DNA of 64,000 nucleotides from a virus (IMGVR_UViG_3300033070_001154:1-64000), one strand, 5' to 3'. Positions 1 through 64,000 are shown, counted from the stretch's first letter. The notes: generated from the sequence alone by a model not told the origin. A program made the numbers and translations.

Positions 1-807
1 CCGACAGGTCTCCAGAGGAAGCTGATCGTCGCCCACGGCAAGCACGGTACGGTGAAGCGCACCTACTGGGTGAAGCCACCGGAGCAGGAGACTCTGCGAC
101 TCAGCTCTGGGGAGAAGCAGAGGGTCAAGGACCCTGGGGTACACCCCAAGGATCTGATCCGGGTCAGCTACGGGCTGATCTTCTCCAAGGATGCCAATCG
201 GGGTGTGGACACGGCGATTCACTCCATCGGGAAGGTCCACAGGGTTCCCAAGGACACCCTGCCCGTCCCGATGAAGGTGACGGGATCACTCGGCGGGGCG
301 GGTGGCAAGTATTGGCTTGGAACTCCGGAGATCAACGTCTGTAAGTGGGCAGTTGGTCCGGCTGGGATCGCTACCCATGAGTACGGGCACTTCCTGGATC
401 ACAACGTCTTCGGTACGGGGGAGTGGGGGTTCAAGGGGCTGGCCACAGCCAAGAGATCCAAGGAGATCGCCCCCCTGATGAACGCGATCTACAAGTCCGC
501 AGCTGTGAAGCAGCTGGTGAAGCGGCACCAGGAGCTCACCGACAAGGGCTTCCACCACAAGCGCCAGTGCGCGGAGTACCTGCTGATGCCTCCCGAGCTC
601 TTCGCCAGGAGCTACGCCCAGTGGGTGGGGCTCAGGGCCGGCGGAGCTGTCCGATCCGACACCCGCGCTTTCGGGGATCAGTGGAAGAGACTGGCCAACC
701 TACAGGCGCAGTGGAACGACAAGGACTTCGAGCCCATCGCCCGAGAGTTCGATCGACTCTTCGCCAGGCGAGGGCTACTCAACACCAGGCGGGGGACCAG
801 ATCATGA
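1..807 (+). CDS. Zincin-like metallopeptidase-domain protein (HEYGH; ELFARSY motif as in LPD1/MPTase-type phage proteins), 5'-truncated by window
   Basis: Frame 1 is open from base 1 (PTGLQRKLIVAHGKHGTVKRTYWVK). It has HExxH (THEYGHFLDH) and a downstream PELFARSYAQW. ATGA overlap with the next gene. Confidence 0.6.
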   Translation, partial: PTGLQRKLIVAHGKHGTVKRTYWVKPPEQETLRLSSGEKQRVKDPGVHPKDLIRVSYGLIFSKDANRGVDTAIHSIGKVHRVPKDTLPVPMKVTGSLGGAGGKYWLGTPEINVCKWAVGPAGIATHEYGHFLDHNVFGTGEWGFKGLATAKRSKEIAPLMNAIYKSAAVKQLVKRHQELTDKGFHHKRQCAEYLLMPPELFARSYAQWVGLRAGGAVRSDTRAFGDQWKRLANLQAQWNDKDFEPIAREFDRLFARRGLLNTRRGTRS

Positions 808-1049
808 TCGACGAGATGGAAGAGGTTGAGGAGCGGGATGAGGACTTCGACGAGGACGACGGAATCCTCGGTGGTCAGTCTGGGAAGCATCACGCCCTGA
901 AGAAGGACGAGAGCCACGTTGAGAACGTGCAGACCTTGATCCGCCACATCGTCACGGAGAACAGGTATGGAGACCTGGTTTCAGATGACGAGATCGGGCT
1001 GGACCCCGTGGCTCTGGCCCGTCAGATCCAGGATGGCGGATCCTGGTAG
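804..1049 (+). CDS. Acidic hypothetical protein (81 aa)
   Basis: ATG at 804 overlaps the upstream TGA. MIDEMEEVEERDEDFDEDD... is the C-terminal part of track ORF 423..1049. Confidence 0.65.
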   Translation: MIDEMEEVEERDEDFDEDDGILGGQSGKHHALKKDESHVENVQTLIRHIVTENRYGDLVSDDEIGLDPVALARQIQDGGSW

Positions 1050-1088
1050 GGCTTTGACAGATCGGCTGGCTCAGGAGATTCTCCGCAC

Positions 1089-1505
1089 ATGGCTGTCGAC
1101 ATGAAGGCCTGGTCGCAGGGCCAGTCGCAGGACGAAGATCCTGTCCCGATGGAGGAGCTCCCCGAGGAGCAGGCTGGGAATCTCCAGTCTGGCTCGGGGA
1201 AGATGTCTCCCGAAAAGATGGAGAACCTCGCCACCCTCGTCCGTCCCCACCTCCCCCAGATCGAGGAGGAGGTCCAGGACATGGAGCCTACGATCCTGCT
1301 CTCGGACGATCAGGAACTGCCGGAGGACATGGCGGACAAGATCGTCGAGCTGGTGGACGGCTGGGGTGACGGCCTTCCGGAGATGCTCCAGGGCATCGAC
1401 CCGATGGATGCCATCGCTGTGGCCCAGATGGTTGCGGATGAGATCACCACCGTGGATCCGATCCTGGTGGGAGCCTGGCTGTGGCGAACGGGAGAGCTGA
1501 CCTGA
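1089..1505 (+). CDS. Acidic hypothetical protein, head module
   Basis: 138-aa ORF, AGGAG upstream, strong GC3 bias. Confidence 0.75.
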   Translation: MAVDMKAWSQGQSQDEDPVPMEELPEEQAGNLQSGSGKMSPEKMENLATLVRPHLPQIEEEVQDMEPTILLSDDQELPEDMADKIVELVDGWGDGLPEMLQGIDPMDAIAVAQMVADEITTVDPILVGAWLWRTGELT

Positions 1506-1506
1506 G

Positions 1507-1893
1507 ATGTCTTCACAGCAGGAACTGAAGCTCGAAGGAGCCATCACGATCGCCAACCCGGTAGGCTCGCCCTCGGGACAGCCTACCGTGCTTCTGACCC
1601 TGGAGGAGAAGGTCTACCTCAAGCGGGTACTCTCCACGAACGTCTCCCTCACTACGGATGTCGCGACTCCGGTGAGTCTCGGCGCTCTGGCTGCGGTGAA
1701 CTTCCTCAGCATCAGGGCCGAGGGGGGCTACGTCCGTGTGAGAATCACCAGTTCACAGGGGGCTACGCAGTCCATTCCCGTGGACCCGAGCCTGATTCTC
1801 CAGTCGGACGATCTGGACATCACCGCCATCGACCTGCTCCGCGAGTCCACGGTAGACACTGAGGTCTACATTGTGCTCGGTGAGAAAGCCTGA
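1507..1893 (+). CDS. Hypothetical, probable virion protein (beta-rich)
   Basis: 128-aa ORF abutting the upstream stop, in the head gene block. Confidence 0.7.
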   Translation: MSSQQELKLEGAITIANPVGSPSGQPTVLLTLEEKVYLKRVLSTNVSLTTDVATPVSLGALAAVNFLSIRAEGGYVRVRITSSQGATQSIPVDPSLILQSDDLDITAIDLLRESTVDTEVYIVLGEKA

Positions 1894-1910
1894 TACGAGG
1901 AATCAACATC

Positions 1911-2390
1911 ATGACGACCACGACTGCGGACATCACCCTTCAGCGCATCCTGAACAACAGCAACCCCAACCAGCTGGACCGCGCGTTCAAGAAGATCAAG
2001 CTGGGCAACCTGTTCGCTTCCGTGAAGGTGGCCTTCGTGGGCCTCGCCGGGGCGGCCACGCACGACATCACCTCGCGGGCGAGCCTCAACGGCGCGACCA
2101 TCTCGGGCCTGGACCGCGAGACGAGCGACCTGCTCCCGGCGATCCAGCACGTCAAGACCCTCCGCGTCACCGCTGCGACCACGGCCAACTCGGTCGGCAG
2201 CTACGCCATCACCGATGCGGGCGGCACGGCGCTGACCCCGACTGCGGGTGCGAACGTGGGCCTGGCGCTGCTCTCGGACGACGGCAAGAGCATCACCTTC
2301 CCGAGCGCGGACGTGACGGCCTTCGTGATCGAGTACCTCCCGCGCCCTGACCAGAACATCGTCACGACCATCTGGGCGTCGGGCGTCTGA
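1911..2390 (+). CDS. Putative head decoration / minor capsid protein
   Basis: T/A/G-rich 159 aa with very high GC3, two genes upstream of the major capsid gene, GAGGA RBS. Function inferred from position. Confidence 0.5.
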   Translation: MTTTTADITLQRILNNSNPNQLDRAFKKIKLGNLFASVKVAFVGLAGAATHDITSRASLNGATISGLDRETSDLLPAIQHVKTLRVTAATTANSVGSYAITDAGGTALTPTAGANVGLALLSDDGKSITFPSADVTAFVIEYLPRPDQNIVTTIWASGV

Positions 2391-2422
2391 ACAACTGAAG
2401 AACGAGAGAGGGGCATAGGATC

Positions 2423-3208
2423 ATGGAAGGCGAAGAGAACAACAACGAGACCCAGGAGCTGCTCGACACCGTCATTCCGGACACGGAGACGATCGAGCAG
2501 CCCGAGGTCCAGGTTCCGGCCAAGCCCAAGGAGGGTCGCGAGGCTCTCCAGGGTCTGACGGCCAAGGACCGTGCGGAGGAGCGCAAGCGGGATCGGGAGG
2601 CTGGTCGCAGCTCCGTGCTGGACGCGCTCAACAAGCGGGCACAGTCGATGGGCTTCGAGACCATCGACGAGATGTTCAAGGCGGGCCCCCAGGGCAAGCC
2701 CCCGCAGCGTCCGGTGGACAAGGGAGCGGCGGATGCGGCTCTCCAGTCGGAGAACGCTTCGCTGAAGAAGACGATCCAGGGGCTTCGCAGCCGGATCTCC
2801 ATGCTGGAGAACGACATCGCGCTCCGTCAGATCGCCTACGAGTCGGACGTCAACGGCGACGACATCGACTACGCGCTCTCCACGATGCAGAAGCACTACC
2901 AGAAGCTCCCCTCGGAGGTCGCCAAGAACTTCGACCCCCAGAAGTACCTGGTCGAGGAGCTCAAGGCCAAGAAGCCGGGCGTCTTCCGCCAGGCGATGAT
3001 GGCCAAGGCCGAGGAGAAGCAGGTCGAGGCGGTGGAGGTGAACACCTCTCCGCTCAACGGTCGACCCCCGAAGGGCCCTGGCTCCGGCGAGGTCGAGGCC
3101 AGCAAGGCCTCGGAGACGACTCCGAAGTCCGCGATGCAGATGAACAAGGACGAGTTCCAGGAGCATCTTCGCAAGAAGGGCTACCGCAACCCCGCCTCGA
3201 TGGTGTGA
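2423..3208 (+). CDS. Putative capsid scaffolding protein
   Basis: Charged coiled-coil protein immediately upstream of the MCP. It has a Pro/Gly linker (NTSPLNGRPP) and a short C-terminal helix (MQMNKDEFQEHLRKKG), typical of scaffolds. Confidence 0.65.
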   Translation: MEGEENNNETQELLDTVIPDTETIEQPEVQVPAKPKEGREALQGLTAKDRAEERKRDREAGRSSVLDALNKRAQSMGFETIDEMFKAGPQGKPPQRPVDKGAADAALQSENASLKKTIQGLRSRISMLENDIALRQIAYESDVNGDDIDYALSTMQKHYQKLPSEVAKNFDPQKYLVEELKAKKPGVFRQAMMAKAEEKQVEAVEVNTSPLNGRPPKGPGSGEVEASKASETTPKSAMQMNKDEFQEHLRKKGYRNPASMV

Positions 3209-3278
3209 TCGAGAACACGCAACGATTCCAAGTGGCCTGTAAGTAGTCGGGCCGGACAGCAGCGGAGAAACAAGAGAC

Positions 3279-4673
3279 ATGGTCGACTTTTCCAACATCG
3301 TTCAGACTCCCGAAGTCCGGGCCGTCGTCCAGGAGGGCTACCTGGAGCGGGCGTTTCACGACGCGCTGTTCCCGGCCATGATCTACCGCGGCGACGTGGT
3401 GGCTTCCCCCTGGCCTGCCGGCGTGGGCGACACCTACATCGCGTCGGCTCCCGGCCTGATGGAGCCCACGGGCACCCCGCTCCGTCCGGGTACCGATCCC
3501 GAGCCGATGAGCTACGCCATCGAGCAGTGGGAGGCGCAGCTCAACACCTACGCCGGGACCATCGACACCAACATCCCGACGAGCGTCCAGGCGATCGTGG
3601 ACCTGCTCCTGCGGAACAGCCACCAGCTGGGCCTCCAGGCCGCGCAGACCCTCAACCGCCTCGTCCGCAACCGCTTCTACAACGCGGCGGAGTCGGGCTG
3701 GACCGTCGCCAACGGCGCGGGCATCGCGTCCACCTCCCTGGTCGTGAAGCGCCTCAACGGCTTCACCAAGAGCCGCAACCCGACCCTCGCGGCGGGCAGC
3801 CGGGTCCGCTTCTCGGCGGTGAGCTCGTCCAACCCGCTCGCCATCTCCATCGCGGGCACCACCCGCAACGTGATCGGCTTCACCCCGGCCACGGCGGGCG
3901 ACGAGATCGGTCCCGGTACGCTGCTCCTCGATGCGGCCCACACCTGGGCGGATCGCGACTACGTCCAGGCGGTCGACCGCTCGGAGGTCGTGTTCGTCGG
4001 CGGCGGCAACAAGGTCGACGACCTGGGCGTGACGGACCTGCCCCGGCTCCAGGACATCCGCAACTGCGTGATGCGCCTCCGCCGGAACAACATCCCGTAC
4101 CACCCCGATGGGAGCTACCACGCTCACAACGGCCCGGTGAGCCTCACCGCCCTCATGGCGGACACCGAGATCCAGCGCATGCTGACCGGGCGCCCGGACA
4201 ACTACATGTACACGGACTTCGTCGTGGGCCGGATGCTCGGCGTGGTCTTCGTGGACAACAACGAGGCCCCGACCAAGCTCACCGTCTCGCCCCGCGACGG
4301 CGTGACCTTCAGCTCGGCGGATGCCTTCGCCCCCGAGCTGATGAACAACGGCCTCACCACCGGCATGGAGGTCCACCGCGTCCTCTTCACCGGCTTCGGT
4401 GGGATCTACGAGTACTACCAGGACGCGGCCCAGTTCATCACCGAGGCCGGCATGCTCGGCAAGATGGGCGAGGTCCAGGTCAACAACAACGGCATCGAGG
4501 TCTCCTCGGAGCGCGTGAAGCTGATCATGCGGGCGCCCACCAACCGGCTCCAGGACATGGTCGCCACCAGCTGGCGCTTCGACGGTGACTGGCCCCAGCG
4601 CACCGACGCGGCCACCGGCACCCCGGCCCGCTACAAGCGCCAGGTCGTGCTCTGTCACGGGTTCGATGGGTAG
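3279..4673 (+). CDS. Major capsid protein (HK97 fold, N4-gp56-like) with an internal insertion
   Basis: 464 aa, extreme GC3 bias. Motifs LERAFHDALFP, LGLQAAQTLNRLVRN, YHAHNGP..LMAD and GRMLGVVFV resemble N4-gp56-type capsids. Follows the scaffold gene. Confidence 0.8.
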   Translation: MVDFSNIVQTPEVRAVVQEGYLERAFHDALFPAMIYRGDVVASPWPAGVGDTYIASAPGLMEPTGTPLRPGTDPEPMSYAIEQWEAQLNTYAGTIDTNIPTSVQAIVDLLLRNSHQLGLQAAQTLNRLVRNRFYNAAESGWTVANGAGIASTSLVVKRLNGFTKSRNPTLAAGSRVRFSAVSSSNPLAISIAGTTRNVIGFTPATAGDEIGPGTLLLDAAHTWADRDYVQAVDRSEVVFVGGGNKVDDLGVTDLPRLQDIRNCVMRLRRNNIPYHPDGSYHAHNGPVSLTALMADTEIQRMLTGRPDNYMYTDFVVGRMLGVVFVDNNEAPTKLTVSPRDGVTFSSADAFAPELMNNGLTTGMEVHRVLFTGFGGIYEYYQDAAQFITEAGMLGKMGEVQVNNNGIEVSSERVKLIMRAPTNRLQDMVATSWRFDGDWPQRTDAATGTPARYKRQVVLCHGFDG

Positions 4674-4911
4674 AAATGACGCTTGACGCAGAGCTCTGAA
4701 GGGCATGCGTCGTAGCTGACCGAAGCCTACCCCCCGCCTCTCCTGATCATCCTCTCATCACTGAAGCCCTATCAAGCTCCGCAAGGGGCTGATAGGGTCC
4801 ATTCCAGACGGACTGCTGGGAAAGGTCACCCCCCTCTCGCCCAGTACCGGCGGTCCGTCGCCTACTTCCCAGGCGCTTCCACACCCTGTCCCAAGCTGGT
4901 AGGGTACCCAC
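4674..4911 (+). ncRNA. Structured intergenic region downstream of the MCP (candidate ncRNA / RNA stability or attenuation element)
   Basis: Three stems: GACGCA 4685-4690 / TGCGTC 4706-4711; CCCTATCAAGCTCC-GCAA-GGGGCTGATAGGG 4767-4797 (GNRA loop); GACGGAC-TGCTGGG 4807-4820 / CCCAGTA 4840-4846 and GTCCGTC 4853-4859. Confidence 0.35.
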
Positions 4912-5169
4912 ATGGCGCGCAAGCACAGCCTCCCGACTCCGGTGATCAAGTTGGCTCCTCGCTCCGAGGAAGTCGATCTGACCAGCATCCAGGCCCCTGA
5001 AGTTCCCCAGGTCATTCTGGCGAAGAAGTCCTGGAGGGTGCTCAAGGAGCAGATGGTCATCATCCAGGGCGGAACCACCTACGTGGCGGTCGGGAAGATC
5101 GTCCGTGATCCCCAGATCGCCCAGAAGCTGCTGGATCAGGGCGTGGAGATGGAGCTGGTATCTGAATGA
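4912..5169 (+). CDS. Small hypothetical protein after the MCP
   Basis: 85-aa ORF, ATGA-coupled to the next gene. Confidence 0.65.
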   Translation: MARKHSLPTPVIKLAPRSEEVDLTSIQAPEVPQVILAKKSWRVLKEQMVIIQGGTTYVAVGKIVRDPQIAQKLLDQGVEMELVSE

Positions 5170-5588
5170 GCGCAACGCTCTCCGAGTCGGAGAAGGCGCA
5201 GACCCGCAGGCACCTGGGATTCCCTGGGACCAGCGCGGTCAGTGTCTACGCCATGGGCATGGTGATCCCCATGCAGGGCACCTTCCTGCTGGAGAGCGCC
5301 ATGGACCACCTGACGGAGTTCTCTGCCCAGAGGGTTCGGCAGCTCCTCTCCGTGCTCGATGGGCTGGAGCAGAAGCTCCTGAAGGCCGTCTGCTATCTGA
5401 CCGTGGAGTCCATTGGCCAGATCAAGATGAGGCCGGCGGACCCGGGCAAGACTCCCACGGATCTGATCCAGAAGGAGTACGTCCGCTGGGCCCTCAAGCT
5501 CTCCGACGAGCTCGGAGTCCCGTACTACCCCTACGCCTCCGCCTTCAACGGCGGTGCGAACTCCACCAGCGTGAAGGTGCGGAGATGA
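5166..5588 (+). CDS. Putative head-tail adaptor (neck) protein
   Basis: 140 aa, helical, begins LSESEKAQTRRHLGFP; position after the MCP. Confidence 0.55.
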   Translation: MSATLSESEKAQTRRHLGFPGTSAVSVYAMGMVIPMQGTFLLESAMDHLTEFSAQRVRQLLSVLDGLEQKLLKAVCYLTVESIGQIKMRPADPGKTPTDLIQKEYVRWALKLSDELGVPYYPYASAFNGGANSTSVKVRR

Positions 5589-5731
5589 GCATCCCCAGAG
5601 ATGAAGATGCTCCGACCGAGGAGCAGGATCGCACCATCTCCGACGTTCTGGCCACAATCGCCGGGGTCGTGGCAGGGTCGGTGATCTTCTACGTCCTCTA
5701 CCTCTACTACGTCGTTGGGAGGGGTGGATGA
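5585..5731 (+). CDS. 48-aa single-pass membrane protein
   Basis: MSIPRDEDAPTEEQDRTISDVLATIAGVVAGSVIFYVLYLYYVVGRGG; ATGA overlaps at both ends. Confidence 0.6.
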   Translation: MSIPRDEDAPTEEQDRTISDVLATIAGVVAGSVIFYVLYLYYVVGRGG

Positions 5732-6258
5732 GCGGCAGCAACTACCGACCCCCGGAGTGGGCCAAGACCCTCCTCGGGGAGCTGGCCATGGACGGCTGCC
5801 TTGACGAACTCAGGGAGCTCAACTCCGAGTTCGGGCTCTACCCGTACAGGGTCTTCCTGGTTCGTACTCGCTGGAGCGGTGAGAGCCGGGGAGAAGGTAC
5901 CGAGACCGTCTTCTACGAGGAGGAGCTACTCCCGCCCCCGAAGGTCGATCCGGTGAGCTCGGTCAACCGCCAGCTGCTGGATATCGGTGTAGATGAGCAG
6001 GGAACCCTCCAGGTGAGCGAGATCTCCCCGAGGTACACGGAGAAGGAGCTCCTCGGCTACAACAGCCTCGGAGGGCAGATCCCGGACAACGAGACCTTCT
6101 ACTGGGAGGTGGTCCTGATGCGAGGGGATGCCGAAACCAAGACCCGTCGAAGGTTCCTGGTCCAGGGTGTCCCCAGCTACGATGCCGCAGGGCTACAGTG
6201 GACCGCCAGACTCACCCGAGCTGGGACTGATCGAGAAGGCTCTGGAGTTCCGGGGTGA
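5728..6258 (+). CDS. Putative head closure / neck protein
   Basis: 176 aa, beta-rich, coupled to its neighbours, neck position. Confidence 0.5.
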   Translation: MSGSNYRPPEWAKTLLGELAMDGCLDELRELNSEFGLYPYRVFLVRTRWSGESRGEGTETVFYEEELLPPPKVDPVSSVNRQLLDIGVDEQGTLQVSEISPRYTEKELLGYNSLGGQIPDNETFYWEVVLMRGDAETKTRRRFLVQGVPSYDAAGLQWTARLTRAGTDREGSGVPG

Positions 6259-6821
6259 CTACCAGGGTCAAGGTCCCTCTCAAGAACGCAGGGAGGATCG
6301 AGGCCAAGATCGCCGCCAACCTCAAAGCCGCTGTAGAGCGGGGGATGAAGACGGCGGCCAGGCAGTCCATCCCCGTCCTCTCTGCCCGTACCGCAGACGC
6401 AACCCCAGCATCCGACTCCCCCCACTCCAAGCCCGGGGCCATCGCAACCGGAGCCTATCTCGGTGGCTGGGAAGTAGAATGGGGCGCATCCCCGCTGTTC
6501 GTCTCACTGGTCAACAAGACAGCGTGGGCGAAGTACGTGGACAAGGGCGTCTCGGCCAAGGGCAAGCTGATGGGGGTGAGAGCTGCCAAGAAGCTGGCGG
6601 ACTGGGTCGAGGTCCGTGGGATCCAGTTCAGCGACCGATCCGGACGCCCCCTGAGCTCCAGACAGATGGCATGGGCCATCCTGGTCGCCATGAATCGCAG
6701 GGCGAAGTGGAGACTCAAGCCAAGAAACGTGGGAGTGAAAGCCAAGCCCCGCGTGGCTGAGATCTTCAAAAATCGTATCCGTGAATCTGTACAGAGGCAG
6801 ATGGCCAAGGACGCAAAGTGA
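6255..6821 (+). CDS. Putative tail completion / neck protein (HK97-gp10 / Mu gpG-like)
   Basis: Basic 188 aa with ATGAYLGGW...LVNKTAWAKYVDKG, similar to the TG.L..S....N...YA.YV pattern of this family. Confidence 0.55.
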   Translation: MTTRVKVPLKNAGRIEAKIAANLKAAVERGMKTAARQSIPVLSARTADATPASDSPHSKPGAIATGAYLGGWEVEWGASPLFVSLVNKTAWAKYVDKGVSAKGKLMGVRAAKKLADWVEVRGIQFSDRSGRPLSSRQMAWAILVAMNRRAKWRLKPRNVGVKAKPRVAEIFKNRIRESVQRQMAKDAK

Positions 6822-7450
6822 CAACCCGAGTCATCACAGAGCAGGGAGATCGTCAGATCACCACCGCAGTCCGTCGCTACTCTGCGGCCAAGGCCCCTGT
6901 GGTCGCACTAGCGGACTACATGAAGACCCTGGTCTTCCCCATCTCCGGGGGCAATCACACCAGCTTCGTGAAGGTGCTGACCATGAAGGCGCCCCCGGAG
7001 GAGAAGGCTGCCTATCCCTCCGCGGCAGTCTTCCCCGAGGGCTCCCTGGACTACGGGGAATCTGACGGGTCCATCCAGCCGACCTGCGATCCTACCGACC
7101 ATCTGGAGGATGGCGGGGCCGTCTTCGGCTGCGGGGAGCTCACCCAGTCCGTCAGTATCCACATCTGGACACAGGAAGAGCCCGACAGGGACAACGTCCT
7201 CATGGCTCTGGAGGATGCGTTCAATCCGTCCCCGGATGCTCTGGGTCTGACCCTGGAGATGGAGCACTATCATGGGCTCCGAGCGACATTCGGGATGGAG
7301 CGAGTGACCTACGAGGACTCTCCCGACGACAACCAGTTCAGGTACAGGAAGCTGATTCTATCTGTGAAGGTACACAGCCCTGTGGCCAGGATTCACCGTT
7401 TGCCCAGGATCAAGCCTCGTGCGCAAGTAGAAGTCAGCGGCCAGGTCTGA
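6818..7450 (+). CDS. Putative tail terminator
   Basis: 210 aa directly upstream of the sheath gene. Confidence 0.5.
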   Translation: MTTRVITEQGDRQITTAVRRYSAAKAPVVALADYMKTLVFPISGGNHTSFVKVLTMKAPPEEKAAYPSAAVFPEGSLDYGESDGSIQPTCDPTDHLEDGGAVFGCGELTQSVSIHIWTQEEPDRDNVLMALEDAFNPSPDALGLTLEMEHYHGLRATFGMERVTYEDSPDDNQFRYRKLILSVKVHSPVARIHRLPRIKPRAQVEVSGQV

Positions 7451-7489
7451 TAGGTTCGCTCGAACTCCACAAGGAAGAGGTCCCAACCC

Positions 7490-9526
7490 ATGTCAGGTGC
7501 AGGTTTCATCCGTCGCTACTCCTACTTCCCCGGTACCGAGGAGCTCACGGCCATCGAGGGCGTGGTCATCGTCGACCAGAAGGTCCCGGGCGGGATCGAC
7601 GGGGCCAGCTACGGCGTGGTCGCGGCGGTGGGCGAGTGTGCGGACATGAGTCTGACCTGCGTGGTGAACTCCTCGGGGCAGGTGGTGAGCTCGTACCGCC
7701 CTGCGGAGGTGTACGGCGGCTCGGATCTGGTCAACCGGATCGGCCCCATCGACAGCAAGCTGGGGAAGTTCGGGGCGGAGATGGGCAACCTCTTCGCCGA
7801 GCTCCGCAACAAGGCCTTCTCCCGGCTGGTGGTCCAGCCTGTGGACCTGATTCGTCCGGCCTCGGGCACGACCCAGTACGGTATCAGGGTCTGGCGTGAC
7901 CTTCCGACCAACCGCTCCGCGACGGACACCACCCCGATCATCCCGGTCTCGGGCTACAGCGTCCCCGCTGGCACCGAGTTCCGCTCCGGCTCCAACCGGG
8001 CATACCTCGCACAGAAGGTGAACTTCACCGGCCTCGCCCCGAAGTCCGTGGGCGTGGACGGGGCCACCATCTCGGCGGTCGGCGGGGTGACCCGCACCAT
8101 CACCCGCACCACGGGCAGCTTCGTGGCGGATGGAGTGGTGGTCGGGGATGCGGTGGTCGCTGGTAGCCTCACCTCGGCGGTGGGTACCCAGAACGGTGAC
8201 TGTGCCCTGGCGGGTACGCTCCGGGTGACTGCGGTCAATGCCAACGGGCTGGAGATCACGGTCGAGAAGCAGGACGGGACGGCCTTCACCGACACCACGG
8301 ACTGGCGAGTCGGAGCGGCCCTGGCCTTCCGTGTCCATGCGGGCTCGGATGCGGACTCGGGCGCGACGGGCGCTCTCTCAGCTCCTGGCCAGTTCACGGT
8401 GCTGGCTCGCCCGGGTGTGGGCACCATCGCGGCGGACACGGACCTCACCCCCTACCCGGTCCCCACGGACAGCTCGGCCACCTACTGGGCCGGCGACTCG
8501 GGTCTGGCGGGCATCACCCATCCGACCGGGCCCCTGACCTACGATGCGGCGGTCCATGCGGTGAACCCTGCCACCACGTCCCTGATCCGGTCGCGGTACC
8601 AGGAGGCCCTGGATGCCCTCAAGAACGACGACACCCCCACCAACGTCATCAGCGTGGTGGTCTGCGCTCGCAAGGACTCGACCATCCAGTCCTACCTCCG
8701 GCTTCACTGCCTGGACTGCTCGGCTCGCGGGCTGACCCGCGACTACGTCATCTCTCCGACCCTCACGACCCTCACCAAGTCCACGGTGCTGGGCTCGGCG
8801 GCTCCTGGTGTGGGCGGCTCGGGCGGTGCGGTGCGCCACGAGCGTGGCTTCTACTCCTGGCCTGGGAACCGGACCTTCATCCCCGAGCTGGTGGGCATCT
8901 CCATCGCCTGCGCCGATGGGACGACCACGGACGACGGGATCGTGGACGTGACCACGGACACCTGGCTCGCGGCCCTGCTCTCCAAGCTCCAGCCGGAGCT
9001 CAACCCTGGGCAGGCTGCGGAGCCTGTCCCGACCGTTCTGGCCCCGATCATCGGCTACCAGCGTGGGTGCCCGACGCTGGACATGAACGACTACATCCTG
9101 TTCAAGCAGGCGGGCATCTGCGCGCTCCGCATGGACCGGGTGGTCGGTCCGATCTTCCAGTCGGGGATCACCACCTCGCTCACCACGGGCGAGACCAACA
9201 TCAACCGTCGCCGGATGGCGGACTTCATCCAGGACAGCCTGGCGGCCCGCTACAACCAGATGGCCAAGATGCTGGGCCGGCAGTCCATCAAGGACGCGCT
9301 GCTCTCCGAGTCGGATGCCTTCCTGGCGGACCTGCTCTCGGAGAACAACCCCGACGCCCAGCGGATCGACAGCTACCTGCTGGACGACAAGAGCGGCAAC
9401 ACCCCGGCCCTGGGCGCCCAGGGCGTCTGGATCATCCGGCACAAGGTCTTCATGCTCCAGACCCTGGACGTGATCGTGGCCCAGAGCGAGATCGGCCCCG
9501 GCGGCATCACCGTCACCGCCTCCTGA
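7490..9526 (+). CDS. Contractile tail sheath protein
   Basis: 678 aa, very high GC3. C-terminal FQSGITT...NINRRRMADFIQDSL...SYLLDD..NT pattern typical of sheath proteins; followed by a tube-sized ORF. Confidence 0.85.
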   Translation: MSGAGFIRRYSYFPGTEELTAIEGVVIVDQKVPGGIDGASYGVVAAVGECADMSLTCVVNSSGQVVSSYRPAEVYGGSDLVNRIGPIDSKLGKFGAEMGNLFAELRNKAFSRLVVQPVDLIRPASGTTQYGIRVWRDLPTNRSATDTTPIIPVSGYSVPAGTEFRSGSNRAYLAQKVNFTGLAPKSVGVDGATISAVGGVTRTITRTTGSFVADGVVVGDAVVAGSLTSAVGTQNGDCALAGTLRVTAVNANGLEITVEKQDGTAFTDTTDWRVGAALAFRVHAGSDADSGATGALSAPGQFTVLARPGVGTIAADTDLTPYPVPTDSSATYWAGDSGLAGITHPTGPLTYDAAVHAVNPATTSLIRSRYQEALDALKNDDTPTNVISVVVCARKDSTIQSYLRLHCLDCSARGLTRDYVISPTLTTLTKSTVLGSAAPGVGGSGGAVRHERGFYSWPGNRTFIPELVGISIACADGTTTDDGIVDVTTDTWLAALLSKLQPELNPGQAAEPVPTVLAPIIGYQRGCPTLDMNDYILFKQAGICALRMDRVVGPIFQSGITTSLTTGETNINRRRMADFIQDSLAARYNQMAKMLGRQSIKDALLSESDAFLADLLSENNPDAQRIDSYLLDDKSGNTPALGAQGVWIIRHKVFMLQTLDVIVAQSEIGPGGITVTAS

Positions 9527-9550
9527 TCGAAGAAGGAAGGAACCAAGTAG

Positions 9551-9988
9551 ATGCCCAGCCAGCGCCTGATCGGCCAGAACGTCTCGATCTTCATCATCCA
9601 GGACTCCGCCCCCCTGACGGAGGTGACCTGCATCAAGAGCTTCAGCTTCACCTACGAGACGGAGATCAAGTCCGAGGGCTACCTCGGAGAGTTCACCGAG
9701 CGGAAGGACTCCGTCTTCAAGGGCGTGAAGATGGACATGGAGATCCACACCAACAACCACAGCATCTTCAAGCTGATCAAGTCGGCTGTGGACAAGGCCA
9801 AGCGCCGCACGCCTGGCATCCGGATCAACATCAAGGCCACCATGACGTGGCCCAACGGGGACGTGGCACGGGTGACCTTCCCGGACGTCGAGTTCGGCGC
9901 CTTCCCCGTATCGGTCGGCGGGCGAGCGGAGTATGTCTCCGTCAAGGTCGACGGCGCCTGTTCGGACGCTTCAGCCGTCCTGTCCTGA
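9551..9988 (+). CDS. Tail tube protein
   Basis: 145 aa, beta-rich, after the sheath, with AAGGAAGG RBS. Confidence 0.75.
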   Translation: MPSQRLIGQNVSIFIIQDSAPLTEVTCIKSFSFTYETEIKSEGYLGEFTERKDSVFKGVKMDMEIHTNNHSIFKLIKSAVDKAKRRTPGIRINIKATMTWPNGDVARVTFPDVEFGAFPVSVGGRAEYVSVKVDGACSDASAVLS

Positions 9989-10014
9989 ACAACTGAGAGA
10001 GGGAGATCTAGATC

Positions 10015-10401
10015 ATGAGCGAGAGTCTTCAGCCCAAGAGCTACCGTGGCAACATCGAGATGGAGTTCACCTTCCCCAAGGGGCTCCAGGAGGACACGGG
10101 CATCCTGTCCATCACCATCCGGGAGCTGCCGGCCTCTTCCGAGAGCCGCGCGCTCTCTCGTGCTGGCAACGACGGCGGGGTGCTGATGCAGGAGCTGGTG
10201 AAGGAGGGCCTCGTCCGCGCCACCCTGGTGGAGGATGGCACCATCGAGATCAGCACCGCTGACGACTCGGTCGACCGGGTGATGAACCAGCTGGGCCCCA
10301 AGGGCCGTGCCCTGGCCCTCCAGGCCTACGGACACGTCAACCAGCCCTCGAAGGACGACTCCTCCAGTTTTCTCAAGTCCGCGAGCGTGAAGGTCCGGTA
10401 G
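10015..10401 (+). CDS. Tail assembly chaperone (G-like)
   Basis: 128 aa between tube and tape measure. Confidence 0.7.
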   Translation: MSESLQPKSYRGNIEMEFTFPKGLQEDTGILSITIRELPASSESRALSRAGNDGGVLMQELVKEGLVRATLVEDGTIEISTADDSVDRVMNQLGPKGRALALQAYGHVNQPSKDDSSSFLKSASVKVR

Positions 10402-10604
10402 CCTCGTTCGCGGCGGGGCTCTTCGCAGGCCGGACCGTCGGTGTAGCCGCGTACAAGGAGGCACTCTTTCAGCGTATTGCGGTCCTCTGTCGGTATGGAC
10501 ATGTCCCCATCAACGAGGCGATGTGCATGCCCAGAGGAGATGCCGAGGCGCTGTCCAAGGCACTGGCTGAACTGATCACCGCAGAGAACCGATCGGAGCC
10601 TTGA
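10368..10604 (+). CDS. Tail assembly chaperone extension (GT-like), probable -1 programmed frameshift
   Basis: The -1 frame stays open across the 10401 stop to TGA 10602-10604 (...YKEALFQRIAVLCRYGHVPINEAMCMPRGDAEALSKALAELITAENRSEP). No early ATG of its own. TTTT run at 10368-10371. Confidence 0.6.
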   Translation, partial: FSQVREREGPVASFAAGLFAGRTVGVAAYKEALFQRIAVLCRYGHVPINEAMCMPRGDAEALSKALAELITAENRSEP

Positions 10605-10607
10605 AGG

Positions 10608-12641
10608 ATGTTCGAGCTCGCACAGGAACTGGCCTACTACGCATCCTTCGTCGATAACGGAGCCACCTCCGGGATCGTCGGGCTGGGCCAGAAGCTCTGG
10701 TCGGTCTCGAATATCGCCAACGCTGCACAGGCTTCCCTCTCCGCCATCGTGGCCCCGCTCAACCAGATCGGGACCATGTGGTCGGAGAGGGAGCAGCAGA
10801 TCAACAACGTCTCCCGTACCCTCAGGCAGTACGAGTACGTCGGGCAGTCCGTCTCCGCCATCAATGCGGAGATTGCACGTTCCATGCCCGGAGCCGATGC
10901 AGCCCAGAGGGCCACGGCCTTCACCGGGGTCTACAATCGCCAGTTCCAGGAGGCTCGTAACCTCTCCCGCGGAGTGATGCGGGAGATGAACCAGATGGCC
11001 GCTATCCTCCCTGGCGAGACCAACGACTACATGCAGGCATTCTCGCAGAGCCTGCCATTCCTGTCACAGGCCAGGGGCATGACGCTCCAGCGGGCCGTCC
11101 GGCTCTCCAGCTACACCGCTGCGGGCGGTATCGCTGGAGGTGTGGACGCCGGACAGACCGCACGGGACATGATGCAGTTCCTGACCAACGGTCCGCACAT
11201 GGTGGACCGCTCGTGGACGGAGGTCTGGTCACAGGTAGCCACCTTCCGCGGGAAGAAGGTCACAGCAGGGCAGATCAGGGCCATGACCCTGGATAAGAAG
11301 GTGGAGGTGATGGAGAACATCGCCAACGCCCTCCGACCTCAGATGGACGCCATGGGCGACTCCTACGAGGCCACCATGGGGACGTTCCGGTCCCTCAAGC
11401 ACGAGATCTCACTGGCCGGCTCCGAGCCCCTCTTCGAGGCCTGGAAGCGGACCATGTCCGCTGTGAACATCCAGCTGGCCACCTTCGCCCCCAGAATCGG
11501 GGCGGTACTGTCCATCATCTCCACCAAGTTCGCAGGTGGTCTGGACTGGGTCACCACCAAGATCCAGGGGCTGGGAGCTGCATCCGCCCGAGCCGAGAAC
11601 TGGCTGGTGCGCCACGCCTCCAGGATCGGGAACATGGCCAACACCGCTGCCGGGTTCGGACATGCAGCTGTCCACGGAGTCGGGGCAGGGTACGCCCATA
11701 TGTGGGGCTACGTTGGCCGTGTCATGGGCCAGCACCAGATCGGAGGGACAGAGGTACTACGGAACGCGCTACCGACCCTGATCCTGCGAATGCTTGGTGT
11801 GAGCTTTGGCCCCATCGGGTTCATCATCACTAGCCTGATCACCAGGATGTTCCTGGGGGGCCAGGCGGGCGGGACCATTGTCGCGCTGATGACGGCTGTC
11901 TATGCCGTGATCGGTCCGCTGTTCCGCCTGGGGCTGACGCTCTACCGGGCCTACGACGCTGTCATGAACACCCTGGTGGTGCTGCTGGGGGCCGTGCTCC
12001 CGCCAACCATCACCGTGCTTGCTCTGGTGCTGGGGCTGCTGACGGAGGGACTCTCCGAGCTCGTCTTCATCGGAGTCAACCTTCTGATGGGGGCCCTGTC
12101 GATCCTGGCCCTCACGTTTGGCGCCACGGCGATCCTGGCCGTGACGGGCATCGACTTCTTCGTCCAGGCATTCCTCGGGATCGTCCGACTTCTGGGTGGA
12201 GTGTTCGGCAACGTCGCAGGCGAGTCCTTCGATGTCATCGACGCCTTCCGACAGATCGGGGACTTCCTCCACGAGCTCACCAGGACCCTTGGTGAGGACT
12301 CCAACTACCTGCTCCACGAGCTCGGGCTGCGCTCCGATGAGGAGTACGCGGCACAGCAGCTGTCCCTCGCATCCTCTACCAGGAGCGCCGGACACTGGCT
12401 GGACGAGTTCCGTGCATCCCTGCAACAGGCTCAGACGGACCTGAATCGTCACGGGCGGAGGGATCGGCCCACGGTCCCGCATACCCACAACGACTTCCGG
12501 TTCAGTCGCTTCGACATCACCCAGAAGTTCGCTGAGGGCTTCGATCCCGACCGGGTGGCCACTGCCTTCGTCACGGACCTTCAGGCCATGGCGGAGACCC
12601 AGCTCTCCTCCGGGTTCCAGCCGGGCTTCAGTTCCACCTGA
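10608..12641 (+). CDS. Tape measure protein
   Basis: 677 aa, helical A/G/L-rich, with a long hydrophobic central stretch; follows the chaperones. Confidence 0.85.
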   Translation: MFELAQELAYYASFVDNGATSGIVGLGQKLWSVSNIANAAQASLSAIVAPLNQIGTMWSEREQQINNVSRTLRQYEYVGQSVSAINAEIARSMPGADAAQRATAFTGVYNRQFQEARNLSRGVMREMNQMAAILPGETNDYMQAFSQSLPFLSQARGMTLQRAVRLSSYTAAGGIAGGVDAGQTARDMMQFLTNGPHMVDRSWTEVWSQVATFRGKKVTAGQIRAMTLDKKVEVMENIANALRPQMDAMGDSYEATMGTFRSLKHEISLAGSEPLFEAWKRTMSAVNIQLATFAPRIGAVLSIISTKFAGGLDWVTTKIQGLGAASARAENWLVRHASRIGNMANTAAGFGHAAVHGVGAGYAHMWGYVGRVMGQHQIGGTEVLRNALPTLILRMLGVSFGPIGFIITSLITRMFLGGQAGGTIVALMTAVYAVIGPLFRLGLTLYRAYDAVMNTLVVLLGAVLPPTITVLALVLGLLTEGLSELVFIGVNLLMGALSILALTFGATAILAVTGIDFFVQAFLGIVRLLGGVFGNVAGESFDVIDAFRQIGDFLHELTRTLGEDSNYLLHELGLRSDEEYAAQQLSLASSTRSAGHWLDEFRASLQQAQTDLNRHGRRDRPTVPHTHNDFRFSRFDITQKFAEGFDPDRVATAFVTDLQAMAETQLSSGFQPGFSST

Positions 12642-12661
12642 CCTCGGGGTAGTCTCTCCCC

Positions 12662-13906
12662 GTGTCAGCCCCCATCCCGGAAGTACCAGCCCTAGTCATC
12701 CGGGAAACCACCGGACAGCGAAGGACCATCGCCCTCACCTCCCGAGGCCTGCCTCTCGGCCCCCTGGAGCTCGAAGGAGAGCAGAGGGTCAAGATCGTCA
12801 ACCCCGCTGGCAACCCCGAGGGCTGGGGCAACGTCATGGGTCCCAAGGAAGGAGAGACCTCCATCTCCGGCTTCTGGAAGGACAAGTTCATCGGGGATAC
12901 CTCCCGAGGTGGCAAGGCCTGCATCGAGGTGGAAGGCCCCTACGCCGCTAGAGCCGCCACCCTACACAGCACCAACTACAGCAACGAGGGCGGACGAGGC
13001 GGTACCCAGGTCACCTCCTGTGTGGATGCCACCAACCTCTTCGACTCCGTCCGCAGGGAGGGACAGCTCCTGGAAGTCACCTGGGGCTACATCATCCGCA
13101 GGGGCTACCTGACGAAGTTCAACCAGAAGTGGCACAACATCCACGACTGCGAGTGGACTGCCAGGTTCCAGTGGGTCTCCCAGGCCAGAGCCAATGCCTC
13201 CCCCCTCTACGGCCCGCCGGCTGGGCAGCTGGAAGGCGGTAACGCTCTCCGGGAGCTGCTGCGAAGGTTCACCCGTATCCTGGATACGCCTGGACAGCTG
13301 GTGAACTCCGGGATGGAGGAGTTCCGCAACACGGTCAACCGTCTCAACGACTTCTCCCGCTCCGTGGACGAGTCCGTAAGCGGCTTCTCCTCGTCCCTCG
13401 CCATCGGAGACGCAGGACAGACCGTGCAGAGCCTCTTCGGCTCTGCTGCTGCTGCTGCCGCACACGTCAAGGACGTGGCGGAGTCCAACGGCTGGCCCCT
13501 GCTCTTCTCCGATCCCCAGAGACTGTTGCCCTTCACCTCCCACATGGGGCCGCCCACGGACGAGGCTGGGGCAGATGCAGCGGCTCTTGCTGCTCTGGAG
13601 GCCATCGACCCCGAGAAGATCTTGCAGATGCAGATCTACGTCAGGGAGACCATCACCGATGCCCAGAGGCTGAGGGACGAAGCGATCATCCGACAGAGGG
13701 CCCTGACCGACGGGCCCTCCCTGGTGATCGGTACCTACCGGGCGCGTGAAGGCGAGGACCTGAGGGACGTGTCCCTGCGGTACTACGGTACGCCATACCA
13801 GTGGCAGGCGCTGCTGACCTACAACGGGCTGACGGATACCGAGCTCTACGCGGGACAGCTGGTGGCCATCCCCAATCTGGGAATCTCTCCCGAGGAAGGC
13901 GGCTGA
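12662..13906 (+). CDS. Tail tube initiator / baseplate protein with C-terminal LysM (P2 gpX-like) domain
   Basis: C-terminal YRAREGEDLRDVSLRYYGTPYQWQALLTYNGL...LYAGQLVAIP is LysM-like. GTG start. Confidence 0.75.
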   Translation: MSAPIPEVPALVIRETTGQRRTIALTSRGLPLGPLELEGEQRVKIVNPAGNPEGWGNVMGPKEGETSISGFWKDKFIGDTSRGGKACIEVEGPYAARAATLHSTNYSNEGGRGGTQVTSCVDATNLFDSVRREGQLLEVTWGYIIRRGYLTKFNQKWHNIHDCEWTARFQWVSQARANASPLYGPPAGQLEGGNALRELLRRFTRILDTPGQLVNSGMEEFRNTVNRLNDFSRSVDESVSGFSSSLAIGDAGQTVQSLFGSAAAAAAHVKDVAESNGWPLLFSDPQRLLPFTSHMGPPTDEAGADAAALAALEAIDPEKILQMQIYVRETITDAQRLRDEAIIRQRALTDGPSLVIGTYRAREGEDLRDVSLRYYGTPYQWQALLTYNGLTDTELYAGQLVAIPNLGISPEEGG

Positions 13907-13909
13907 ACC

Positions 13910-15901
13910 ATGCCCATCCAGGACTCAGTCACCAGCTACCCCAGCGTGGTAGTGCATCTCATTCTCAAGTTCGAGGAGAAGCTCACCGTCCGGGTCAACG
14001 AGGGCGGGGACAACTTCGTCAACGAGCCCCTGGTCACCAACCCCGGCTCGGTCGGAGCGCAGGTGATGAACCGGGTGCCCCAGAAGTGTACCGTGGACTT
14101 CCAGGGACACACCCAGGCAGCAACCTTCAAGCTGGCTTTCGACTACCGAGAACTGCCCATCGACCCCAGGACCGTCTCAGCTGCTCGTATCGAGATCTAC
14201 GCTGGTACCGTGTCAGCAGAGAACTTCGCGGATGGGATGAACAGGGAGGTCACCCCGGGTGTGCGCCGCTCCATCCTGGCCACCCGTACCCCCGAGGGTC
14301 GGACCATCGACAAGGACCTGCGACTGGTGGGCCTGGTCGACAAGTGGACCGTGGACATGGGGGAAGAGGGCTCCGAGGTCCAGATGGAAGGCCGGGACCT
14401 TCGGGGGCTGCTGCTGGACTCCCCCCTGGTCACCCCCCGGGACATGCCCCGTCGAGGGGGCACTCCTCCGCGAGCTGCTCCAGCAGGCCGACAGCCCAGG
14501 AAGAAGAGGTCCAGCATCCTGGACCGGCTGGACTGTAGCCAGAACATCGCCGCCCTGGTCCTCCAGATCCTGGAGGAGCACGACCAGATCCGCAGGCTAC
14601 CCTTCCCCATCGAGGTGAGCTGCCGGGCAGAGCAGTTTGATGATGGGATCATCCCCTCGCCTGGGAACGCTTCCCATGTGCCCCGCCATCGGAGAGGTGC
14701 GGGCGGTCGCGGAGCCAGCCCGGGTGGCGGTGCGGACAACATGAACTTCTGGGACCTGATCACCAGGTACTGCCAGATCGTGGGCTGTGTCCCGCGTTTC
14801 GTGGGCCGGAGACTGGTGATCAGCCCTGGAAAGGATCTGTTCCGTCAGCTGAACACCCAGCTCTCCGAGACGGCGTTCCTGGGCAACGCTGTACGGTCCA
14901 ACAACGAGGTCACGGACACCTGGGGCATCCGAAGACTGGTCTACGGTCGCGACATCAAGACCATGAAGATCACCCGCAACTACGCGGGACACGCCAAGCC
15001 CAAGGCCGTCCGGGTCGTCACCTTCAACCGCTCCGCCATTACCCGTGGGCGCCATGAAGAGCGGCACATGGAGGCCGTCTGGCCCCCGAGGAACGTCCGT
15101 GAAGGTCGGGCCGAAGGTCTCTCGACCGGACATGGCCGGGACATCCGAGACTCGCTCGGCGGCCAGGAGTCACAGGAGGTGCTGACGATCGTGGAGCCGC
15201 GCGCCACCACCATGGCCCAGCTGGTCTCCGTCGCACAGTCCATGTACGAGCAGATCGGACGAGGAGAGATCAAGGGCGATATCGAGGCGGCAGGCCTCAC
15301 CTCCTTCGGCGGCAGCAACGCTGATCCCGACCTGATCAGGCTCCGGGTGGGCGACCCCGTGGAGGTGCTGGTGGATGCTTCGCACCTAGATAGTCGATCG
15401 CCCATCGTCTCGACCCTCAACAGGACGATGCAGCTGCCCTTCTCTGAGGCAGTAGCGGAGGTGCGACGGTACCTCCGGGATGAGAACCTCTCCAGGGCCA
15501 TCGTGGCCTCAGCCAGGGGGAACGTCATGGGGGTGCTCAGATACTTCAGGGTGTCGGGCGTAACCCTGGACTTCAGTGGGGATACCATGACGGTGAAGAT
15601 GGAGATCCAGAACTACTGGACGCCCCGCTGGGACTACGTCACCAACGTGGAGCAGCAGCACAACCGCCAGGTACGAAGCCATGCTGATGCCAGGCCCAGG
15701 ACGGAGGAGGGTATCGCAGACCCAAGAGCAGCTCGTGTTGCGATCGAGCGCAGGCTCGACGACGCTGAGGCCGAGAACCGTAGCATCGGTGAGGCTCTCC
15801 AACGGTACGGTACACCTGCTCCGCGAACTGCTGGCGAGCACGGGAGCTTCTCCGACTTCGTCGAGTCCGGAGCTGCATCACGCTGGAGGAACACCCGATG
15901 A
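13910..15901 (+). CDS. Baseplate hub protein (gp27 / P2 gpD-like)
   Basis: 663 aa with VQMEGRDLRGLLLD and WDLITRYCQIVG patterns; lies between the LysM and spike genes. Confidence 0.7.
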   Translation: MPIQDSVTSYPSVVVHLILKFEEKLTVRVNEGGDNFVNEPLVTNPGSVGAQVMNRVPQKCTVDFQGHTQAATFKLAFDYRELPIDPRTVSAARIEIYAGTVSAENFADGMNREVTPGVRRSILATRTPEGRTIDKDLRLVGLVDKWTVDMGEEGSEVQMEGRDLRGLLLDSPLVTPRDMPRRGGTPPRAAPAGRQPRKKRSSILDRLDCSQNIAALVLQILEEHDQIRRLPFPIEVSCRAEQFDDGIIPSPGNASHVPRHRRGAGGRGASPGGGADNMNFWDLITRYCQIVGCVPRFVGRRLVISPGKDLFRQLNTQLSETAFLGNAVRSNNEVTDTWGIRRLVYGRDIKTMKITRNYAGHAKPKAVRVVTFNRSAITRGRHEERHMEAVWPPRNVREGRAEGLSTGHGRDIRDSLGGQESQEVLTIVEPRATTMAQLVSVAQSMYEQIGRGEIKGDIEAAGLTSFGGSNADPDLIRLRVGDPVEVLVDASHLDSRSPIVSTLNRTMQLPFSEAVAEVRRYLRDENLSRAIVASARGNVMGVLRYFRVSGVTLDFSGDTMTVKMEIQNYWTPRWDYVTNVEQQHNRQVRSHADARPRTEEGIADPRAARVAIERRLDDAEAENRSIGEALQRYGTPAPRTAGEHGSFSDFVESGAASRWRNTR

Positions 15902-16524
15902 GCGGACGAGGTCTTACAGGCGGGCGGATGGCGGAGCTCCTCCGCCGGCCCAACATGGACACCCGCTTCCACCTCAAGCTGGCCGTGGTGGAGCGGGTCG
16001 TGGTCGACCCCCAGGAGGGCATCTTCGCAGACGTTACCCTCATCCCCAACGAGGAGCCTGAGACGGTCTTCGTGGGCGCCCCCTACGCCGGAGGCGGCTT
16101 CGGGTTCTACTTCCCACTGGAGGAGGGAGACACGGTGCTGATCGGCATCCCCGATGGCAACTGCGACATGGGGCCCATTCTCATCTCCAGGATGTGGGAT
16201 GCAGGCGACCGACCCTTTGCAGAGATGAAAGGTGTCCCCTCGGACGAGCCAGAGCAGTTCGAGCCGTCCCCGGATGTGATCCTCCGGGCCAAGCCCGGAG
16301 CCAACACCAGGATCATCGTCTCCGCAGGTGCCAACGTCTCCATCACCGTGGAGGGTGCCGGAAGTGTGAACCTCCAAGTAGATGGGGGCAGCGTCCACCT
16401 GGGGATGAGCGAGCACACGGCGTTGCAGGGAGTGGTACAAGGGGAGGCCTACGACCCTTTCACGGGCCAGACGCAGACCGCTCTGGGCAACGCATCCTCC
16501 AAGGTCTTCGCAAGGAAGAGCTGA
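15898..16524 (+). CDS. Baseplate central spike (gpV/gp5 OB-fold)
   Basis: YAGGGFGFYFPLEEGDTVLIGIPDGN OB-fold signature, followed by a beta-helix-like C-terminus. Confidence 0.8.
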   Translation: MSGRGLTGGRMAELLRRPNMDTRFHLKLAVVERVVVDPQEGIFADVTLIPNEEPETVFVGAPYAGGGFGFYFPLEEGDTVLIGIPDGNCDMGPILISRMWDAGDRPFAEMKGVPSDEPEQFEPSPDVILRAKPGANTRIIVSAGANVSITVEGAGSVNLQVDGGSVHLGMSEHTALQGVVQGEAYDPFTGQTQTALGNASSKVFARKS

Positions 16525-16527
16525 CGT

Positions 16528-16761
16528 ATGATGAACGGTGACATCCTCGGAGCAGCTCTGATGTCCGCAGTCAACGATGCGATTGCCCTGCATCCCCAGG
16601 CAGGGGACGCACAGAGGGCCGAGATCTGGAAGAAGATCGGCAACGCCATCGTGACCCATGTCCGACTGGCCTCCGTCACGGTCACGGTGGCATCTGTCTC
16701 AGGCGTCACGCCCGGGGTGGGAATCTCCGGACCTGGTACCGGAAGTGGAGCCATCACATGA
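16528..16761 (+). CDS. Small baseplate-associated protein
   Basis: 77 aa (AIGNAIVTHV..VTV..V.GV.PG...SGPGTG); small genes of this kind commonly follow the spike in myophages. Confidence 0.55.
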   Translation: MMNGDILGAALMSAVNDAIALHPQAGDAQRAEIWKKIGNAIVTHVRLASVTVTVASVSGVTPGVGISGPGTGSGAIT

Positions 16762-17528
16762 CCGAGCCTGGATGGGGCCTTGGATCCTGGGGCTACATGG
16801 ACTGGGGTACCAACCCCAACCTGTTCATGGAGTCCGCCGTTGCCCTCAACACCCACGCCGTGGTGGTGACCTTCTCCCGAGGGGCGCGCTGCGCCTCTGC
16901 GACTACCACCGGGGACGCCCTCAACCCTTTGACCTGGACGGCTTCACTGGTTACGACCGGGGCGGCGTACACCCCTGTCCTGGTGCAGAAGGTGACGGAT
17001 CGGAGGGTGGTCATCACCTTCCGGGAGCCTCTGGCCAGCTGGAACTACTACCACCGGATCGGATCCACGACCCTCCAGGCGGATACCAGGGTCCTGATCT
17101 CGGCTCCGTACTCCGTGGACTTTCGAGGGGTGCTCCCGACCACGGACATCAACGAGCCGACAGGGCCCTTCGACCTGTTCACCACGGACATCGTGGGCGG
17201 GTCGCTCAAGACCTCCGAGGCCGGAGGCTACGTCCGGGTCTACGGTGTGGACCTGCTGAGGAAGATGATCTTCCGGAGGCTCACCACCATGCCTGGTGGG
17301 TTCTTCCATATTCCTGAGGCGGAGTTCGGTCTGGATCTGAAGATCAAGGGAATCCTCAGAGTGAGTAGCCTGTCGGCTCTCCAGAGGAAGATCACGGACG
17401 AGATCCAGAGGGAGCCGGGGGTGGTACAGGCCAAGGTCGCCCTCGCCCTGCAATCCGGTGTACTGTCCATCGGAATCAAGGTCCAGACTGAGCTCGGCCC
17501 TGTCGAGACCACCATCACCGCGTCCTGA
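16758..17528 (+). CDS. Baseplate wedge gp25-like protein with N-terminal Ig-like domain
   Basis: C-terminal LRKMIFRRLTTMPG.FFH.PE..FGL...I..EIQREPGV is gp25-like. N-terminus GWGLGSWG followed by a beta domain. Confidence 0.7.
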   Translation: MTEPGWGLGSWGYMDWGTNPNLFMESAVALNTHAVVVTFSRGARCASATTTGDALNPLTWTASLVTTGAAYTPVLVQKVTDRRVVITFREPLASWNYYHRIGSTTLQADTRVLISAPYSVDFRGVLPTTDINEPTGPFDLFTTDIVGGSLKTSEAGGYVRVYGVDLLRKMIFRRLTTMPGGFFHIPEAEFGLDLKIKGILRVSSLSALQRKITDEIQREPGVVQAKVALALQSGVLSIGIKVQTELGPVETTITAS

Positions 17529-17536
17529 GGAGCCTC

Positions 17537-18688
17537 GTGACAGACCTACCGACGTTCAAGGACCTCCGCAGGATCGGACAGACCGAGGCTCTGGTCCGCA
17601 ACCCTCGACTGTCCCTGGATGAGCTCAACCGGGTCGGCTCGGACCTGGACAACATCATCTCCGCAGGGGCCGCCATGGCCGACGAGGTGGTGGGACAGCT
17701 CGCTTCCCTCCGGGCTGACCTGTTCGTAGGGACAGCACGGGGAGCAGCTCTGGATCGGCTGATCACGGATCGCTACCCGGACCTGCTGAGGAAGCAGGCT
17801 GCACCCTCCTTCGGGTATGAGACCTTCTACTTCGGCCCTGCTGTGGTCTCTGCCTTCACCATCCCGGAGGGTGTGGTGCTCTCCACGGCGGACGGTGTCC
17901 AGTTCATCACTGCCACGTCCACCAGCGTTCCCATCGGGACTACCAGCATACAGGTGCCCATCCGGTCGGTTCTGGCCGGAGCGAGCCAGAAGGCCACGGC
18001 GGGGAAGATCGTCAACCTGACGACCACCATCTCCGGGGCACCTGCTGCCGGGATGACTGTGAGCAATGTCTCGGCCACCTTCGGAGGCGAGGATCGGGAG
18101 ACGGACCTGGACTACGCGGTCCGGTATCGCCTTCACTACCTGGCAGCCCGGAGGGCGACTCTCGGGGCCATCGAGCAGGCGCTGCTCTCCGTGGCTGGGA
18201 TCGTCAAGGTCACCGTCTTCGAGAACCTCGATACCCTGGGACGGCCCATCGGGTACATCCAGGCTGTGGTCGCGGACAGCTACACCGAGCAGTTCGTCAC
18301 GTCCTCGTCGGTCCCTGCGACCTATGCCTCCCAGCTGGCCAACCTCAGGACCCAGCTGGACCAGCTCCTCCGGGAGTGGAGGGCTGCCGGTGTAGGGGTC
18401 GTGGTGGTCTTCGCACAGGTGGTGATCCAGCCCATCCGGCTGTCACTATCGTATGTGGCAGGGGCCGATGAAGATGCGGTCAGGGCGCTGGTGATCACGT
18501 CCCTGGTGCAGATGGTGAACAATCTCCAGCCGGGAGCGATCCTGACCACGGACTCCATCCGTGACGTGCTCCGGAGGACCTCAGGAATCTACTACACCGG
18601 GGGCGAGATCCTCTCGCCCATCGGCAACGTGGTCCCGCTGCCTGGGCAGGTGCTCAGGACATCCCCCACCTTCACCACCACGGTCTGA
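17537..18688 (+). CDS. Baseplate J-like protein
   Basis: ARGAALDRL, FGGEDRETDLDYAVRY and ATLGAIEQALLSVAGIV are Baseplate_J motifs. Confidence 0.85.
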   Translation: MTDLPTFKDLRRIGQTEALVRNPRLSLDELNRVGSDLDNIISAGAAMADEVVGQLASLRADLFVGTARGAALDRLITDRYPDLLRKQAAPSFGYETFYFGPAVVSAFTIPEGVVLSTADGVQFITATSTSVPIGTTSIQVPIRSVLAGASQKATAGKIVNLTTTISGAPAAGMTVSNVSATFGGEDRETDLDYAVRYRLHYLAARRATLGAIEQALLSVAGIVKVTVFENLDTLGRPIGYIQAVVADSYTEQFVTSSSVPATYASQLANLRTQLDQLLREWRAAGVGVVVVFAQVVIQPIRLSLSYVAGADEDAVRALVITSLVQMVNNLQPGAILTTDSIRDVLRRTSGIYYTGGEILSPIGNVVPLPGQVLRTSPTFTTTV

Positions 18689-19827
18689 TGACACTCCTCG
18701 ACTCCGGCCTGATGGTCCGTACCGAAGCCGATCTGCTGGCCCTGGCAGACCGTGTCATGGAACCGGACTACCTCAACGGTCTCAAGGCCGGAGAAGGCTA
18801 CGAGCTCATCCGAGCTCTGGCTAAGGAGTTCGCCCGAGCTTCCAGCGCGGTGCGTACCACCGGGGACGGACTCTTCGTGGCCTACGCCAGCGGAGGAGCG
18901 TTCTCTACCGGAGTCGTAGAGTTCTACCGGACCAACACCCTGGGGCCGGCTGTCACCGTGCTCTCCGGGACCATCGTCCAGGCAGATGGCGGCAAGCTCT
19001 TCCGCACCGTACAGGACGCCGTCTTCACCGCTAGCGACCTCGGCCCCCATGTGGTCGCCGTACGATCAGTCTTTCAGGACTTCCAGGCCAATACGGACGG
19101 TGCCACGACCACCCCCGGAGGAATCGACCGCCCGGGAGAGATCAGCACCGTCCGGACGATGATCCAGAGCCCTGCATACGCCGACCCTGGCATCCGGGTC
19201 AGGCAGATGAGCCCAACCGTGGGCGGCAGGGCTCCGATGCTGGACCTTCTGGCCCGGGGCAACAACCTCTCTCGGTATTCCGGAGAAACTGATCTTTCTC
19301 TTTCATACAGAACCAGAAACCTTCCGGACAATCTGACTCCGGGGGCCATGGAGCGGATGGCGGAGAATCTTCTGGGGCCAACCGACTCCCGTTGGGAGTT
19401 CGTGGAGAGCTGGGATACGGATCTTCAGACCGCGTACGACCTGGACGACCCGATGGGGGTGTTCACCTACGACGATCCCAGGCCCAGGTACTTCCCCGCA
19501 CTCGACTGGTATGCAGACGACCGGGAGCAGTGGGGCACGTTCTACCTGGTGGTTGGGAAGATCCAGCCGATGGAGGACTACGGGGGCGGCTACGACGACA
19601 CCGTCTACAGCCTGGACGAACTCATCTCCCCGATCAGCGGTGGCCGGAGGGCTGTGCCGGCCTACGACATGCCGGACAGTGAGACCTTCGGAGAGGGGGC
19701 CGATCTGGGGCTCTGCTACGACGGTAGGGATGTGGCGCAGGACGCGCTGCTGAACAGCGTGTATGAGCAGATGCAGTCGCTTCGAGCGGCGGGCATCGTT
19801 GCTGGACTTCATCAGGAAGGGTACTGA
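18688..19827 (+). CDS. Second baseplate wedge protein (J-like N-terminal half)
   Basis: Segment VEFYR...VTVLSGTIVQADGGKLFRT...VAVRSV resembles the J protein just upstream. Confidence 0.6.
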   Translation: MTLLDSGLMVRTEADLLALADRVMEPDYLNGLKAGEGYELIRALAKEFARASSAVRTTGDGLFVAYASGGAFSTGVVEFYRTNTLGPAVTVLSGTIVQADGGKLFRTVQDAVFTASDLGPHVVAVRSVFQDFQANTDGATTTPGGIDRPGEISTVRTMIQSPAYADPGIRVRQMSPTVGGRAPMLDLLARGNNLSRYSGETDLSLSYRTRNLPDNLTPGAMERMAENLLGPTDSRWEFVESWDTDLQTAYDLDDPMGVFTYDDPRPRYFPALDWYADDREQWGTFYLVVGKIQPMEDYGGGYDDTVYSLDELISPISGGRRAVPAYDMPDSETFGEGADLGLCYDGRDVAQDALLNSVYEQMQSLRAAGIVAGLHQEGY

Positions 19828-19833
19828 AACTCC

Positions 19834-21060
19834 ATGGGCCTCTACGACTTCTTCTCCCGTGTTCTGGTTCCTGTGCGCCAGCGCCCGAGCTCGACGGACC
19901 TGAACAGGCTCCAGGACTACATCGCACAGACGATGCAGTGGGCGAGGAGCGAGGTCTTCGCTGGGGCCTTCAGTGGCGACCCGACGGAGGTGTTCGAGGA
20001 CCAGTCCAGGATGGTCTATCCCGTCCGTGGGTTCTTCGGCGGCAGCTTCTTCACCATGGTCAACGGTGCCTTCACGGTGCAGGTGCGCCCGGGCATCGGA
20101 GCATCCCCGTATGCAGCGCCTGCGAGCGCTACCGACATCGACGGTACCTCAGGCACCGACTGGGAGTCGTCGCTCGGTGCCCCGCTGGTCCTGTCTGCGG
20201 CGGAGAACCTGACGGTCCCTGCTCCGCCGGCAGTGGGCTCCAGCAGGATCGACATCATCGAGGTCAGGGCGGACTACCTGGCGGGCTCCCCTGCCACGGT
20301 CGGGATCTTCAACGCTGCCACCCGGGTGTTCGATCCCACGGTCAAGAACAAGCGACTGCACTGGGACCTGTCAGGCCGCACCGGCTCGGCAGCTCCAGGG
20401 GCAAGCACGGCCCCGATCAGCTACGTCACCGGGGTGGTGGCAGTCGGTACCATCGCGGCGGCCACGGAGCCTGCGACCACGGCTGGGTACGTCAAGATCG
20501 CCAGGATCAACCTGGACTGCTCTGCTGGTGCGGTGGTGGCAGTCACCCAGGACATGATCGCGGACCTGCGCCCGAAGATCTACCCGGGCGGGATGATCCG
20601 TGCCGGAGGGCGGATCACCATCGCCGGTACCGTGGCCGGTATCGCCGCTACGTCTGTCACAGCCCTGGAGCTACCTCCGGGGGTGACGGCGAAGATGACC
20701 TTCGCCAACAACGTCCCGCCTGCTGCTGGGACCAGCTACACCGCGACGGTCTACCTCTTCGGAGGCGACATCCGACCTCGTACCCTCGTAGGCGGGTACC
20801 GCGGGTCCGTGACGATCACCCCGCTGGGGGCGGTTGCGCCACGGACCGTGAACGTGTCTGCCAGCGGAACCGGGGTGGCGACGCCAGCATTGGCCGCCAT
20901 CCTGGCGGGGACGGACGCGAACTACACCACGAACAACCCGGAGGTCTTTGCCGTGGGACAGCCTTACTACAGCTTCTCGTTCGAGGTGCGACACCCTGCC
21001 GCAGCTGCACTGTCCGCCAACGAGGCAGTGTTCTTCCACGTCTCTCTCGGTCAGGGCTGA
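19834..21060 (+). CDS. Tail fibre / baseplate-attached structural protein
   Basis: 408 aa, A/G/T/P-rich; DLNRLQ near the N-terminus and SRIDIIEV, as in fibre-attachment proteins. Confidence 0.55.
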   Translation: MGLYDFFSRVLVPVRQRPSSTDLNRLQDYIAQTMQWARSEVFAGAFSGDPTEVFEDQSRMVYPVRGFFGGSFFTMVNGAFTVQVRPGIGASPYAAPASATDIDGTSGTDWESSLGAPLVLSAAENLTVPAPPAVGSSRIDIIEVRADYLAGSPATVGIFNAATRVFDPTVKNKRLHWDLSGRTGSAAPGASTAPISYVTGVVAVGTIAAATEPATTAGYVKIARINLDCSAGAVVAVTQDMIADLRPKIYPGGMIRAGGRITIAGTVAGIAATSVTALELPPGVTAKMTFANNVPPAAGTSYTATVYLFGGDIRPRTLVGGYRGSVTITPLGAVAPRTVNVSASGTGVATPALAAILAGTDANYTTNNPEVFAVGQPYYSFSFEVRHPAAAALSANEAVFFHVSLGQG

Positions 21061-21085
21061 TAGGGCCGACGAAGGAGGCTGATCC

Positions 21086-22771
21086 ATGGTCCAGGCGCTC
21101 ATCTCCATAAATGCCGTCAATGGGAGCAATCCCCCCAACGGCACCGCTCTGGTCATCAACACCCTGATCGGTCTGGACAACGTCAACACCGGAGGGGAGC
21201 TCACCTACCTCTGGGAGTTCCTGGACCGCCCCGAGGGCTCCGCCGCCGCCTTCTCCAACCCGGCCATCCAGGCGCCAACCTTCACCCCGGACGTGGAGGG
21301 CAGCTACCTCATCAAGCTGACGGTCAACCGTACCCTGGCCACGGAGGCCACCAACACGGTGGTCGCAGCCGTGGCCCAGCGGAGGACCAACCACCGCATC
21401 CCGGCAGCGGGCGAGACCAGGGAGACTTCCACCACCCGTGGATGGGCCCTGGCGGTCAACCGCTTCATGAAGCTGGTGGACATCGGGCTCACCCAGGGGG
21501 GGATGCTCGTCGGAGCAGCCGCCGCTGTCATGACCCGATCCGCCATACTCCGGGTGACGGGGATCTACACCCTCAACGCGGGACTCCCCGAGGAGCGGGT
21601 CATCCCCGAGTTCAGCCTGGCCCTGGCGAGTAGTGCCGTCGATGCCGCGGACGAGCTCTACATCATGGAGTACACCCCCGACGAGCTGACCGCAGCAGCC
21701 ATCGGGGACCTGGTCAGGGCCCGATCCAACGGGCTCTTCGGACCTGCCACTGGCGGTGTCGCTGTCGTGGGCGACCCCGTGTACCTCAGTGATGTCGGAG
21801 CGCCCTCGCTACTGGCCGGTGCCATCCCCAGGAAGATCGGCTACGTCGTCGGCCTGGATGGTCCCGACTGGTACTTCCACTTCATGGGAGCAGCTGGCTC
21901 ATCCGAGCTCACCAACGAGCCCCTGGTGTTCTCCCAGGCACCGACCGGGACGTACCCCAACGGGGTCAACCTCCAGGCCCTCCAGGCCGCCATCCAGATG
22001 AACGCTGCGGTGGATGCCATCAGCCTGAGGCTGATGCGCTTCTCAGCGGCACAGGCCAACCCCATCTTCAGGCTGGCCACCCAGGCAGCGGCGTCGATCT
22101 TCTCCATCAGCGCGCACGGGGACATCACCCTCCACGATCCGGATCTGGACCAGATTCGTATCATCCAGACGACAGGCACCACCGATCTGGCCCTGAACAG
22201 CGAAGCTGAAATCCTGTTCCAGATCCTCGGTACGACCCGCTGGCAGCTCAACAGTACCACCTTCGCACTGGAGGCCGTCGGCGGGAACCGCGCCATCTCC
22301 AACGTCCTCGACCCTGCTGCTGCCCAGGATGTCTCGACCAAGGCGTACACGGACGGCAAGGACTTCACCACCTTCGTCTTCGGCAACACCGACCTGCCCG
22401 CGAGCGCGGATCAATGCGTCCTCGACCCGGGATTCGGGGTGCGTACCGCCAAGACTGTGGCCAGCGCAGCCTGGCCCAGCTTCCGGGTCACCAGGGCCGG
22501 TACCCTCCAGAGGCTGCACGGCTTCGTACGCAACTCCTCCACCGTGGTCGCCACCGACGTGGAAGTCTATGTCGACTCCGGAACAGGCTACGGAGCCACC
22601 GGCATCGTCATCACCTTCTCTGCTGGCGGCGTAGACGAGGCCAAGCGGGACAACACCAACGTCTTCGTGGTGGCTTCCGGGGACAAGGTGCAGCTCCGCA
22701 CCAAGCCCGGTGGCGTCCCCGGCGTCGGCTGCCTGGACCTCATGTGCTCCCTCGAACTCAAGCCGACCTGA
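21086..22771 (+). CDS. Tail fibre / receptor-binding protein with N-terminal PKD-like domain
   Basis: LTYLWEFLDRPEGS...PTFTPDVEGSYLIKLTVN is PKD-like. C-terminal beta-sandwich. Last structural gene. Confidence 0.6.
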   Translation: MVQALISINAVNGSNPPNGTALVINTLIGLDNVNTGGELTYLWEFLDRPEGSAAAFSNPAIQAPTFTPDVEGSYLIKLTVNRTLATEATNTVVAAVAQRRTNHRIPAAGETRETSTTRGWALAVNRFMKLVDIGLTQGGMLVGAAAAVMTRSAILRVTGIYTLNAGLPEERVIPEFSLALASSAVDAADELYIMEYTPDELTAAAIGDLVRARSNGLFGPATGGVAVVGDPVYLSDVGAPSLLAGAIPRKIGYVVGLDGPDWYFHFMGAAGSSELTNEPLVFSQAPTGTYPNGVNLQALQAAIQMNAAVDAISLRLMRFSAAQANPIFRLATQAAASIFSISAHGDITLHDPDLDQIRIIQTTGTTDLALNSEAEILFQILGTTRWQLNSTTFALEAVGGNRAISNVLDPAAAQDVSTKAYTDGKDFTTFVFGNTDLPASADQCVLDPGFGVRTAKTVASAAWPSFRVTRAGTLQRLHGFVRNSSTVVATDVEVYVDSGTGYGATGIVITFSAGGVDEAKRDNTNVFVVASGDKVQLRTKPGGVPGVGCLDLMCSLELKPT

Positions 22772-22833
22772 TTTTCACTACAGGCAGCACGACTTGGCGT
22801 ACGCCCCAGTCTTTGACAGGATCGCCGCACACC

Positions 22834-23184
22834 ATGGCGGCTGAGACCGCGGAGAACCATCGGGGCATGCACGATCACCACTTCAGCTTCGGGGACAGGA
22901 TCCTGGTTCAGATGGCCGCAGGGGGCCTGGTAGGCGCCGTGGCGGACAGACTGCTCACCGTCCTCATAGGAATGATCGCATCCCTGGTCGTGGGCGTCGT
23001 CATGGAGCTGGTCAAGGCGCACTTCCAGAAGCGAGCCAAGGCCCGGGAGCTCGCCAGCCTCGCACCAGCATACCGCCATCCCCAAGCGCAGGTCTCCGGA
23101 GGCTACTGCCAGGTCCATCCCCGAGGCGAGCCTACCGCTTCTGAACCCGAACCGGCCGGATCTCCCACACCTCCACGAACGTAG
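22834..23184 (+). CDS. Membrane protein, holin-like candidate
   Basis: Hydrophobic LVQMAAGGLVGAV..LLTVLIGMIASLVVGVVMELV followed by a basic segment. Start at ATG 22834 or 22867. Confidence 0.45.
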   Translation: MAAETAENHRGMHDHHFSFGDRILVQMAAGGLVGAVADRLLTVLIGMIASLVVGVVMELVKAHFQKRAKARELASLAPAYRHPQAQVSGGYCQVHPRGEPTASEPEPAGSPTPPRT

Positions 23185-23338
23185 CCCCGACCTTCCTGGA
23201 GCTGAACCAGGACACCGACAACTCGCCATCAGATGCCCGCTCCAGATCATCCGGAGCAACGCACTGAGCGAACGGCATGTCCCGCGACTCCCTGATGTCC
23301 AGGAAGGTCACTTCCCCGTAGCCGACGAGCTCGATCAT
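23132..23338 (-). CDS. Hypothetical protein (MIELVG...), paralog of 23335..23544
   Basis: ATGA-coupled start at 23338; shares N- and C-terminal motifs with its neighbour. Confidence 0.6.
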   Translation of the reverse strand: MIELVGYGEVTFLDIRESRDMPFAQCVAPDDLERASDGELSVSWFSSRKVGATFVEVWEIRPVRVQKR

Positions 23339-23544
23339 CGTACTCTCCATGTCTCTATGTAGAACCCGCCGAACCAGCCGTTCCCTGACGTCCCCCTGGT
23401 CTCAAAGCCATCATCGGCCAGAAGGCTCTGTTGAACGACAGACGCCGGGTTGTAGGGACCGTACGGGACCAGGGTCATGAGCTGTTCCGGAGAAACCTGG
23501 AGCAGATAGTAGGCACGCCCCCCAGTACCCTTGAGCTCGATCAT
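23335..23544 (-). CDS. Hypothetical protein (MIELKG...), paralog of 23132..23338
   Basis: ATGA-coupled start at 23544; C-terminal part of track ORF 23335..23871. Confidence 0.6.
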   Translation of the reverse strand: MIELKGTGGRAYYLLQVSPEQLMTLVPYGPYNPASVVQQSLLADDGFETRGTSGNGWFGGFYIETWRVR

Positions 23545-23837
23545 CGGAACTCCCCCAGGGTGACCATGGCCACCACATGATCCGGCCCGAACGCCCCCCA
23601 CCTCGTACAGCTCTCCAGCCAGACGGGCACCATACCGTTCAGAGGCCTGGTGAAGTCTAGGAGAGCGGAGTTGGGCGTACGGAACGTCTTGGTGGTCGCG
23701 TTGTACCCAGCACGCCGCCCGGGGACGCTCGTGGCCAGGACCAGATAACGATCCAGGGGGGAGCCGCTCCTCCGACCCACTGTGTAGATCCTCACCATGG
23801 CCACTTGACCATCTGGGCTGTGATAGAAGTCTTGCAT
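23541..23837 (-). CDS. Hypothetical protein
   Basis: 98-aa ORF coupled to the downstream gene; divergent from the lysis cassette. Confidence 0.5.
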   Translation of the reverse strand: MQDFYHSPDGQVAMVRIYTVGRRSGSPLDRYLVLATSVPGRRAGYNATTKTFRTPNSALLDFTRPLNGMVPVWLESCTRWGAFGPDHVVAMVTLGEFR

Positions 23838-24177
23838 GTTCTCGTCGATCTCCGCCTACGTTGTTGCCCACTTCGGGTACATCTGGCCCGCTCTCTCAGC
23901 CGTTCTGGTGCTGATCATCCGGACTCGTACTCCGGAGGAGTGGGTCGCTCTCGGGGAGAAGCAGCCCCGTCTCCAGGGCATGATCAAGGCCCTCCGCGGC
24001 CTGGGTCTGGACCCGGTCAAGGCTGTCGAGGGTCTGACCCAGATCAAGACCGGCAAGGTCGAGCTCGATCCCCGGGACGGTCAGATCATCGCGCTGCGGG
24101 CCCAGCTGGAGGCGGCTCAGTCGGAGCTGAGGGCCTTGCAGTCGGAGCGGGCTCCGGTGCAGGCTCCCCTCCGATGA
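23836..24177 (+). CDS. N-terminal transmembrane + coiled-coil protein (holin or i-spanin candidate)
   Basis: Hydrophobic residues ~7-28 and a C-terminal coiled coil (IIALRAQLEAAQSELRALQ); first gene of the lysis block. Confidence 0.55.
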   Translation: MFSSISAYVVAHFGYIWPALSAVLVLIIRTRTPEEWVALGEKQPRLQGMIKALRGLGLDPVKAVEGLTQIKTGKVELDPRDGQIIALRAQLEAAQSELRALQSERAPVQAPLR

Positions 24178-24428
24178 AGATCCTGCTCACCGTTCTCCTT
24201 CTCCTCGTCCTCCCCGGCCAGATGGGGTGTCGCCAGCCCAAGAACTGCCCTGGCACCGCGGGTACGGCCCGCTGCACCCAGGAGGGGCTTCCGCAGTGGT
24301 GTGACGAGGGCGAGCGCTGGCGCTCCTGGGCCACGCTTCCCTGCTCGGCCACGGGCGGGAGCTGCGTGATCCGGAACGGCTACGCGACCTGCACCCGGAT
24401 GACGGATGCGGGCGTCTCCCACGACTGA
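24174..24428 (+). CDS. Cys-rich putative lipoprotein (o-spanin candidate)
   Basis: MKILLTVLLLLVLPGQMGC signal peptide, then six more Cys; ATGA overlap with the upstream gene. Confidence 0.55.
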   Translation: MKILLTVLLLLVLPGQMGCRQPKNCPGTAGTARCTQEGLPQWCDEGERWRSWATLPCSATGGSCVIRNGYATCTRMTDAGVSHD

Positions 24429-24459
24429 CCAAGACCCGAAGAGAGGAATCCCCAAAGCT

Positions 24460-25065
24460 ATGCTGACTCACGCACAGGCGATCGTCTTCCGAGACAAGAT
24501 GATCGAGCGGTTCAATGCCCGTGTCTACGACAAGGAGCGCTCGGTCGCGATGTTCGCGGCGGCGGGTGTCCTGGCGGTGGGCGGGATGAATCCCAAGGAC
24601 TTCCTGGAGAGCTTCTCCACGACCATCCCGGACCCGGAGGACCTTACGGTCAGTCCGCTCGGCCCCCGGAGCGCCGTGTACCTGTCCAAGGCTGCCCGGG
24701 AGAACCCGGATCAGCTGGTCATCACCCTCTCCCACGAGCTCCACCACGCCTTCCGGCAGCAGAAGGACTGGCCCGTCAGCACCTGGTTCTACGTCGTCTC
24801 GGACGATGCGCGAGGCGAGGAGGAGGTGCAGGCATACGTGATCGGGGAGTCGATCTCCCGTCGCATCACCGGGCGCATCCGCACCGTGAACTCCGTCCAG
24901 GAGACGCTCGACAAGAGCTACCACCTCGGTCCCGGCGCCAAGAAGTCCGCCAGGGCCATGCTGACCGGCGCCTGGATGAGCCTGGACGAGAACCTCGTCC
25001 CCCCGATGGAGGTGGCCATCTACGCCCACGAGCTGCTGGACAACCTGGGAGTCCCCCAGCTGTGA
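24460..25065 (+). CDS. Zincin-like metallopeptidase
   Basis: LSHELHHAFRQ (HExxH) and downstream RGEEEVQAY (third-ligand Glu). Confidence 0.65.
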   Translation: MLTHAQAIVFRDKMIERFNARVYDKERSVAMFAAAGVLAVGGMNPKDFLESFSTTIPDPEDLTVSPLGPRSAVYLSKAARENPDQLVITLSHELHHAFRQQKDWPVSTWFYVVSDDARGEEEVQAYVIGESISRRITGRIRTVNSVQETLDKSYHLGPGAKKSARAMLTGAWMSLDENLVPPMEVAIYAHELLDNLGVPQL

Positions 25066-25622
25066 GGCGCATCGGCACCTTCCTGGCCCTGCTGGGGATG
25101 GCCGGTTGCAACCCGCCTACCCAGCACGACCCCGTACGCTACGGGATCATCTCGGTCTACGTGGACCCGGAGTGGCTCGACTCCGACGACACCCTGATCA
25201 TGGAGCAGCTGGGCCGGCTCAACGCACTGGGCCCGACCTTCGTCCGTGCTCCCGAGGGCGGACGCTCCGCTTCGCGTGTGGCCGTGCAGGCCTTCGTCTC
25301 CAGGGACTGCTCCCTGGACGCCGCCCACTGGGAGGTGGGCTCGCGTGTGGTGGAGCTGGATCGCACTTGCTTCACCAGCGAGAGCACCTTCCAGCAGGCA
25401 GTCGGCCACGAGGTAGGCCATGCGCTGGGGATGCTGCACGTCTGCATCCACCAGGGCGATGCCGATGTGTGCTCCCCGGTCGGATTCGGCCCCGCCATGA
25501 TGAACCCCCGTATCGGCGGGGAGGAGAGCGGTCCGAGCTTCCACGAGGCATGGGGTGGAGGGCTCGGAGAGGTGGACCCCACTCCCCTCGACCTGGCAGA
25601 GTTCCGGAGGGCGAATCCATGA
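25062..25622 (+). CDS. Lipoprotein metzincin (matrixin-like) metalloprotease
   Basis: Signal peptide with lipobox-like LGMAGC; HEVGHALGMLH (HExxHxxGxxH); Met-turn AMMNP. Confidence 0.75.
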   Translation: MRRIGTFLALLGMAGCNPPTQHDPVRYGIISVYVDPEWLDSDDTLIMEQLGRLNALGPTFVRAPEGGRSASRVAVQAFVSRDCSLDAAHWEVGSRVVELDRTCFTSESTFQQAVGHEVGHALGMLHVCIHQGDADVCSPVGFGPAMMNPRIGGEESGPSFHEAWGGGLGEVDPTPLDLAEFRRANP

Positions 25623-26323
25623 GCGGACTGATCACCGGCATCGTCGACATCCACAACGCCGATGGCGTCTGTGACCTCAAGAAGTTCAAGGAGCTGGACG
25701 GGGGCGTCCTGTTCATCTCCAAGGCCACCGAGGGCGGCGACTTCGTGGACAAGGGCTTCGCCAAGACCATGCCCAGGCTGAAGGCGGAGGGCATCCTCTC
25801 GGGCCTCTACCACTTCGGCAACCGCAAGACGGCTGTGACCAAGCAGGTACAGAACTTCCTGAAGCAGGTGGAGCCCTTCCCTGAGGCCACCCTGATGCTG
25901 GACTGCGAAACCAACGTCAACAAGCGGACCGGGGAGGACAACACCATGTCCTTCGAGCAGGCTGCGGAGTTCTGTGAGCTCGTCCAGAAGGAGACGGGAC
26001 GCTTCCCCCTCTTCTACACCTACGAGTCCATGCTCTTCTCGTACATGGCCAAGGCCTCCCCCGAGACCCGTGCCAAGCTGGGGCGCTCGCCCCTCTTCAT
26101 CGCCAAGTACGGGCCGCCCCCCAAGGCCATGCCGGAGTCGTGGGGAGCCTGGAAGGACTGGAGCCTCTGGCAGTACAGCTCCTCCGTGGAGAACGGCCCC
26201 AGCAACAAGGCCAAGTACCCCCGAGGGTTCAAGAGCTTCGCCCGAACCAGCCAGGACCGATCATGCTTCCGAGGCACCCTGGAGGATCTCCAGCTCTTCT
26301 GGAAGACCTGCGGACTCCCCTGA
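25619..26323 (+). CDS. Endolysin, GH25 muramidase
   Basis: IVDIH, ISKATEG, GLYHFG, LMLDCE and LWQYSS are GH25 motifs. ATG 25619 overlaps the upstream stop. Confidence 0.85.
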   Translation: MSGLITGIVDIHNADGVCDLKKFKELDGGVLFISKATEGGDFVDKGFAKTMPRLKAEGILSGLYHFGNRKTAVTKQVQNFLKQVEPFPEATLMLDCETNVNKRTGEDNTMSFEQAAEFCELVQKETGRFPLFYTYESMLFSYMAKASPETRAKLGRSPLFIAKYGPPPKAMPESWGAWKDWSLWQYSSSVENGPSNKAKYPRGFKSFARTSQDRSCFRGTLEDLQLFWKTCGLP

Positions 26324-26397
26324 CCACGGGGAGCACCCTCCTCGACGTGCTCATCATCGCACTAATCCTGGCCATCCTTGCTTGGGAGGCTTGGTGA
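26320..26397 (+). CDS. Possible 16-25 aa hydrophobic microprotein after the endolysin
   Basis: (L)TTGSTLLDVLIIALILAILAWEAW; start at CTG overlapping the endolysin TGA or at GTG 26347. Confidence 0.3.
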   Translation: MTTGSTLLDVLIIALILAILAWEAW

Positions 26398-26504
26398 CCT
26401 GCCACTCAGGCACCCCCAGCAGTTCGTTGGTGGCAGCGCCCAGTCCTTCCCCCGAGCACGGCTGGCCAGGAGCCGGCTGCCCGTGACAATCAGGATGTCC
26501 CCGG

Positions 26505-26738
26505 TCACAGGTCCGTCTCGACTACCATCTCCGGATCCAGCATCTCCAGTTCACCCCCGAGCCACACCAGCTTGAAGGTGAAGGGGACTTTCGGGACAAC
26601 GTCCGAGCGATGACGGAGGAGGAAGTCCAGGAACCTGTTGGCCTCGTCTCCCCCAGCAGGGATGACCTGGGTACCCGCCGGATGGATGGTCTCAGGTCCC
26701 GTCTGGATCGGAATCGCCAGCCTCAGCTTCTTGCTCAT
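26505..26738 (-). CDS. Hypothetical protein
   Basis: 77 aa; last gene of the leftward arm; ATGA-coupled. Confidence 0.6.
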   Translation of the reverse strand: MSKKLRLAIPIQTGPETIHPAGTQVIPAGGDEANRFLDFLLRHRSDVVPKVPFTFKLVWLGGELEMLDPEMVVETDL

Positions 26739-26953
26739 CGCTTCTCCCTGATGATCTTGTCGATCTCGTCCTGAATCTGCCTCGAAGCCAGGGCCATGAA
26801 GTCTGGCCCGTTGTCGTGAAGGGCGTACTTGAGGACACGGATCAGCAGCTCCTGGTGGGTGATCCGGAGCCCCACCTTCCGGGAGAGCATCTCCTCCGCC
26901 AGGAGGAAGAGCTTGTCCTGATCATCTGTCAGGGCCACCTTCCGGGCCTTCAT
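26735..26953 (-). CDS. Ribbon-helix-helix-like DNA-binding protein
   Basis: KARKVAL (strand), DDQDKLFLLAEEM (helix) and THQELLIRVLKYAL (helix) layout. Confidence 0.45.
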   Translation of the reverse strand: MKARKVALTDDQDKLFLLAEEMLSRKVGLRITHQELLIRVLKYALHDNGPDFMALASRQIQDEIDKIIREKR

Positions 26954-27480
26954 CGCTTCTTCTCCTCAGTCTTGATGAACTGCATGAAGACCCTGCCCGC
27001 ATAGTCGTCCGACGCAGTCTGGAGGGTCTGGAGGATCAGCCTCTCGATCGACGCCTTGACGATCTTGAAACCTTCGCCCTCGTGAGACAGCTGCCAGATC
27101 CTATCCGTGATCTGGGACTTGATCATCCGGAGCAGCTCCCGGTTGCCCTCCCCCGAGCCGGAACTGAAACGTTCCCAGGCCTTCGGGATCTCGGCGTCGA
27201 TCTTCTTCCGGATGTTGGCGACCCCCATACGCTCCTCGATCCGCTTGGCGAGGTGCTCCTTCAGCTCTGCCGGCATCCAGGACGACTTGGAGTTCATGAC
27301 TGCCTCATCGACCACCTCCCGTACCTTGCGCTCGACGTACCCATTCACCAGCTTGTCGATCCGCTCCTTGGCGAATGCCCCCTCCACGGCCAGCCTGATC
27401 TGGCGCTCCATCACCGTGTTGAATCCCGGCCCCAGGTCCAGGACCGCGCTGTACTCCGTCTCCGGCTCTTGATCTCTCAT
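26950..27480 (-). CDS. Hypothetical helical protein
   Basis: 176-aa ORF with strong GC3. Confidence 0.7.
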   Translation of the reverse strand: MRDQEPETEYSAVLDLGPGFNTVMERQIRLAVEGAFAKERIDKLVNGYVERKVREVVDEAVMNSKSSWMPAELKEHLAKRIEERMGVANIRKKIDAEIPKAWERFSSGSGEGNRELLRMIKSQITDRIWQLSHEGEGFKIVKASIERLILQTLQTASDDYAGRVFMQFIKTEEKKR

Positions 27481-28144
27481 AGTTCTCCATGATGCCGTCC
27501 CACTCCTCCGGGAGGAGACGCAGTTGAATCCTCTGACCCTTCACCTTGCGCCCCGAGTGAACCAGGGCGAGCGTGACAACCTTCTCTGGCGTCTTTGAAC
27601 GCGCCTCGAACTGGATCCTGTTCTCCCTGCGGAAGAACCGATGGTAGGCCTCGGTGATCTCCTCCTCCCCGACCACCCTGCGGGCACCCTTGCACCCCCA
27701 GCGCTTGTTCTGAAGATGTACCTGCTCCACCCTCGCGATGGTGAGAAGCGTCGGGTAGGAAACCCCGAGCACCCCGCAGGCCTTCAACAGCGAAAGCTGC
27801 CCGTGGAACCTCGGCCCCAGCTTCATCACCTGGGTTGCCTGATGTTCGATGGCGATCAGGGTACGACCCTTGAGCTGCGCCTTGAGCAGCTTCATGGAGC
27901 GCTCCTGCCAACCCTCTCGGAGGATCTTCTCCTCCTCCCTGGTCCAGGTCGGCCAGACCTTGCGCTTGCCCGGGATCTTCATCAGGCAGGCCTTGCGCTG
28001 TACCGCCGCCGGAGTCCTGATCAGCTCACCGTCCGACCCCCTCCCGAACCTCAGGGAGGTCTTCACGATCCCCAGCTTCGGGTACCACTTCTTGAGGTTC
28101 TCCTTGTCCTCAGGAGACCAGGGACGCCCCCGGATACACCCCAT
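27305..28144 (-). CDS. Putative DNA-binding protein with two Myb/SANT-like repeats and an HTH
   Basis: PWSPEDKENL..RTPAAVQRKA and TWTREEEKIL..RTLIAIEHQA repeats, then LLKACGVLGVSYPTLL. The last ~58 codons overlap the next gene and may be non-functional. Confidence 0.55.
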   Translation of the reverse strand: MGCIRGRPWSPEDKENLKKWYPKLGIVKTSLRFGRGSDGELIRTPAAVQRKACLMKIPGKRKVWPTWTREEEKILREGWQERSMKLLKAQLKGRTLIAIEHQATQVMKLGPRFHGQLSLLKACGVLGVSYPTLLTIARVEQVHLQNKRWGCKGARRVVGEEEITEAYHRFFRRENRIQFEARSKTPEKVVTLALVHSGRKVKGQRIQLRLLPEEWDGIMENYERSRAGDGVQRGPGPGAGIQHGDGAPDQAGRGGGIRQGADRQAGEWVRRAQGTGGGR

Positions 28145-28147
28145 GAC

Positions 28148-28522
28148 TCAGCCGGAGCTCGGGAGGAGCAGGAAGCTGCCCAGGGGGATGACCTGGTGGA
28201 GCGAACCCGCAGCCGGGGTGAACCACAGATCCCACTGGTAGCTCCCAGCCGGGATGGAAGCCGGGACGGCGAGATCCAGCAGCGTCTCCCGCTGCCCTAC
28301 CGTCCCCAGGGTCTCGTCCCGGAAGATCACCCTGCCGCCCACCGGATGCGTCATCCGGAAGGTGAAGGTCCCGCCCCCCGGGTCCTGCACCGTCCCGTCG
28401 TCCGAGGCCAGGCTCACCTGGAGCCTCACCGACTCCCCGTGAGGAGTCGAGAGCGTCACCGCGTTGGCCGACGCCAGCCCCAGGCCCGTCAGCCGAATCA
28501 CTGCATTCAATCGCTTGATCAT
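28148..28522 (-). CDS. BppU N-terminal-like Ig-fold protein
   Basis: GESVRLQVSL...FTFRM...PAGSYQWDLWF...QVIPLGSFLLLP pattern. Confidence 0.5.
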   Translation of the reverse strand: MIKRLNAVIRLTGLGLASANAVTLSTPHGESVRLQVSLASDDGTVQDPGGGTFTFRMTHPVGGRVIFRDETLGTVGQRETLLDLAVPASIPAGSYQWDLWFTPAAGSLHQVIPLGSFLLLPSSG

Positions 28523-28526
28523 CTGC

Positions 28527-29021
28527 TCAGTGTCTCCATTCAGAAGGCGGCTTCGCGCCCCGGTTCTTCTCTCCGACCCTGCGATTGTGCCATCGCTTGC
28601 GACCCTCCTGACGCTCGCCAGGTAGAAGATCGCGCTCGATGCCGGCCCTGATCCTTCTGTCCACCTCCTCGTCCCAGTTGGAAGAGTCGATCCATGCCTC
28701 GTACTCGCACGCCCCCCGGTGACGGTTGCACTCGAAGCAGCTGGTCACCAGGTTCCGGGGATGATGAGTCCCGCCCCTGCTCACAGGCAGAAGGTGGTCC
28801 AGACACGCCCGACGATTCCCGTGCTGCCCGAACAGCCACACGGTCCTGTTGCACCAGAGACAGCGCATCCTGCCCGTCTTGGGGTTGCGGTCCCGGAAGT
28901 AGATCGCCATCCGGGTCGAGCCACGGATCCAGTTCATCCCGTGGTACCCGGAGCCGAGGCCCCTGGCAGCCATTACTTGTTCTCCCATCGAGACCTTGGC
29001 CAGGGTTTCTTTCCGCCTCAT
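28527..29021 (-). CDS. HNH endonuclease
   Basis: AIYFRD..RCLWC..LDHLLPVSRGGTHHPRNLVTSCFECNRHRG; ATGA-coupled start at 29021. Confidence 0.85.
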   Translation of the reverse strand: MRRKETLAKVSMGEQVMAARGLGSGYHGMNWIRGSTRMAIYFRDRNPKTGRMRCLWCNRTVWLFGQHGNRRACLDHLLPVSRGGTHHPRNLVTSCFECNRHRGACEYEAWIDSSNWDEEVDRRIRAGIERDLLPGERQEGRKRWHNRRVGEKNRGAKPPSEWRH

Positions 29022-29305
29022 GTCACTCCCCCGCCAGTGATCTTGTACATCAGCTTTGCCAGCACGATCTCTGGAGTCTCCCCGACCACGACACCCGTGT
29101 AGGGGAGAGCAGGGAGCCCTATAGCCGAGAGCGTCAGCTTGCCCCGGATCTGCATTCCTCCATGCCCGGTGTTGGAGGGATAGAGACGTATGAGGATCCG
29201 GGTATCGTTCCCGCGCTTGCCCCGGAGACGACACATGGCGTGCCACAGAGCGGTCAGCCCTGGCTCATAGAGGATCTCAAGCTCACGGAAGTTCGTAGTC
29301 GACAT
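29018..29305 (-). CDS. Hypothetical, paralog of 29283..29612 (GETP-helix, HicB-like fold candidate)
   Basis: IL.RLY...R.K.TL...(Y/F)T.VV.GETP motif shared with its neighbour. Confidence 0.6.
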   Translation of the reverse strand: MSTTNFRELEILYEPGLTALWHAMCRLRGKRGNDTRILIRLYPSNTGHGGMQIRGKLTLSAIGLPALPYTGVVVGETPEIVLAKLMYKITGGGVT

Positions 29306-29612
29306 CCAGAACCTTCCTGATCATCTTCTCCATGGCATCGTCGGGAGTCTCCCCCTCGACCACCAGGGTGAACTTGTGGTTGAGGAGCCAGTCCAGACGG
29401 AGTGTGCACTTCCGTCTGTGCTTCACCCAGTAGAGCCTGTGGAGAATCTTGGAGGGCCGAAGACGAGGCATGACCGTGGGGAAGTACTCGTGCTTCACGA
29501 AGAGCACGTCCTCCGGCTGCCTGAGCCGGCGCTGCTCTACAATGCAGCGACAGAGGATGAGGGTACTGATGCCCTTCCAGCAGGAGCGCACCAGGTCCTG
29601 CTTCCTGGACAT
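29283..29612 (-). CDS. Hypothetical, paralog of 29018..29305
   Basis: C-terminal LVVEGETPDDAMEKMIRKV. Confidence 0.6.
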   Translation of the reverse strand: MSRKQDLVRSCWKGISTLILCRCIVEQRRLRQPEDVLFVKHEYFPTVMPRLRPSKILHRLYWVKHRRKCTLRLDWLLNHKFTLVVEGETPDDAMEKMIRKVLDVDYELP

Positions 29613-29613
29613 G

Positions 29614-30414
29614 TCACGGGCCCTCGTCTTCTCCCTCGTCCTCGGAGAGCACCGAGTCCAGGATCATGGGCAGATCCTCCCCGGACTGGAACCAGAGAGG
29701 CTCCAGCTCCTCCAGCACCAGGTTCTGTGCCTCCAGCGCCTCGCGGACCTCACGGGAGATGATCGTCTTCTCCCCCGTCATGGTGAAGGCCACCGGAGAA
29801 GCGTTCCCCTCCGCGTCTCGCTGAAGCACCAGGACGATCTTCACCTTCGGGGCCTTCGGGCCCTTCGGGCCGGGGCCCCCGTCGTTGCCCTCCCGGGGAA
29901 GGTCGTCCTCACCTCCGAGCTCAGGAGACGGCTCCTTCAACGCCTCCTGAACCGACTTCATGAAGTCCTCGGAGATGCCCGCGTGAAGCCGGAGCTGCTC
30001 GGCATCCGCCCCATCCTCCAACATCTGGAGAACCAGGGAAGCGAACTTCTCGTCCTGTACCTCCGCAGAGACGTTGAAGGAGAACATCCCCATGTCCGCC
30101 TTCCGAGGATCCGTACCCTCAGGAAGCAGGATCACAGGAGCCTCCGTCGCCCCCTTGGCCTCCAGCTCGTCCCGGCGGTGATGCCCGTCCACGATCCCGT
30201 ACGTCCCGTCCGACTCCTTCACCACCACCAGGAAGCTCTGGAACCCCAGGCTGTCCGTGCTCGCCCGGAGAGTAGCCTTCTGCTTCTCGTTCATCTTCCG
30301 GTAGTTCTCACGCCGGAAAGACAACTCCCCCAAGGGAACCGTCCCCACCGTGATGGGATTCAAGCCCCCAGAAACCGTCATGAACTTCGCCCCGGTCGTC
30401 GCCTTCTTGGTCAT
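29614..30414 (-). CDS. ParB/Sulfiredoxin N-terminal domain protein
   Basis: NYRKM...GF...VV....YGIVDGHHR..L...G..EAPV. Start placed at MTKK (GAAGGAG RBS); a longer TTG start at 30552 is possible. Confidence 0.8.
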   Translation of the reverse strand: MTKKATTGAKFMTVSGGLNPITVGTVPLGELSFRRENYRKMNEKQKATLRASTDSLGFQSFLVVVKESDGTYGIVDGHHRRDELEAKGATEAPVILLPEGTDPRKADMGMFSFNVSAEVQDEKFASLVLQMLEDGADAEQLRLHAGISEDFMKSVQEALKEPSPELGGEDDLPREGNDGGPGPKGPKAPKVKIVLVLQRDAEGNASPVAFTMTGEKTIISREVREALEAQNLVLEELEPLWFQSGEDLPMILDSVLSEDEGEDEGP

Positions 30415-30659
30415 CCTCAGCTCCTTCTCAGGCCCTTGTGCCACAATCTTCTCTTCTCCTTCCGTATTCCGGAAAGAGCAAACAACGTACCAACGATCGG
30501 CACCCTTCCACGACCCGATGCGCTGGTGAGGTATCGGGTCGTTGCGTAGCACCCTCGCGGACGCGCTAGAAGGGGTCTGTAGTCGATCGCAACGGACGCA
30601 ACGACGGATCTACCGTGGATGGTCCGGAGGGGTCTTCAATCGGTCATTAGCGACCATCT

Positions 30660-31208
30660 TCATGTCCTTACCGCCCGGGCCATCTCGATGAGCAGGTCCC
30701 GGAATGGGACGGGGGTCCTCGCCCTCTCGTGCCGGCCCATCTTCTCTACTGAATGTTGCGCCCCGCTCCGGCCCCACTCCAGGGGGACTTCACCGACCCC
30801 GACGGTGTAGAGCCAGGTGGGCTTGCGAGCCCTGTGACCGTAGTGGCCCTGGTCCACACAGCAGGTCAGGCCATACGCATCAGCCTGGATCCAACCACCT
30901 GTGGATGGGGGCCGGCGGAGGCCATGAGCATCCCAGGCCTTGGAATCCTTGGGGTGCTCCAGCACACCTCCGTATCTCCGAACCGAAGCCAGTGCAGAGG
31001 CAAAGCAACCTCCATCATCTCCGAGGGTGTGAAGTCCGGGATGACTCGGACCGCCCTGGAAGTACCGCCCCCAGCGCTGGCATGGAGGATGGCCAACCAC
31101 GGGGAAGGGCCCGGAGTAGAGTCTGGCATCCCTCTTCGGCCCCCAGATGTCCACACCTGCAACGCGGGAGTAGACACCAGAAGGCTGGACGAAGAGTGCG
31201 GCGATCAT
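30660..31208 (-). CDS. Compact DNA cytosine-C5 methyltransferase-like protein
   Basis: MIAALFV..RDARLYSGPFPVVGHPPCQRW (catalytic PC), VLEHP (motif VI-like) and GHRARKPTWLY (motif VIII-like); TGATG-coupled start. Confidence 0.65.
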   Translation of the reverse strand: MIAALFVQPSGVYSRVAGVDIWGPKRDARLYSGPFPVVGHPPCQRWGRYFQGGPSHPGLHTLGDDGGCFASALASVRRYGGVLEHPKDSKAWDAHGLRRPPSTGGWIQADAYGLTCCVDQGHYGHRARKPTWLYTVGVGEVPLEWGRSGAQHSVEKMGRHERARTPVPFRDLLIEMARAVRT

Positions 31209-31462
31209 CAGTCGCGGAGAAGGAATGCCACGATGTAGGGATCCAGCTCCCGGATCTCGGACTCGCTCCAGAGCCTGGTCCCAATGGCCCACTTCCTGAA
31301 CCTCTCCGGGTTCTCGATCACCCAACGATTGTGGAGATAGCTCACGCCCATTTCTGGTCCGAACAACGGAGTACGCTCCCTGATCTCGCGAGGGACTACA
31401 CTGTCCCAGTCGCCAGGCCGTAACTCCTTGTCAAAGACGTTCCAGAGCTCGATCAGGGTCAT
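31208..31462 (-). CDS. Small protein, C-terminal motif family member
   Basis: MTLIELWNVFDKELR... preceded by AAGGAG at 7 nt; ends FRKWAIGTRLWSESEIRELDPYIVAFLLRD. Confidence 0.7.
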   Translation of the reverse strand: MTLIELWNVFDKELRPGDWDSVVPREIRERTPLFGPEMGVSYLHNRWVIENPERFRKWAIGTRLWSESEIRELDPYIVAFLLRD

Positions 31463-31514
31463 TCCATCACTCCTTGTCAAAGACGTTCCAGAGCTCGATC
31501 AGGGTCATTCCATC
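31423..31514. repeat. Perfect 46-bp tandem duplication
   Basis: ACTCCTTGTCAAAGACGTTCCAGAGCTCGATCAGGGTCATTCCATC at 31423-31468 and again at 31469-31514. Confidence 0.95.
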
Positions 31515-31756
31515 ATCTCCAGAGTGGCCCTGGCTTCGAGCAGCGCCATCTCCTCCGGCCCCCAGTAGTCCATGACCTCGGCCCACTTGTGGAACTCCAC
31601 CAGGTTGCCCAGCCTGAAGTGCCCAGCGACGTAGTCCATGTACACCCCCCGGTTGTGCACCAGCTTGGTCTTGGGGCCGATCGCATCCATTACTTCCCAG
31701 TAGCGGAAGCGATCCATCCCGAGGGACAGCTCCAGCAGGAAGGCCTGGAGTCTCAC
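31505..31756 (-). CDS. Small protein, C-terminal motif family member
   Basis: GTGA-coupled to the SbcC-like gene; ends FHKWAEVMDYWGPEEMALLEARATLEMME. Confidence 0.7.
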   Translation of the reverse strand: MRLQAFLLELSLGMDRFRYWEVMDAIGPKTKLVHNRGVYMDYVAGHFRLGNLVEFHKWAEVMDYWGPEEMALLEARATLEMME

Positions 31757-33318
31757 GGGCCCAGCCGGATATGGACGATGTCGGGGCCGAGAGGGAGATC
31801 GGGCAGTACGTGACTGACGAGAAGGACCTGCCTGGTTTCGGAGATGCGACACGCCAGGGACAGTAGCGCTTCCATGCCGGCCTCATCCAGCGTGTCGAAG
31901 GCTTCGTCCACGACCAGCGGTGTCTCCAGGGTCAGATTGCCCGTCCTGGAGGCCACCTCGGACATGGCCAGGGCCATGCTCAGGTCGATCCGGCGCTGCT
32001 CTCCGCCCGAGCACTGCGAGTAGCTGGTCGCCCCCGTCCCCTCGGTCACCAGGTCCAGGCCTGTCTCCCCAGCAGCCCGTAGCTGCACCATGGCCTTGGC
32101 AGAGATCAGCCTGAGGTACTCCGTCACCTTGCGATTCATCTCCGCAAGGTGGCTCTGGAGATAGACCCTCCTCGACTCCGCCAGGGTCGACACCACCCGC
32201 TTCTGCTCCTGATCCTCCGCGGATACGAGCAGCAGCTTCTCCTGTGCTGTCTTCAGCTCCAGACTGGCCAGGACGTATTCCAGGACCTTGTCCCAGAGCT
32301 CGTTCTCCGAGCGCAGGAAGCGCTCATGCAACTGCTCGTCACGCTCCAGCCGGGACTGGACCTGTGCCAGTTCACGCTGCCTCTGCTGGATCCGCTCCCG
32401 TATGGCGTAGAGCCGATCGCGCTCCTTGTAGCCCTCCGTCCTGGCCAGCGTCATGGCATCCACCGCCACCTTGGCAGCCTGCTCCGCTGCACCCAGCTCC
32501 GGGTTGGGGACGTTTCCCCCGCAGGCCTCGCACCGGGCCGACTCGCGCAGCAGGGTCGCCACCCTACGATTGGCAGCTTCTACATCGGCCACGGTCGCGT
32601 CCTCACGCTTCCCAGCCTGGTCGACAGTATCCTGCTGCGTTAGGACCAGCTGTCGTCCGGCCTCCAACCTGGCGTACAGGTACTCCGCGGTCTGTAGGTC
32701 TGCCTCGTGGCGGCTGTGGTCCATCGGGGTACGATCCTGTGCTAGCAGTACGCACGCCCTGTGGAAGTCGTTTGTGGCGCGATTGATCACAGACGCCGCC
32801 AGGTTCTCCCCCACCTTGGCATCGTTGAAGGCCACAGCCGCCTCCTTCGTCTTGACCTTGGCGCGCTCGATGGCCTGGTCGTAGCGGGCCGCTCCGGTGA
32901 GCCGGATCAGATGGTCCCAGCGGTAGGAGGCCGACCCGCCTGCGAAGGCCCCGACGGTCTTGCCGGAGAGGTGAAGAGACCGGCTCCAGGAGGCGAAGGT
33001 CCCGAAGCGGGCCTCCAGCTCGGCCAGTACCTTGGTCTTCTGCTGCCAGACAGGGTTGCCGTCCAGACGGACACGCTCCCCGGAGGGGGAGACCACCCGC
33101 TTGATGGTCCTTCCCCCGGAGAGGAAGACATCCACCTCCGTGCCGGTGACCAACGGGCCGCCGCGCATGTTCTGGCCCCAGAGGGCCCAGACCAGGGCCC
33201 CCAGGCGGGTGGTCTTGCCAGAGCCGTTGGCCCCAGTGAGGAGGGTCACCCTGGGACCGAGCTTGAGTTCACCCGAGGGCACCCCCAGGAAGTTGGACAG
33301 GGTGACCCTCTCGATCAT
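31753..33318 (-). CDS. SbcC/Rad50 (T4 gp46-like) SMC ATPase
   Basis: Walker A GANGSGKT; coiled coil with CEAC zinc hook; signature CSGGEQRR; Walker B VVDEAFDTLD; H-loop VSH. Confidence 0.9.
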   Translation of the reverse strand: MIERVTLSNFLGVPSGELKLGPRVTLLTGANGSGKTTRLGALVWALWGQNMRGGPLVTGTEVDVFLSGGRTIKRVVSPSGERVRLDGNPVWQQKTKVLAELEARFGTFASWSRSLHLSGKTVGAFAGGSASYRWDHLIRLTGAARYDQAIERAKVKTKEAAVAFNDAKVGENLAASVINRATNDFHRACVLLAQDRTPMDHSRHEADLQTAEYLYARLEAGRQLVLTQQDTVDQAGKREDATVADVEAANRRVATLLRESARCEACGGNVPNPELGAAEQAAKVAVDAMTLARTEGYKERDRLYAIRERIQQRQRELAQVQSRLERDEQLHERFLRSENELWDKVLEYVLASLELKTAQEKLLLVSAEDQEQKRVVSTLAESRRVYLQSHLAEMNRKVTEYLRLISAKAMVQLRAAGETGLDLVTEGTGATSYSQCSGGEQRRIDLSMALAMSEVASRTGNLTLETPLVVDEAFDTLDEAGMEALLSLACRISETRQVLLVSHVLPDLPLGPDIVHIRLGP

Positions 33319-33617
33319 GTGGCCTGCTCCAGCAGCCCCTTGGCGTTGTCACGGATGCGGGCATTGCGGACCGCGACGAGCGCCAGGACACAGGCCTTGT
33401 CCTGGATGTCCATGGCGGCGAAGTCCTTGAGCTCCGCACGCTTCTTCTCCAGGCGCTCCCAGGTCAGCTGGACCGGCGGGGTCATCTTCAGCCCCTTGAG
33501 CTGGTCCAGCAGCTCGTTGATCTCGTCCATGCTGGGATCGCCCGCTGGAACGTCGTCCAACACCGTGTCGATCACCCCCAGGTCGTACACCATCTCGGTC
33601 TTCTTCTCGTCAGCCAT
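33315..33617 (-). CDS. Hypothetical protein between the SbcD- and SbcC-like genes
   Basis: MADEKKTEMVY..., 100 aa, high GC3; C-terminal part of track ORF 33315..34526. Confidence 0.7.
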   Translation of the reverse strand: MADEKKTEMVYDLGVIDTVLDDVPAGDPSMDEINELLDQLKGLKMTPPVQLTWERLEKKRAELKDFAAMDIQDKACVLALVAVRNARIRDNAKGLLEQAT

Positions 33618-33619
33618 GA

Positions 33620-34711
33620 TCAACGCTCCCTGATGTGATCCAGGCACTGTGCCCAGACCCTCTGTGTTGAATCCTCTGCCAGATCCGCACCACTGCGCTC
33701 CAGCACCTCCGCAATCACCTCCTCGGCGCTTGCGAAACCCTCCTCCGAAGCCTGCTTCCCTGGCTCGGAGTCCACCGCTACCCCCTGCACCCTGTAGCCC
33801 TGGATCAGGTTGAGCTCCCGCAGAACCGAGAGCAGCGGAGCCGACTTCTCGGTCCCGTCCAGATACAAGCCCGCCCCCTGGCTGTTCAAGGCCCTGACCA
33901 ACAGCTCCTGGATGGTCGAGCCATCGGGCACTTTCTGGAAGGCCGGCCCCTTCACCCGGAGGCTGTAGTACCTGCTCACACCGTCGTTGAAGCCCACCAC
34001 CAGTGCCGCTGCGTTGGAGAAGTTCACTGCGCTCCAGTCCAGATCGGCGTAGCTTCCGATGGCACGGGATTGACTGTCCGGCCTGTGGCGGATCACGGAA
34101 CGTGCCCCGTGCTCGTGCCCGGAGATCACAAGCTGGCTTGGTACATCCTGGTTCGCACGGACACCGCGCTTGGCCAGGAAGCGGAAGATGTCCCGCTCCG
34201 TGACCTGGTCCGGGCGGGTAGCGGTATCTACCACCCCGTAGTGCATCACGATCTTGTCTGCCCCCTGGATGGCATACAGAGCCATCTCCAGCGCCTCCAG
34301 GGTCGAGTGTGAGATGTACGGGATCATCGCCACCCTCATCCCCCCTAGCTCGACCTGCTCCGGATCCTCGTAGACATGGATCCCCTCGATGTGCGCCAGA
34401 GGCGCCAGAGCAGATGGAACACCAAAGGCCCCCGCATCGTGGTTGCCTCGGAGAAGGTGCCAGCGCAGCCCCGAGGCCTTCATCATCCGAATGCAGGCTT
34501 CGACAACTGGGGCCGGCGGGCGGCACTGGTCGAAGTAGTCCCCGACCTGCACCACGTCCGTCACGTCATGCCTGGACACCGCCAGGGCCACCGTGCGCTC
34601 CACTGAGGACAACAGCTCCCGACAGCGCCGGTTGACGCCCCCGACCAGCTCTCCGCCCTCGTAGCGGTGATTGTGAAAGTGAGTGTCACCGAGGAAGAGT
34701 ACGCTACCCAT
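33620..34711 (-). CDS. SbcD/Mre11 (T4 gp47-like) metallophosphoesterase nuclease
   Basis: GDTHF, GDYFD, RGNHD, VMH and SGHEH motifs. Confidence 0.9.
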   Translation of the reverse strand: MGSVLFLGDTHFHNHRYEGGELVGGVNRRCRELLSSVERTVALAVSRHDVTDVVQVGDYFDQCRPPAPVVEACIRMMKASGLRWHLLRGNHDAGAFGVPSALAPLAHIEGIHVYEDPEQVELGGMRVAMIPYISHSTLEALEMALYAIQGADKIVMHYGVVDTATRPDQVTERDIFRFLAKRGVRANQDVPSQLVISGHEHGARSVIRHRPDSQSRAIGSYADLDWSAVNFSNAAALVVGFNDGVSRYYSLRVKGPAFQKVPDGSTIQELLVRALNSQGAGLYLDGTEKSAPLLSVLRELNLIQGYRVQGVAVDSEPGKQASEEGFASAEEVIAEVLERSGADLAEDSTQRVWAQCLDHIRER

Positions 34712-34726
34712 TACAACCCTTCTGCC

Positions 34727-34939
34727 CTACTTGAAGATGAAACGATGCCTCAGCAGGGCGTGCTCGACGGCGCAGTACATCCGGTGGAAGTGACAGGCAC
34801 ACTCGTAGCAGATGAGCCCCTCGCCCTCCGGCCCGAATGGCAATGTCCCGGTGGCGAGCTGGTAGATCATGCACAGTCGGGTGTCCGGGTAGTACGCCAC
34901 GTCGATCTTGGCTGCCTTGCAGGCCTGGCAGATGCTCAC
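34727..34939 (-). CDS. Small Cys-rich (Zn-finger-like) protein
   Basis: SICQAC...LICYECACHFHRMYC; GTG start estimated. Confidence 0.45.
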   Translation of the reverse strand: MSICQACKAAKIDVAYYPDTRLCMIYQLATGTLPFGPEGEGLICYECACHFHRMYCAVEHALLRHRFIFK

Positions 34940-35104
34940 AGGCGCACCTTCTCGCTTCCGACGACGATGCACCCCCGCTCCTCCAGACGCCGTAGAACCT
35001 GCTGCAACGTGCGGAACGTATGCCAGTAGGCGATATGCAGGCGCCAACAACCCATACAGAGTCGTGTGATGTACATGGTACCTCAGCTATGTCGGGAGGG
35101 AAGG

Positions 35105-35134
35105 CGTGGCACGATCAGGGCGATTCGTGCCACG
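35105..35134 (-). terminator. Hairpin downstream of the SSB gene (terminator / stability candidate)
   Basis: Perfect 10-bp inverted repeat CGTGGCACGA / TCGTGCCACG; weak U-tract. Confidence 0.45.
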
Positions 35135-35180
35135 GTCGGGGAGGTGGGAGGGTTCGCATGGGATGCGAACACCTATTTCG

Positions 35181-36218
35181 TCAAAAAGGGACGTCGTCGT
35201 CGTCACCCGGAACGGTGCCGAACTCCGTCTCCAGGTCCTGCTGGGCGGTGCGCTGGGGGGCCGGAGCGGCCTGACGGGGAGCCGGGGCCTTGGCGGGGGC
35301 GGCGTTGAAGTCGATGAAGGTGTTGACCTTGTCGATGCCAGCGGCGGCCTCCTCGTGGGTACGCATCCGGAGGAAGATGGAGAGGCCGGCCCGATCGTCC
35401 AGGAGCTTCTGGATGGAGGCCTCGTCGTTGGCGATGGGGATGAGGTTGGGCACCTCCACCTCGCGGACCTTGCCGCCGATCATGGCCTTCTCCTTGATGG
35501 TCACGACGCTCACCGGGTAGGTGGTGTCGAGGTCCACGCCGGACTTGACGATGCAGATCTCGGGGCCCTCGTTGGGGTCCGTGAGGTTGGGGTTGTCCCT
35601 GAGGATCTCCACCAGCCCGCCGACCTGGTTCTTGGTCGTGCCCTTCCAGATCCCGCCGCCGACCTGGAACACCCGCACCCCGGAGAACTGCTCGGGCACA
35701 GGCCCGCCCGCCCAGGACGTGAAGACCACGTTCATGGCGATCTGGGTCTTGGCCTTGGAGCCCGCCATCTTCTTGGCGCCGCGGAAGCGGGGGTTGGCCC
35801 GGAGGTAGTCCTTCTGCTGCTCCTCGCTCATCTTCTCCATGGGCCAGTTGATCTGCTCGTTCAGGGCGCGGATGAAGTCGCACCCCTCGCACTGCTCCTC
35901 GCCGTTGCTGTGGCGCCAGAAGCAGTTGAACCCGGCCCACTCCCGGTTGCCCTCGTTGAAGAAGAAGTGCTCGTCGAAGCGCACCCAGGGCATCACCATG
36001 TCGGACATCGCCGGGAGGATCCGGAAGGTCACCCGGCCCGAGTTGGGCCTGCCCTCCTGCTCCGTGGGCAGGTCCTTCTGCTTGACCACCAGACCCTTGG
36101 TGCTCTTCCCCACGAACTTGGAGCCACCACCCTTCTTGGCCCCACCCTTGGCAGCGGCGATCTCCGCTTCCAGGGCAGCCGCGTCGATGGGCGCGTTGTT
36201 GCTATTGATGTTTCCCAT
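35181..36218 (-). CDS. Single-stranded DNA-binding protein (T4 gp32-like)
   Basis: RVTFRILP..PW...H.F..NC..CEGC, LTDPNEG..I.KSG...T.Y.V and an acidic C-terminal DDDVPF tail. Confidence 0.8.
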   Translation of the reverse strand: MGNINSNNAPIDAAALEAEIAAAKGGAKKGGGSKFVGKSTKGLVVKQKDLPTEQEGRPNSGRVTFRILPAMSDMVMPWVRFDEHFFFNEGNREWAGFNCFWRHSNGEEQCEGCDFIRALNEQINWPMEKMSEEQQKDYLRANPRFRGAKKMAGSKAKTQIAMNVVFTSWAGGPVPEQFSGVRVFQVGGGIWKGTTKNQVGGLVEILRDNPNLTDPNEGPEICIVKSGVDLDTTYPVSVVTIKEKAMIGGKVREVEVPNLIPIANDEASIQKLLDDRAGLSIFLRMRTHEEAAAGIDKVNTFIDFNAAPAKAPAPRQAAPAPQRTAQQDLETEFGTVPGDDDDVPF

Positions 36219-36266
36219 TGTCCTTAGTCCCTTTCACATGGAGCTCTCTGGCTCCGTCCTTCAGAC

Positions 36267-36719
36267 TCAGCCTGCCCGACGCTTGGAGGAGTCGGAGATC
36301 CCAGCCCGCTGCTGCGAGATGCTGTTGTTGCCCAGCTGCTCCAGCATCCGGGACTTGGACATCAGGGCCAGCACCGCCGCACGCATCCGCTTGGCGTTGC
36401 CCTCGGCCTGGATGTACTTCACGCGGTAGCGGCTGTACTCCGGATCCGTCTCGATCCCCGCCTCCAGCCCCGACTCGGTCAGCTTCTCCGACTTGTCCGC
36501 CCGGAGACGCTTGTAGACCTCGGCGTGCTTCTGCTCCATGTCGGCCTTGGCCTGGAGCTGCATCTCGATCGCCGTGGCCTCCAGGTTGCCCCAGTGCCAG
36601 AGCAACCCCGGCATCCGCCGGAACTCCGCATCCAGGTCGGCGCCCACACCCAGAGCCGACACGATCCCCATGTCCTCGTTGCCCATCTCTTCTCTCTCCT
36701 CGGACCACTCTGGGTCCAT
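36267..36719 (-). CDS. UvsY-like recombination mediator
   Basis: Helical 150 aa, KLTESGLEAGIETDPEY...LMSKSRML pattern; adjacent to the SSB gene. Confidence 0.65.
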   Translation of the reverse strand: MDPEWSEEREEMGNEDMGIVSALGVGADLDAEFRRMPGLLWHWGNLEATAIEMQLQAKADMEQKHAEVYKRLRADKSEKLTESGLEAGIETDPEYSRYRVKYIQAEGNAKRMRAAVLALMSKSRMLEQLGNNSISQQRAGISDSSKRRAG

Positions 36720-36747
36720 TCCCGCCGCCTTTGTGGCGACAGAGACT

Positions 36748-37194
36748 TTATGCCACTTCCGGGGCTACTCGTCCCCGGAAGAACAGGGTCAGGTGGACGT
36801 AGCCTGTCCGACCAGCGCGTAGCGCCTGCGGTGTGAACCCGTGTGCAGCGGCTCCGAGATCAGCAGCCCCCGCTTCTCCAGCCTGATGCAGACGGAGTTC
36901 ACGGAGTTGTTGAGCACCTCGGTCCCGAAGTCCGTGTTGATCTTGTCCGTGATCCAGGGCACCGACAGGAAGCGCCTTCTTCCTGGTCCTCTTCGGGACC
37001 GACTCTGACATCCGCCTGTGCACCTGCTCCGCTACTGCGTGCAGCGCGAACACATCACGATCGCAGTCCAGACACGTCCCCCCTGTCGGAGGGACCTCCA
37101 CGCCGAGGATCAACTTCACCCTCCCCAGCATCCAGGCCGGAGGCTCATCAACCTCCGGCGATTCCTCTCCGCACCGCCTGCACACCCTCGCCAT
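36748..37194 (-). CDS. Zn-ribbon protein (CxxC...CxxC); only the part above ~36975 looks coding
   Basis: MARVCRRC...GTCLDC; codon bias is lost after ...RTRKK. Confidence 0.5.
   Translation of the reverse strand: MARVCRRCGEESPEVDEPPAWMLGRVKLILGVEVPPTGGTCLDCDRDVFALHAVAEQVHRRMSESVPKRTRKKALPVGALDHGQDQHGLRDRGAQQLRELRLHQAGEAGAADLGAAAHGFTPQALRAGRTGYVHLTLFFRGRVAPEVA
36756..36781 (-). terminator. GC-rich hairpin between the wHTH ORF and the UvsY-like gene
   Basis: CTTCCGGGG-CTACTCGT-CCCCGGAAG, perfect 9-bp stem; no U-tract. Confidence 0.4.
36789..36962 (-). CDS. Winged-helix domain ORF missed by the track (own GTG start, or frameshifted continuation of 37194)
   Basis: (RRFLS)VPWITDKINTDFGTEVLNNSVNSVCIRLEKRGLLISEPLHTGSHRRRYALVGQATST; first ~40 codons all G/C-ending. 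Confidence 0.65.
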   Translation of the reverse strand: MPWITDKINTDFGTEVLNNSVNSVCIRLEKRGLLISEPLHTGSHRRRYALVGQATST

Positions 37195-37215
37195 ACCCTC
37201 TCCTCTCTTATGCCC

Positions 37216-40200
37216 TCACTTGAGCTTGACCTTTTCCATCTGCCCCCAAGACCGGCCCTTCTTCACGTCGATGGCCAGCGGGACCTTCTGGAGATAGCCC
37301 ACCTTCTGACCGGGGATGTTGTCGGTCATGAGCTGCTGGAGATAGGCGATGGTCTTGTCCACGTCCTCGTCCCTCACCATCAGCATGATCGAGTCGTAGA
37401 TCTGGAGCAGGAACTGCCCTCCGTTGGTGTTGGCATCCAACCAGAGCTGGGCCTTCCAGATCATGGAAGTGATGATGTCAACCGCACTGCCCTGCGCCTC
37501 CCCGTTCCAGGAAGATCGGGCGTGGTTCTGCCACCGGGTCTTGTCCGCGCTCTTCTCCCTGTCCGACGGATTGGGAGGAGGTAACCCGAGGTGCCAGAGC
37601 GGTCGGTGCCTGGCCTCCTTGCCCCTCCAGCGGGTGACCGACCGACCCGTCATGGTGCAGTCGCCCAGACGCGACTTCATCCAGGGGAGAAGGTTGGTGT
37701 AGGAGCCGAAGAGAGCCGTGGCCAGATCGTTGCCCTCCTTGCTGGAGATGCCCAGGCGCTTGGAGAGCATGAAGCCCAGCTGCTCGGGCAGCTCGTAGAT
37801 GGCCGCGAAGTTGGTCGTCTTGGCCCTCTCCCTGTCGATGTCCGTAACCTTCTCCGGATCCTTGCCCAGGACCGTGGCGAACCTCTTGGCCGATGCCATG
37901 TGGAAGTCCACGTTTGCATCACGGATGATCCCGATGCCCAGTGGGTCATCACACAGGTCCATCACCTCCCGAATCTCGATCTGCCCTTCGTCCGCCTCCA
38001 GCAGGGTCCAGCCCTGGGGCATGGCGTGGCACTCCCGGAGCATCGTTCCGAGCTTGCGGGACTCCTCATCACGGCCCTTGAGCCGGTTGAAAAAGTTGGG
38101 ATCAGAGCTCGATGGGCGACCCGTGTTGTGGGTGACGATACCGCCCGTGACGTGGCTCTCGTCCTCTTCGACGGTGAGCCCGTAGACTATCTCGCTCGGA
38201 AGAACCTCGATCTTGTCGATCGGGCTGTCGTAGAACCTGTGCGGCCTGCCGAGTCGGCCAGTGAAGGCCATACCGACCATGAGCGTGGTGACCATCACCC
38301 CCGGTTCAAGCTCATCTGCCCTCATCCAACCTTCGGGGGTCATGTACATGTGGTTCCCCGAGGTACGGAGTGTGAGCCCAGACTTGGTTGTCACACGGTA
38401 GATACGAGACGCCGGGAAGACAGCGGAGTCCGTCACAGGTCGCCAGCGGCCCATATGGGTCATCACCAACTCCCCAGGTGCAATCTCTTCAACCTTCCTG
38501 TACCCCGTGGAAGTGAGCACCAGCTCCCCTGCGGGCATACACTCGGTCCCGTCCTGGAGGAAGCTGGGATGTACCCGGCCATCGCTCCGGATGTACGGGA
38601 GCAGCCCCTCCGCGAAGTTGTCCTGGGTGTGCTTGTACATCTTCCAGGCCAGGATCAGATCGACCAGAGGGTGCTTGCCCTTGAACTCCTCCATCGTGCC
38701 CTTGTCCATCTGCGTCTGACCCGTGACGGTCTTGCGCTTGGACTTGAAGCCCCGCTTCTCCAGGGCCTTCACCACCTGCTGTGGAGCGTTGGGATTGAGA
38801 CCCGGCTCGTGGGCCTGAATCTTCAGGCCCAGCTTGTCGATCTCCACGTTCAGGTAGTCGCGGAGCAGCTCCACCCGCTTCTTGTCCGTAGGAAAGCCGG
38901 TGAGTCGGGCGCAACACCAGGCCCACATCGCCGGCTGGGCCACCTCGTCCCAGACCATGTGGAGATTGGGGTTCTCGATCAGACGATCGTTGCACCACTC
39001 CTCCAGGTAGAAGCTGGTGAGCGCATCCCTGGCGCAGTAGCGATGCAGGATGCGGGTGTCCAGGTAGCGGTAGGCGAACTTCTCCTCGTCGAAGCCCTGG
39101 TCCAGGTACTCGAACCACTCATCAGGCACGCACCGCTTCTTGAGGTGGCGAAGCTCCGGCTCAGGGCGCTTCCGCCCCGTAGGGGTCGGGTGCCTCGCCA
39201 TCGCCAGCTTGCGGAGCTCGGTGCCGATGGCCGTGATCAGGGAGTGGGCTTCGACCTTGTGACCCCCCATCCCCACCAGCTCCGCAGCCGTTCCAAGGTC
39301 TGCCTTGGCATCCGCCTCGAAGAGCTTGCGCTTGATCCGGGAGTCCGACTGGAGATTGAGAATCCAACGGTTGCGACGGGAAACCTGCTGCCCCTTGATC
39401 AGAGGCTCGCACTCCATCGCCACCAGATCGTACTGACCATTCCAGGTAGCCTGCGCCTGCTCCTCCAGAACCACTGCCAGCGCCCCGACCACAGCAGGGT
39501 TCTCGATGGCATCCCGACCCCAGACGTAGGTGTCCTCCCCGTTGGACACAGCCACGCACTCCACACGGAAGTCGGGCTCGTGAAGCATCCCCGAGGTCTC
39601 AGAGTCCATCGCCGTGAAGGGTCCACGGAGAAGCACCTCCATCGCCTCTACAGCGTCCTCCTCGGTCCGAACCTCCTGGTAGGTGGCATCCAGGCCCCGG
39701 AAGGCCGGAAGGGTGCCCAGGAGGGCAGCACGGAGGTCCTCTTCCAATGCCCTGGCGATCAGCTTGTTCCGCATGGCGTAGCTGGGGTCGCCGAGCAGGA
39801 AGGCCGGACGGGGCTCCGGGTCCATGAATCCGCCCTCGTCTTGGCGGAAGAACCACCCGAAGCCCTTGCGGACCGAGAGCGGCTGGAAGCTGCGACCCAG
39901 GAACCCGAGGCCAGCCAGTCCATCGAAGAGCAGGACGACCTTGGGGTCGGCGTCCTTGAGGATCCCGTGGAGGTAGGGCCGGCAGGCCTCGACGGGCTCG
40001 ACCAGGTCCTTGGCTTCCATCCCGGGGGCAGGCTTGCAGCCGAGGGCGTAGGTGTAGACGACCTTGCGATCGGGGGCGATACGGGCGATCAGCTCCCGTA
40101 GCCAGCGACCGGATTGGGAGGCAGCGGGACGGCCAAGGTGTCGCTCGAACTCTGTGGGGTGGTCCAGGACCACCAGGATGTCACCGGGCTCCCCCTCCGC

Positions 40201-40332
40201 AGGGAGACAGCGCTTGCCCTCCGGGTTGCTCTGGGAGAGCTCGCAGAGGTTGCAGTTGGGATCCTTGTCCAGGCTGTGGACCTTCTGAACCTCAGGAAGC
40301 GGGATCTCGGGGAAGATCGGCAGTCGTCTCAT
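37216..40332 (-). CDS. Family A DNA polymerase with N-terminal UDG-like domain, 3'-5' exonuclease and mini-intein
   Basis: Exo I DSET, Exo II NGQYD, Exo III YCARD; TGR.SSSDPN; motif A ADEGQIEIR, motif B RAKTTNFAAIY, motif C QIYDS. N-terminal CNLC..GCKP..ACRP. Start placed at MRRLP. Confidence 0.92.
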   Translation of the reverse strand: MRRLPIFPEIPLPEVQKVHSLDKDPNCNLCELSQSNPEGKRCLPAEGEPGDILVVLDHPTEFERHLGRPAASQSGRWLRELIARIAPDRKVVYTYALGCKPAPGMEAKDLVEPVEACRPYLHGILKDADPKVVLLFDGLAGLGFLGRSFQPLSVRKGFGWFFRQDEGGFMDPEPRPAFLLGDPSYAMRNKLIARALEEDLRAALLGTLPAFRGLDATYQEVRTEEDAVEAMEVLLRGPFTAMDSETSGMLHEPDFRVECVAVSNGEDTYVWGRDAIENPAVVGALAVVLEEQAQATWNGQYDLVAMECEPLIKGQQVSRRNRWILNLQSDSRIKRKLFEADAKADLGTAAELVGMGGHKVEAHSLITAIGTELRKLAMARHPTPTGRKRPEPELRHLKKRCVPDEWFEYLDQGFDEEKFAYRYLDTRILHRYCARDALTSFYLEEWCNDRLIENPNLHMVWDEVAQPAMWAWCCARLTGFPTDKKRVELLRDYLNVEIDKLGLKIQAHEPGLNPNAPQQVVKALEKRGFKSKRKTVTGQTQMDKGTMEEFKGKHPLVDLILAWKMYKHTQDNFAEGLLPYIRSDGRVHPSFLQDGTECMPAGELVLTSTGYRKVEEIAPGELVMTHMGRWRPVTDSAVFPASRIYRVTTKSGLTLRTSGNHMYMTPEGWMRADELEPGVMVTTLMVGMAFTGRLGRPHRFYDSPIDKIEVLPSEIVYGLTVEEDESHVTGGIVTHNTGRPSSSDPNFFNRLKGRDEESRKLGTMLRECHAMPQGWTLLEADEGQIEIREVMDLCDDPLGIGIIRDANVDFHMASAKRFATVLGKDPEKVTDIDRERAKTTNFAAIYELPEQLGFMLSKRLGISSKEGNDLATALFGSYTNLLPWMKSRLGDCTMTGRSVTRWRGKEARHRPLWHLGLPPPNPSDREKSADKTRWQNHARSSWNGEAQGSAVDIITSMIWKAQLWLDANTNGGQFLLQIYDSIMLMVRDEDVDKTIAYLQQLMTDNIPGQKVGYLQKVPLAIDVKKGRSWGQMEKVKLK
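38125..38541 (-). mobile_element. 139-aa mini-intein in the DNA polymerase
   Basis: Begins CMPAGELVLT, block B TSGNH, block F VYGLTV, ends GIVTHN, +1 residue Thr. Excision restores QDGTE-TGRPSS. No endonuclease motifs. Confidence 0.9.
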
Positions 40333-40336
40333 GTTG

Positions 40337-40561
40337 CTATCTCGCATATGGAAGGAGAGAGGTGTAGGCGCGATCCAGTGCACGGAGCCCCGGCTCGCAA
40401 CAGTGACAGACCAGCACGAGGTTGCCGTTGTCCGCGGTGCAACTGTACCGGGGCTGTGCTCCCAGGATCTCCAGGACAGGTCGCAGTTCTCCGGTGACGT
40501 AGACGAAGTCCCCATCCCACGGCCCATTACAGATCACACAGGCCAGGGACGGGGACGACAT
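40337..40561 (-). CDS. Small Zn-finger-like protein
   Basis: CVIC...CHCC in 74 aa between two genes. Confidence 0.5.
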   Translation of the reverse strand: MSSPSLACVICNGPWDGDFVYVTGELRPVLEILGAQPRYSCTADNGNLVLVCHCCEPGLRALDRAYTSLLPYAR

Positions 40562-40570
40562 GGCGGGGTC

Positions 40571-41512
40571 TCAGGTCTGAGAGGGCTGGACGGGATGGTA
40601 CGCCTGGCTGGGGAGGATGCAGCTCACATCCGAACCGTCGTGGTTCACGATCACGGTGGTGGTGTTCCGCTCGATCTCCGGTGACCGGAAGTTCCGGTCA
40701 TGAAGGATGACCGTGGTGTTCGTGCCCTCGTCCTTCAACCGGGCATCGGAGCCGAGCCTCACCACGGCCCTCGCAGCTCTGGGACGGACGTGACAGATGG
40801 CACCGCTAGCCACGTCGGCTGATCCGTCGCGACAGTCCACGACCATCTTGGCCTTGCTGCCATTGGCGCACCCGTAGGCCCCAGGATCGCGGACGATGAT
40901 GGTACCGCCGTTGTAGGCTCGTGCCTGTCCACCGCGGTGGACATCGGCGGTGCCCCCATAGAGAACAGCCTCCCCGCCAGAGAAGACATCCGCACGGGCC
41001 TGCTCGTAGAGGGTTACGGTACCGCCGGTGGAGACGGTGACCACGGACCTTCCGTAGGCCTTCACGCTCCTGGTGCGCTTGTCGAGCGTGAGACGCGCCG
41101 TGCCCCCGACGTAGATGCTCCTGTGGCCCTCCAGCTTCTTGACGGGAATCTCACCATCGCCATGGAAGATCCCGAACTGCTCCAGCTCCTCCACGGTCAG
41201 AGGGCGTAGCAGTCTCACCTCGGGGACGGCGAACTTGTCCCCGCGATTGTGGACCTGTCGCTTGCCCCTGTACTCGACCACATAGGCCACGCACTTCTGG
41301 CTCTCCGACCACCATTCCTGGGGGGCGTAGGTCAGATGGTAGCCGGTGTTGCAGATCGCCACCTTCGTCTTGGGCAGCCACGCTCCGGGCTCGTAGGTGC
41401 CATCGGTATTGAGCTTGGGAAGGGGCCACTTGAGCTTGCCCCCGTGGAAGCTCCGGCCCGAGAGCAGGACCTTGATCCCCTGCCTCGGGCCGAGGAACTT
41501 CGGGCGTTTCAC
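40571..41512 (-). CDS. Conserved phage hypothetical with C-terminal beta-helical repeats
   Basis: CNTGYHL..P..W..AY.VE..GDKF....VRLLRPL domain, then A.V..GG.A-type repeats. Confidence 0.7.
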   Translation of the reverse strand: MKRPKFLGPRQGIKVLLSGRSFHGGKLKWPLPKLNTDGTYEPGAWLPKTKVAICNTGYHLTYAPQEWWSESQKCVAYVVEYRGKRQVHNRGDKFAVPEVRLLRPLTVEELEQFGIFHGDGEIPVKKLEGHRSIYVGGTARLTLDKRTRSVKAYGRSVVTVSTGGTVTLYEQARADVFSGGEAVLYGGTADVHRGGQARAYNGGTIIVRDPGAYGCANGSKAKMVVDCRDGSADVASGAICHVRPRAARAVVRLGSDARLKDEGTNTTVILHDRNFRSPEIERNTTTVIVNHDGSDVSCILPSQAYHPVQPSQT

Positions 41513-42459
41513 GCCCCGACGACCTTCACCTTGCCCGCCGCGGCGAACAGGGGGAAGCGGGTGCTGGTGAGCACCGCACGGATCTCGTCGGCGCTGGTGA
41601 GGAGCGGGTGCCGACCCACCATGGAGAGGAGGAAGTCCTGCACCAGGTCACGGGTGACCTCGCGGGCGTCGTTCGCCTTGGCCATGCAGGCCAGCTTGAC
41701 CGCCGTGCCGAGCTTGGGCGCCGGGTCATCGGTCAGCGACTTGAGGAAGCTCGCCGCCTTGGGGTCATCCTGCACCGCCGCCTCCACAACGGGCGGCGAC
41801 GCGATGTACGAGGAGCCGACGCCTTGCATCATGCGCTGACGCTCCACCAGCAGCTCCTTGATCTTGTCCCCGGCCTCCACGGGGGTGATGTTCATGGTCT
41901 TGGCCAGGTGACCGGCGATCACCAGACGGGCCCGGTCGCGGATCGACGGGTGCCGCTTGAACAGGTCCTGGCTCTCCAGCCAGATCCGGACCGCGGAGGG
42001 CGGATCGACCACCTCGCGGAGCGAGTCCTCGAACACCCCGAAGGCCATCTCGTCCTCCGCCTCCCGGTCCTCCGGAGCGATCTCGGCGGGCTTGGGAGCG
42101 TCGAGCCGGCCCCCCATGTCCACCTTGAAGTCGTCCTCCGGGGGAACCACCGGAGCCGCCACCGGGGTGACCGGGAGCTCGCGCTGCGCCAGGCCCTTGA
42201 GGTCCGGACCCTCGGGCGTCACCACCGGCTCGGGCTTGGGCTCCTCGATCGCCGTCTTGGACTTGCGGGTCTTCTTGGGCTCCTCCACGGAGACCAGCTC
42301 CATCTCCGAGGCGAGGTACCGCTCCAGCTTGTCCACCAGCGCCATCGCCTCCCCACGGGGGATGCCGTTCTCGCTGTTGGAGGTGAGCACCACCGTCAGC
42401 TCCTCCTCGCCCCAGTTGACGGTGGTCACCGTGAGGCCGTGCTTCTTCTCGTTCGTCAT
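41509..42459 (-). CDS. Hypothetical acidic/Pro-rich protein, probably highly expressed
   Basis: MTNEKKHG start with GAGAGAGGGA RBS; near-complete GC3. Confidence 0.75.
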   Translation of the reverse strand: MTNEKKHGLTVTTVNWGEEELTVVLTSNSENGIPRGEAMALVDKLERYLASEMELVSVEEPKKTRKSKTAIEEPKPEPVVTPEGPDLKGLAQRELPVTPVAAPVVPPEDDFKVDMGGRLDAPKPAEIAPEDREAEDEMAFGVFEDSLREVVDPPSAVRIWLESQDLFKRHPSIRDRARLVIAGHLAKTMNITPVEAGDKIKELLVERQRMMQGVGSSYIASPPVVEAAVQDDPKAASFLKSLTDDPAPKLGTAVKLACMAKANDAREVTRDLVQDFLLSMVGRHPLLTSADEIRAVLTSTRFPLFAAAGKVKVVGA

Positions 42460-42527
42460 GATCTTGATTCCCTCTCTCGATCTCTCCACTACAGGTACCA
42501 GAACCGCTCCGGCACCTTCTGCCCGGA

Positions 42528-42881
42528 TCAGGTCGATCCGTTCATGCCCTTCTTCATCCAGATGTCGATGCTCGGGCTCACCCCCGTGGGATCCGGTCGC
42601 ACCTCCACCAGGAACTCGTGCCCGTTGGCCAGAAGCAGGTGCAGGGCCTTCTGCCCCTTCGGCAGGTAGCCCACCACCGAAGCCTTCTCCCCCTCCGGCC
42701 TCGCCACCACCCTGACCGCCCACTGGTCGTGCTGGTTGTTGCTCTGTGCCTGTACCTTCACGGGCAGACCCGGAACGAACTGGTGCATCCGCTGCGCCCA
42801 GTCGTGGTGGGGCGCTCCCACCACGCTCGACGTGGCGATCTGAAAGTAGCCCTCGAACCTGTTGACCGTCTCTTCGCTCAT
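42528..42881 (-). CDS. HIRAN domain protein
   Basis: VVGAPHH...PGLPV...NNQHDQWAVRV...VGYLP; ATGA-coupled to the primase. Confidence 0.7.
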   Translation of the reverse strand: MSEETVNRFEGYFQIATSSVVGAPHHDWAQRMHQFVPGLPVKVQAQSNNQHDQWAVRVVARPEGEKASVVGYLPKGQKALHLLLANGHEFLVEVRPDPTGVSPSIDIWMKKGMNGST

Positions 42882-43765
42882 CGCTTCCTCAGTAGCTTTC
42901 GGGCCTCTTCGTAGATCCAGGCCCTGTCCATGTTGTCCGGATCCATCTTCGGGGGCAGCCTGATCGTTCCCCCCCGAATCCCCATCACCTCCATCGTCAG
43001 TGCCGCTGCCTCCCCCTTCCTCCATGCATCCCCATCCAATACCCAAACCACGGGACGCTTCGCTGCCCTGAGCTTCTCCATCTGCTCGTGGCCCCAGGTC
43101 CCCAGGACCGCAAAGCCATCCGGATAGAGGAAGGCCGCATCCAGAGTACCTTCGACTCCCAGAGCCGGGACATCCGTCTCCTTCCAGAGCACCTCCTCCC
43201 GGTAGAGCACCTTCGCCCTGCTCATCCCCCTGGAGTACAGGTAGGGAAGGCTGGACTTCTTCGTGTAGTCCCTGCCCACATACCCAAACCAGGAGCTCGG
43301 ATCGTGAGGATCCAGGATCGGGATGATCAGCCTGCCTCGGAAGTCCTGCTCGCCCTCCTCACGGTTCGCCCGGTGAAGGGTCATACCCATTCGGGTCGCG
43401 GCTATTGCGTCTCTTGTTATGCCACGTTTCAGCGCGTACTCGTGCGCCGCGTTGCCGATTATCGACGGATATCGACCGAGTTCATGGAAACCCTCCGGCG
43501 GGTCAACCAGCGACACCGCATTGCCGGGGCGGGAAGGGGTCTGGAAGGCGCGGGAGAGTGCGTCTTGGGGCGTAAGCCACCCGTAGGCTTTGCAGCGCCA
43601 GCAAGACCACTTTCCGGTCGCTGGGATGTAGTCGAGCTTCTTCTTCCGGGTGTGATGTCCGGAGAGGAGACAGAAGGGGCAGACGGCCCGGATGATCCCG
43701 TTGGAGTCCCGCTCCGAGGAGACGGCCTCCAGCACCAGTTGGGTTCTACGATCCATGGGGATCAC
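42878..43765 (-). CDS. DNA primase (Zn finger + TOPRIM)
   Basis: CPFC...W.CWRC; FRGRLIIPI..GYVGR; VEGTLDA..AVLGT; DGDAW..G. Confidence 0.9.
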   Translation of the reverse strand: MIPMDRRTQLVLEAVSSERDSNGIIRAVCPFCLLSGHHTRKKKLDYIPATGKWSCWRCKAYGWLTPQDALSRAFQTPSRPGNAVSLVDPPEGFHELGRYPSIIGNAAHEYALKRGITRDAIAATRMGMTLHRANREEGEQDFRGRLIIPILDPHDPSSWFGYVGRDYTKKSSLPYLYSRGMSRAKVLYREEVLWKETDVPALGVEGTLDAAFLYPDGFAVLGTWGHEQMEKLRAAKRPVVWVLDGDAWRKGEAAALTMEVMGIRGGTIRLPPKMDPDNMDRAWIYEEARKLLRKR

Positions 43766-44039
43766 GCCCTGCCCAGATGCGGGTGAGGTAGTAGACGGCG
43801 TACCGGACGGCTGCGAGCTCCGAGGTGAAGTAGGCCCGACAGACCAGGATCTCGGATGTTCCCACGGTGAGGAAGACCCAGGAGCACGGGTCTTGCAGCT
43901 CCGGTGACCAGGACGAGTGGCCGCACACCCCGGCTGTGCAGCCGTCGACCATGGCTACCGCGTGGCTACGGATCGCCTGCCGGATCTTCCTCCTCTGATT
44001 CACAATCACGGTGCTCGGGTCCTGGGACGGGTTCGTCAT
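43746..44039 (-). CDS. Hypothetical protein
   Basis: MTNPSQDP..., 97 aa; C-terminal part of track ORF 43746..44297. Confidence 0.5.
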   Translation of the reverse strand: MTNPSQDPSTVIVNQRRKIRQAIRSHAVAMVDGCTAGVCGHSSWSPELQDPCSWVFLTVGTSEILVCRAYFTSELAAVRYAVYYLTRIWAGRDPHGS

Positions 44040-44373
44040 CTTCGGCTTCCTCCAGCCCGACCAGTTCGGAGAGGCTGATACGATCCTTCCTGTCCTCGAT
44101 GGGGTCGGCATCGGGCCTGTACCAGCCGAAGAACATCCAGGTGTGCTGGGAGATCTGCACCACCCCGCAGGGGCCCTCAGGGTTGGTGATCCGCTCGTCC
44201 TTGCTCTCCATGAGGTCTCCGGCATGGGCCGCCGGGTCGGTACCATCGGGCACCTCGATCCGGAGGAAGAGGGGCCGGCGATGGAGCTTGCCGACAAGCT
44301 GGGGAGCGTCCATGGCGGCCCAGGCGTCCTCCCCGACCGCCGTGACCCGGAACATCCTGGCCCGGGGCCTCAT
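43966..44373 (-). CDS. Hypothetical protein
   Basis: 135 aa, good GC3; the 3' end overlaps the next gene. Confidence 0.55.
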   Translation of the reverse strand: MRPRARMFRVTAVGEDAWAAMDAPQLVGKLHRRPLFLRIEVPDGTDPAAHAGDLMESKDERITNPEGPCGVVQISQHTWMFFGWYRPDADPIEDRKDRISLSELVGLEEAEDDEPVPGPEHRDCESEEEDPAGDP

Positions 44374-44400
44374 CCCGGGCGCTCCGCCTTCAGGTGCTTG

Positions 44401-44724
44401 TCATTCATCAGTCTCTCCAGGGCGAAGCGGTGCGTGAAGGTTGCAGCAGCCGGACATCGAGTAAGCAGGGCGCTTGCACATCTCCCGGATGCCCGCAGTC
44501 CTCGTTCTCGTGCGGCAGGTGTATGCCACGATCTGCGTGGCCTTCAGCCTGGCAGGGGTCGGGGCACCCTTGATCTTCCGGAGGTAGGGCACACGCATCT
44601 GCGCGTTGCGGTAGCCCCCGGCGTTGCAGATGGAGCACTTGAAGGTCCCGGATCCCAGGCCCGTCTGTGCTACCCACTCATGCGGACAGGTGGCCGTGTC
44701 GGGACGTTCTGACTTCTTGCTCAT
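44401..44724 (-). CDS. Cys-rich hypothetical (CPHEW...CSIC)
   Basis: ATGA-coupled start MSKKSE. Confidence 0.6.
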   Translation of the reverse strand: MSKKSERPDTATCPHEWVAQTGLGSGTFKCSICNAGGYRNAQMRVPYLRKIKGAPTPARLKATQIVAYTCRTRTRTAGIREMCKRPAYSMSGCCNLHAPLRPGETDE

Positions 44725-45125
44725 TGTCGCCTCGGGAGCTTGCCGTTGATGGCTTCGTCGAGCAGGTACAGGTACTTCCTTTCCACCCCGGCGATCTCGT
44801 TGTTCCTTGCTCGTTCCAGTTCCTTGAGCCGGGCAGCCAGTGCTGCCCCCTCCTCCGAAGTGCAAATGGCCGCAGCGGCGAAGGTGTACCCCCTACCGTA
44901 CTCGACGGTCTCCACGTTGCCGTACTGGTTGACCCTGGTGATGCGACCCCAGAGGTAGAAGGGGTAGTGGCTGTACCTCCAGAAGGCCATCTGTCCGACC
45001 CTCTGATCGCCTTTCCGGTAGATGGCGATGTCATTTTTCATCCCCACCCACTCGTAGCCCATCTCGACCAGGACCATCCTGGCCTGGTTGTCTGCGGACC
45101 AGACCTTCCGCTCTTCGTCGCTCAT
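44721..45125 (-). CDS. Hypothetical protein
   Basis: MSDEERKVW..., TGATG-coupled. Confidence 0.65.
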   Translation of the reverse strand: MSDEERKVWSADNQARMVLVEMGYEWVGMKNDIAIYRKGDQRVGQMAFWRYSHYPFYLWGRITRVNQYGNVETVEYGRGYTFAAAAICTSEEGAALAARLKELERARNNEIAGVERKYLYLLDEAINGKLPRRQ

Positions 45126-45364
45126 CAGACTCCCCTCTCTGCCATGATGAAGCTGATGGTCATCCCCAGCCCCTTCGTGTCGCTCATGCCCTCCAGTTGC
45201 CGGCCCAGTCGGATCAGGCATTCCGTGATGGACGGGGCTTCATCCGCGATCTGCGTCATACCGACCGTGTACTGGATCCGGTAGTTGCCATCCGAGGTGC
45301 TCCTGAACCTCAGGAAGTGGACATCCCGGAGCAGGATCGCCATCGCCCTCTCAACCTTGCTCAT
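45125..45364 (-). CDS. Hypothetical protein
   Basis: MSKVERAMA..., ATGA-coupled. Confidence 0.6.
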   Translation of the reverse strand: MSKVERAMAILLRDVHFLRFRSTSDGNYRIQYTVGMTQIADEAPSITECLIRLGRQLEGMSDTKGLGMTISFIMAERGV

Positions 45365-45516
45365 GACAGGAGCAGCCTGATCGCCAGCTCGTGCTGCTCG
45401 ATCTCGCGGATGTGCCTGGCCACCCTGTTGCGCCAGCCCCAGACCTTGAGGTCCCATCGGACCTTGTCGGCCAGTCGCTCCACCTCTCGCTCCCGATCTC
45501 TCAGCTCAGGATTCAT
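45361..45516 (-). CDS. 51-aa hypothetical (below the track cut-off)
   Basis: MNPELRDREREVERLADKVRWDLKVWGWRNRVARHIREIEQHELAIRLLLS; AAGGAG RBS; ATGA coupling. Confidence 0.55.
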   Translation of the reverse strand: MNPELRDREREVERLADKVRWDLKVWGWRNRVARHIREIEQHELAIRLLLS

Positions 45517-45519
45517 CGT

Positions 45520-45651
45520 TCACTCCTTGTCGTGCAGGTAGATCCAGAGGCAGATGCCCAGGATGAAGGAGGCCAGCCAGAACACTTCGACGGGCGCGCG
45601 GTGTACCATCGTCTCCTTGACCTGGGGGTTGTCCGTGAAGGGCGTGGTCAT
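45520..45651 (-). CDS. 43-aa membrane microprotein
   Basis: MTTPFTDNPQVKETMVHRAPVEVFWLASFILGICLWIYLHDKE; ATGA-coupled; GAGGA RBS. Confidence 0.55.
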   Translation of the reverse strand: MTTPFTDNPQVKETMVHRAPVEVFWLASFILGICLWIYLHDKE

Positions 45652-46028
45652 TCCTCATCCTCCTCTTTGGCGCGGCCCTCTGCGTTGCGAAGGAGCTCCT
45701 TCTGCTTGCACAGTAGCTCGCCGTAGGCCTCGACCAGTCCAGGGATGTTGGACATCCGGCAGATGCTCTGCCCGCGGACGGTGTAGTCGATCTGTAGCCG
45801 CAGGCCCTGGATGTAGATGTCCCGGCTCGCCCGGTACACAGTACGCTCAAGGGCAGCGCGGGATGCCATGCTCCAGAGCATCACGCCCCCGGCGATCATG
45901 AAGCCCATGATCAGGGCAACCCAGCCGTGGCCGATGGCACGGTGGTACTTCTCGGGGAGGGTCCAGATCACCGTGGACATGAGGGCCAGGGGCCAGAACT
46001 GGAAGGCAAAACGCTTCAGGAAGTTCAT
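45648..46028 (-). CDS. Two-TM membrane protein
   Basis: MNFLKRFAFQFWPLALMSTVIWTL and GWVALIMGFMIAGGVMLWSM. Confidence 0.6.
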   Translation of the reverse strand: MNFLKRFAFQFWPLALMSTVIWTLPEKYHRAIGHGWVALIMGFMIAGGVMLWSMASRAALERTVYRASRDIYIQGLRLQIDYTVRGQSICRMSNIPGLVEAYGELLCKQKELLRNAEGRAKEEDEE

Positions 46029-46984
46029 CGAGAACCCTTTGTGCCCTGTTTCGTGGGGTCCGGGATCACCAGCGCATCCAGCTGGGCCAGACGCGGGTGC
46101 TCCACTCTTGGCTCGCCCTTCATCCGGACGGTGAGCCAAATAGCGCTGCTGCTGAAGTACAGCGGCTCGGAGACGAAGCTTGAGGATCCCGTCTTCGACT
46201 GCTGGATGCTCCTGAGCCTCCTCTGGCACTCCAATTCCACCAGGATCAGAGTGAACTTCCTGATCGTGTCCAGCGGGTCGACCAACTCCGCCTTTCGGAG
46301 AGGTCCCTCGATGGGGCGCTTCTCGGGCAGATGGAGACGACGGACGTAGATTCCATCCAGGTCCTGTGGAAGCCAGAGCCTCCCACTGATCGTCTCCCTG
46401 GTCAGCGCCCTAGAGCCACTGGTGTGTCTGTACTGGTCCAGCTCCACCACCCCGGCGTAGACCAGCTCGCTCCCGTCCTCGATCTTGTAGACGTGTCCCG
46501 GGAGCAGGTCCTTGCTCGGGATGCGAGATGCGGTCCTCCTCTCATCCTCTCTCATCCCAACCTGGTGGTAGTGGGAGCCGACCCGGACCAGATCCAGGCC
46601 CTGGTTGATCCGGCACCAGACGAAGGGGCCGATGATCCTGCCGTTCTCCACCCGCCCGTTGTTGAGCAGCTCCAGCACGACACGGTTGTCCATGTCCACG
46701 GAGATGTGGTCGTGGATCAGGGCGTTGAAGGAGTTGCCCGAGGTGCGCCAGCAGAGATCGTTGGACCGGATGAAGGGGATGGGGTCGTTGGGCAGCCCCA
46801 CCTCGATCCCGGAGAAGCCCTTGCGACAGTTCGCCACGGTGGAAGCGTTCTTGGGGTCCGCCACCATCCCGCTACGTACCTTGAAGTGCTGTGTACCGGG
46901 GCCGCCGATGTGGCTGTTTAGACCCGCGGAGGAGGGCCTTCCGAGGAAGTAGATCACCCTCTCGGGGATATACGGGGTTCCCAT
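46025..46984 (-). CDS. Conserved phage hypothetical protein
   Basis: 319 aa with G.I.GPFVWCR...LVRVGS.Y...KDL.PG.VY pattern. Confidence 0.7.
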   Translation of the reverse strand: MGTPYIPERVIYFLGRPSSAGLNSHIGGPGTQHFKVRSGMVADPKNASTVANCRKGFSGIEVGLPNDPIPFIRSNDLCWRTSGNSFNALIHDHISVDMDNRVVLELLNNGRVENGRIIGPFVWCRINQGLDLVRVGSHYHQVGMREDERRTASRIPSKDLLPGHVYKIEDGSELVYAGVVELDQYRHTSGSRALTRETISGRLWLPQDLDGIYVRRLHLPEKRPIEGPLRKAELVDPLDTIRKFTLILVELECQRRLRSIQQSKTGSSSFVSEPLYFSSSAIWLTVRMKGEPRVEHPRLAQLDALVIPDPTKQGTKGSR

Positions 46985-46993
46985 TGCAGACTC

Positions 46994-47455
46994 CTACCGC
47001 CTCAATGCCGCCTGGATGTTGGCGATGGTCTGGCCACGGGCCTCCAGCTCCAGCAGCAGGCCCTCGATGCGCTTGTTGGCCTTGTCGAGCTCCTCCTTCA
47101 GCTTCCTGTCCTCGACGGACTTGCGACCTTCGAGCTCCAGCTTCATCCGACTCCACTCCTCCCGGAGCCTGGCGATGTCACCCGGAGGCTCGGGAGCTAC
47201 GTCCTCCGGGACGTGGTGGAAGGTGTAGTCGTCCCCGCCATCGTGTCCGGTGTAGACCTTGACCATCACCCGGGAGCCGACCCAGCTCCTGGATTCGTCC
47301 CGATCCCCGATGAGGAACATCGCCCTGTCCCGGCTCACCCGGTAGCTGAGGTGGTAGCTCGGGGTCTCCCCATCGGGATGGAAGAGCACCGAGGCGCCCT
47401 TCTTCTCGAAGCGTACATCTACGATCCGGCCCGTACCGATTTCCTTGAACGCCAT
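46994..47455 (-). CDS. Hypothetical with C-terminal coiled coil
   Basis: MAFKEIGTGR...; C-terminal part of track ORF 46994..47668. Confidence 0.65.
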   Translation of the reverse strand: MAFKEIGTGRIVDVRFEKKGASVLFHPDGETPSYHLSYRVSRDRAMFLIGDRDESRSWVGSRVMVKVYTGHDGGDDYTFHHVPEDVAPEPPGDIARLREEWSRMKLELEGRKSVEDRKLKEELDKANKRIEGLLLELEARGQTIANIQAALRR

Positions 47456-47460
47456 GACCC

Positions 47461-47937
47461 TCACCCCTTCTGTAGAACTTCCAGAGCGTCTTCCAGCTCT
47501 GCCTTGCGATCCAGCAGGCTGTCGATCAGCAGCCTCTTCAGCTCCAGCAACATCTCGTACTTGCGGGCACCCTTCACGGTCTGCTTGATGTAGCCACCTG
47601 CCCCGAAGTCCAGGACGAGCTTCTGGCCCTTGCCAGACCAGTCGAAGGTACAGTCCTCCGGTTCGCACTCGTAGAGGATGCCGCCCGAGTAGCGGATATC
47701 CCCGACCAGGTCCTCGATGCTCTGCTCCTTGGGGGCTTCCTGTGCCGGCTCAGGGTCGGGCTGCTTCTGAGCCTGGACCGTCATGACGACCTCCGGGCTC
47801 TTGGGAGTCAGCAGCCCGATCAGCTGCCGGAGCAGGGCTTCGGGAGGATCGACCCTCCCTGTCCCGTCGCACCGAATGCACTTGAGCGACCCGCCATTGC
47901 ACTCTGGGCAGGTCATCTTGGGGATGAAGTTGCTCAC
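47461..47937 (-). CDS. Protein with DnaJ-type CxxCxGxG zinc finger
   Basis: CPECNGGSLKCIRCDGTGRV; GTGA-coupled to the helicase. Confidence 0.7.
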   Translation of the reverse strand: MSNFIPKMTCPECNGGSLKCIRCDGTGRVDPPEALLRQLIGLLTPKSPEVVMTVQAQKQPDPEPAQEAPKEQSIEDLVGDIRYSGGILYECEPEDCTFDWSGKGQKLVLDFGAGGYIKQTVKGARKYEMLLELKRLLIDSLLDRKAELEDALEVLQKG

Positions 47938-50321
47938 TTGCCCCTCCGATTGAGGATGTGTCCCATGTCCCCCATGCGGGCCATGTTCATGAAGTGGGGC
48001 ACGGTGCCAGCAGGGGTGCCGGTCGTGCCCATGAAGCGGTCTGCATCGACGTAGATCAGGTAGCCCGCCGTGGCCTTGATGTCGGGCTGTGGCGTAGCGC
48101 TCACCAGGAAGTCGGTGATGCGGACCTTGTGGATGGAGTCAGCCAGGCCCGAGCGGTTGAGCATCGGGATGGGCTGTCCGGGCTTCCAGTCGGGTCGCTT
48201 GGACTGCGTGGGGCTCAGGACCCAGTTGGGGTTGTCCACGTCCTGGGCCATGTTGGCCATGGCCTGCCAGACGGTCTGGCCTCGGGTATAGGCGTTGTCC
48301 GTGTCACCGCGCTTGGGGGAGATGACCAGGTCCCCGTAGTCCACGACCCGGAAGCGGATCCGAACGTCGTGGACCTTCTCCTGGTGCCTGAACCAGGTCG
48401 CCATGGCCACGGTGTCCACGGTCCCGGCCTCCAGCTTCTCGATGAAGAGCCGGCCCACCTTGCCGTGCTTCTTGAGCTCCCTCCAGATCTTGAGGGCGTC
48501 GGCCATGACCCTGGGGTCCTCCAGGTCGGAGATGGGCACCCCCACGATCGCGGCCAGCACACGCTTGTGGATCTCAGCCCTGGGGAGTTCCAGGGAGAGG
48601 TAGCCGCAGTTCTCCCCCTGGAGGAGGGCGCAGGCGGTGAGGTAGCAGGAGAACATGCTGTTGTGGGTGACGGTGAAGTCCCCCAGCAGGTACCGTCCGT
48701 CCCCGTCCAGGGTGAAGCCATAGTAGGTCTCCTCAGTCCCGGTTGGAACGACCTTGAACTTGGGCCGCATGGAAGCCCACTGCCCCCTGGAAGCCTTGAT
48801 GGCTCGCTTCCTCGGGAGGCGCGTCGGGATGCGCCACGTCTCCCCGGTGATGGCCACGCGGTAGTAGGTGCCCACCGCCCCCGTCTGGCAGCCCTTCCGA
48901 CACTCCTTGACCTCAGCGTAGAGGCCGCACGACCGTGCGATGAACACCACGTCGTCCGCGAGTTGCTTGGACTTGGAGATGTAGTCGAACGCTACCTGAT
49001 AGCGCTTGCTGAGATGCCCGTCCGTGTCGAGAAGACCAGCGAGCATCTGGAGCCTGTCCTCCAGGGAGGCTGTCTTGTACGTATCCGGGATGGACTTGTG
49101 CTCCGCACGCTGCCCCATTACCCCGAGACTGCGGAGTGTGTTGGTCAGCACGGTGGTCCCACGACCGCCCTGCCCACTGAAGCGCCAGGTGCTGGCCTTG
49201 CCAGCGTCCACCGCGAGTACGAGCCGAAGCCCGAGCTTCGTCGCCTGGGCTTCGAGCTCCGCCTTGATCTCCTCGTCGGCGGTCGTGACCGAGCAGTTCC
49301 CACGAGTTGCACCGTCTCCGAGGATCACCCCCAGGAAGTACGGGTCCAAGGGCAGCTTCGCACCGGGCGGGAAGTGGACGGCCGGGGACTTGATCAAACG
49401 GTAGTGTGCCTGCTTGGTCCGCGGCCAGGAAAGCCACTCCTTGACCGAAACGTCCACCCATTCGGTCTCACGTCGTACCCCATGATTGGGGCTGCCCATG
49501 TTCGCCAGGGTCAGAATGTGGTCGTAGTTCACGACCCACGGGGCACCCTTCTCAGGGCGCACTTCGTACATGTCACCAGTCCCGGTCCCGGTGCGAAGCA
49601 CCTGCCTGGGCTGGCTCGACGGCCCCATCAGAAGGTCCCCAGGTGCGATGTCCTGTACCTTCTTGATGCCCCCATCGTACATCAGGATGGGCGTATCGAG
49701 CCGGTGACACTTGCCGGCCTTGCTGTCCATGAGCCAGGTCAGGAGCGTTCCGAGGGGCCAGCCGCCCTTCCAGAGCGTGTCCAGCTCGTAGAGTCCGGTC
49801 AGCAGCTTCCGACCCGTGGGAGCCTCCCGGACGATCTCTTCGGTATCCTCCCCGAACTCAGAGGATGCCAGCTCCACCTCGGCCACTGGCGCCCCGAGGG
49901 CGTCGCAGGCAGCCATCTCGTCCAGCAGGGTGTTGCCGAAGAGGCCGTCGTTCTTGTAGCGGTCGACCACCTTGCGGGCCAGCTTGGCCGACCAGTCCTT
50001 TCGGACCGGGGAGATGAGCTCGTTGATCACTTTCTCGGGCTCGACATCCAGACGCTCCCCGAGGGCCTCCGCCAGCATCCCGAGCTCGTCATCCGTGACG
50101 GAGCCCTCGTTCATCAGGTGCGCCGCCCTCTGCACCACCAGACCCTCGTCCGGCCAACCGTGGTCGGCGGCAACAGCTCGGCAGAGCTTGAGGATCAGCT
50201 TGTTGACGGGATCTACCAGCTCCTCCACGTCCAGTCGGCTCCCGATGCGGAGCCAGAAGTTCTTGTTCCTCACGCAGAGCAGGCTGGTAACCCGCTCGAA
50301 GTCCTTGGATACGCCGTACAT
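47934..50321 (-). CDS. Replicative DnaB-like helicase interrupted by an intein
   Basis: TGLYELD..GG...G; Walker A MDSKAGK/S split by the intein; Walker B VVDYGDLV; SPTQ motif. Confidence 0.88.
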   Translation of the reverse strand: MYGVSKDFERVTSLLCVRNKNFWLRIGSRLDVEELVDPVNKLILKLCRAVAADHGWPDEGLVVQRAAHLMNEGSVTDDELGMLAEALGERLDVEPEKVINELISPVRKDWSAKLARKVVDRYKNDGLFGNTLLDEMAACDALGAPVAEVELASSEFGEDTEEIVREAPTGRKLLTGLYELDTLWKGGWPLGTLLTWLMDSKAGKCHRLDTPILMYDGGIKKVQDIAPGDLLMGPSSQPRQVLRTGTGTGDMYEVRPEKGAPWVVNYDHILTLANMGSPNHGVRRETEWVDVSVKEWLSWPRTKQAHYRLIKSPAVHFPPGAKLPLDPYFLGVILGDGATRGNCSVTTADEEIKAELEAQATKLGLRLVLAVDAGKASTWRFSGQGGRGTTVLTNTLRSLGVMGQRAEHKSIPDTYKTASLEDRLQMLAGLLDTDGHLSKRYQVAFDYISKSKQLADDVVFIARSCGLYAEVKECRKGCQTGAVGTYYRVAITGETWRIPTRLPRKRAIKASRGQWASMRPKFKVVPTGTEETYYGFTLDGDGRYLLGDFTVTHNSMFSCYLTACALLQGENCGYLSLELPRAEIHKRVLAAIVGVPISDLEDPRVMADALKIWRELKKHGKVGRLFIEKLEAGTVDTVAMATWFRHQEKVHDVRIRFRVVDYGDLVISPKRGDTDNAYTRGQTVWQAMANMAQDVDNPNWVLSPTQSKRPDWKPGQPIPMLNRSGLADSIHKVRITDFLVSATPQPDIKATAGYLIYVDADRFMGTTGTPAGTVPHFMNMARMGDMGHILNRRGK
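48660..49709 (-). mobile_element. 350-aa intein with LAGLIDADG homing endonuclease in the helicase P-loop
   Basis: Begins CHRLDTPILMYDG, block B VNYDH, LGVILGDG and LAGLLDTDG, ends YGFTLD...DFTVTHN, +1 residue Ser. Confidence 0.92.
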
Positions 50322-50513
50322 CTATCCAAACCTCCCGATCAGCCCTGAACACGACCACACCAGGGTCAACAGGGCCCACATGCCCAGCAGCCCCATCTTC
50401 TGCGGCGAATACCCGGAGAGGGGATCCATAGAGATGATCAGTACGAGGGAGCCGGCAGATGCCAGCGCCTCCGTCCAGAAGACGAATCCTGAGCTCAGAT
50501 TGTCTTCCGCCAT
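50322..50513 (-). CDS. Small two-TM membrane protein
   Basis: 63 aa with two hydrophobic segments. Confidence 0.5.
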   Translation of the reverse strand: MAEDNLSSGFVFWTEALASAGSLVLIISMDPLSGYSPQKMGLLGMWALLTLVWSCSGLIGRFG

Positions 50514-50713
50514 GCACCCTCTCGATACGCCAGACCCAGGCCTGGATCGCGACGCTCCCTGGTGACGATGTCGCTGTACTCGCCCTCCGCGAAGGTGTGG
50601 ATCGCGCCCATCTCGGAGGTCATGACAAAGCTCGTCCTGAGACCCTGTACCCTGAGCTGGTAGGCCGAGACCTTCACCCCGGCACCGTCATACTCCGCCA
50701 GCTTTTCTGCCAC
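50495..50713 (-). CDS. Hypothetical protein
   Basis: 72-aa GTG-start ORF, high GC3. Confidence 0.5.
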   Translation of the reverse strand: MAEKLAEYDGAGVKVSAYQLRVQGLRTSFVMTSEMGAIHTFAEGEYSDIVTRERRDPGLGLAYREGAWRKTI

Positions 50714-51185
50714 GGTCCGACTCTCCCAGCAGCAATGCTCCGCCCCAGAGGAACTCCCCTGAAGCCGCTCTGTCCTTCCAGGCCTGCTCCAGCTTCAGCA
50801 CGTCCTCGTGGGACATGCCCCTGATCGGCATGGTGATCGGCAGGGACAGCTCCCCGACGAATCCCATGCCCCTGTCCATCTGATCCATCAGGGCCTTCTC
50901 CGACCACACGAAGCGGAAGGGTGGCCTGTCCAGCCCGATCTTCTCCCTGATCGTCCCGAACACCGTCAGCCGATGTACCACCCACTCCGCAGGCCTCACC
51001 TCTAGACCGTGCAACAGCCCCATCATGGAAAGAAGGGGTGTGCGCTCGTCGGGATGGATGGGACGAAGGGGCGACTTGAAGTAGAGCGCGAGCGCCCCCC
51101 GCCACGTCCTCCATCCGATCTCCAGCCACCTGGATGAATCGGACGGGAGCAACGGGGCGGGGGGCAACAGGGGCTGTCGGCTCAC
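50688..51185 (-). CDS. Hypothetical protein
   Basis: 165 aa; GTGA-coupled start. Confidence 0.6.
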   Translation of the reverse strand: MSRQPLLPPAPLLPSDSSRWLEIGWRTWRGALALYFKSPLRPIHPDERTPLLSMMGLLHGLEVRPAEWVVHRLTVFGTIREKIGLDRPPFRFVWSEKALMDQMDRGMGFVGELSLPITMPIRGMSHEDVLKLEQAWKDRAASGEFLWGGALLLGESDRGRKAGGV

Positions 51186-51403
51186 TCCGAACCCGGACGC
51201 TCCTCGACCCCCGCCTTCACGGTGAAGGCCTCGGGGCAGATGGACGGGTCGTACACCCGGTCACCCGCCTTGCGCTCGTAGGTACCCGTACCGGCCCTGT
51301 GAGCCTCCTGCTTGTCCCGCGCCGTCTGCTGGCGCTTCTTGCCGTAGCCGATCTTGCGAACGTCCAGGCACGCGTCCCCGTTGTATCCATTCCACGTCGG
51401 CAT
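51182..51403 (-). CDS. Small basic hypothetical
   Basis: 73 aa with GAGAGG RBS. Confidence 0.6.
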   Translation of the reverse strand: MPTWNGYNGDACLDVRKIGYGKKRQQTARDKQEAHRAGTGTYERKAGDRVYDPSICPEAFTVKAGVEERPGSE

Positions 51404-51416
51404 CGTCTTGTTCCTC

Positions 51417-51647
51417 TCAGCTTTGCTTTCCCCGTTCGATGAACGCCACGGGGATGTTCTTCTGCCACGCCAGCCAGGCCACTACAGCCCTGTTGCAGGT
51501 CCCGATGTGGAACCTGTCCATCTTCCCCCGGCTGCCCAACACCTTCGCCAGCTTCTGACGGTCCCCGTACGCTTCCTCAGTCTCGATCCTGACGAAGTGC
51601 CTGCGACCGTCGGTAGCGACGATGGTGTAGTAGCTCGCCCGGGTCAC
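51417..51647 (-). CDS. Hypothetical protein
   Basis: (M)TRASYYTIVATDG...; GTGA-coupled. Confidence 0.55.
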   Translation of the reverse strand: MTRASYYTIVATDGRRHFVRIETEEAYGDRQKLAKVLGSRGKMDRFHIGTCNRAVVAWLAWQKNIPVAFIERGKQS

Positions 51648-51832
51648 GCCGCCTTCTTGGCCGGGGCCATCGGAGCCCCGCCCTTCTTCTCGACGCGGGT
51701 CTGCTCCGAGCAGATCGTGCAGCGGAACATCTCCGGGTCCTTGGTCGGGTTCATCACCCGCTTGCCAGCCCCGTGGAGCTTGTCCTGCTGGTGACCAGCC
51801 ATGCACTTCGCACTGTTGCACTTGAGAATCAT
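51644..51832 (-). CDS. Small Zn-binding phage protein (C..C..HQQD.LHG...CxxC)
   Basis: 62 aa with GGGAGAG RBS. Confidence 0.6.
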   Translation of the reverse strand: MILKCNSAKCMAGHQQDKLHGAGKRVMNPTKDPEMFRCTICSEQTRVEKKGGAPMAPAKKAA

Positions 51833-52008
51833 GATCGTCTCTCCCTGTCTCTGTCTGTGTAGCTCTTCTGCCCATTCCTACACGGGTTGGCAGAAGTTTC
51901 TTGCGCTTACCTGGATGGCAAGGCAGGAGATGGGTTGTGGGTGTGTCCACGGTGATCGGGGCGGGGGCATGTTGCTTCCCGCCTCGTCAACTATCTGGGT
52001 GTTGCGGA

Positions 52009-52416
52009 TCAGGTGCCCAGGGCGGCGATCTTGTCCTGAATCTCCTTCTCGGTGAGCGCGGAGAGGGCGCCGGCCTGCTTCTCCGCGAGGATCTCCAGAA
52101 GGCGCTCCTTCTCGGCCTTGTTGGTGGCGCGCTTCTTCGCCGCCGTCTCCTCGGCCAGCTTCACCGCGATGACGCGCTTGACGAGCTCCAGGGCGATCTC
52201 CGCCCTGTCGTGGGCCGGGGTCCTCTCCGTCGCGACGAAGCTCTCCTCCGTGAGGGCCCTCAAGGCCCTGTTGGCCTCCTTGGCGATGCTGTCGAGGTCG
52301 AAGCCGTCCCGGGAGCGGAGCGGTACGTCCCAGAGCTGCTCCAGGGAGAGCGTCCCCCTCGTGGAGTTGAAGCGGAGCTTGTTGCGCGTGGCGAACTCGA
52401 AGATGTCGTTGATCAT
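52009..52416 (-). CDS. Conserved phage coiled-coil protein, partner of the upstream 684-aa gene
   Basis: IFEFATRNKLRF.STRG.LS.EQLWDVPL pattern; very high GC3. Confidence 0.75.
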   Translation of the reverse strand: MINDIFEFATRNKLRFNSTRGTLSLEQLWDVPLRSRDGFDLDSIAKEANRALRALTEESFVATERTPAHDRAEIALELVKRVIAVKLAEETAAKKRATNKAEKERLLEILAEKQAGALSALTEKEIQDKIAALGT

Positions 52417-52440
52417 GACCTTGTTCCTCTCTCTGTCTTC

Positions 52441-54495
52441 CTAGCCGATCCTGACGTTGAACGTGCGCTGGGACTTGCCCGTACGCACCCGGACGATCGC
52501 CGAGTCCTTCTTGGTCGAGCTGAAGCCCAGACCCGCCAGGCCCCCCTCGGTCGGGGCACACTTGGTCTTGTCCCCGACCACCTCCAACACCTTCCTGTGG
52601 GGCTCCAGGCGGGTGTGGAGGAACTCGTTGTAGATGCCCCGCAGGTCCTCGTCGCACCTGGCCCCGTCGAGCACGAAGAAGGTGTGCTTGTTCCCGACGG
52701 CGTTGTTGCCCCAGTAGTTGGGGGACAGGGTGACGGTGTTGACCTTCACGAACTGGCCCGTGGTGAGCCCCCACTTGTCCTGCTTGACGGTGGCGGAAGT
52801 GATCGTCGGGTCACCGGCCTCCACCCTCTCGATGGTCCCGCCCTTCATGTGGAGGGTGCAGACGGTCACGTCGGAGCGGCTCCGCACCACCTTGTTGTAG
52901 GAGAAGTGGGAGAGCTTCCCGCTCGACTCCACCTCGACCACGAAGCCCACGTCGGAGGTCTCCCGCTGGTTGTAGTTGTTGACGACCACCCGGTACGCCC
53001 CGTCAGGCATCCGGGCAGCCCAGACGATGTTCTCGACGGGCTCACGGGTCAGCCCGCCTCCGGCGTTCATGTCCACGTCGAGCACCCCGCCCGACGCACC
53101 ATGCTTGCAGCCGAAGTAGATGCGACCGTGTCCGATGGGCTCGTAGATGTGCAGGTCCAGGTCGTCGTAGTTGGTCCACGACAGGGAGACTCGCAGGACT
53201 GCCCCTTCGACCCGACCGCCGGCCTTCTTCACGCGCTCCCTGATGCTGTCCGTCACGTTGCCGCCGTAGGACCAGGCGAAGTCGTTGTCCCAGCGGAACA
53301 GGTGCTTCGGCTCCGGGTGGACCGGGGCAGTGATCGCCATGAGGTTCCCGATGTGCTCGTTCTTGAAGAGCACCTCCAGGCCCGTGGCGCTGGGGAGCAC
53401 CCTCGTCATGAAGTCGTCCAGGGCGATCTCCTCGGCCTTGCTCTCGTCCACGGTCTCCGGGCTGGTGCTCCGTGCGTGGGACATCAGCACGTCCCCGATG
53501 CCGCCCTTCATCAGGGGCTTGGCCGACCCGTCGACCCAGAGAACGTCCGTGATGGAGATGTCCCTGATCGTGGCGAAGCGCCGCTCCAGGGCCGACTCCA
53601 GATCGAGCTCCTTGATGGTCGCCATGGCCCTCTCGACCATGGCGGGGGTGATCAGCGCGGTGGTGCGCTTGTAGTTCTGGGGGGCCACCTTGCTCTCGTA
53701 GGAGCGCACCGCCCACTCAAGGTCCGTCCCCGACGACAGGTCCGTCACCAGGGTGCCGATCACCGTGTTCTTGAACCGGGCGGCGGGATCCGCCGAGTGT
53801 GCCCAGGCGAAGGTGCGACGCTTCTCCTCGGGCAGCTTGAGGTACGCCCGCTGGGACTTCTGGAACTGCTTGACCGCGGGCCGGTGCTCCTCGCCCCGGT
53901 AGAGGTTGTTGGCGTCGATCAGGCCCATCACCGTGTCCACCGCCTCGGGGGTGAGCTCGATCAGGCCCCGCTCGAACACCTCCACGGTCGTTCGGAAGCT
54001 GCCGCACTCCGTTCCGGGGGAGGAGACCCGGAGGTTGGCGGGGATCTGGCCCGTGTAGAAGTGCTCCCAGGTGAGCACCTTCTTGGTCACGGCGTCCTGC
54101 GACCGGGAGGTCTGGGTGCCGAAGCTCGACTCCTTCGTGGCCACCCGGAAGAGGTCGCTGATGGGCGAGGCCCGCACCTTCTCCCGGAGAGCCGCCGCCA
54201 CCGTGTTGTAGGGCGCGGGGGCGTCCTTGGCCGCGTCGTCCCAGACCGTGTTGATGTGCCCGTCGTCGTTGATGGTCACGACGTTCCCGATCCGCCTGAT
54301 GAAGCTCTTGCACATCCCGCAGTCGTGCTCCGTCCTCTTGGCGAAGATGGGGTTGGTGCCCTCGGGGAAGGCCCCGAGGTACGCCTCGTACAGCTCGTCT
54401 CCCGTCACTCCCGAGACGAGGACGGGGTTGCTCTTGGCGAGCCGCTGGAACGTGTTGGAGACGGCCTGAGCGAACGAATGGAAACCTGGGATCAT
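52441..54495 (-). CDS. Large conserved phage protein with CxxC and YfaP/DUF2135-like beta-sandwich segment
   Basis: EHDCGMCKSFIRRIG near the N-terminus; LRVSLSWTNYDDLDLHIYEP..LDVDMN..PVENI. Start placed at MIPGF. Confidence 0.75.
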   Translation of the reverse strand: MIPGFHSFAQAVSNTFQRLAKSNPVLVSGVTGDELYEAYLGAFPEGTNPIFAKRTEHDCGMCKSFIRRIGNVVTINDDGHINTVWDDAAKDAPAPYNTVAAALREKVRASPISDLFRVATKESSFGTQTSRSQDAVTKKVLTWEHFYTGQIPANLRVSSPGTECGSFRTTVEVFERGLIELTPEAVDTVMGLIDANNLYRGEEHRPAVKQFQKSQRAYLKLPEEKRRTFAWAHSADPAARFKNTVIGTLVTDLSSGTDLEWAVRSYESKVAPQNYKRTTALITPAMVERAMATIKELDLESALERRFATIRDISITDVLWVDGSAKPLMKGGIGDVLMSHARSTSPETVDESKAEEIALDDFMTRVLPSATGLEVLFKNEHIGNLMAITAPVHPEPKHLFRWDNDFAWSYGGNVTDSIRERVKKAGGRVEGAVLRVSLSWTNYDDLDLHIYEPIGHGRIYFGCKHGASGGVLDVDMNAGGGLTREPVENIVWAARMPDGAYRVVVNNYNQRETSDVGFVVEVESSGKLSHFSYNKVVRSRSDVTVCTLHMKGGTIERVEAGDPTITSATVKQDKWGLTTGQFVKVNTVTLSPNYWGNNAVGNKHTFFVLDGARCDEDLRGIYNEFLHTRLEPHRKVLEVVGDKTKCAPTEGGLAGLGFSSTKKDSAIVRVRTGKSQRTFNVRIG

Positions 54496-54522
54496 GGGAT
54501 TACCTCTCTTGTCCATGTACGA

Positions 54523-54551
54523 AAGGCCGGGACGTACCAACGCCCGGCCTT
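54523..54551 (-). terminator. Rho-independent terminator-like hairpin
   Basis: AAGGCCGGG / CCCGGCCTT 9-bp stem; on the minus strand it ends in CCTTTC. Confidence 0.5.
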
Positions 54552-54593
54552 CTGGTGATCTACTTGTGCCCGGTCGCTGGCCGGGATGACCGA

Positions 54594-54944
54594 CTACTTG
54601 GGGTCGCGGGGCTCGTCCCCAGGGAACTTGACGGTCCACTGGAAGAGGGGGTTGATGGGGCTCGTCGACTGGAGCCGGATCAAGAGCTGCTCGGTCTTCC
54701 TGAGCAGCGCCAGCATCTCCTTGTGCTCACTGGTCAGCTTCTCCATGCTCCGGTGGAGCTCGTTTGCCTGGTTGGCGAAGTCCACGGCGGTAGCGTTGGC
54801 CTCGTCGGATTCATCCCGGAGGGCCTTGTTCTCGATCCGGAGGGAGACGAGCTCGTCCTCCAGCTCGTGGATACACTCCCTCACCTTCCGACAGGCGGGG
54901 CAGGCGGCGACACAGTTCCCGTCTTGGGCTGTGAGGTGGATCAT
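54594..54944 (-). CDS. Coiled-coil protein with N-terminal CxxC
   Basis: MIHLTAQDGNCVAACPAC, then heptads; TGATG-coupled. Confidence 0.6.
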   Translation of the reverse strand: MIHLTAQDGNCVAACPACRKVRECIHELEDELVSLRIENKALRDESDEANATAVDFANQANELHRSMEKLTSEHKEMLALLRKTEQLLIRLQSTSPINPLFQWTVKFPGDEPRDPK

Positions 54945-55132
54945 CACTCTTCTCCTGCAAGCGTCCTGAGGATCTGGAGCACCCTCCGAATCCTGATCCG
55001 GTCCGACATGGGCAGCTCCCTCGGAAGGCAGTGGCACGGCCCATTGGTGCCCTGTCCCCTCGGCTTCGCCACCACGCAACTATGGCTGCTACAGCCCAGC
55101 ACTGTGAGTTCTTCTCGTAGGCTATCGTTCAT
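54944..55132 (-). CDS. Small Cys/His-rich protein
   Basis: GCSSHSCVV...GPCHC; 62 aa. Confidence 0.55.
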   Translation of the reverse strand: MNDSLREELTVLGCSSHSCVVAKPRGQGTNGPCHCLPRELPMSDRIRIRRVLQILRTLAGEE

Positions 55133-55191
55133 CGTCGCTTCCTGAGGAGCACAACCAGACCGAACCAGAGCAGGGACCAGATCAGGCCCAT
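55129..55191 (-). CDS. 20-aa membrane microprotein
   Basis: MGLIWSLLWFGLVVLLRKRR; TGATG overlap upstream and ATGA overlap downstream. Confidence 0.6.
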   Translation of the reverse strand: MGLIWSLLWFGLVVLLRKRR

Positions 55192-55358
55192 CAGTCTTTC
55201 TTCCCAGGACATTCCTGCTCCGCTAGCCCGCGCACTTCATCGGTCTGGATGCGGTAGGCCCAGAAGAATGCCAGGCAGTGCTTGCACCGGATGCGGGTAG
55301 GAAGGGAGGAGCCGCCGTGCAGCTCGACCCCGATCTTGAGCTCCCACTCGTGCTTCAT
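55191..55358 (-). CDS. Small Zn-finger-like protein
   Basis: MKHEW...RCKHC...EC; GGAGG RBS. Confidence 0.5.
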   Translation of the reverse strand: MKHEWELKIGVELHGGSSLPTRIRCKHCLAFFWAYRIQTDEVRGLAEQECPGKKD

Positions 55359-55360
55359 TG

Positions 55361-56722
55361 CTAGTCCTCCGAAAGGGCCGCGTACCCGAACTTCAGGTAC
55401 GCGGCGTTCCTGCCCTCGGAGTGCCTTTCGAGCCAGATACAGCTCTTGTGGGCCCCTCCGCATCCACAGCCTCGATCGTCGATGTCGTAGACCCGGAACT
55501 CGTCCTTGGTGGAGCCGTCCGCCTGGAATCTCCGGCTACCACGTCCAACCTTCTGGATCACGTCGATGGTTGCCTTCCCTCCGGCCCCGTTGATCACCGT
55601 GTTGACCTCAGGGATGTCCACGCCCTGCCTGAAGATCGGGGTGGAGATCAGCGTCCCCACAGACCCCGCCTTGAAGGCCTCCAGGATGCTCTTGACCTGC
55701 TTCGAGGGCGTCTCGTCGTTCACCGTCAGGCAGTCCACCCCCAGCAGCTTCGCCAGGACGGCCTGGTGCTCCTTGGTCCGGACGAACACGATCCTCGGGG
55801 ACTCGGAGGAGCAGACCAGACGTGCCAGCAGCAGGTTCCTGGCCTTGTTCCTGACGATGGCCCTGCGCTCCCACTGATCGTACCGACCGTTGGCCGGGTG
55901 GCAGGGATGCTGGAGCGGAACCATCCTCAATCTGCACCGGGCCACGATCCCGCGGTCCACTGCCTTTGCAGGAGTGAAACGGTGGATCACCTCCCCGAGG
56001 ACCCCCACGATGTACAGGCTCTTCTTGTCCGCCCTCTCCATCGGGGTCCCCGAGAACCCCAGTCGTATGGCCGCATTCACGCACCGCATCAGCGGCTCCA
56101 GAAGCGTAGGGCTCGGAACCCCATGACACTCATCAACCAGGACAGCTACGAAGCCCTCCAGGTCGTGCTTCTTCAGGGTCTTCAGGCTGGCGGCGATGCA
56201 CACCACCACCCGAGGGCCCAGATCCCTCCGGCCATCCCCAACCCGTCCCGCCTTGATCCCGTGCTTCGCCAGCCGATCACACATCTCGATCAGGAGCTGC
56301 TTGGAAGGCACCACCACCAGGACACGCCCGATGATGTGCTTGCAGAGCACGGAGATGGTCGTGCCCTTGCCCGTGCCCGTCGCGTGCTGGATCACTCCCC
56401 GGTACCGACCCTGGAGAACCTCCATGATCGCATCACGCTGGTGCGGCCAGCAGACAGACAGGTCCACCTTCTCGGGCGGAACGATCACCCCCGGCAAAGC
56501 CCTCAGGATCCTCTGTGCTGGCGTCCCCCTCTCCCGAAGGGTGCGAACCACCATGTCCGAGAGACCTGCCGGGAAGAGCCCGTCAGGGGTCAGCAACGAG
56601 GCGCTGGTACCCTCCCCGGTGTGACGGCGGGAGGTGAAGGTCAGATAGGTACGGAGGAAGTCCAGCTCCTCGGGGGAGGCGTCCTTGACCCTGGCCCAGG
56701 CGTACCCGACCTGGATCAGCAC
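55361..56722 (-). CDS. Superfamily 2 DNA helicase (UvsW/ResIII-like)
   Basis: HATGTGKG (I), VDECH (II), FSGTP (III), FRQGVDIP (V), IQKVGRGSR (VI); GTG start estimated. Confidence 0.88.
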   Translation of the reverse strand: MLIQVGYAWARVKDASPEELDFLRTYLTFTSRRHTGEGTSASLLTPDGLFPAGLSDMVVRTLRERGTPAQRILRALPGVIVPPEKVDLSVCWPHQRDAIMEVLQGRYRGVIQHATGTGKGTTISVLCKHIIGRVLVVVPSKQLLIEMCDRLAKHGIKAGRVGDGRRDLGPRVVVCIAASLKTLKKHDLEGFVAVLVDECHGVPSPTLLEPLMRCVNAAIRLGFSGTPMERADKKSLYIVGVLGEVIHRFTPAKAVDRGIVARCRLRMVPLQHPCHPANGRYDQWERRAIVRNKARNLLLARLVCSSESPRIVFVRTKEHQAVLAKLLGVDCLTVNDETPSKQVKSILEAFKAGSVGTLISTPIFRQGVDIPEVNTVINGAGGKATIDVIQKVGRGSRRFQADGSTKDEFRVYDIDDRGCGCGGAHKSCIWLERHSEGRNAAYLKFGYAALSED

Positions 56723-57063
56723 CCCATCATCTCCGCGGTCAGACGGGCAGCCATTGCTTGGAACTGCTCCTCGTTGATCAGGCCGACTTTCCTGGCCCAG
56801 CGTAGACAGGCCCCCGGGTCCACTGTGGTCAGCCGATCGCCGGTTCCGTAACTCACCCACCTGGTCCCAGGAACAGGTAGCTTCATCCAGGCCCCCAATC
56901 TCCTGAAGTGTCTGAAGGTCATACGGATGTAGGACCGGAAGAAGTATTGATCCCCTTGAGCGTTCTGTAATACCAGATCTGTGACGAACTCCATGGGGGA
57001 GTAGTCAAGCCACAGCCTCTGGATCTTGGCGTTTGCCAGGGTGCGATTACGCCGAGGCCTCAT
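56716..57063 (-). CDS. Small protein, C-terminal motif family member
   Basis: Ends CLRWARKVGLINEEQFQAMAARLTAEMMGC. Confidence 0.65.
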   Translation of the reverse strand: MRPRRNRTLANAKIQRLWLDYSPMEFVTDLVLQNAQGDQYFFRSYIRMTFRHFRRLGAWMKLPVPGTRWVSYGTGDRLTTVDPGACLRWARKVGLINEEQFQAMAARLTAEMMGC

Positions 57064-57313
57064 AGCGGCCCGTCTCCTTGTTGTAGGTGCGATTGGCCAG
57101 TTTGAACTCCACCACGTCATCCCCGAAGTAGCGCCTGAGGGCGGAGAGGTGGACGTAGTTCCGGCCCTCGAACATGACGAAGGTGAGCGTCCCGTCCTTC
57201 TTGCGGTTGAAGAGGGTCCTGCGGCTCACACCGAACACTTCGATCACGTCGTCCATGGCCATGTACTCGGGGCCCCAGGCCTTGATGTTGGGCCCGTGCT
57301 TGCTGTCACTCAT
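57047..57313 (-). CDS. Excisionase-like HTH DNA-binding protein
   Basis: YMAMDDVIEVFGVSRRTLFNRKKDGTL...GRNYV; ATGA-coupled to the sigma gene. Confidence 0.7.
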   Translation of the reverse strand: MSDSKHGPNIKAWGPEYMAMDDVIEVFGVSRRTLFNRKKDGTLTFVMFEGRNYVHLSALRRYFGDDVVEFKLANRTYNKETGRYEASA

Positions 57314-57852
57314 CGTCTCTTCCTTAGCTCTCCGACCACCCAGCTCCTGGCAGCCCGAAAGTCCGTCTCGCTCATCCCGAGCAGATCCGAAGCCTCCGAG
57401 GTCGTCACCGCCCCCACCAGAGACGCTGCCAGGACCCTCGCACCTTCCGGTCCCGCCAGCTCCTCCATGTGGACAAGCAACTCCCTGCATTCTGTTGCAC
57501 ACTCTTGCCACAGTGTCGAGCGCCCATCGCTCTGGATGTCTTCGTATTCGACCGCATGCACCGATTCACCGAGCTCGTAGGCGTCCCTGTGGACCTTGAG
57601 GGGTGTGCCCAGCTTGAGCAGCTCCCGGAGCATGGCGTACCGAACCGGGGTGTAGAGGTGCGTGATCCACTGGGAGCGGGATTCGTCATACCGCTCGTGC
57701 GCCTGGATGGCAGCCAGGAGGCCGGCCTGTCGCAGGTCCCACAGCTCCACCCCCCGACGGCGAGCGTGCTTGGAGAACTTCTTGGCGAACTTCTCCACTG
57801 CATCCTGGGCAACGGATAGCTGCTCAGGGGAAGGACGCTTCGTTGGCGGCAT
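57310..57852 (-). CDS. Phage RNA polymerase sigma-70-family factor
   Basis: Region 2 DLRQAGLLAAIQAHERYDESR.QW.T.LY..VR; region-4-like TTSEASDLLGMS. Confidence 0.75.
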   Translation of the reverse strand: MPPTKRPSPEQLSVAQDAVEKFAKKFSKHARRRGVELWDLRQAGLLAAIQAHERYDESRSQWITHLYTPVRYAMLRELLKLGTPLKVHRDAYELGESVHAVEYEDIQSDGRSTLWQECATECRELLVHMEELAGPEGARVLAASLVGAVTTSEASDLLGMSETDFRAARSWVVGELRKRR

Positions 57853-57861
57853 GGTATCTCC

Positions 57862-58191
57862 CTAATCACCCATCAGACGGAGTGTGAGCTTCGCCAGAGC
57901 GAGCTCCTTCATCTCGGGCGAGATGGTCCCGTGTGCGACCAGCCAGTCCAGAAGGACGAGCTGGTCCACCCCGAAGATGCATTCGACATTGCCGAATCGC
58001 TTGGGGGTCGCAAAGGGCTGATCCAATAGCTCCAGCGGGAACGCTATCCCGTCGTCGCCACAGACAGTCCACGAATCCCGATACGCACTTGTGGCCAGGC
58101 CGGGAGTGCTCTCCGTGTAGCTCTCCTCCGTCTCTGCCAGGAAGCGACAGAGCGTACAGACCTCGTTGAGCGCCTGATTCTTGGTGGCCAT
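57862..58191 (-). CDS. Small protein, C-terminal motif family member
   Basis: Ends LLDWLVAHGTISPEMKELALAKLTLRLMGD. Confidence 0.7.
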   Translation of the reverse strand: MATKNQALNEVCTLCRFLAETEESYTESTPGLATSAYRDSWTVCGDDGIAFPLELLDQPFATPKRFGNVECIFGVDQLVLLDWLVAHGTISPEMKELALAKLTLRLMGD

Positions 58192-58192
58192 G

Positions 58193-58522
58193 TCACCCGT
58201 CCTCCATCAGCTCCAGGGTTCTCCGCGCTCGTAGGCTGTCTCGCTCCCCCATTCCGATGGCCCCGATGGAGTGAAACCAGTCCAGGGCTTCGTCGAAGTC
58301 CACCCCGTAGTACGATTCTAGCCCAGAGTACTGGCAGATGCGCGGGACCATGAATGGCTGCGAGCGCAGCTCGTGCAGGTCAATACGCATCCCGGCGAAG
58401 CGGAGGGACGCACACCACTCTGGCATGGCGGATACGAGCACTCCCGCGTAGTCGCTGTCTGCGCTCCGCTCTGGCTCAGTAAGGAAGCTCAGGAACCTGT
58501 AGATGCGCTCCGGACCCGTCAC
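58193..58522 (-). CDS. Small protein, C-terminal motif family member
   Basis: GTGA-coupled; ends ALDWFHSIGAIGMGERDSLRARRTLELMEDG. Confidence 0.7.
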   Translation of the reverse strand: MTGPERIYRFLSFLTEPERSADSDYAGVLVSAMPEWCASLRFAGMRIDLHELRSQPFMVPRICQYSGLESYYGVDFDEALDWFHSIGAIGMGERDSLRARRTLELMEDG

Positions 58523-58713
58523 ACATCCTCCAACAGCCCCAGGGTCAGCTCGGCCTGGAACCACTTGTAGAGCTGTGACCGCATCCAGTTGTAGTTGGCG
58601 CCCTTGGGGTCGAGCATCCTCTTCACGGCGTTACAGACCGCGTTCCGCTTGAGCCGCTCTTGCATGGCGATCCTCTTTCGATCCTGGGAGCGGACCAGCA
58701 GGGCCGGTTTCAT
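58519..58713 (-). CDS. Small protein with the short form of the C-terminal motif
   Basis: Ends YKWFQAELTLGLLEDV. Confidence 0.6.
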   Translation of the reverse strand: MKPALLVRSQDRKRIAMQERLKRNAVCNAVKRMLDPKGANYNWMRSQLYKWFQAELTLGLLEDV

Positions 58714-59037
58714 TCATCCCTCCACACAGGACAGGAGCACTGCGGCGTTGAACCAGAGCACCTCCTCTTCGCTCATCCTGAGAGCGTTGATGAGGAAGTC
58801 AGCCCAGGCTCCGGTGTCCTTGGCATAGATGTAGGTGGTACTCCTGATCGTGTCTCGGGCGAAGAGATCGCTCTCCCACCAGAGCCTGGGCATTCCCAGT
58901 TCGTAACAGGCTGCCCATGCTGTGCCGTTCTCGCTCAGGGAGCATCTACCCCCTGGGCGGGCCTCCGGACCCTGGACGACTTCGTAGAGATTGAGCACCT
59001 CCCGTTTCCAGGCGGTGCTCATCCTGTCGAGTCGCAC
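58714..59037 (-). CDS. Small protein, C-terminal motif family member
   Basis: Ends WADFLINALRMSEEEVLWFNAAVLLSCVEG. Confidence 0.65.
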   Translation of the reverse strand: MRLDRMSTAWKREVLNLYEVVQGPEARPGGRCSLSENGTAWAACYELGMPRLWWESDLFARDTIRSTTYIYAKDTGAWADFLINALRMSEEEVLWFNAAVLLSCVEG

Positions 59038-59038
59038 G

Positions 59039-59959
59039 TCAGCCCTCGATGGCTCCGGAGGCGAGGGCGGCGAAGCCGATCTGGAGTCCGGAGAGGGACT
59101 GGCGAAGCTCCCCGAGCTTGGTGTCGAAGATGGCCTCGTAGCGCTCCACCACCTCGCACTGGTGGGTGATGATCTTCATCCGGGCGTCCAGGACCCGACC
59201 CTGGATGGTGCGCTTCTTGGGGTCCGGGTCGGACTTGATGGCCTTGTACTTCTGGAGGTCCTCCTTGAGCTCCTCCATGGCCGTCTCGGTGTACTTCTTC
59301 ACCGACTCCAGGACGCACTCCATGGCCTGTTCCGACCTCATGGCGGGGATCTCGTACAACCTGGCCCCGTAGGGGTGGAGCACCTCGCGCAGGACCCGCC
59401 AGGTCTTCACCTCCTCCGGGCCGATGAAGTAGGTCCCCGCCCCGCCGATGGTGGGCACGCCCTTGAGCATCGTCTTCACGAAGCCCACGAGCCAGTTGCT
59501 GACCTCCGTCCCGCCGAGGGTGGCCAGGGCCGCGGGGTAGAGCACCTCCACGTCGTCCCTGGAGTTCTGCGGGGCCGACTCGGAGAAGAACAGGCTGGTC
59601 TCCCCGCTCGTCCCGTCCTTGTCCAGGCCGCAGGCCCAGGATTCCACGAAGGCCACCTTCTTGGTCGCGCTCTCCTCCTTCGGGAGCACACCGTAGGCGG
59701 GCATCTTCGACCTGTTGGGGTTGGGCACCGGCTTCACCAGCTGGTCCCTCTTCTGGAAGAGCGAGGTCATCACCCGCAGGAGCGCCGCCGCCGGGGTGGC
59801 CGGCTCCGGGAGCATGGTGATGCCCGCAGCGGTCAGCTTCTGGCAGAGCTCGTTGTGGTCGATCTCCTCCCCCAGCTTCCAGGACACCGAAGCCCCGGCA
59901 ATGCCGCTCTTGAGCATGTCATCCGACACCTGGATCAGCCCGATCGTCTCGTTCTTCAT
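59039..59959 (-). CDS. 306-aa hypothetical with C-terminal coiled coil, linked to the AAA+/VWA genes
   Basis: Near-complete GC3; GAGAGGG RBS. GA.VSW.L...L..AG...LP.P.TP..AL.R pattern is recalled from genes linked to AAA/VWA modules (unverified). Confidence 0.75.
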   Translation of the reverse strand: MKNETIGLIQVSDDMLKSGIAGASVSWKLGEEIDHNELCQKLTAAGITMLPEPATPAAALLRVMTSLFQKRDQLVKPVPNPNRSKMPAYGVLPKEESATKKVAFVESWACGLDKDGTSGETSLFFSESAPQNSRDDVEVLYPAALATLGGTEVSNWLVGFVKTMLKGVPTIGGAGTYFIGPEEVKTWRVLREVLHPYGARLYEIPAMRSEQAMECVLESVKKYTETAMEELKEDLQKYKAIKSDPDPKKRTIQGRVLDARMKIITHQCEVVERYEAIFDTKLGELRQSLSGLQIGFAALASGAIEG

Positions 59960-59971
59960 CGTTGTACCCTC

Positions 59972-60250
59972 TCATCCTTCCATCAGGGCCAGAGCGTCCT
60001 TCGCATCCAGCCACATCCGTTGTTCCTCGGAGAGAATCCCGTGCTCCACCAACCAACCGAGCAGGGCATCCCGATCTTCCGACCACATCCTGTTGGTCCG
60101 GGTCGTACTCATCCAGGGCTGCTTCAGGATGTTGCGCCTGTAGGGCTCCAGACTTCCCCACCGCGTCCCAGGGTTGGCACCGCGGTTGTACCTAGCCTCG
60201 GGGCCTTCCATGAGCCAAATCAGGATCTTCTCACCCCATTCGTCGATCAT
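59972..60250 (-). CDS. Small protein, C-terminal motif family member
   Basis: Ends LLGWLVEHGILSEEQRMWLDAKDALALMEG. Confidence 0.7.
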   Translation of the reverse strand: MIDEWGEKILIWLMEGPEARYNRGANPGTRWGSLEPYRRNILKQPWMSTTRTNRMWSEDRDALLGWLVEHGILSEEQRMWLDAKDALALMEG

Positions 60251-60534
60251 CCGACCGTCCCCATGAGCAGGGTGGCGTTCACCATGTTCCAGTCGTCCTC
60301 GGTGAGCCCACCCTGCTCCCTCACCAGCCGCTCCAGAGCAGCTAAGTCTTCGATCATCAGGATGCAGCTCCTGCCGCCGTCGTCCCTGTGACCCCAGGTA
60401 CCCTCAGGGTACACACCCTGTGGTAGCCCGAGGTCCTTGAACACTAGTTCGCAGTACCGCTGGGAAGCTCTCCCGACAGTCGGGAGTTCGAGCGTCTCCA
60501 GGAAGTCCAGGTACGACTGCGCTCTGGTCTTCAT
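60247..60534 (-). CDS. Small protein, C-terminal motif family member
   Basis: MKTRAQ...; ends LERLVREQGGLTEDDWNMVNATLLMGTVG. Confidence 0.65.
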   Translation of the reverse strand: MKTRAQSYLDFLETLELPTVGRASQRYCELVFKDLGLPQGVYPEGTWGHRDDGGRSCILMIEDLAALERLVREQGGLTEDDWNMVNATLLMGTVG

Positions 60535-60587
60535 CAGGGCTCCATGAGCTTGAGCGCCAAGCTCGCGGCTTTGCTGGTCCCCGTCAG
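60534..60587 (-). other. Out-of-frame 17-codon extension of the VWA gene ending in the family motif
   Basis: The -1 frame after TCC CCC TGA reads LTGTSKAASLALKLMEP-stop; that stop is TGATG-coupled to the next ATG. Confidence 0.55.
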
Positions 60588-61933
60588 GGGGACGGCGGGA
60601 GGTCATCATCCACCATCCTGAGGATGCGGCCCCAGCCCTGCTCGACGGAGCGGGCCACGTCGTTCTCGCTTCCGTTGGGGGTGATCACCCAGATCACGGG
60701 GTAGCCCCTGTACTCCCCAGGGGAGCCGATCCAGCCATCGGTGAGGCAGACGCCCACGTCGATGTTCTTCTTCTGGAGCAGGTCCAGGGCGGCGTTCATG
60801 TCCGTGCCGCCTCCGCCCGTCATCTGGGAGGTGATCTGCTGGACGGTGCCAACCCTGCCCCCATCGGTGACCTGGGTATCGCAGAAGGCGACCTCCACAT
60901 CGGCATTGAGGTGGGCGATCAGGCCCATGATCTCGGAGACGCACATCCCGAGCGTGCCCCCCATGGAGCCGGAGGTGTCCTGGATGACTCCGACCCTCGG
61001 GACGAACTCCACCAGGCCCGGCAACCTGGCCTTGCCGATCCCATGGCCGATACCCGCCTGCCTCCGGGAGGGCGTGGTCCAGATGGCGTCCTCGGCGCCG
61101 CTACGGTGCTCGATGTCGGTGCAGACCATCGAGCGGAGGGCGTCCGTCCAGTGGACACGAGGGGGCTTGAGACCGTCCTCGATCTCCAGCAGCAGGCCGG
61201 CGGGGACGCTGCCACGGTTCTGCTCCTCGTGGCGCTGCGCCTTCTCCATCGCGGACTTGACGATCCGCTCGGTCCTGGCCTCGGTCCAGCCGCCCGTCTT
61301 GTCCGCGACCGCCTGGGCGGACTCAGAGAGCTCGTCACCCTCCTGTGGAGCGCACCCCTGACCCGGCTGTCCGGTCCCCTGACCATCCCCGAGCTTCGGG
61401 AGCTTCCCGGCCTTCTTCTTCTGCTTGAGGAGGCCGTAGTAGGCCTCGAAGGTGAGACCATCTTCGAGCCCGAAGTCGGAGGGGAAGACACCAGTGAGCT
61501 TGCCAGTCGGGGGCGTGATCCCCATGGAACCCGCCCGGACCTTCTCGGCAGCCGCCTTGAGCGAGGGGTTGATGGACAGGTCCAAGGCGATGCCAACGAG
61601 CCGGAGATCCGCGTCCGGCTCCCGGAGCAGCACCTTCCGCTTCCTCTTGGCGTGGTTCATGAGGACGTGGAAGGCCTCGTGGGCAATCACGAAGGCCAGC
61701 GCCTTGATCCCTCCGCACTCCACGATCTCCAGCAGGAACTGCGGATGCACCAGCATCTGCGCCCGCTCCGTCACGGCCATGGTGGGCATCCCGCCCGGGG
61801 TGACGATCCGCTCGTCCACGGCGTAGCCCATGGAGACGATCACCGTTTCCAGGTACGGAAACGTCCGCACCGCTGCTGCCCGCGCCAGCAGGAACCGCTC
61901 GCTCGGTGTCCTCGAAACCTTCACGTCTGCCAT
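60584..61933 (-). CDS. Metallopeptidase-like + VWA domain protein (DUF2201-type)
   Basis: IAHEAFHVLMNH (HExxH); MIDAS-type QDTSGSM, GGGGTDM and CLTDG. Confidence 0.88.
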   Translation of the reverse strand: MADVKVSRTPSERFLLARAAAVRTFPYLETVIVSMGYAVDERIVTPGGMPTMAVTERAQMLVHPQFLLEIVECGGIKALAFVIAHEAFHVLMNHAKRKRKVLLREPDADLRLVGIALDLSINPSLKAAAEKVRAGSMGITPPTGKLTGVFPSDFGLEDGLTFEAYYGLLKQKKKAGKLPKLGDGQGTGQPGQGCAPQEGDELSESAQAVADKTGGWTEARTERIVKSAMEKAQRHEEQNRGSVPAGLLLEIEDGLKPPRVHWTDALRSMVCTDIEHRSGAEDAIWTTPSRRQAGIGHGIGKARLPGLVEFVPRVGVIQDTSGSMGGTLGMCVSEIMGLIAHLNADVEVAFCDTQVTDGGRVGTVQQITSQMTGGGGTDMNAALDLLQKKNIDVGVCLTDGWIGSPGEYRGYPVIWVITPNGSENDVARSVEQGWGRILRMVDDDLPPSP

Positions 61934-62118
61934 AGCTCTCTCCTCAGCTCATCTGCGATGGCCGTCCTGAACCAGGCGGCCCCAATGCAATCTTCAAGTT
62001 CCCGACAGTGCAGCGTGGCGACGTGTCGGATGAGCGGGTCTTTGCGCTCTATGAGGATGTCCGCGTGGTTGCGGAGCCGTCTCATCAGGTGGTTTTCCCA
62101 CCGCTTGATCAGGGGCAT
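61921..62118 (-). CDS. Small helical hypothetical
   Basis: MPLIKRWENH...; C-terminal part of track ORF 61921..62343. Confidence 0.5.
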   Translation of the reverse strand: MPLIKRWENHLMRRLRNHADILIERKDPLIRHVATLHCRELEDCIGAAWFRTAIADELRRELWQT

Positions 62119-62405
62119 GGCTCGTCGCTCCCCATCAGATGTGCCGTGTAGAGCTGGAGCAGGAACTCCCCCGCTTCCCCTGGGATGGAAGCAAAGAAGG
62201 CATTGGGGTCGTGGATGACCAGGACCTGCTCCCCCGGCTTGTACTCGTATGTGGAAGTTCTCCACTCGGCTCCTGGAGCAGGAGTGGGAATGTCCAGGCC
62301 GTTCTCGTTGTACGCCTCCACGCTGTCTTCGGACATCACCCACTGGGGCTTGTTCAACAGGTGCTGCATCAGCCCCTTACAGAGTGTGAGCATGTAGGGC
62401 GCCAC
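62109..62405 (-). CDS. Small protein, paralog of 62407..62706
   Basis: GGAGGA plus GTG start; ends AFFASIPGEAGEFLLQLYTAHLMGSDEPCP. Confidence 0.65.
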   Translation of the reverse strand: MAPYMLTLCKGLMQHLLNKPQWVMSEDSVEAYNENGLDIPTPAPGAEWRTSTYEYKPGEQVLVIHDPNAFFASIPGEAGEFLLQLYTAHLMGSDEPCP

Positions 62406-62406
62406 T

Positions 62407-62706
62407 TCACTCCTCCATGAGGTTCCGGGTGTAGACCAGCCTAAGCAGGTCGCCGCCGGGTCCTCCGACTGATTCGATGAAGGCGGCCCGGTTGGTGACC
62501 CTGACGACCCGCTCCCCATGCATCCATGCGTGCTCGGAGACTGCGTACTCCATGCCGTTGTCTGTAGCAGGCTCGGGGATGTGGAATCCCCTATCCCTGC
62601 AATCCTCGATGTACCATATGGCCAGGACATCAGCAGGCTCCATGTCCAGGACCTCGACCATGTCTATGGCCCAGTCCATGGAGGACATGCTACTGTCAGT
62701 CGCCAT
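62407..62706 (-). CDS. Small protein, paralog of 62109..62405
   Basis: Ends AFIESVGGPGGDLLRLVYTRNLMEE. Confidence 0.65.
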   Translation of the reverse strand: MATDSSMSSMDWAIDMVEVLDMEPADVLAIWYIEDCRDRGFHIPEPATDNGMEYAVSEHAWMHGERVVRVTNRAAFIESVGGPGGDLLRLVYTRNLMEE

Positions 62707-63988
62707 CGCCTCCGGAGGCGATCCGGGCGGTGAGGGCCCGGTAGTCCGCGGTGAACTTCTGGCCGTCGGGCGAGGACAGGTCGGAGAGGTCGCCCGTCTC
62801 CGTCGCGTTCTTCAGGATCAGCTTCGCGCCGGAGAGGACGGTCTCCAGTCCGGAGATGGGCGAGAGGTGCAGGGCGTGCTTCCAGAAGGCCGCGACCCGA
62901 CGCTTCCTCTCCGGCGAGCCCTTGGGGAGGGCGAGGATGTGGGTCGCGCTGCCCGTCATGATGACCAGCGTCCTGTCGTCCCGACCCCTCTCGAACTTGG
63001 GGGCGGCGTCTCCGATGAGCTTCCCGTCCAGCCAGAGGCCGTAGTCGGGGATGTCCTGCTCGCGGAGCCACTCCATCAGCTCGCCGCCGATGGGGCCGAC
63101 GCAGCCACGGATGAGCTCCCCGAGCTCCAGGTCGTCGCTCTCGTGCTCCTTGCAGGAGATCATCCCCAGGTGCCGGAGCGTGCGGTAGGTCGCCAGCACG
63201 TCCGCCACGTTGGTCCACGACCGGGGCGAGGGCCAGGGTCCATCCGACATGGGGCTGTTGGGCTCCGGCTGCTTGTGCAGGATGTCGCCCTTCGCGCCGT
63301 CGTATCGGGCCACGAAGCCCCCGAAAATCTCCGCCATGGCCCGACCACGCTGGGCCTGTCGGTCGGCCAGGACAGCCGCCTCGATCTTGCCGAACTCCAT
63401 CCTGTACCCGGAGTAGTCGGGCTCGATGCGGTCCGCGAAGGCCGACTCCGCGCTGGAGGCGACGCCGTACTGCATCATCTCCTCCGCCGTCGGGGAGGGC
63501 CACCGGATGTGGCAGGCCCGGTTGGCCTCCGGGGCGCTGAGGGGCCGACCGTTCACGGCCTCCTTGGTGGCGTTGCTGGCCGCCCAGACACGCACTCCCA
63601 CCGGAGTGGTCGCGTCCCCGAACATCCGCTCCTGGAAGAGGCCCAGCAGGGCCGGACGGACGATGCCCGGGGCCGACCGCAGCTCGTCCACCAGGATCAG
63701 CCCGTGGCCCACCTCGATGAGCCTGTCGATGTCGTCGTTGATCGGGAACTTGAGCACGTCCCGGTTGTGCTTGTTGGTGTACGGGACGGGAACGACCCCG
63801 AAGTACCCGTCCCCCTTCTGGCCGGGGCTGAGGTGCAGGAAGGGGGAGAGAAAGTGCTTCGCCCATGCCTTGTTCTTGGCGGTCTTGGCCAGCCCCGGCG
63901 AGCCCGTCCAGAGGACGGGGAGGCCCCACCCACCAGAGACCGGGGTGAACCACGCAAGGAAGGCGACCTTATCGTACTTGATGCCCAT
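62696..63988 (-). CDS. MoxR-like AAA+ ATPase
   Basis: Walker A GSPGLAKT, Walker B ILVDE, sensor-1 AASN, Arg-finger region ANRACH; very high GC3. Confidence 0.88.
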   Translation of the reverse strand: MGIKYDKVAFLAWFTPVSGGWGLPVLWTGSPGLAKTAKNKAWAKHFLSPFLHLSPGQKGDGYFGVVPVPYTNKHNRDVLKFPINDDIDRLIEVGHGLILVDELRSAPGIVRPALLGLFQERMFGDATTPVGVRVWAASNATKEAVNGRPLSAPEANRACHIRWPSPTAEEMMQYGVASSAESAFADRIEPDYSGYRMEFGKIEAAVLADRQAQRGRAMAEIFGGFVARYDGAKGDILHKQPEPNSPMSDGPWPSPRSWTNVADVLATYRTLRHLGMISCKEHESDDLELGELIRGCVGPIGGELMEWLREQDIPDYGLWLDGKLIGDAAPKFERGRDDRTLVIMTGSATHILALPKGSPERKRRVAAFWKHALHLSPISGLETVLSGAKLILKNATETGDLSDLSSPDGQKFTADYRALTARIASGGDGD

Positions 63989-64000
63989 GATGTGTACCCT

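Follow-up and report, generated by a model that had tools for sequence, protein, structure and literature searches.

Small genes on the minus strand of a 64,000-nucleotide stretch of viral DNA (the window, bases 1-64000 of the 73.4-kb genome of an uncultured phage) are shown by profile comparison to be diverged paralogs of one phage-lineage-restricted family of small, mostly acidic proteins. The family had no prior annotation and occurs only in a single group of uncultured high-GC phages. We consider it probable that one small, likely dimeric fold has been copied more than 10 times and reshuffled by recombination, and that the C-terminal tail shared by the copies is the conserved core of this fold. 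At least 11 intact genes of the phage belong to this single family; alongside them are 2 internally deleted copies and 2 gene remnants, and 4 of the 15 lie past the window end.

Members and extent of the family

The first-pass annotation had listed eight small proteins with a common C-terminal motif and three with shorter tails, and all were found on the minus strand where it had placed them. With their likely starts, members are 81 to 115 aa long (the real proteins are shorter than the open reading frames [ORFs]), with a median pI of 4.8 (92% below 6) and a median net charge of −7. The tail is indeed conserved, but the conserved block is longer than first described, beginning about 12 residues before the Trp from which positions are counted, with an acidic or amide residue near −7. 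Its similarity is significant against shuffled controls, a test that the first-pass annotation had called for: among ten tails of this genome, 13 of 45 pairs scored above the maximum of 900 shuffled-tail pairs, and 22 of 45 above their 95th percentile. Leave-one-out HMMs searched against 1,119 six-frame ORFs ranked 59972, 56716, 57862, and 31505 (genes are named by their lower coordinate) first or second and did not recover 58193, 31208, 58714, or 60247 singly; 58193 was joined to the family by its BLASTP match to 57862 (below), and 31208, 58714, and 60247 via subfamily profiles that include relatives from related phages. Across subfamilies, the C-terminal ~40 aa was significantly conserved (hhalign, P 1e-5 to 1e-16), with tail-profile P values against subfamily A of 8e-12 for B, 1e-16 for C, 9.5e-8 for D, and 1.2e-5 for E.

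The subfamily D member (31505..31756, 83 aa, leave-one-out rank 2) has a GTG start at 31756, abutting the stop of an SbcC-like gene, and 83-aa orthologs (P0003, P0005, and P0006). The subfamily E member (31208..31462, 84 aa, ATG at 31462; 84-aa ortholog, P0009; tail HMM E 2e-11) has the most divergent tail (D-E profiles, P 2.1e-5). A member with a basic head (56716..57063, pI 9.6; leave-one-out rank 1, E 5e-7) has an uncertain start (115 aa from 57063 or 92 aa from 56994) and homologs of 112 aa (P0052 and L011:4369-4707); its stop region overlaps the GTG start of a helicase gene, and L005 lacks the gene at the corresponding position. Two subfamily C members of 109 aa each, 57862..58191 (leave-one-out rank 1) and 58193..58522 (tail HMM E 3e-15; P0001 and P0002 are also 109 aa), match each other full-length by BLASTP (E 1.5e-9). 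A sigma-factor gene lies immediately downstream of the former, and the GTG start of the latter (58522) overlaps the stop of 58519. The divergent 107-aa member at 58714..59037 is nearest subfamily B (hhalign, P 1.9e-5, 76 co-linear columns), with a tail match to A (P 3.8e-5) and a full-length BLASTP match to 59972 (E 1.4e-5). Subfamily A is represented by 59972..60250 (92 aa) and subfamily B by 60247..60534 (95 aa, ATG at 60534; 94-aa ortholog, P0027), the tail of which has drifted.

The three tails first described as short are of two kinds. One belongs to an internally deleted copy (58519, below); the other two, 62109..62393 (94 aa, ATG at 62393) and 62407..62679 (90 aa, as is P0015), match each other by BLASTP (E 3e-9) and form a separate subfamily F of probable distant family members, linked weakly to A by the tail region alone (hhalign, P 6.3e-5). 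A search of the rest of the genome was productive, yielding two more clear members past the window (genome 65196-65465 and 65931-66176) plus one tail remnant.

No family was matched in Pfam at E values up to 1 or in NCBIfam 20 at E values up to 0.1, PHROGs v4 returned merely two chance-level rows (E 0.3-0.4), and no PDB sequence matched. A profile search of 1.84 billion representative proteins gave 54 matches only, the small ones aligning full-length; apart from a short-motif match in Cys-rich repeat proteins, the tail carriers there were family proteins of 69 to 118 aa.

Heads, tails, and array turnover

The N-terminal regions (heads) had been described as dissimilar, and they do diverge much faster than the tail: in eight orthologs compared, heads were 52% identical and tail halves 78%. 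Nonsynonymous divergence (dN) was 0.3 to 0.5 for family genes versus 0.016 to 0.068 for flanking core genes. Nevertheless, profiles of subfamilies A, B, and C and of the 58714 type align co-linearly over nearly their whole length (A-C, 96 columns, P 1.6e-17; B-C, 92 columns, P 1.2e-8), and the heads of A and C match when compared alone (P 5.6e-5; the lowest P from 20 column shuffles was 0.13), which indicates a single paralogous family. The full-length homology that the first-pass annotation had weighed against its own reading is thus present in these types; for D, E, F, and the 56716 type, head homology was not detectable by sequence, and only the tail matched. Because the heads span only ~45 to 70 aa and match no enzymatic family in Pfam, PHROG, or NCBIfam, the suggestion that they are variable effectors falls away.

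Heads and tails do reassort. In some relatives, the same head occurs with a different tail, and in others an identical tail follows a different head; one L005 gene (6743-7018) joins a 62407-type head to a 62109-type tail. The clearest case is 59972, in which window positions 60364-60110 are 100% identical (255 nt) to L011:23-277 and positions 60129-59900 are 99.1% identical (230 nt) to L012:806-1035. The two BLASTN matches overlap in a 20-nt crossover interval (60110..60129) common to both parental types, at codons 41 to 47 in the region of a conserved Q-P-W motif. At the level of nucleotide identity, these matches prove 59972 to be a deletion-fusion of two tandem paralogs. Head/tail mosaicism is therefore real but evolutionary, arising by recombination between neighboring paralogs, and the modularity originally proposed holds to that extent; the parts are not unrelated modules, types A and B having one predicted fold.

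Deletion is equally visible. The 64-aa copy at 58519..58713 keeps only the last ~13 tail residues and differs by a 150-nt in-frame deletion from a 98-aa full member (L011:2617-2913), window positions 59060-58559 matching L011:2223-2723 and 58559-58150 matching L011:2873-3282. At 60533..60609, three-frame translation against the intact 115-aa P0038 and L005:8521-8847 revealed the scar of a lost subfamily B gene, of which the first 17 codons and the last ~10 tail codons survive in different frames; the scar ends in TGATG, which overlaps the 60247 start. Deleted genes leave precisely their last ~10 codons. Between the VWA and 306-aa genes, arrays in relatives contain 2 to 6 copies. Taken at sequence level, these comparisons show arrays that turn over fast by duplication, deletion, and homologous recombination between neighboring paralogs. 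The loci offer an unusually clean nucleotide-level view of tandem paralog fusion, deletion, and reshuffling, with breakpoints in conserved motifs and surviving gene ends that retain the next gene's ribosome-binding site.

Nucleic acid and docking readings of the tail

Family tails end in ATG-GAG-G, the Shine-Dalgarno sequence of the next gene, and 10 of 11 mapped family genes end between 7 nt past and 13 nt before the next start. These features, the survival of exactly the last ~10 codons in deletions, and the E-G ending of the unrelated 306-aa gene, which also has a coupled gene downstream, would suit a tail shared as a nucleic acid feature, whether a ribosome-binding or translational-coupling element, a recombination linker, or the product of recent gene conversion. 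We regard this as extremely improbable. From −12 to +19, where paralog tails share an amino acid, their codons are identical in 101 of 195 cases versus 104.9 expected from codon usage, which refutes a nucleic acid origin of these positions, and amino acid profiles match with P values down to 1e-16. The nucleic acid explanation therefore holds only for the last 2 to 3 codons, which are under a second constraint as the Shine-Dalgarno sequence of the tightly coupled next gene; conservation of the rest, as compared codon by codon, is at the protein level and not the DNA level. The first-pass annotation had argued as much.

A second explanation makes the tail a common docking element through which adaptors with variable heads would all reach the same partner, be it the neighboring ATPase, the HExxH/VWA protein, the 306-aa protein, or a host machine. 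It accords with the much stronger conservation of the tail than of the heads, whether paralogs or orthologs are compared, with the natural reassortment described above, and with an extreme C terminus that is acidic, modeled at lower confidence, and outside the predicted dimer interface. Furthermore, in all related contigs that extend far enough to show the surroundings, most copies are interspersed among the ATPase, DUF2201/VWA, and 306-aa genes, although this co-occurrence is not independent evidence because it comes from a single phage lineage. Of these neighbors, the 449-aa protein scores above threshold for DUF2201_N and DUF2201 (VWA-like), and the 430-aa protein matches only PHROG 1297 (ATPase), with no Pfam match even at an E value of 10 and no PDB sequence match.

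Several observations count against docking, which we judge unlikely. The conserved positions are mainly hydrophobic or helix capping, as in a fold core; the models place the tail within one compact domain and in the homodimer interface; and the heads of A, B, and C are homologous or have the same fold. A tail HMM searched against all six-frame ORFs from this genome and from three related loci matched neither the 430-aa ATPase nor the DUF2201/VWA and 306-aa proteins. Neither the 1.84 billion representatives nor a search of longer proteins placed the tail on any other architecture, enzyme-sized or annotated, the only resemblance being a 25-residue motif of Cys-rich repeat proteins. Two copies lie 25 kb away, adjoining SbcCD-like genes. 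What looks like a tail past the VWA stop is the scar left by deletion of another gene.

In the literature, the docking idea comes closest to the effector-associated domains (EADs) of MoxR-vWA conflict systems, small nonenzymatic domains proposed to couple components by homotypic contacts; in that pattern, a core component must carry one fused copy, and an effector or signaling domain another (PMC7159879). Like EADs (PMC7159879), the present family comprises several paralogous copies of a small nonenzymatic domain near an ATPase and a vWA protein. Here, however, no core protein has the tail, and the heads are not effectors but belong with the tail to a single predicted ~90-aa domain. No EAD-type effector or signaling fusion was found, the carriers (69 to 118 aa) having no Pfam, PHROG, or NCBIfam domain. 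A detachable docking-tag system is thus not supported.

Predicted fold, dimer, and candidate roles

AlphaFold models of type A (59972; pLDDT 85, pTM 0.76) and type B (60247; pLDDT 92, pTM 0.83) predict that two different head types form one compact α1-β1-α2-β2-β3-α3-α4 domain of the same topology, in which the tail would comprise helices α3 and α4, separated by a Gly turn that carries a Ser/Thr-x-x-Glu helix cap. Packing of the tail on the head within the monomer is read from pTM and the dimer contact list. For 60247, a symmetric homodimer is predicted, with an interface from α1/β1/α2 plus α3 and α4 (residues 2-23, 27-36, 47-48, 58-61, 64/67/71, and 76-89). Its ipSAE is 0.46 (best control, 0.01); 20 of 30 solved homo-pairs attain that mark, as does 1 of 23 single chains. 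Repeat runs share at least 93% of their contacts, and the partner chain has a pLDDT of 81 or more. As no solved relative exists, the prediction does not reproduce a known structure. The last six residues are outside the predicted interface, the final residues are the least confident in both models, and the copy at 65196-65465, which has no closely coupled downstream gene, still ends in L-M-E, so the C terminus could conceivably be an exposed recognition peptide.

Neither model had a significant relative among solved structures (best Foldseek E values, 0.12 to 1, with TM 0.29 to 0.38; best VIA-align Z scores, 4.2 and 5.1, both to other folds); the family therefore combines a confident predicted fold with no significant structural match. 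The top nonsignificant Foldseek rows for both models were dominated by MarR, PadR, ArsR, and other winged-helix proteins, which also appeared among atlas rows. This raises a further explanation, that these are small dimeric DNA-binding proteins, winged-helix-like in structure, that regulate early or middle phage transcription and whose tail helices dimerize as in those families. The secondary-structure elements come in a similar order (N-terminal helix, then helix and β-hairpin wing, then two C-terminal helices), the predicted symmetric dimer is built on the N- and C-terminal helices, and a phage sigma-factor gene is inside the array. We nevertheless find it quite improbable: all matches are below significance (Foldseek E of at least 0.1, TM of at most 0.38, VIA-align Z of at most 5.1), there is no sequence similarity, and between β1 and the hairpin the models have one helix instead of the expected helix-turn-helix pair. 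The strongly acidic charge makes DNA binding unlikely.

Under the explanation we prefer, the tail would be conserved as the structural and dimerization core, leaving the N-terminal half freer to vary. These fast-evolving proteins, encoded among replication and transcription genes, would probably bind host or defense proteins through that half, with different paralogs covering different targets. As a role, we infer that early, fast-evolving host-interaction binders, possibly anti-defense, are most likely. If so, the family would provide many natural variants of a single scaffold, ready for use. A more elaborate version would make it a library of dimeric adaptors whose variable N-terminal faces capture different host (e.g., defense) proteins, while the MIDAS of the HExxH-peptidase/VWA protein reads the conserved tail with its exposed acidic C terminus and the ATPase-VWA machine remodels or cleaves the targets; recombination between tandem copies would then be a built-in generator of new adaptor specificities. 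This version is very doubtful.

Phages are known to carry lineage-specific arrays of genes for small early or accessory proteins that evolve fast, for example host-takeover and anti-defense clusters. Like these, the present arrays consist of numerous short genes that are translationally coupled and lie amid genes for replication and transcription; their copy number varies between close relatives, their amino acid divergence is far above that of flanking core genes, and no database annotates them. They differ in that at least 11 genes in one genome form a single family with one predicted fold and that turnover, by recombination of paralogs within a conserved motif, can be followed nucleotide by nucleotide. 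Ocr, ArdA, and Arn are small acidic dimeric phage inhibitors or DNA mimics, which the family recalls in size (~90 to 115 aa), strong acidity, predicted dimerization, and location among nonstructural phage genes. However, no search found sequence or fold similarity to them or to any characterized inhibitor, and charge alone is weak evidence.

The Cys-rich repeat proteins (P0030, P0031, P0041, and P0045) are unannotated, secreted, and built of ~48-aa units, the second half of which is an aromatic-A-x3-G-hydrophobic-x-x-E-E helix-turn-helix motif resembling the tail. The motif matches the tail profile over 25 columns (hhalign probability 83%, P 9.5e-6), and whole proteins reach an E value of 2.5e-12 by summing 6 to 8 weak repeat matches. 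Unlike family members, these proteins are long, signal peptide bearing, and disulfide rich, and the match covers only α3 and the start of α4; it probably reflects a common helical-hairpin motif rather than shared ancestry.

A family of small acidic paralogs

The window covers positions 1 to 64,000 of an IMG/VR phage record. That record (73,439 bp, linear; completeness estimate, 83%; GC content, ~64%) has structural genes on the plus strand up to ~26 kb and minus-strand genes from ~27 kb on, including SbcCD-like genes, a helicase, a sigma-70-like factor, a P-loop ATPase, and a DUF2201_N+DUF2201 protein (an HExxH peptidase plus VWA-like). The small minus-strand genes, named here by their lower window coordinate, are best read as an expanded, fast-evolving family whose products are small, acidic, single-domain, and probably dimeric. 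All open reading frames and C-terminal tails (conserved over ~40 amino acids [aa]; numbered from a conserved Trp at 0) quoted in the first-pass annotation were present in the sequence, and the tail motif proved significant, with 13 of 45 tail pairs exceeding the best of 900 shuffled pairs. Leave-one-out hidden Markov models (HMMs) of the tails recovered 59972, 56716, 57862, and 31505 at rank 1 to 2 among 1,119 open reading frames, together with two members unseen in the first pass, both past the window (genome 65931-66176, L004:1931-2176; genome 65196-65465, L004:1196-1465). 58193 did not pass leave-one-out by itself but has a full-length match to 57862 (BLASTP E value, 1.5e-9). 31208, 58714, and 60247 were weak singly and became convincing when relatives from other contigs were added and subfamily profiles were compared. 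Tail-profile comparisons among subfamilies A (59972), B (60247), C (57862/58193), D (31505), and E (31208) gave 8e-12 (A-B), 1e-16 (A-C), 1e-7 (A-D), 1e-5 (A-E), and 4e-11 (B-C); the 58714 type matched subfamily B at 2e-5 over 76 columns. 62109 and 62407 (subfamily F) pair with each other (BLASTP E value, 3e-9), have shortened tails, and are linked weakly to the rest of the family (P = 6e-5). Judged by orthologs and start-site context, the proteins are 81 to 115 aa long, below the maximal open reading frames.

Tail, heads, and predicted fold

Between tail positions -12 and +19, the same amino acid was encoded by the same codon in 101 of 195 paralog cases, against 104.9 predicted by codon usage alone, which rules out both a nucleic-acid element and recent gene conversion for this stretch. 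A DNA-level explanation was thus dismissed except for the last codons, which read ATG-GAG-G, a Shine-Dalgarno sequence. Of 11 mapped family genes, 10 stop between 7 nt past and 13 nt before the next start, and the 306-aa gene, unrelated to the family, likewise has a coupled downstream gene and an E-G ending. The earlier caveat that the final codons double as the next gene's ribosome-binding site and cannot explain the rest of the motif agrees with the codon test.

The N-terminal heads had been described as lacking evident similarity. This holds by pairwise BLAST, in which heads (last 40 aa removed) did not score above shuffled controls, 57862/58193 excepted; profiles, however, relate the main subfamilies. 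Compared without their tails, the heads of A and C aligned over 52 columns (P = 5.6e-5; best of 20 column shuffles, 0.13), and full-length profiles ran co-linearly for 96 columns (A-C) and 92 columns (B-C). The common layout of the main subfamilies is an N-terminal amphipathic helix with an acidic patch at its end, then a Q-P-W/F motif, a hairpin, and the tail. Profiles detected no sequence relationship for the heads of D, E, F, and the 56716 type.

AlphaFold2, run with family alignments, modeled type A (59972; pLDDT, 85; pTM, 0.76) and type B (60247, 95-aa form; pLDDT, 92; pTM, 0.83) each as a confident single domain. The predicted element order is identical in both (a1-b1-a2-b2-b3-a3-a4), with near-identical element lengths, and the tail delimited in the first pass corresponds to a3, turn, and a4. 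Neither model had a significant structural match in PDB, BFVD, or the ESM Atlas (Foldseek, VIA-align wide, and ESM Atlas shape search), an ESM Atlas feature search gave no usable match, and PDB sequence matches were dismissed as spurious hits to repeated PQQ-propeller motifs. Sub-threshold Foldseek rows were enriched in winged-helix dimers (MarR, PadR, and ArsR), a likeness below significance; the acidic charge of the family (median pI, 4.8) argues against DNA binding.

In a two-copy prediction, type B scored an ipSAE of 0.46 (best control, 0.01), a mark that 20 of 30 solved homo-pairs and 1 of 23 single chains attained. The dimer runs shared at least 93% of their contacts, with a partner pLDDT of at least 81, and the predicted interface is large and symmetric, combining a1/b1/a2 with residues from a3 and a4. 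Having passed its controls, the model supports homodimer binding by type B, and since there is no solved relative, the predictor had no known complex to reproduce. The conserved C-terminal helical hairpin would form the structural and dimerisation core, with target specificity most plausibly in the faster-evolving N-terminal half.

Searching 1.84 billion representative proteins with a profile gave 54 matches. Small matches (69 to 118 aa) are family members, nearly all aligning over most of their length, and the four long matches examined (database proteins P0030, P0031, P0041, and P0045) are Cys-rich repeat proteins whose matches lie in a 25-residue helical-hairpin motif that recurs many times. 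These four are long and unannotated, with a signal peptide and Cys-rich repeats of ~48 aa, each of which resembles, in its second half, a3, turn, and the start of a4 (hhalign probability, 83%); they had no significant Pfam family and one sub-threshold ankyrin row. No enzyme or other domain carrying the tail was found in this search or in a longer-protein search (the latter being weak evidence), and the tail was likewise not found on three neighbors, the ATPase, the VWA protein at 60584-61933, and the 306-aa protein at 59039-59959. The defining pattern published for EAD adaptors of MoxR-vWA systems (PMC7159879) therefore fails in this phage. These negative results leave a docking tag unsupported; we regard it as a minority possibility next to a dimerisation core, and mainly for the exposed last residues.

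Array turnover and mosaic genes

Between this phage and the related-phage contig L005, core genes differ by a dS of 0.3 to 0.47 and a dN of 0.016 to 0.068, and family genes by a dN of up to 0.3 to 0.5. Eight orthologs of one subfamily-A gene share 52% identity before Q-P-W and 78% in the remainder. We infer that the proteins may be host-interaction or anti-defence binders, given their size, their charge, where they lie in the genome, and how fast they evolve.

The head/tail modularity proposed in the first pass has a basis in real mosaics, which we read as by-products of recombination among tandem paralogs of one fold. Mosaics are common among relatives: P0013 and P0016 combine the 59972 head with a different tail, and P0007 and P0008 a different head with the identical tail. 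The 5' part of 59972 with its upstream DNA (255 nt) is 100% identical to the first subfamily-A gene of the array in related contig L011, and its 3' part with downstream DNA (230 nt) is 99.1% identical to the last array gene of contig L012. The two matches overlap by 20 nt (codons 41 to 47); 59972 is thus a deletion-fusion of two tandem paralogs with the intervening genes lost. A single 91-aa gene (L005:6743-7018), with a 62407-type head and a 62109-type tail, is another fusion of neighboring paralogs.

Between the VWA and 306-aa genes lie two family genes in this phage, six in L005, at least three in L012, and at least five in L011 (the array reaches the contig end in the last two). 58519 has an in-frame deletion of 150 nt, and ~96 nt are missing from within the 65931 gene, where the junction shows a 9-nt overlap. 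Past the stop of the VWA gene (window 60533-60609), a lost family gene survives as two pieces in different frames, its first 17 codons and its last ~10 tail codons. Because relatives have an intact gene that begins with these 17 codons and carries a similar tail (P0038, L005:8521-8847), a deletion scar is preferred over programmed frameshifting; the lost-gene pieces account for the apparent hidden tail at a shifty stop.

Tail-only remnants occur at genome ~65499-65511, L005:4074-4199, and L008:6456-6707. One such remnant (L004:1462-1520, genome about 65462-65520) lies past the window between a 137-aa gene and the 65196 gene, a spot holding one to three intact family genes in related contigs L008 and L010. 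Remnants, this one included, retain the last codons of the gene, which carry the next gene's ribosome-binding site. The ribosome-binding site of 31208 and its first 13 codons occur twice at window 31418-31509, in a 46-bp tandem duplication (two copies, 96% identical) that yields a 13-codon mini-open reading frame between 31505 and 31208; the duplication may be genuine or may have arisen in assembly.

Relatives and neighboring genes

Window 56001-64000 had no BLASTN match among INPHARED phages, and tblastn with the DUF2201 protein gave only distant matches (best, Thermus phage phiFa, 26% identity); judging by these searches, no cultured phage is close, the relatives being metagenomic contigs only. 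An IMG/VR scan with the 306-aa protein turned up no relatives, and a genome-contig scan with the 430-aa ATPase found no match and so gave no host or prophage clue. That ATPase (62696-63988), initially called MoxR, does have Walker A- and B-like motifs; the MoxR assignment could not be confirmed, with no match to any Pfam model, AAA ones included, even at an E value of 10, no PDB sequence match, and PHROG 1297 ("ATPase") as its sole match.

Adjoining the array, a highly codon-optimised 732-aa protein (window 52441-54639), large and conserved in phages, matched PHROG 1735 (unknown function; E value, 1.6e-229) and no Pfam domain. The helicase is 752 aa long with Hint/intein Pfam matches in L005 (L005:12886-15144) and 453 aa without them in the window (55361-56722), which indicates an intein present in one relative and absent in this phage. 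A leader, GAGAGGGTACA, stands just 5' of the ATG of the 430-aa ATPase, 306-aa protein, and 221-aa protein genes (window 63989-64010, window 59960-59981, and genome 66898-66919); these are the three most codon-optimised genes in this region, and the leader may be a strong ribosome-binding or leader element.
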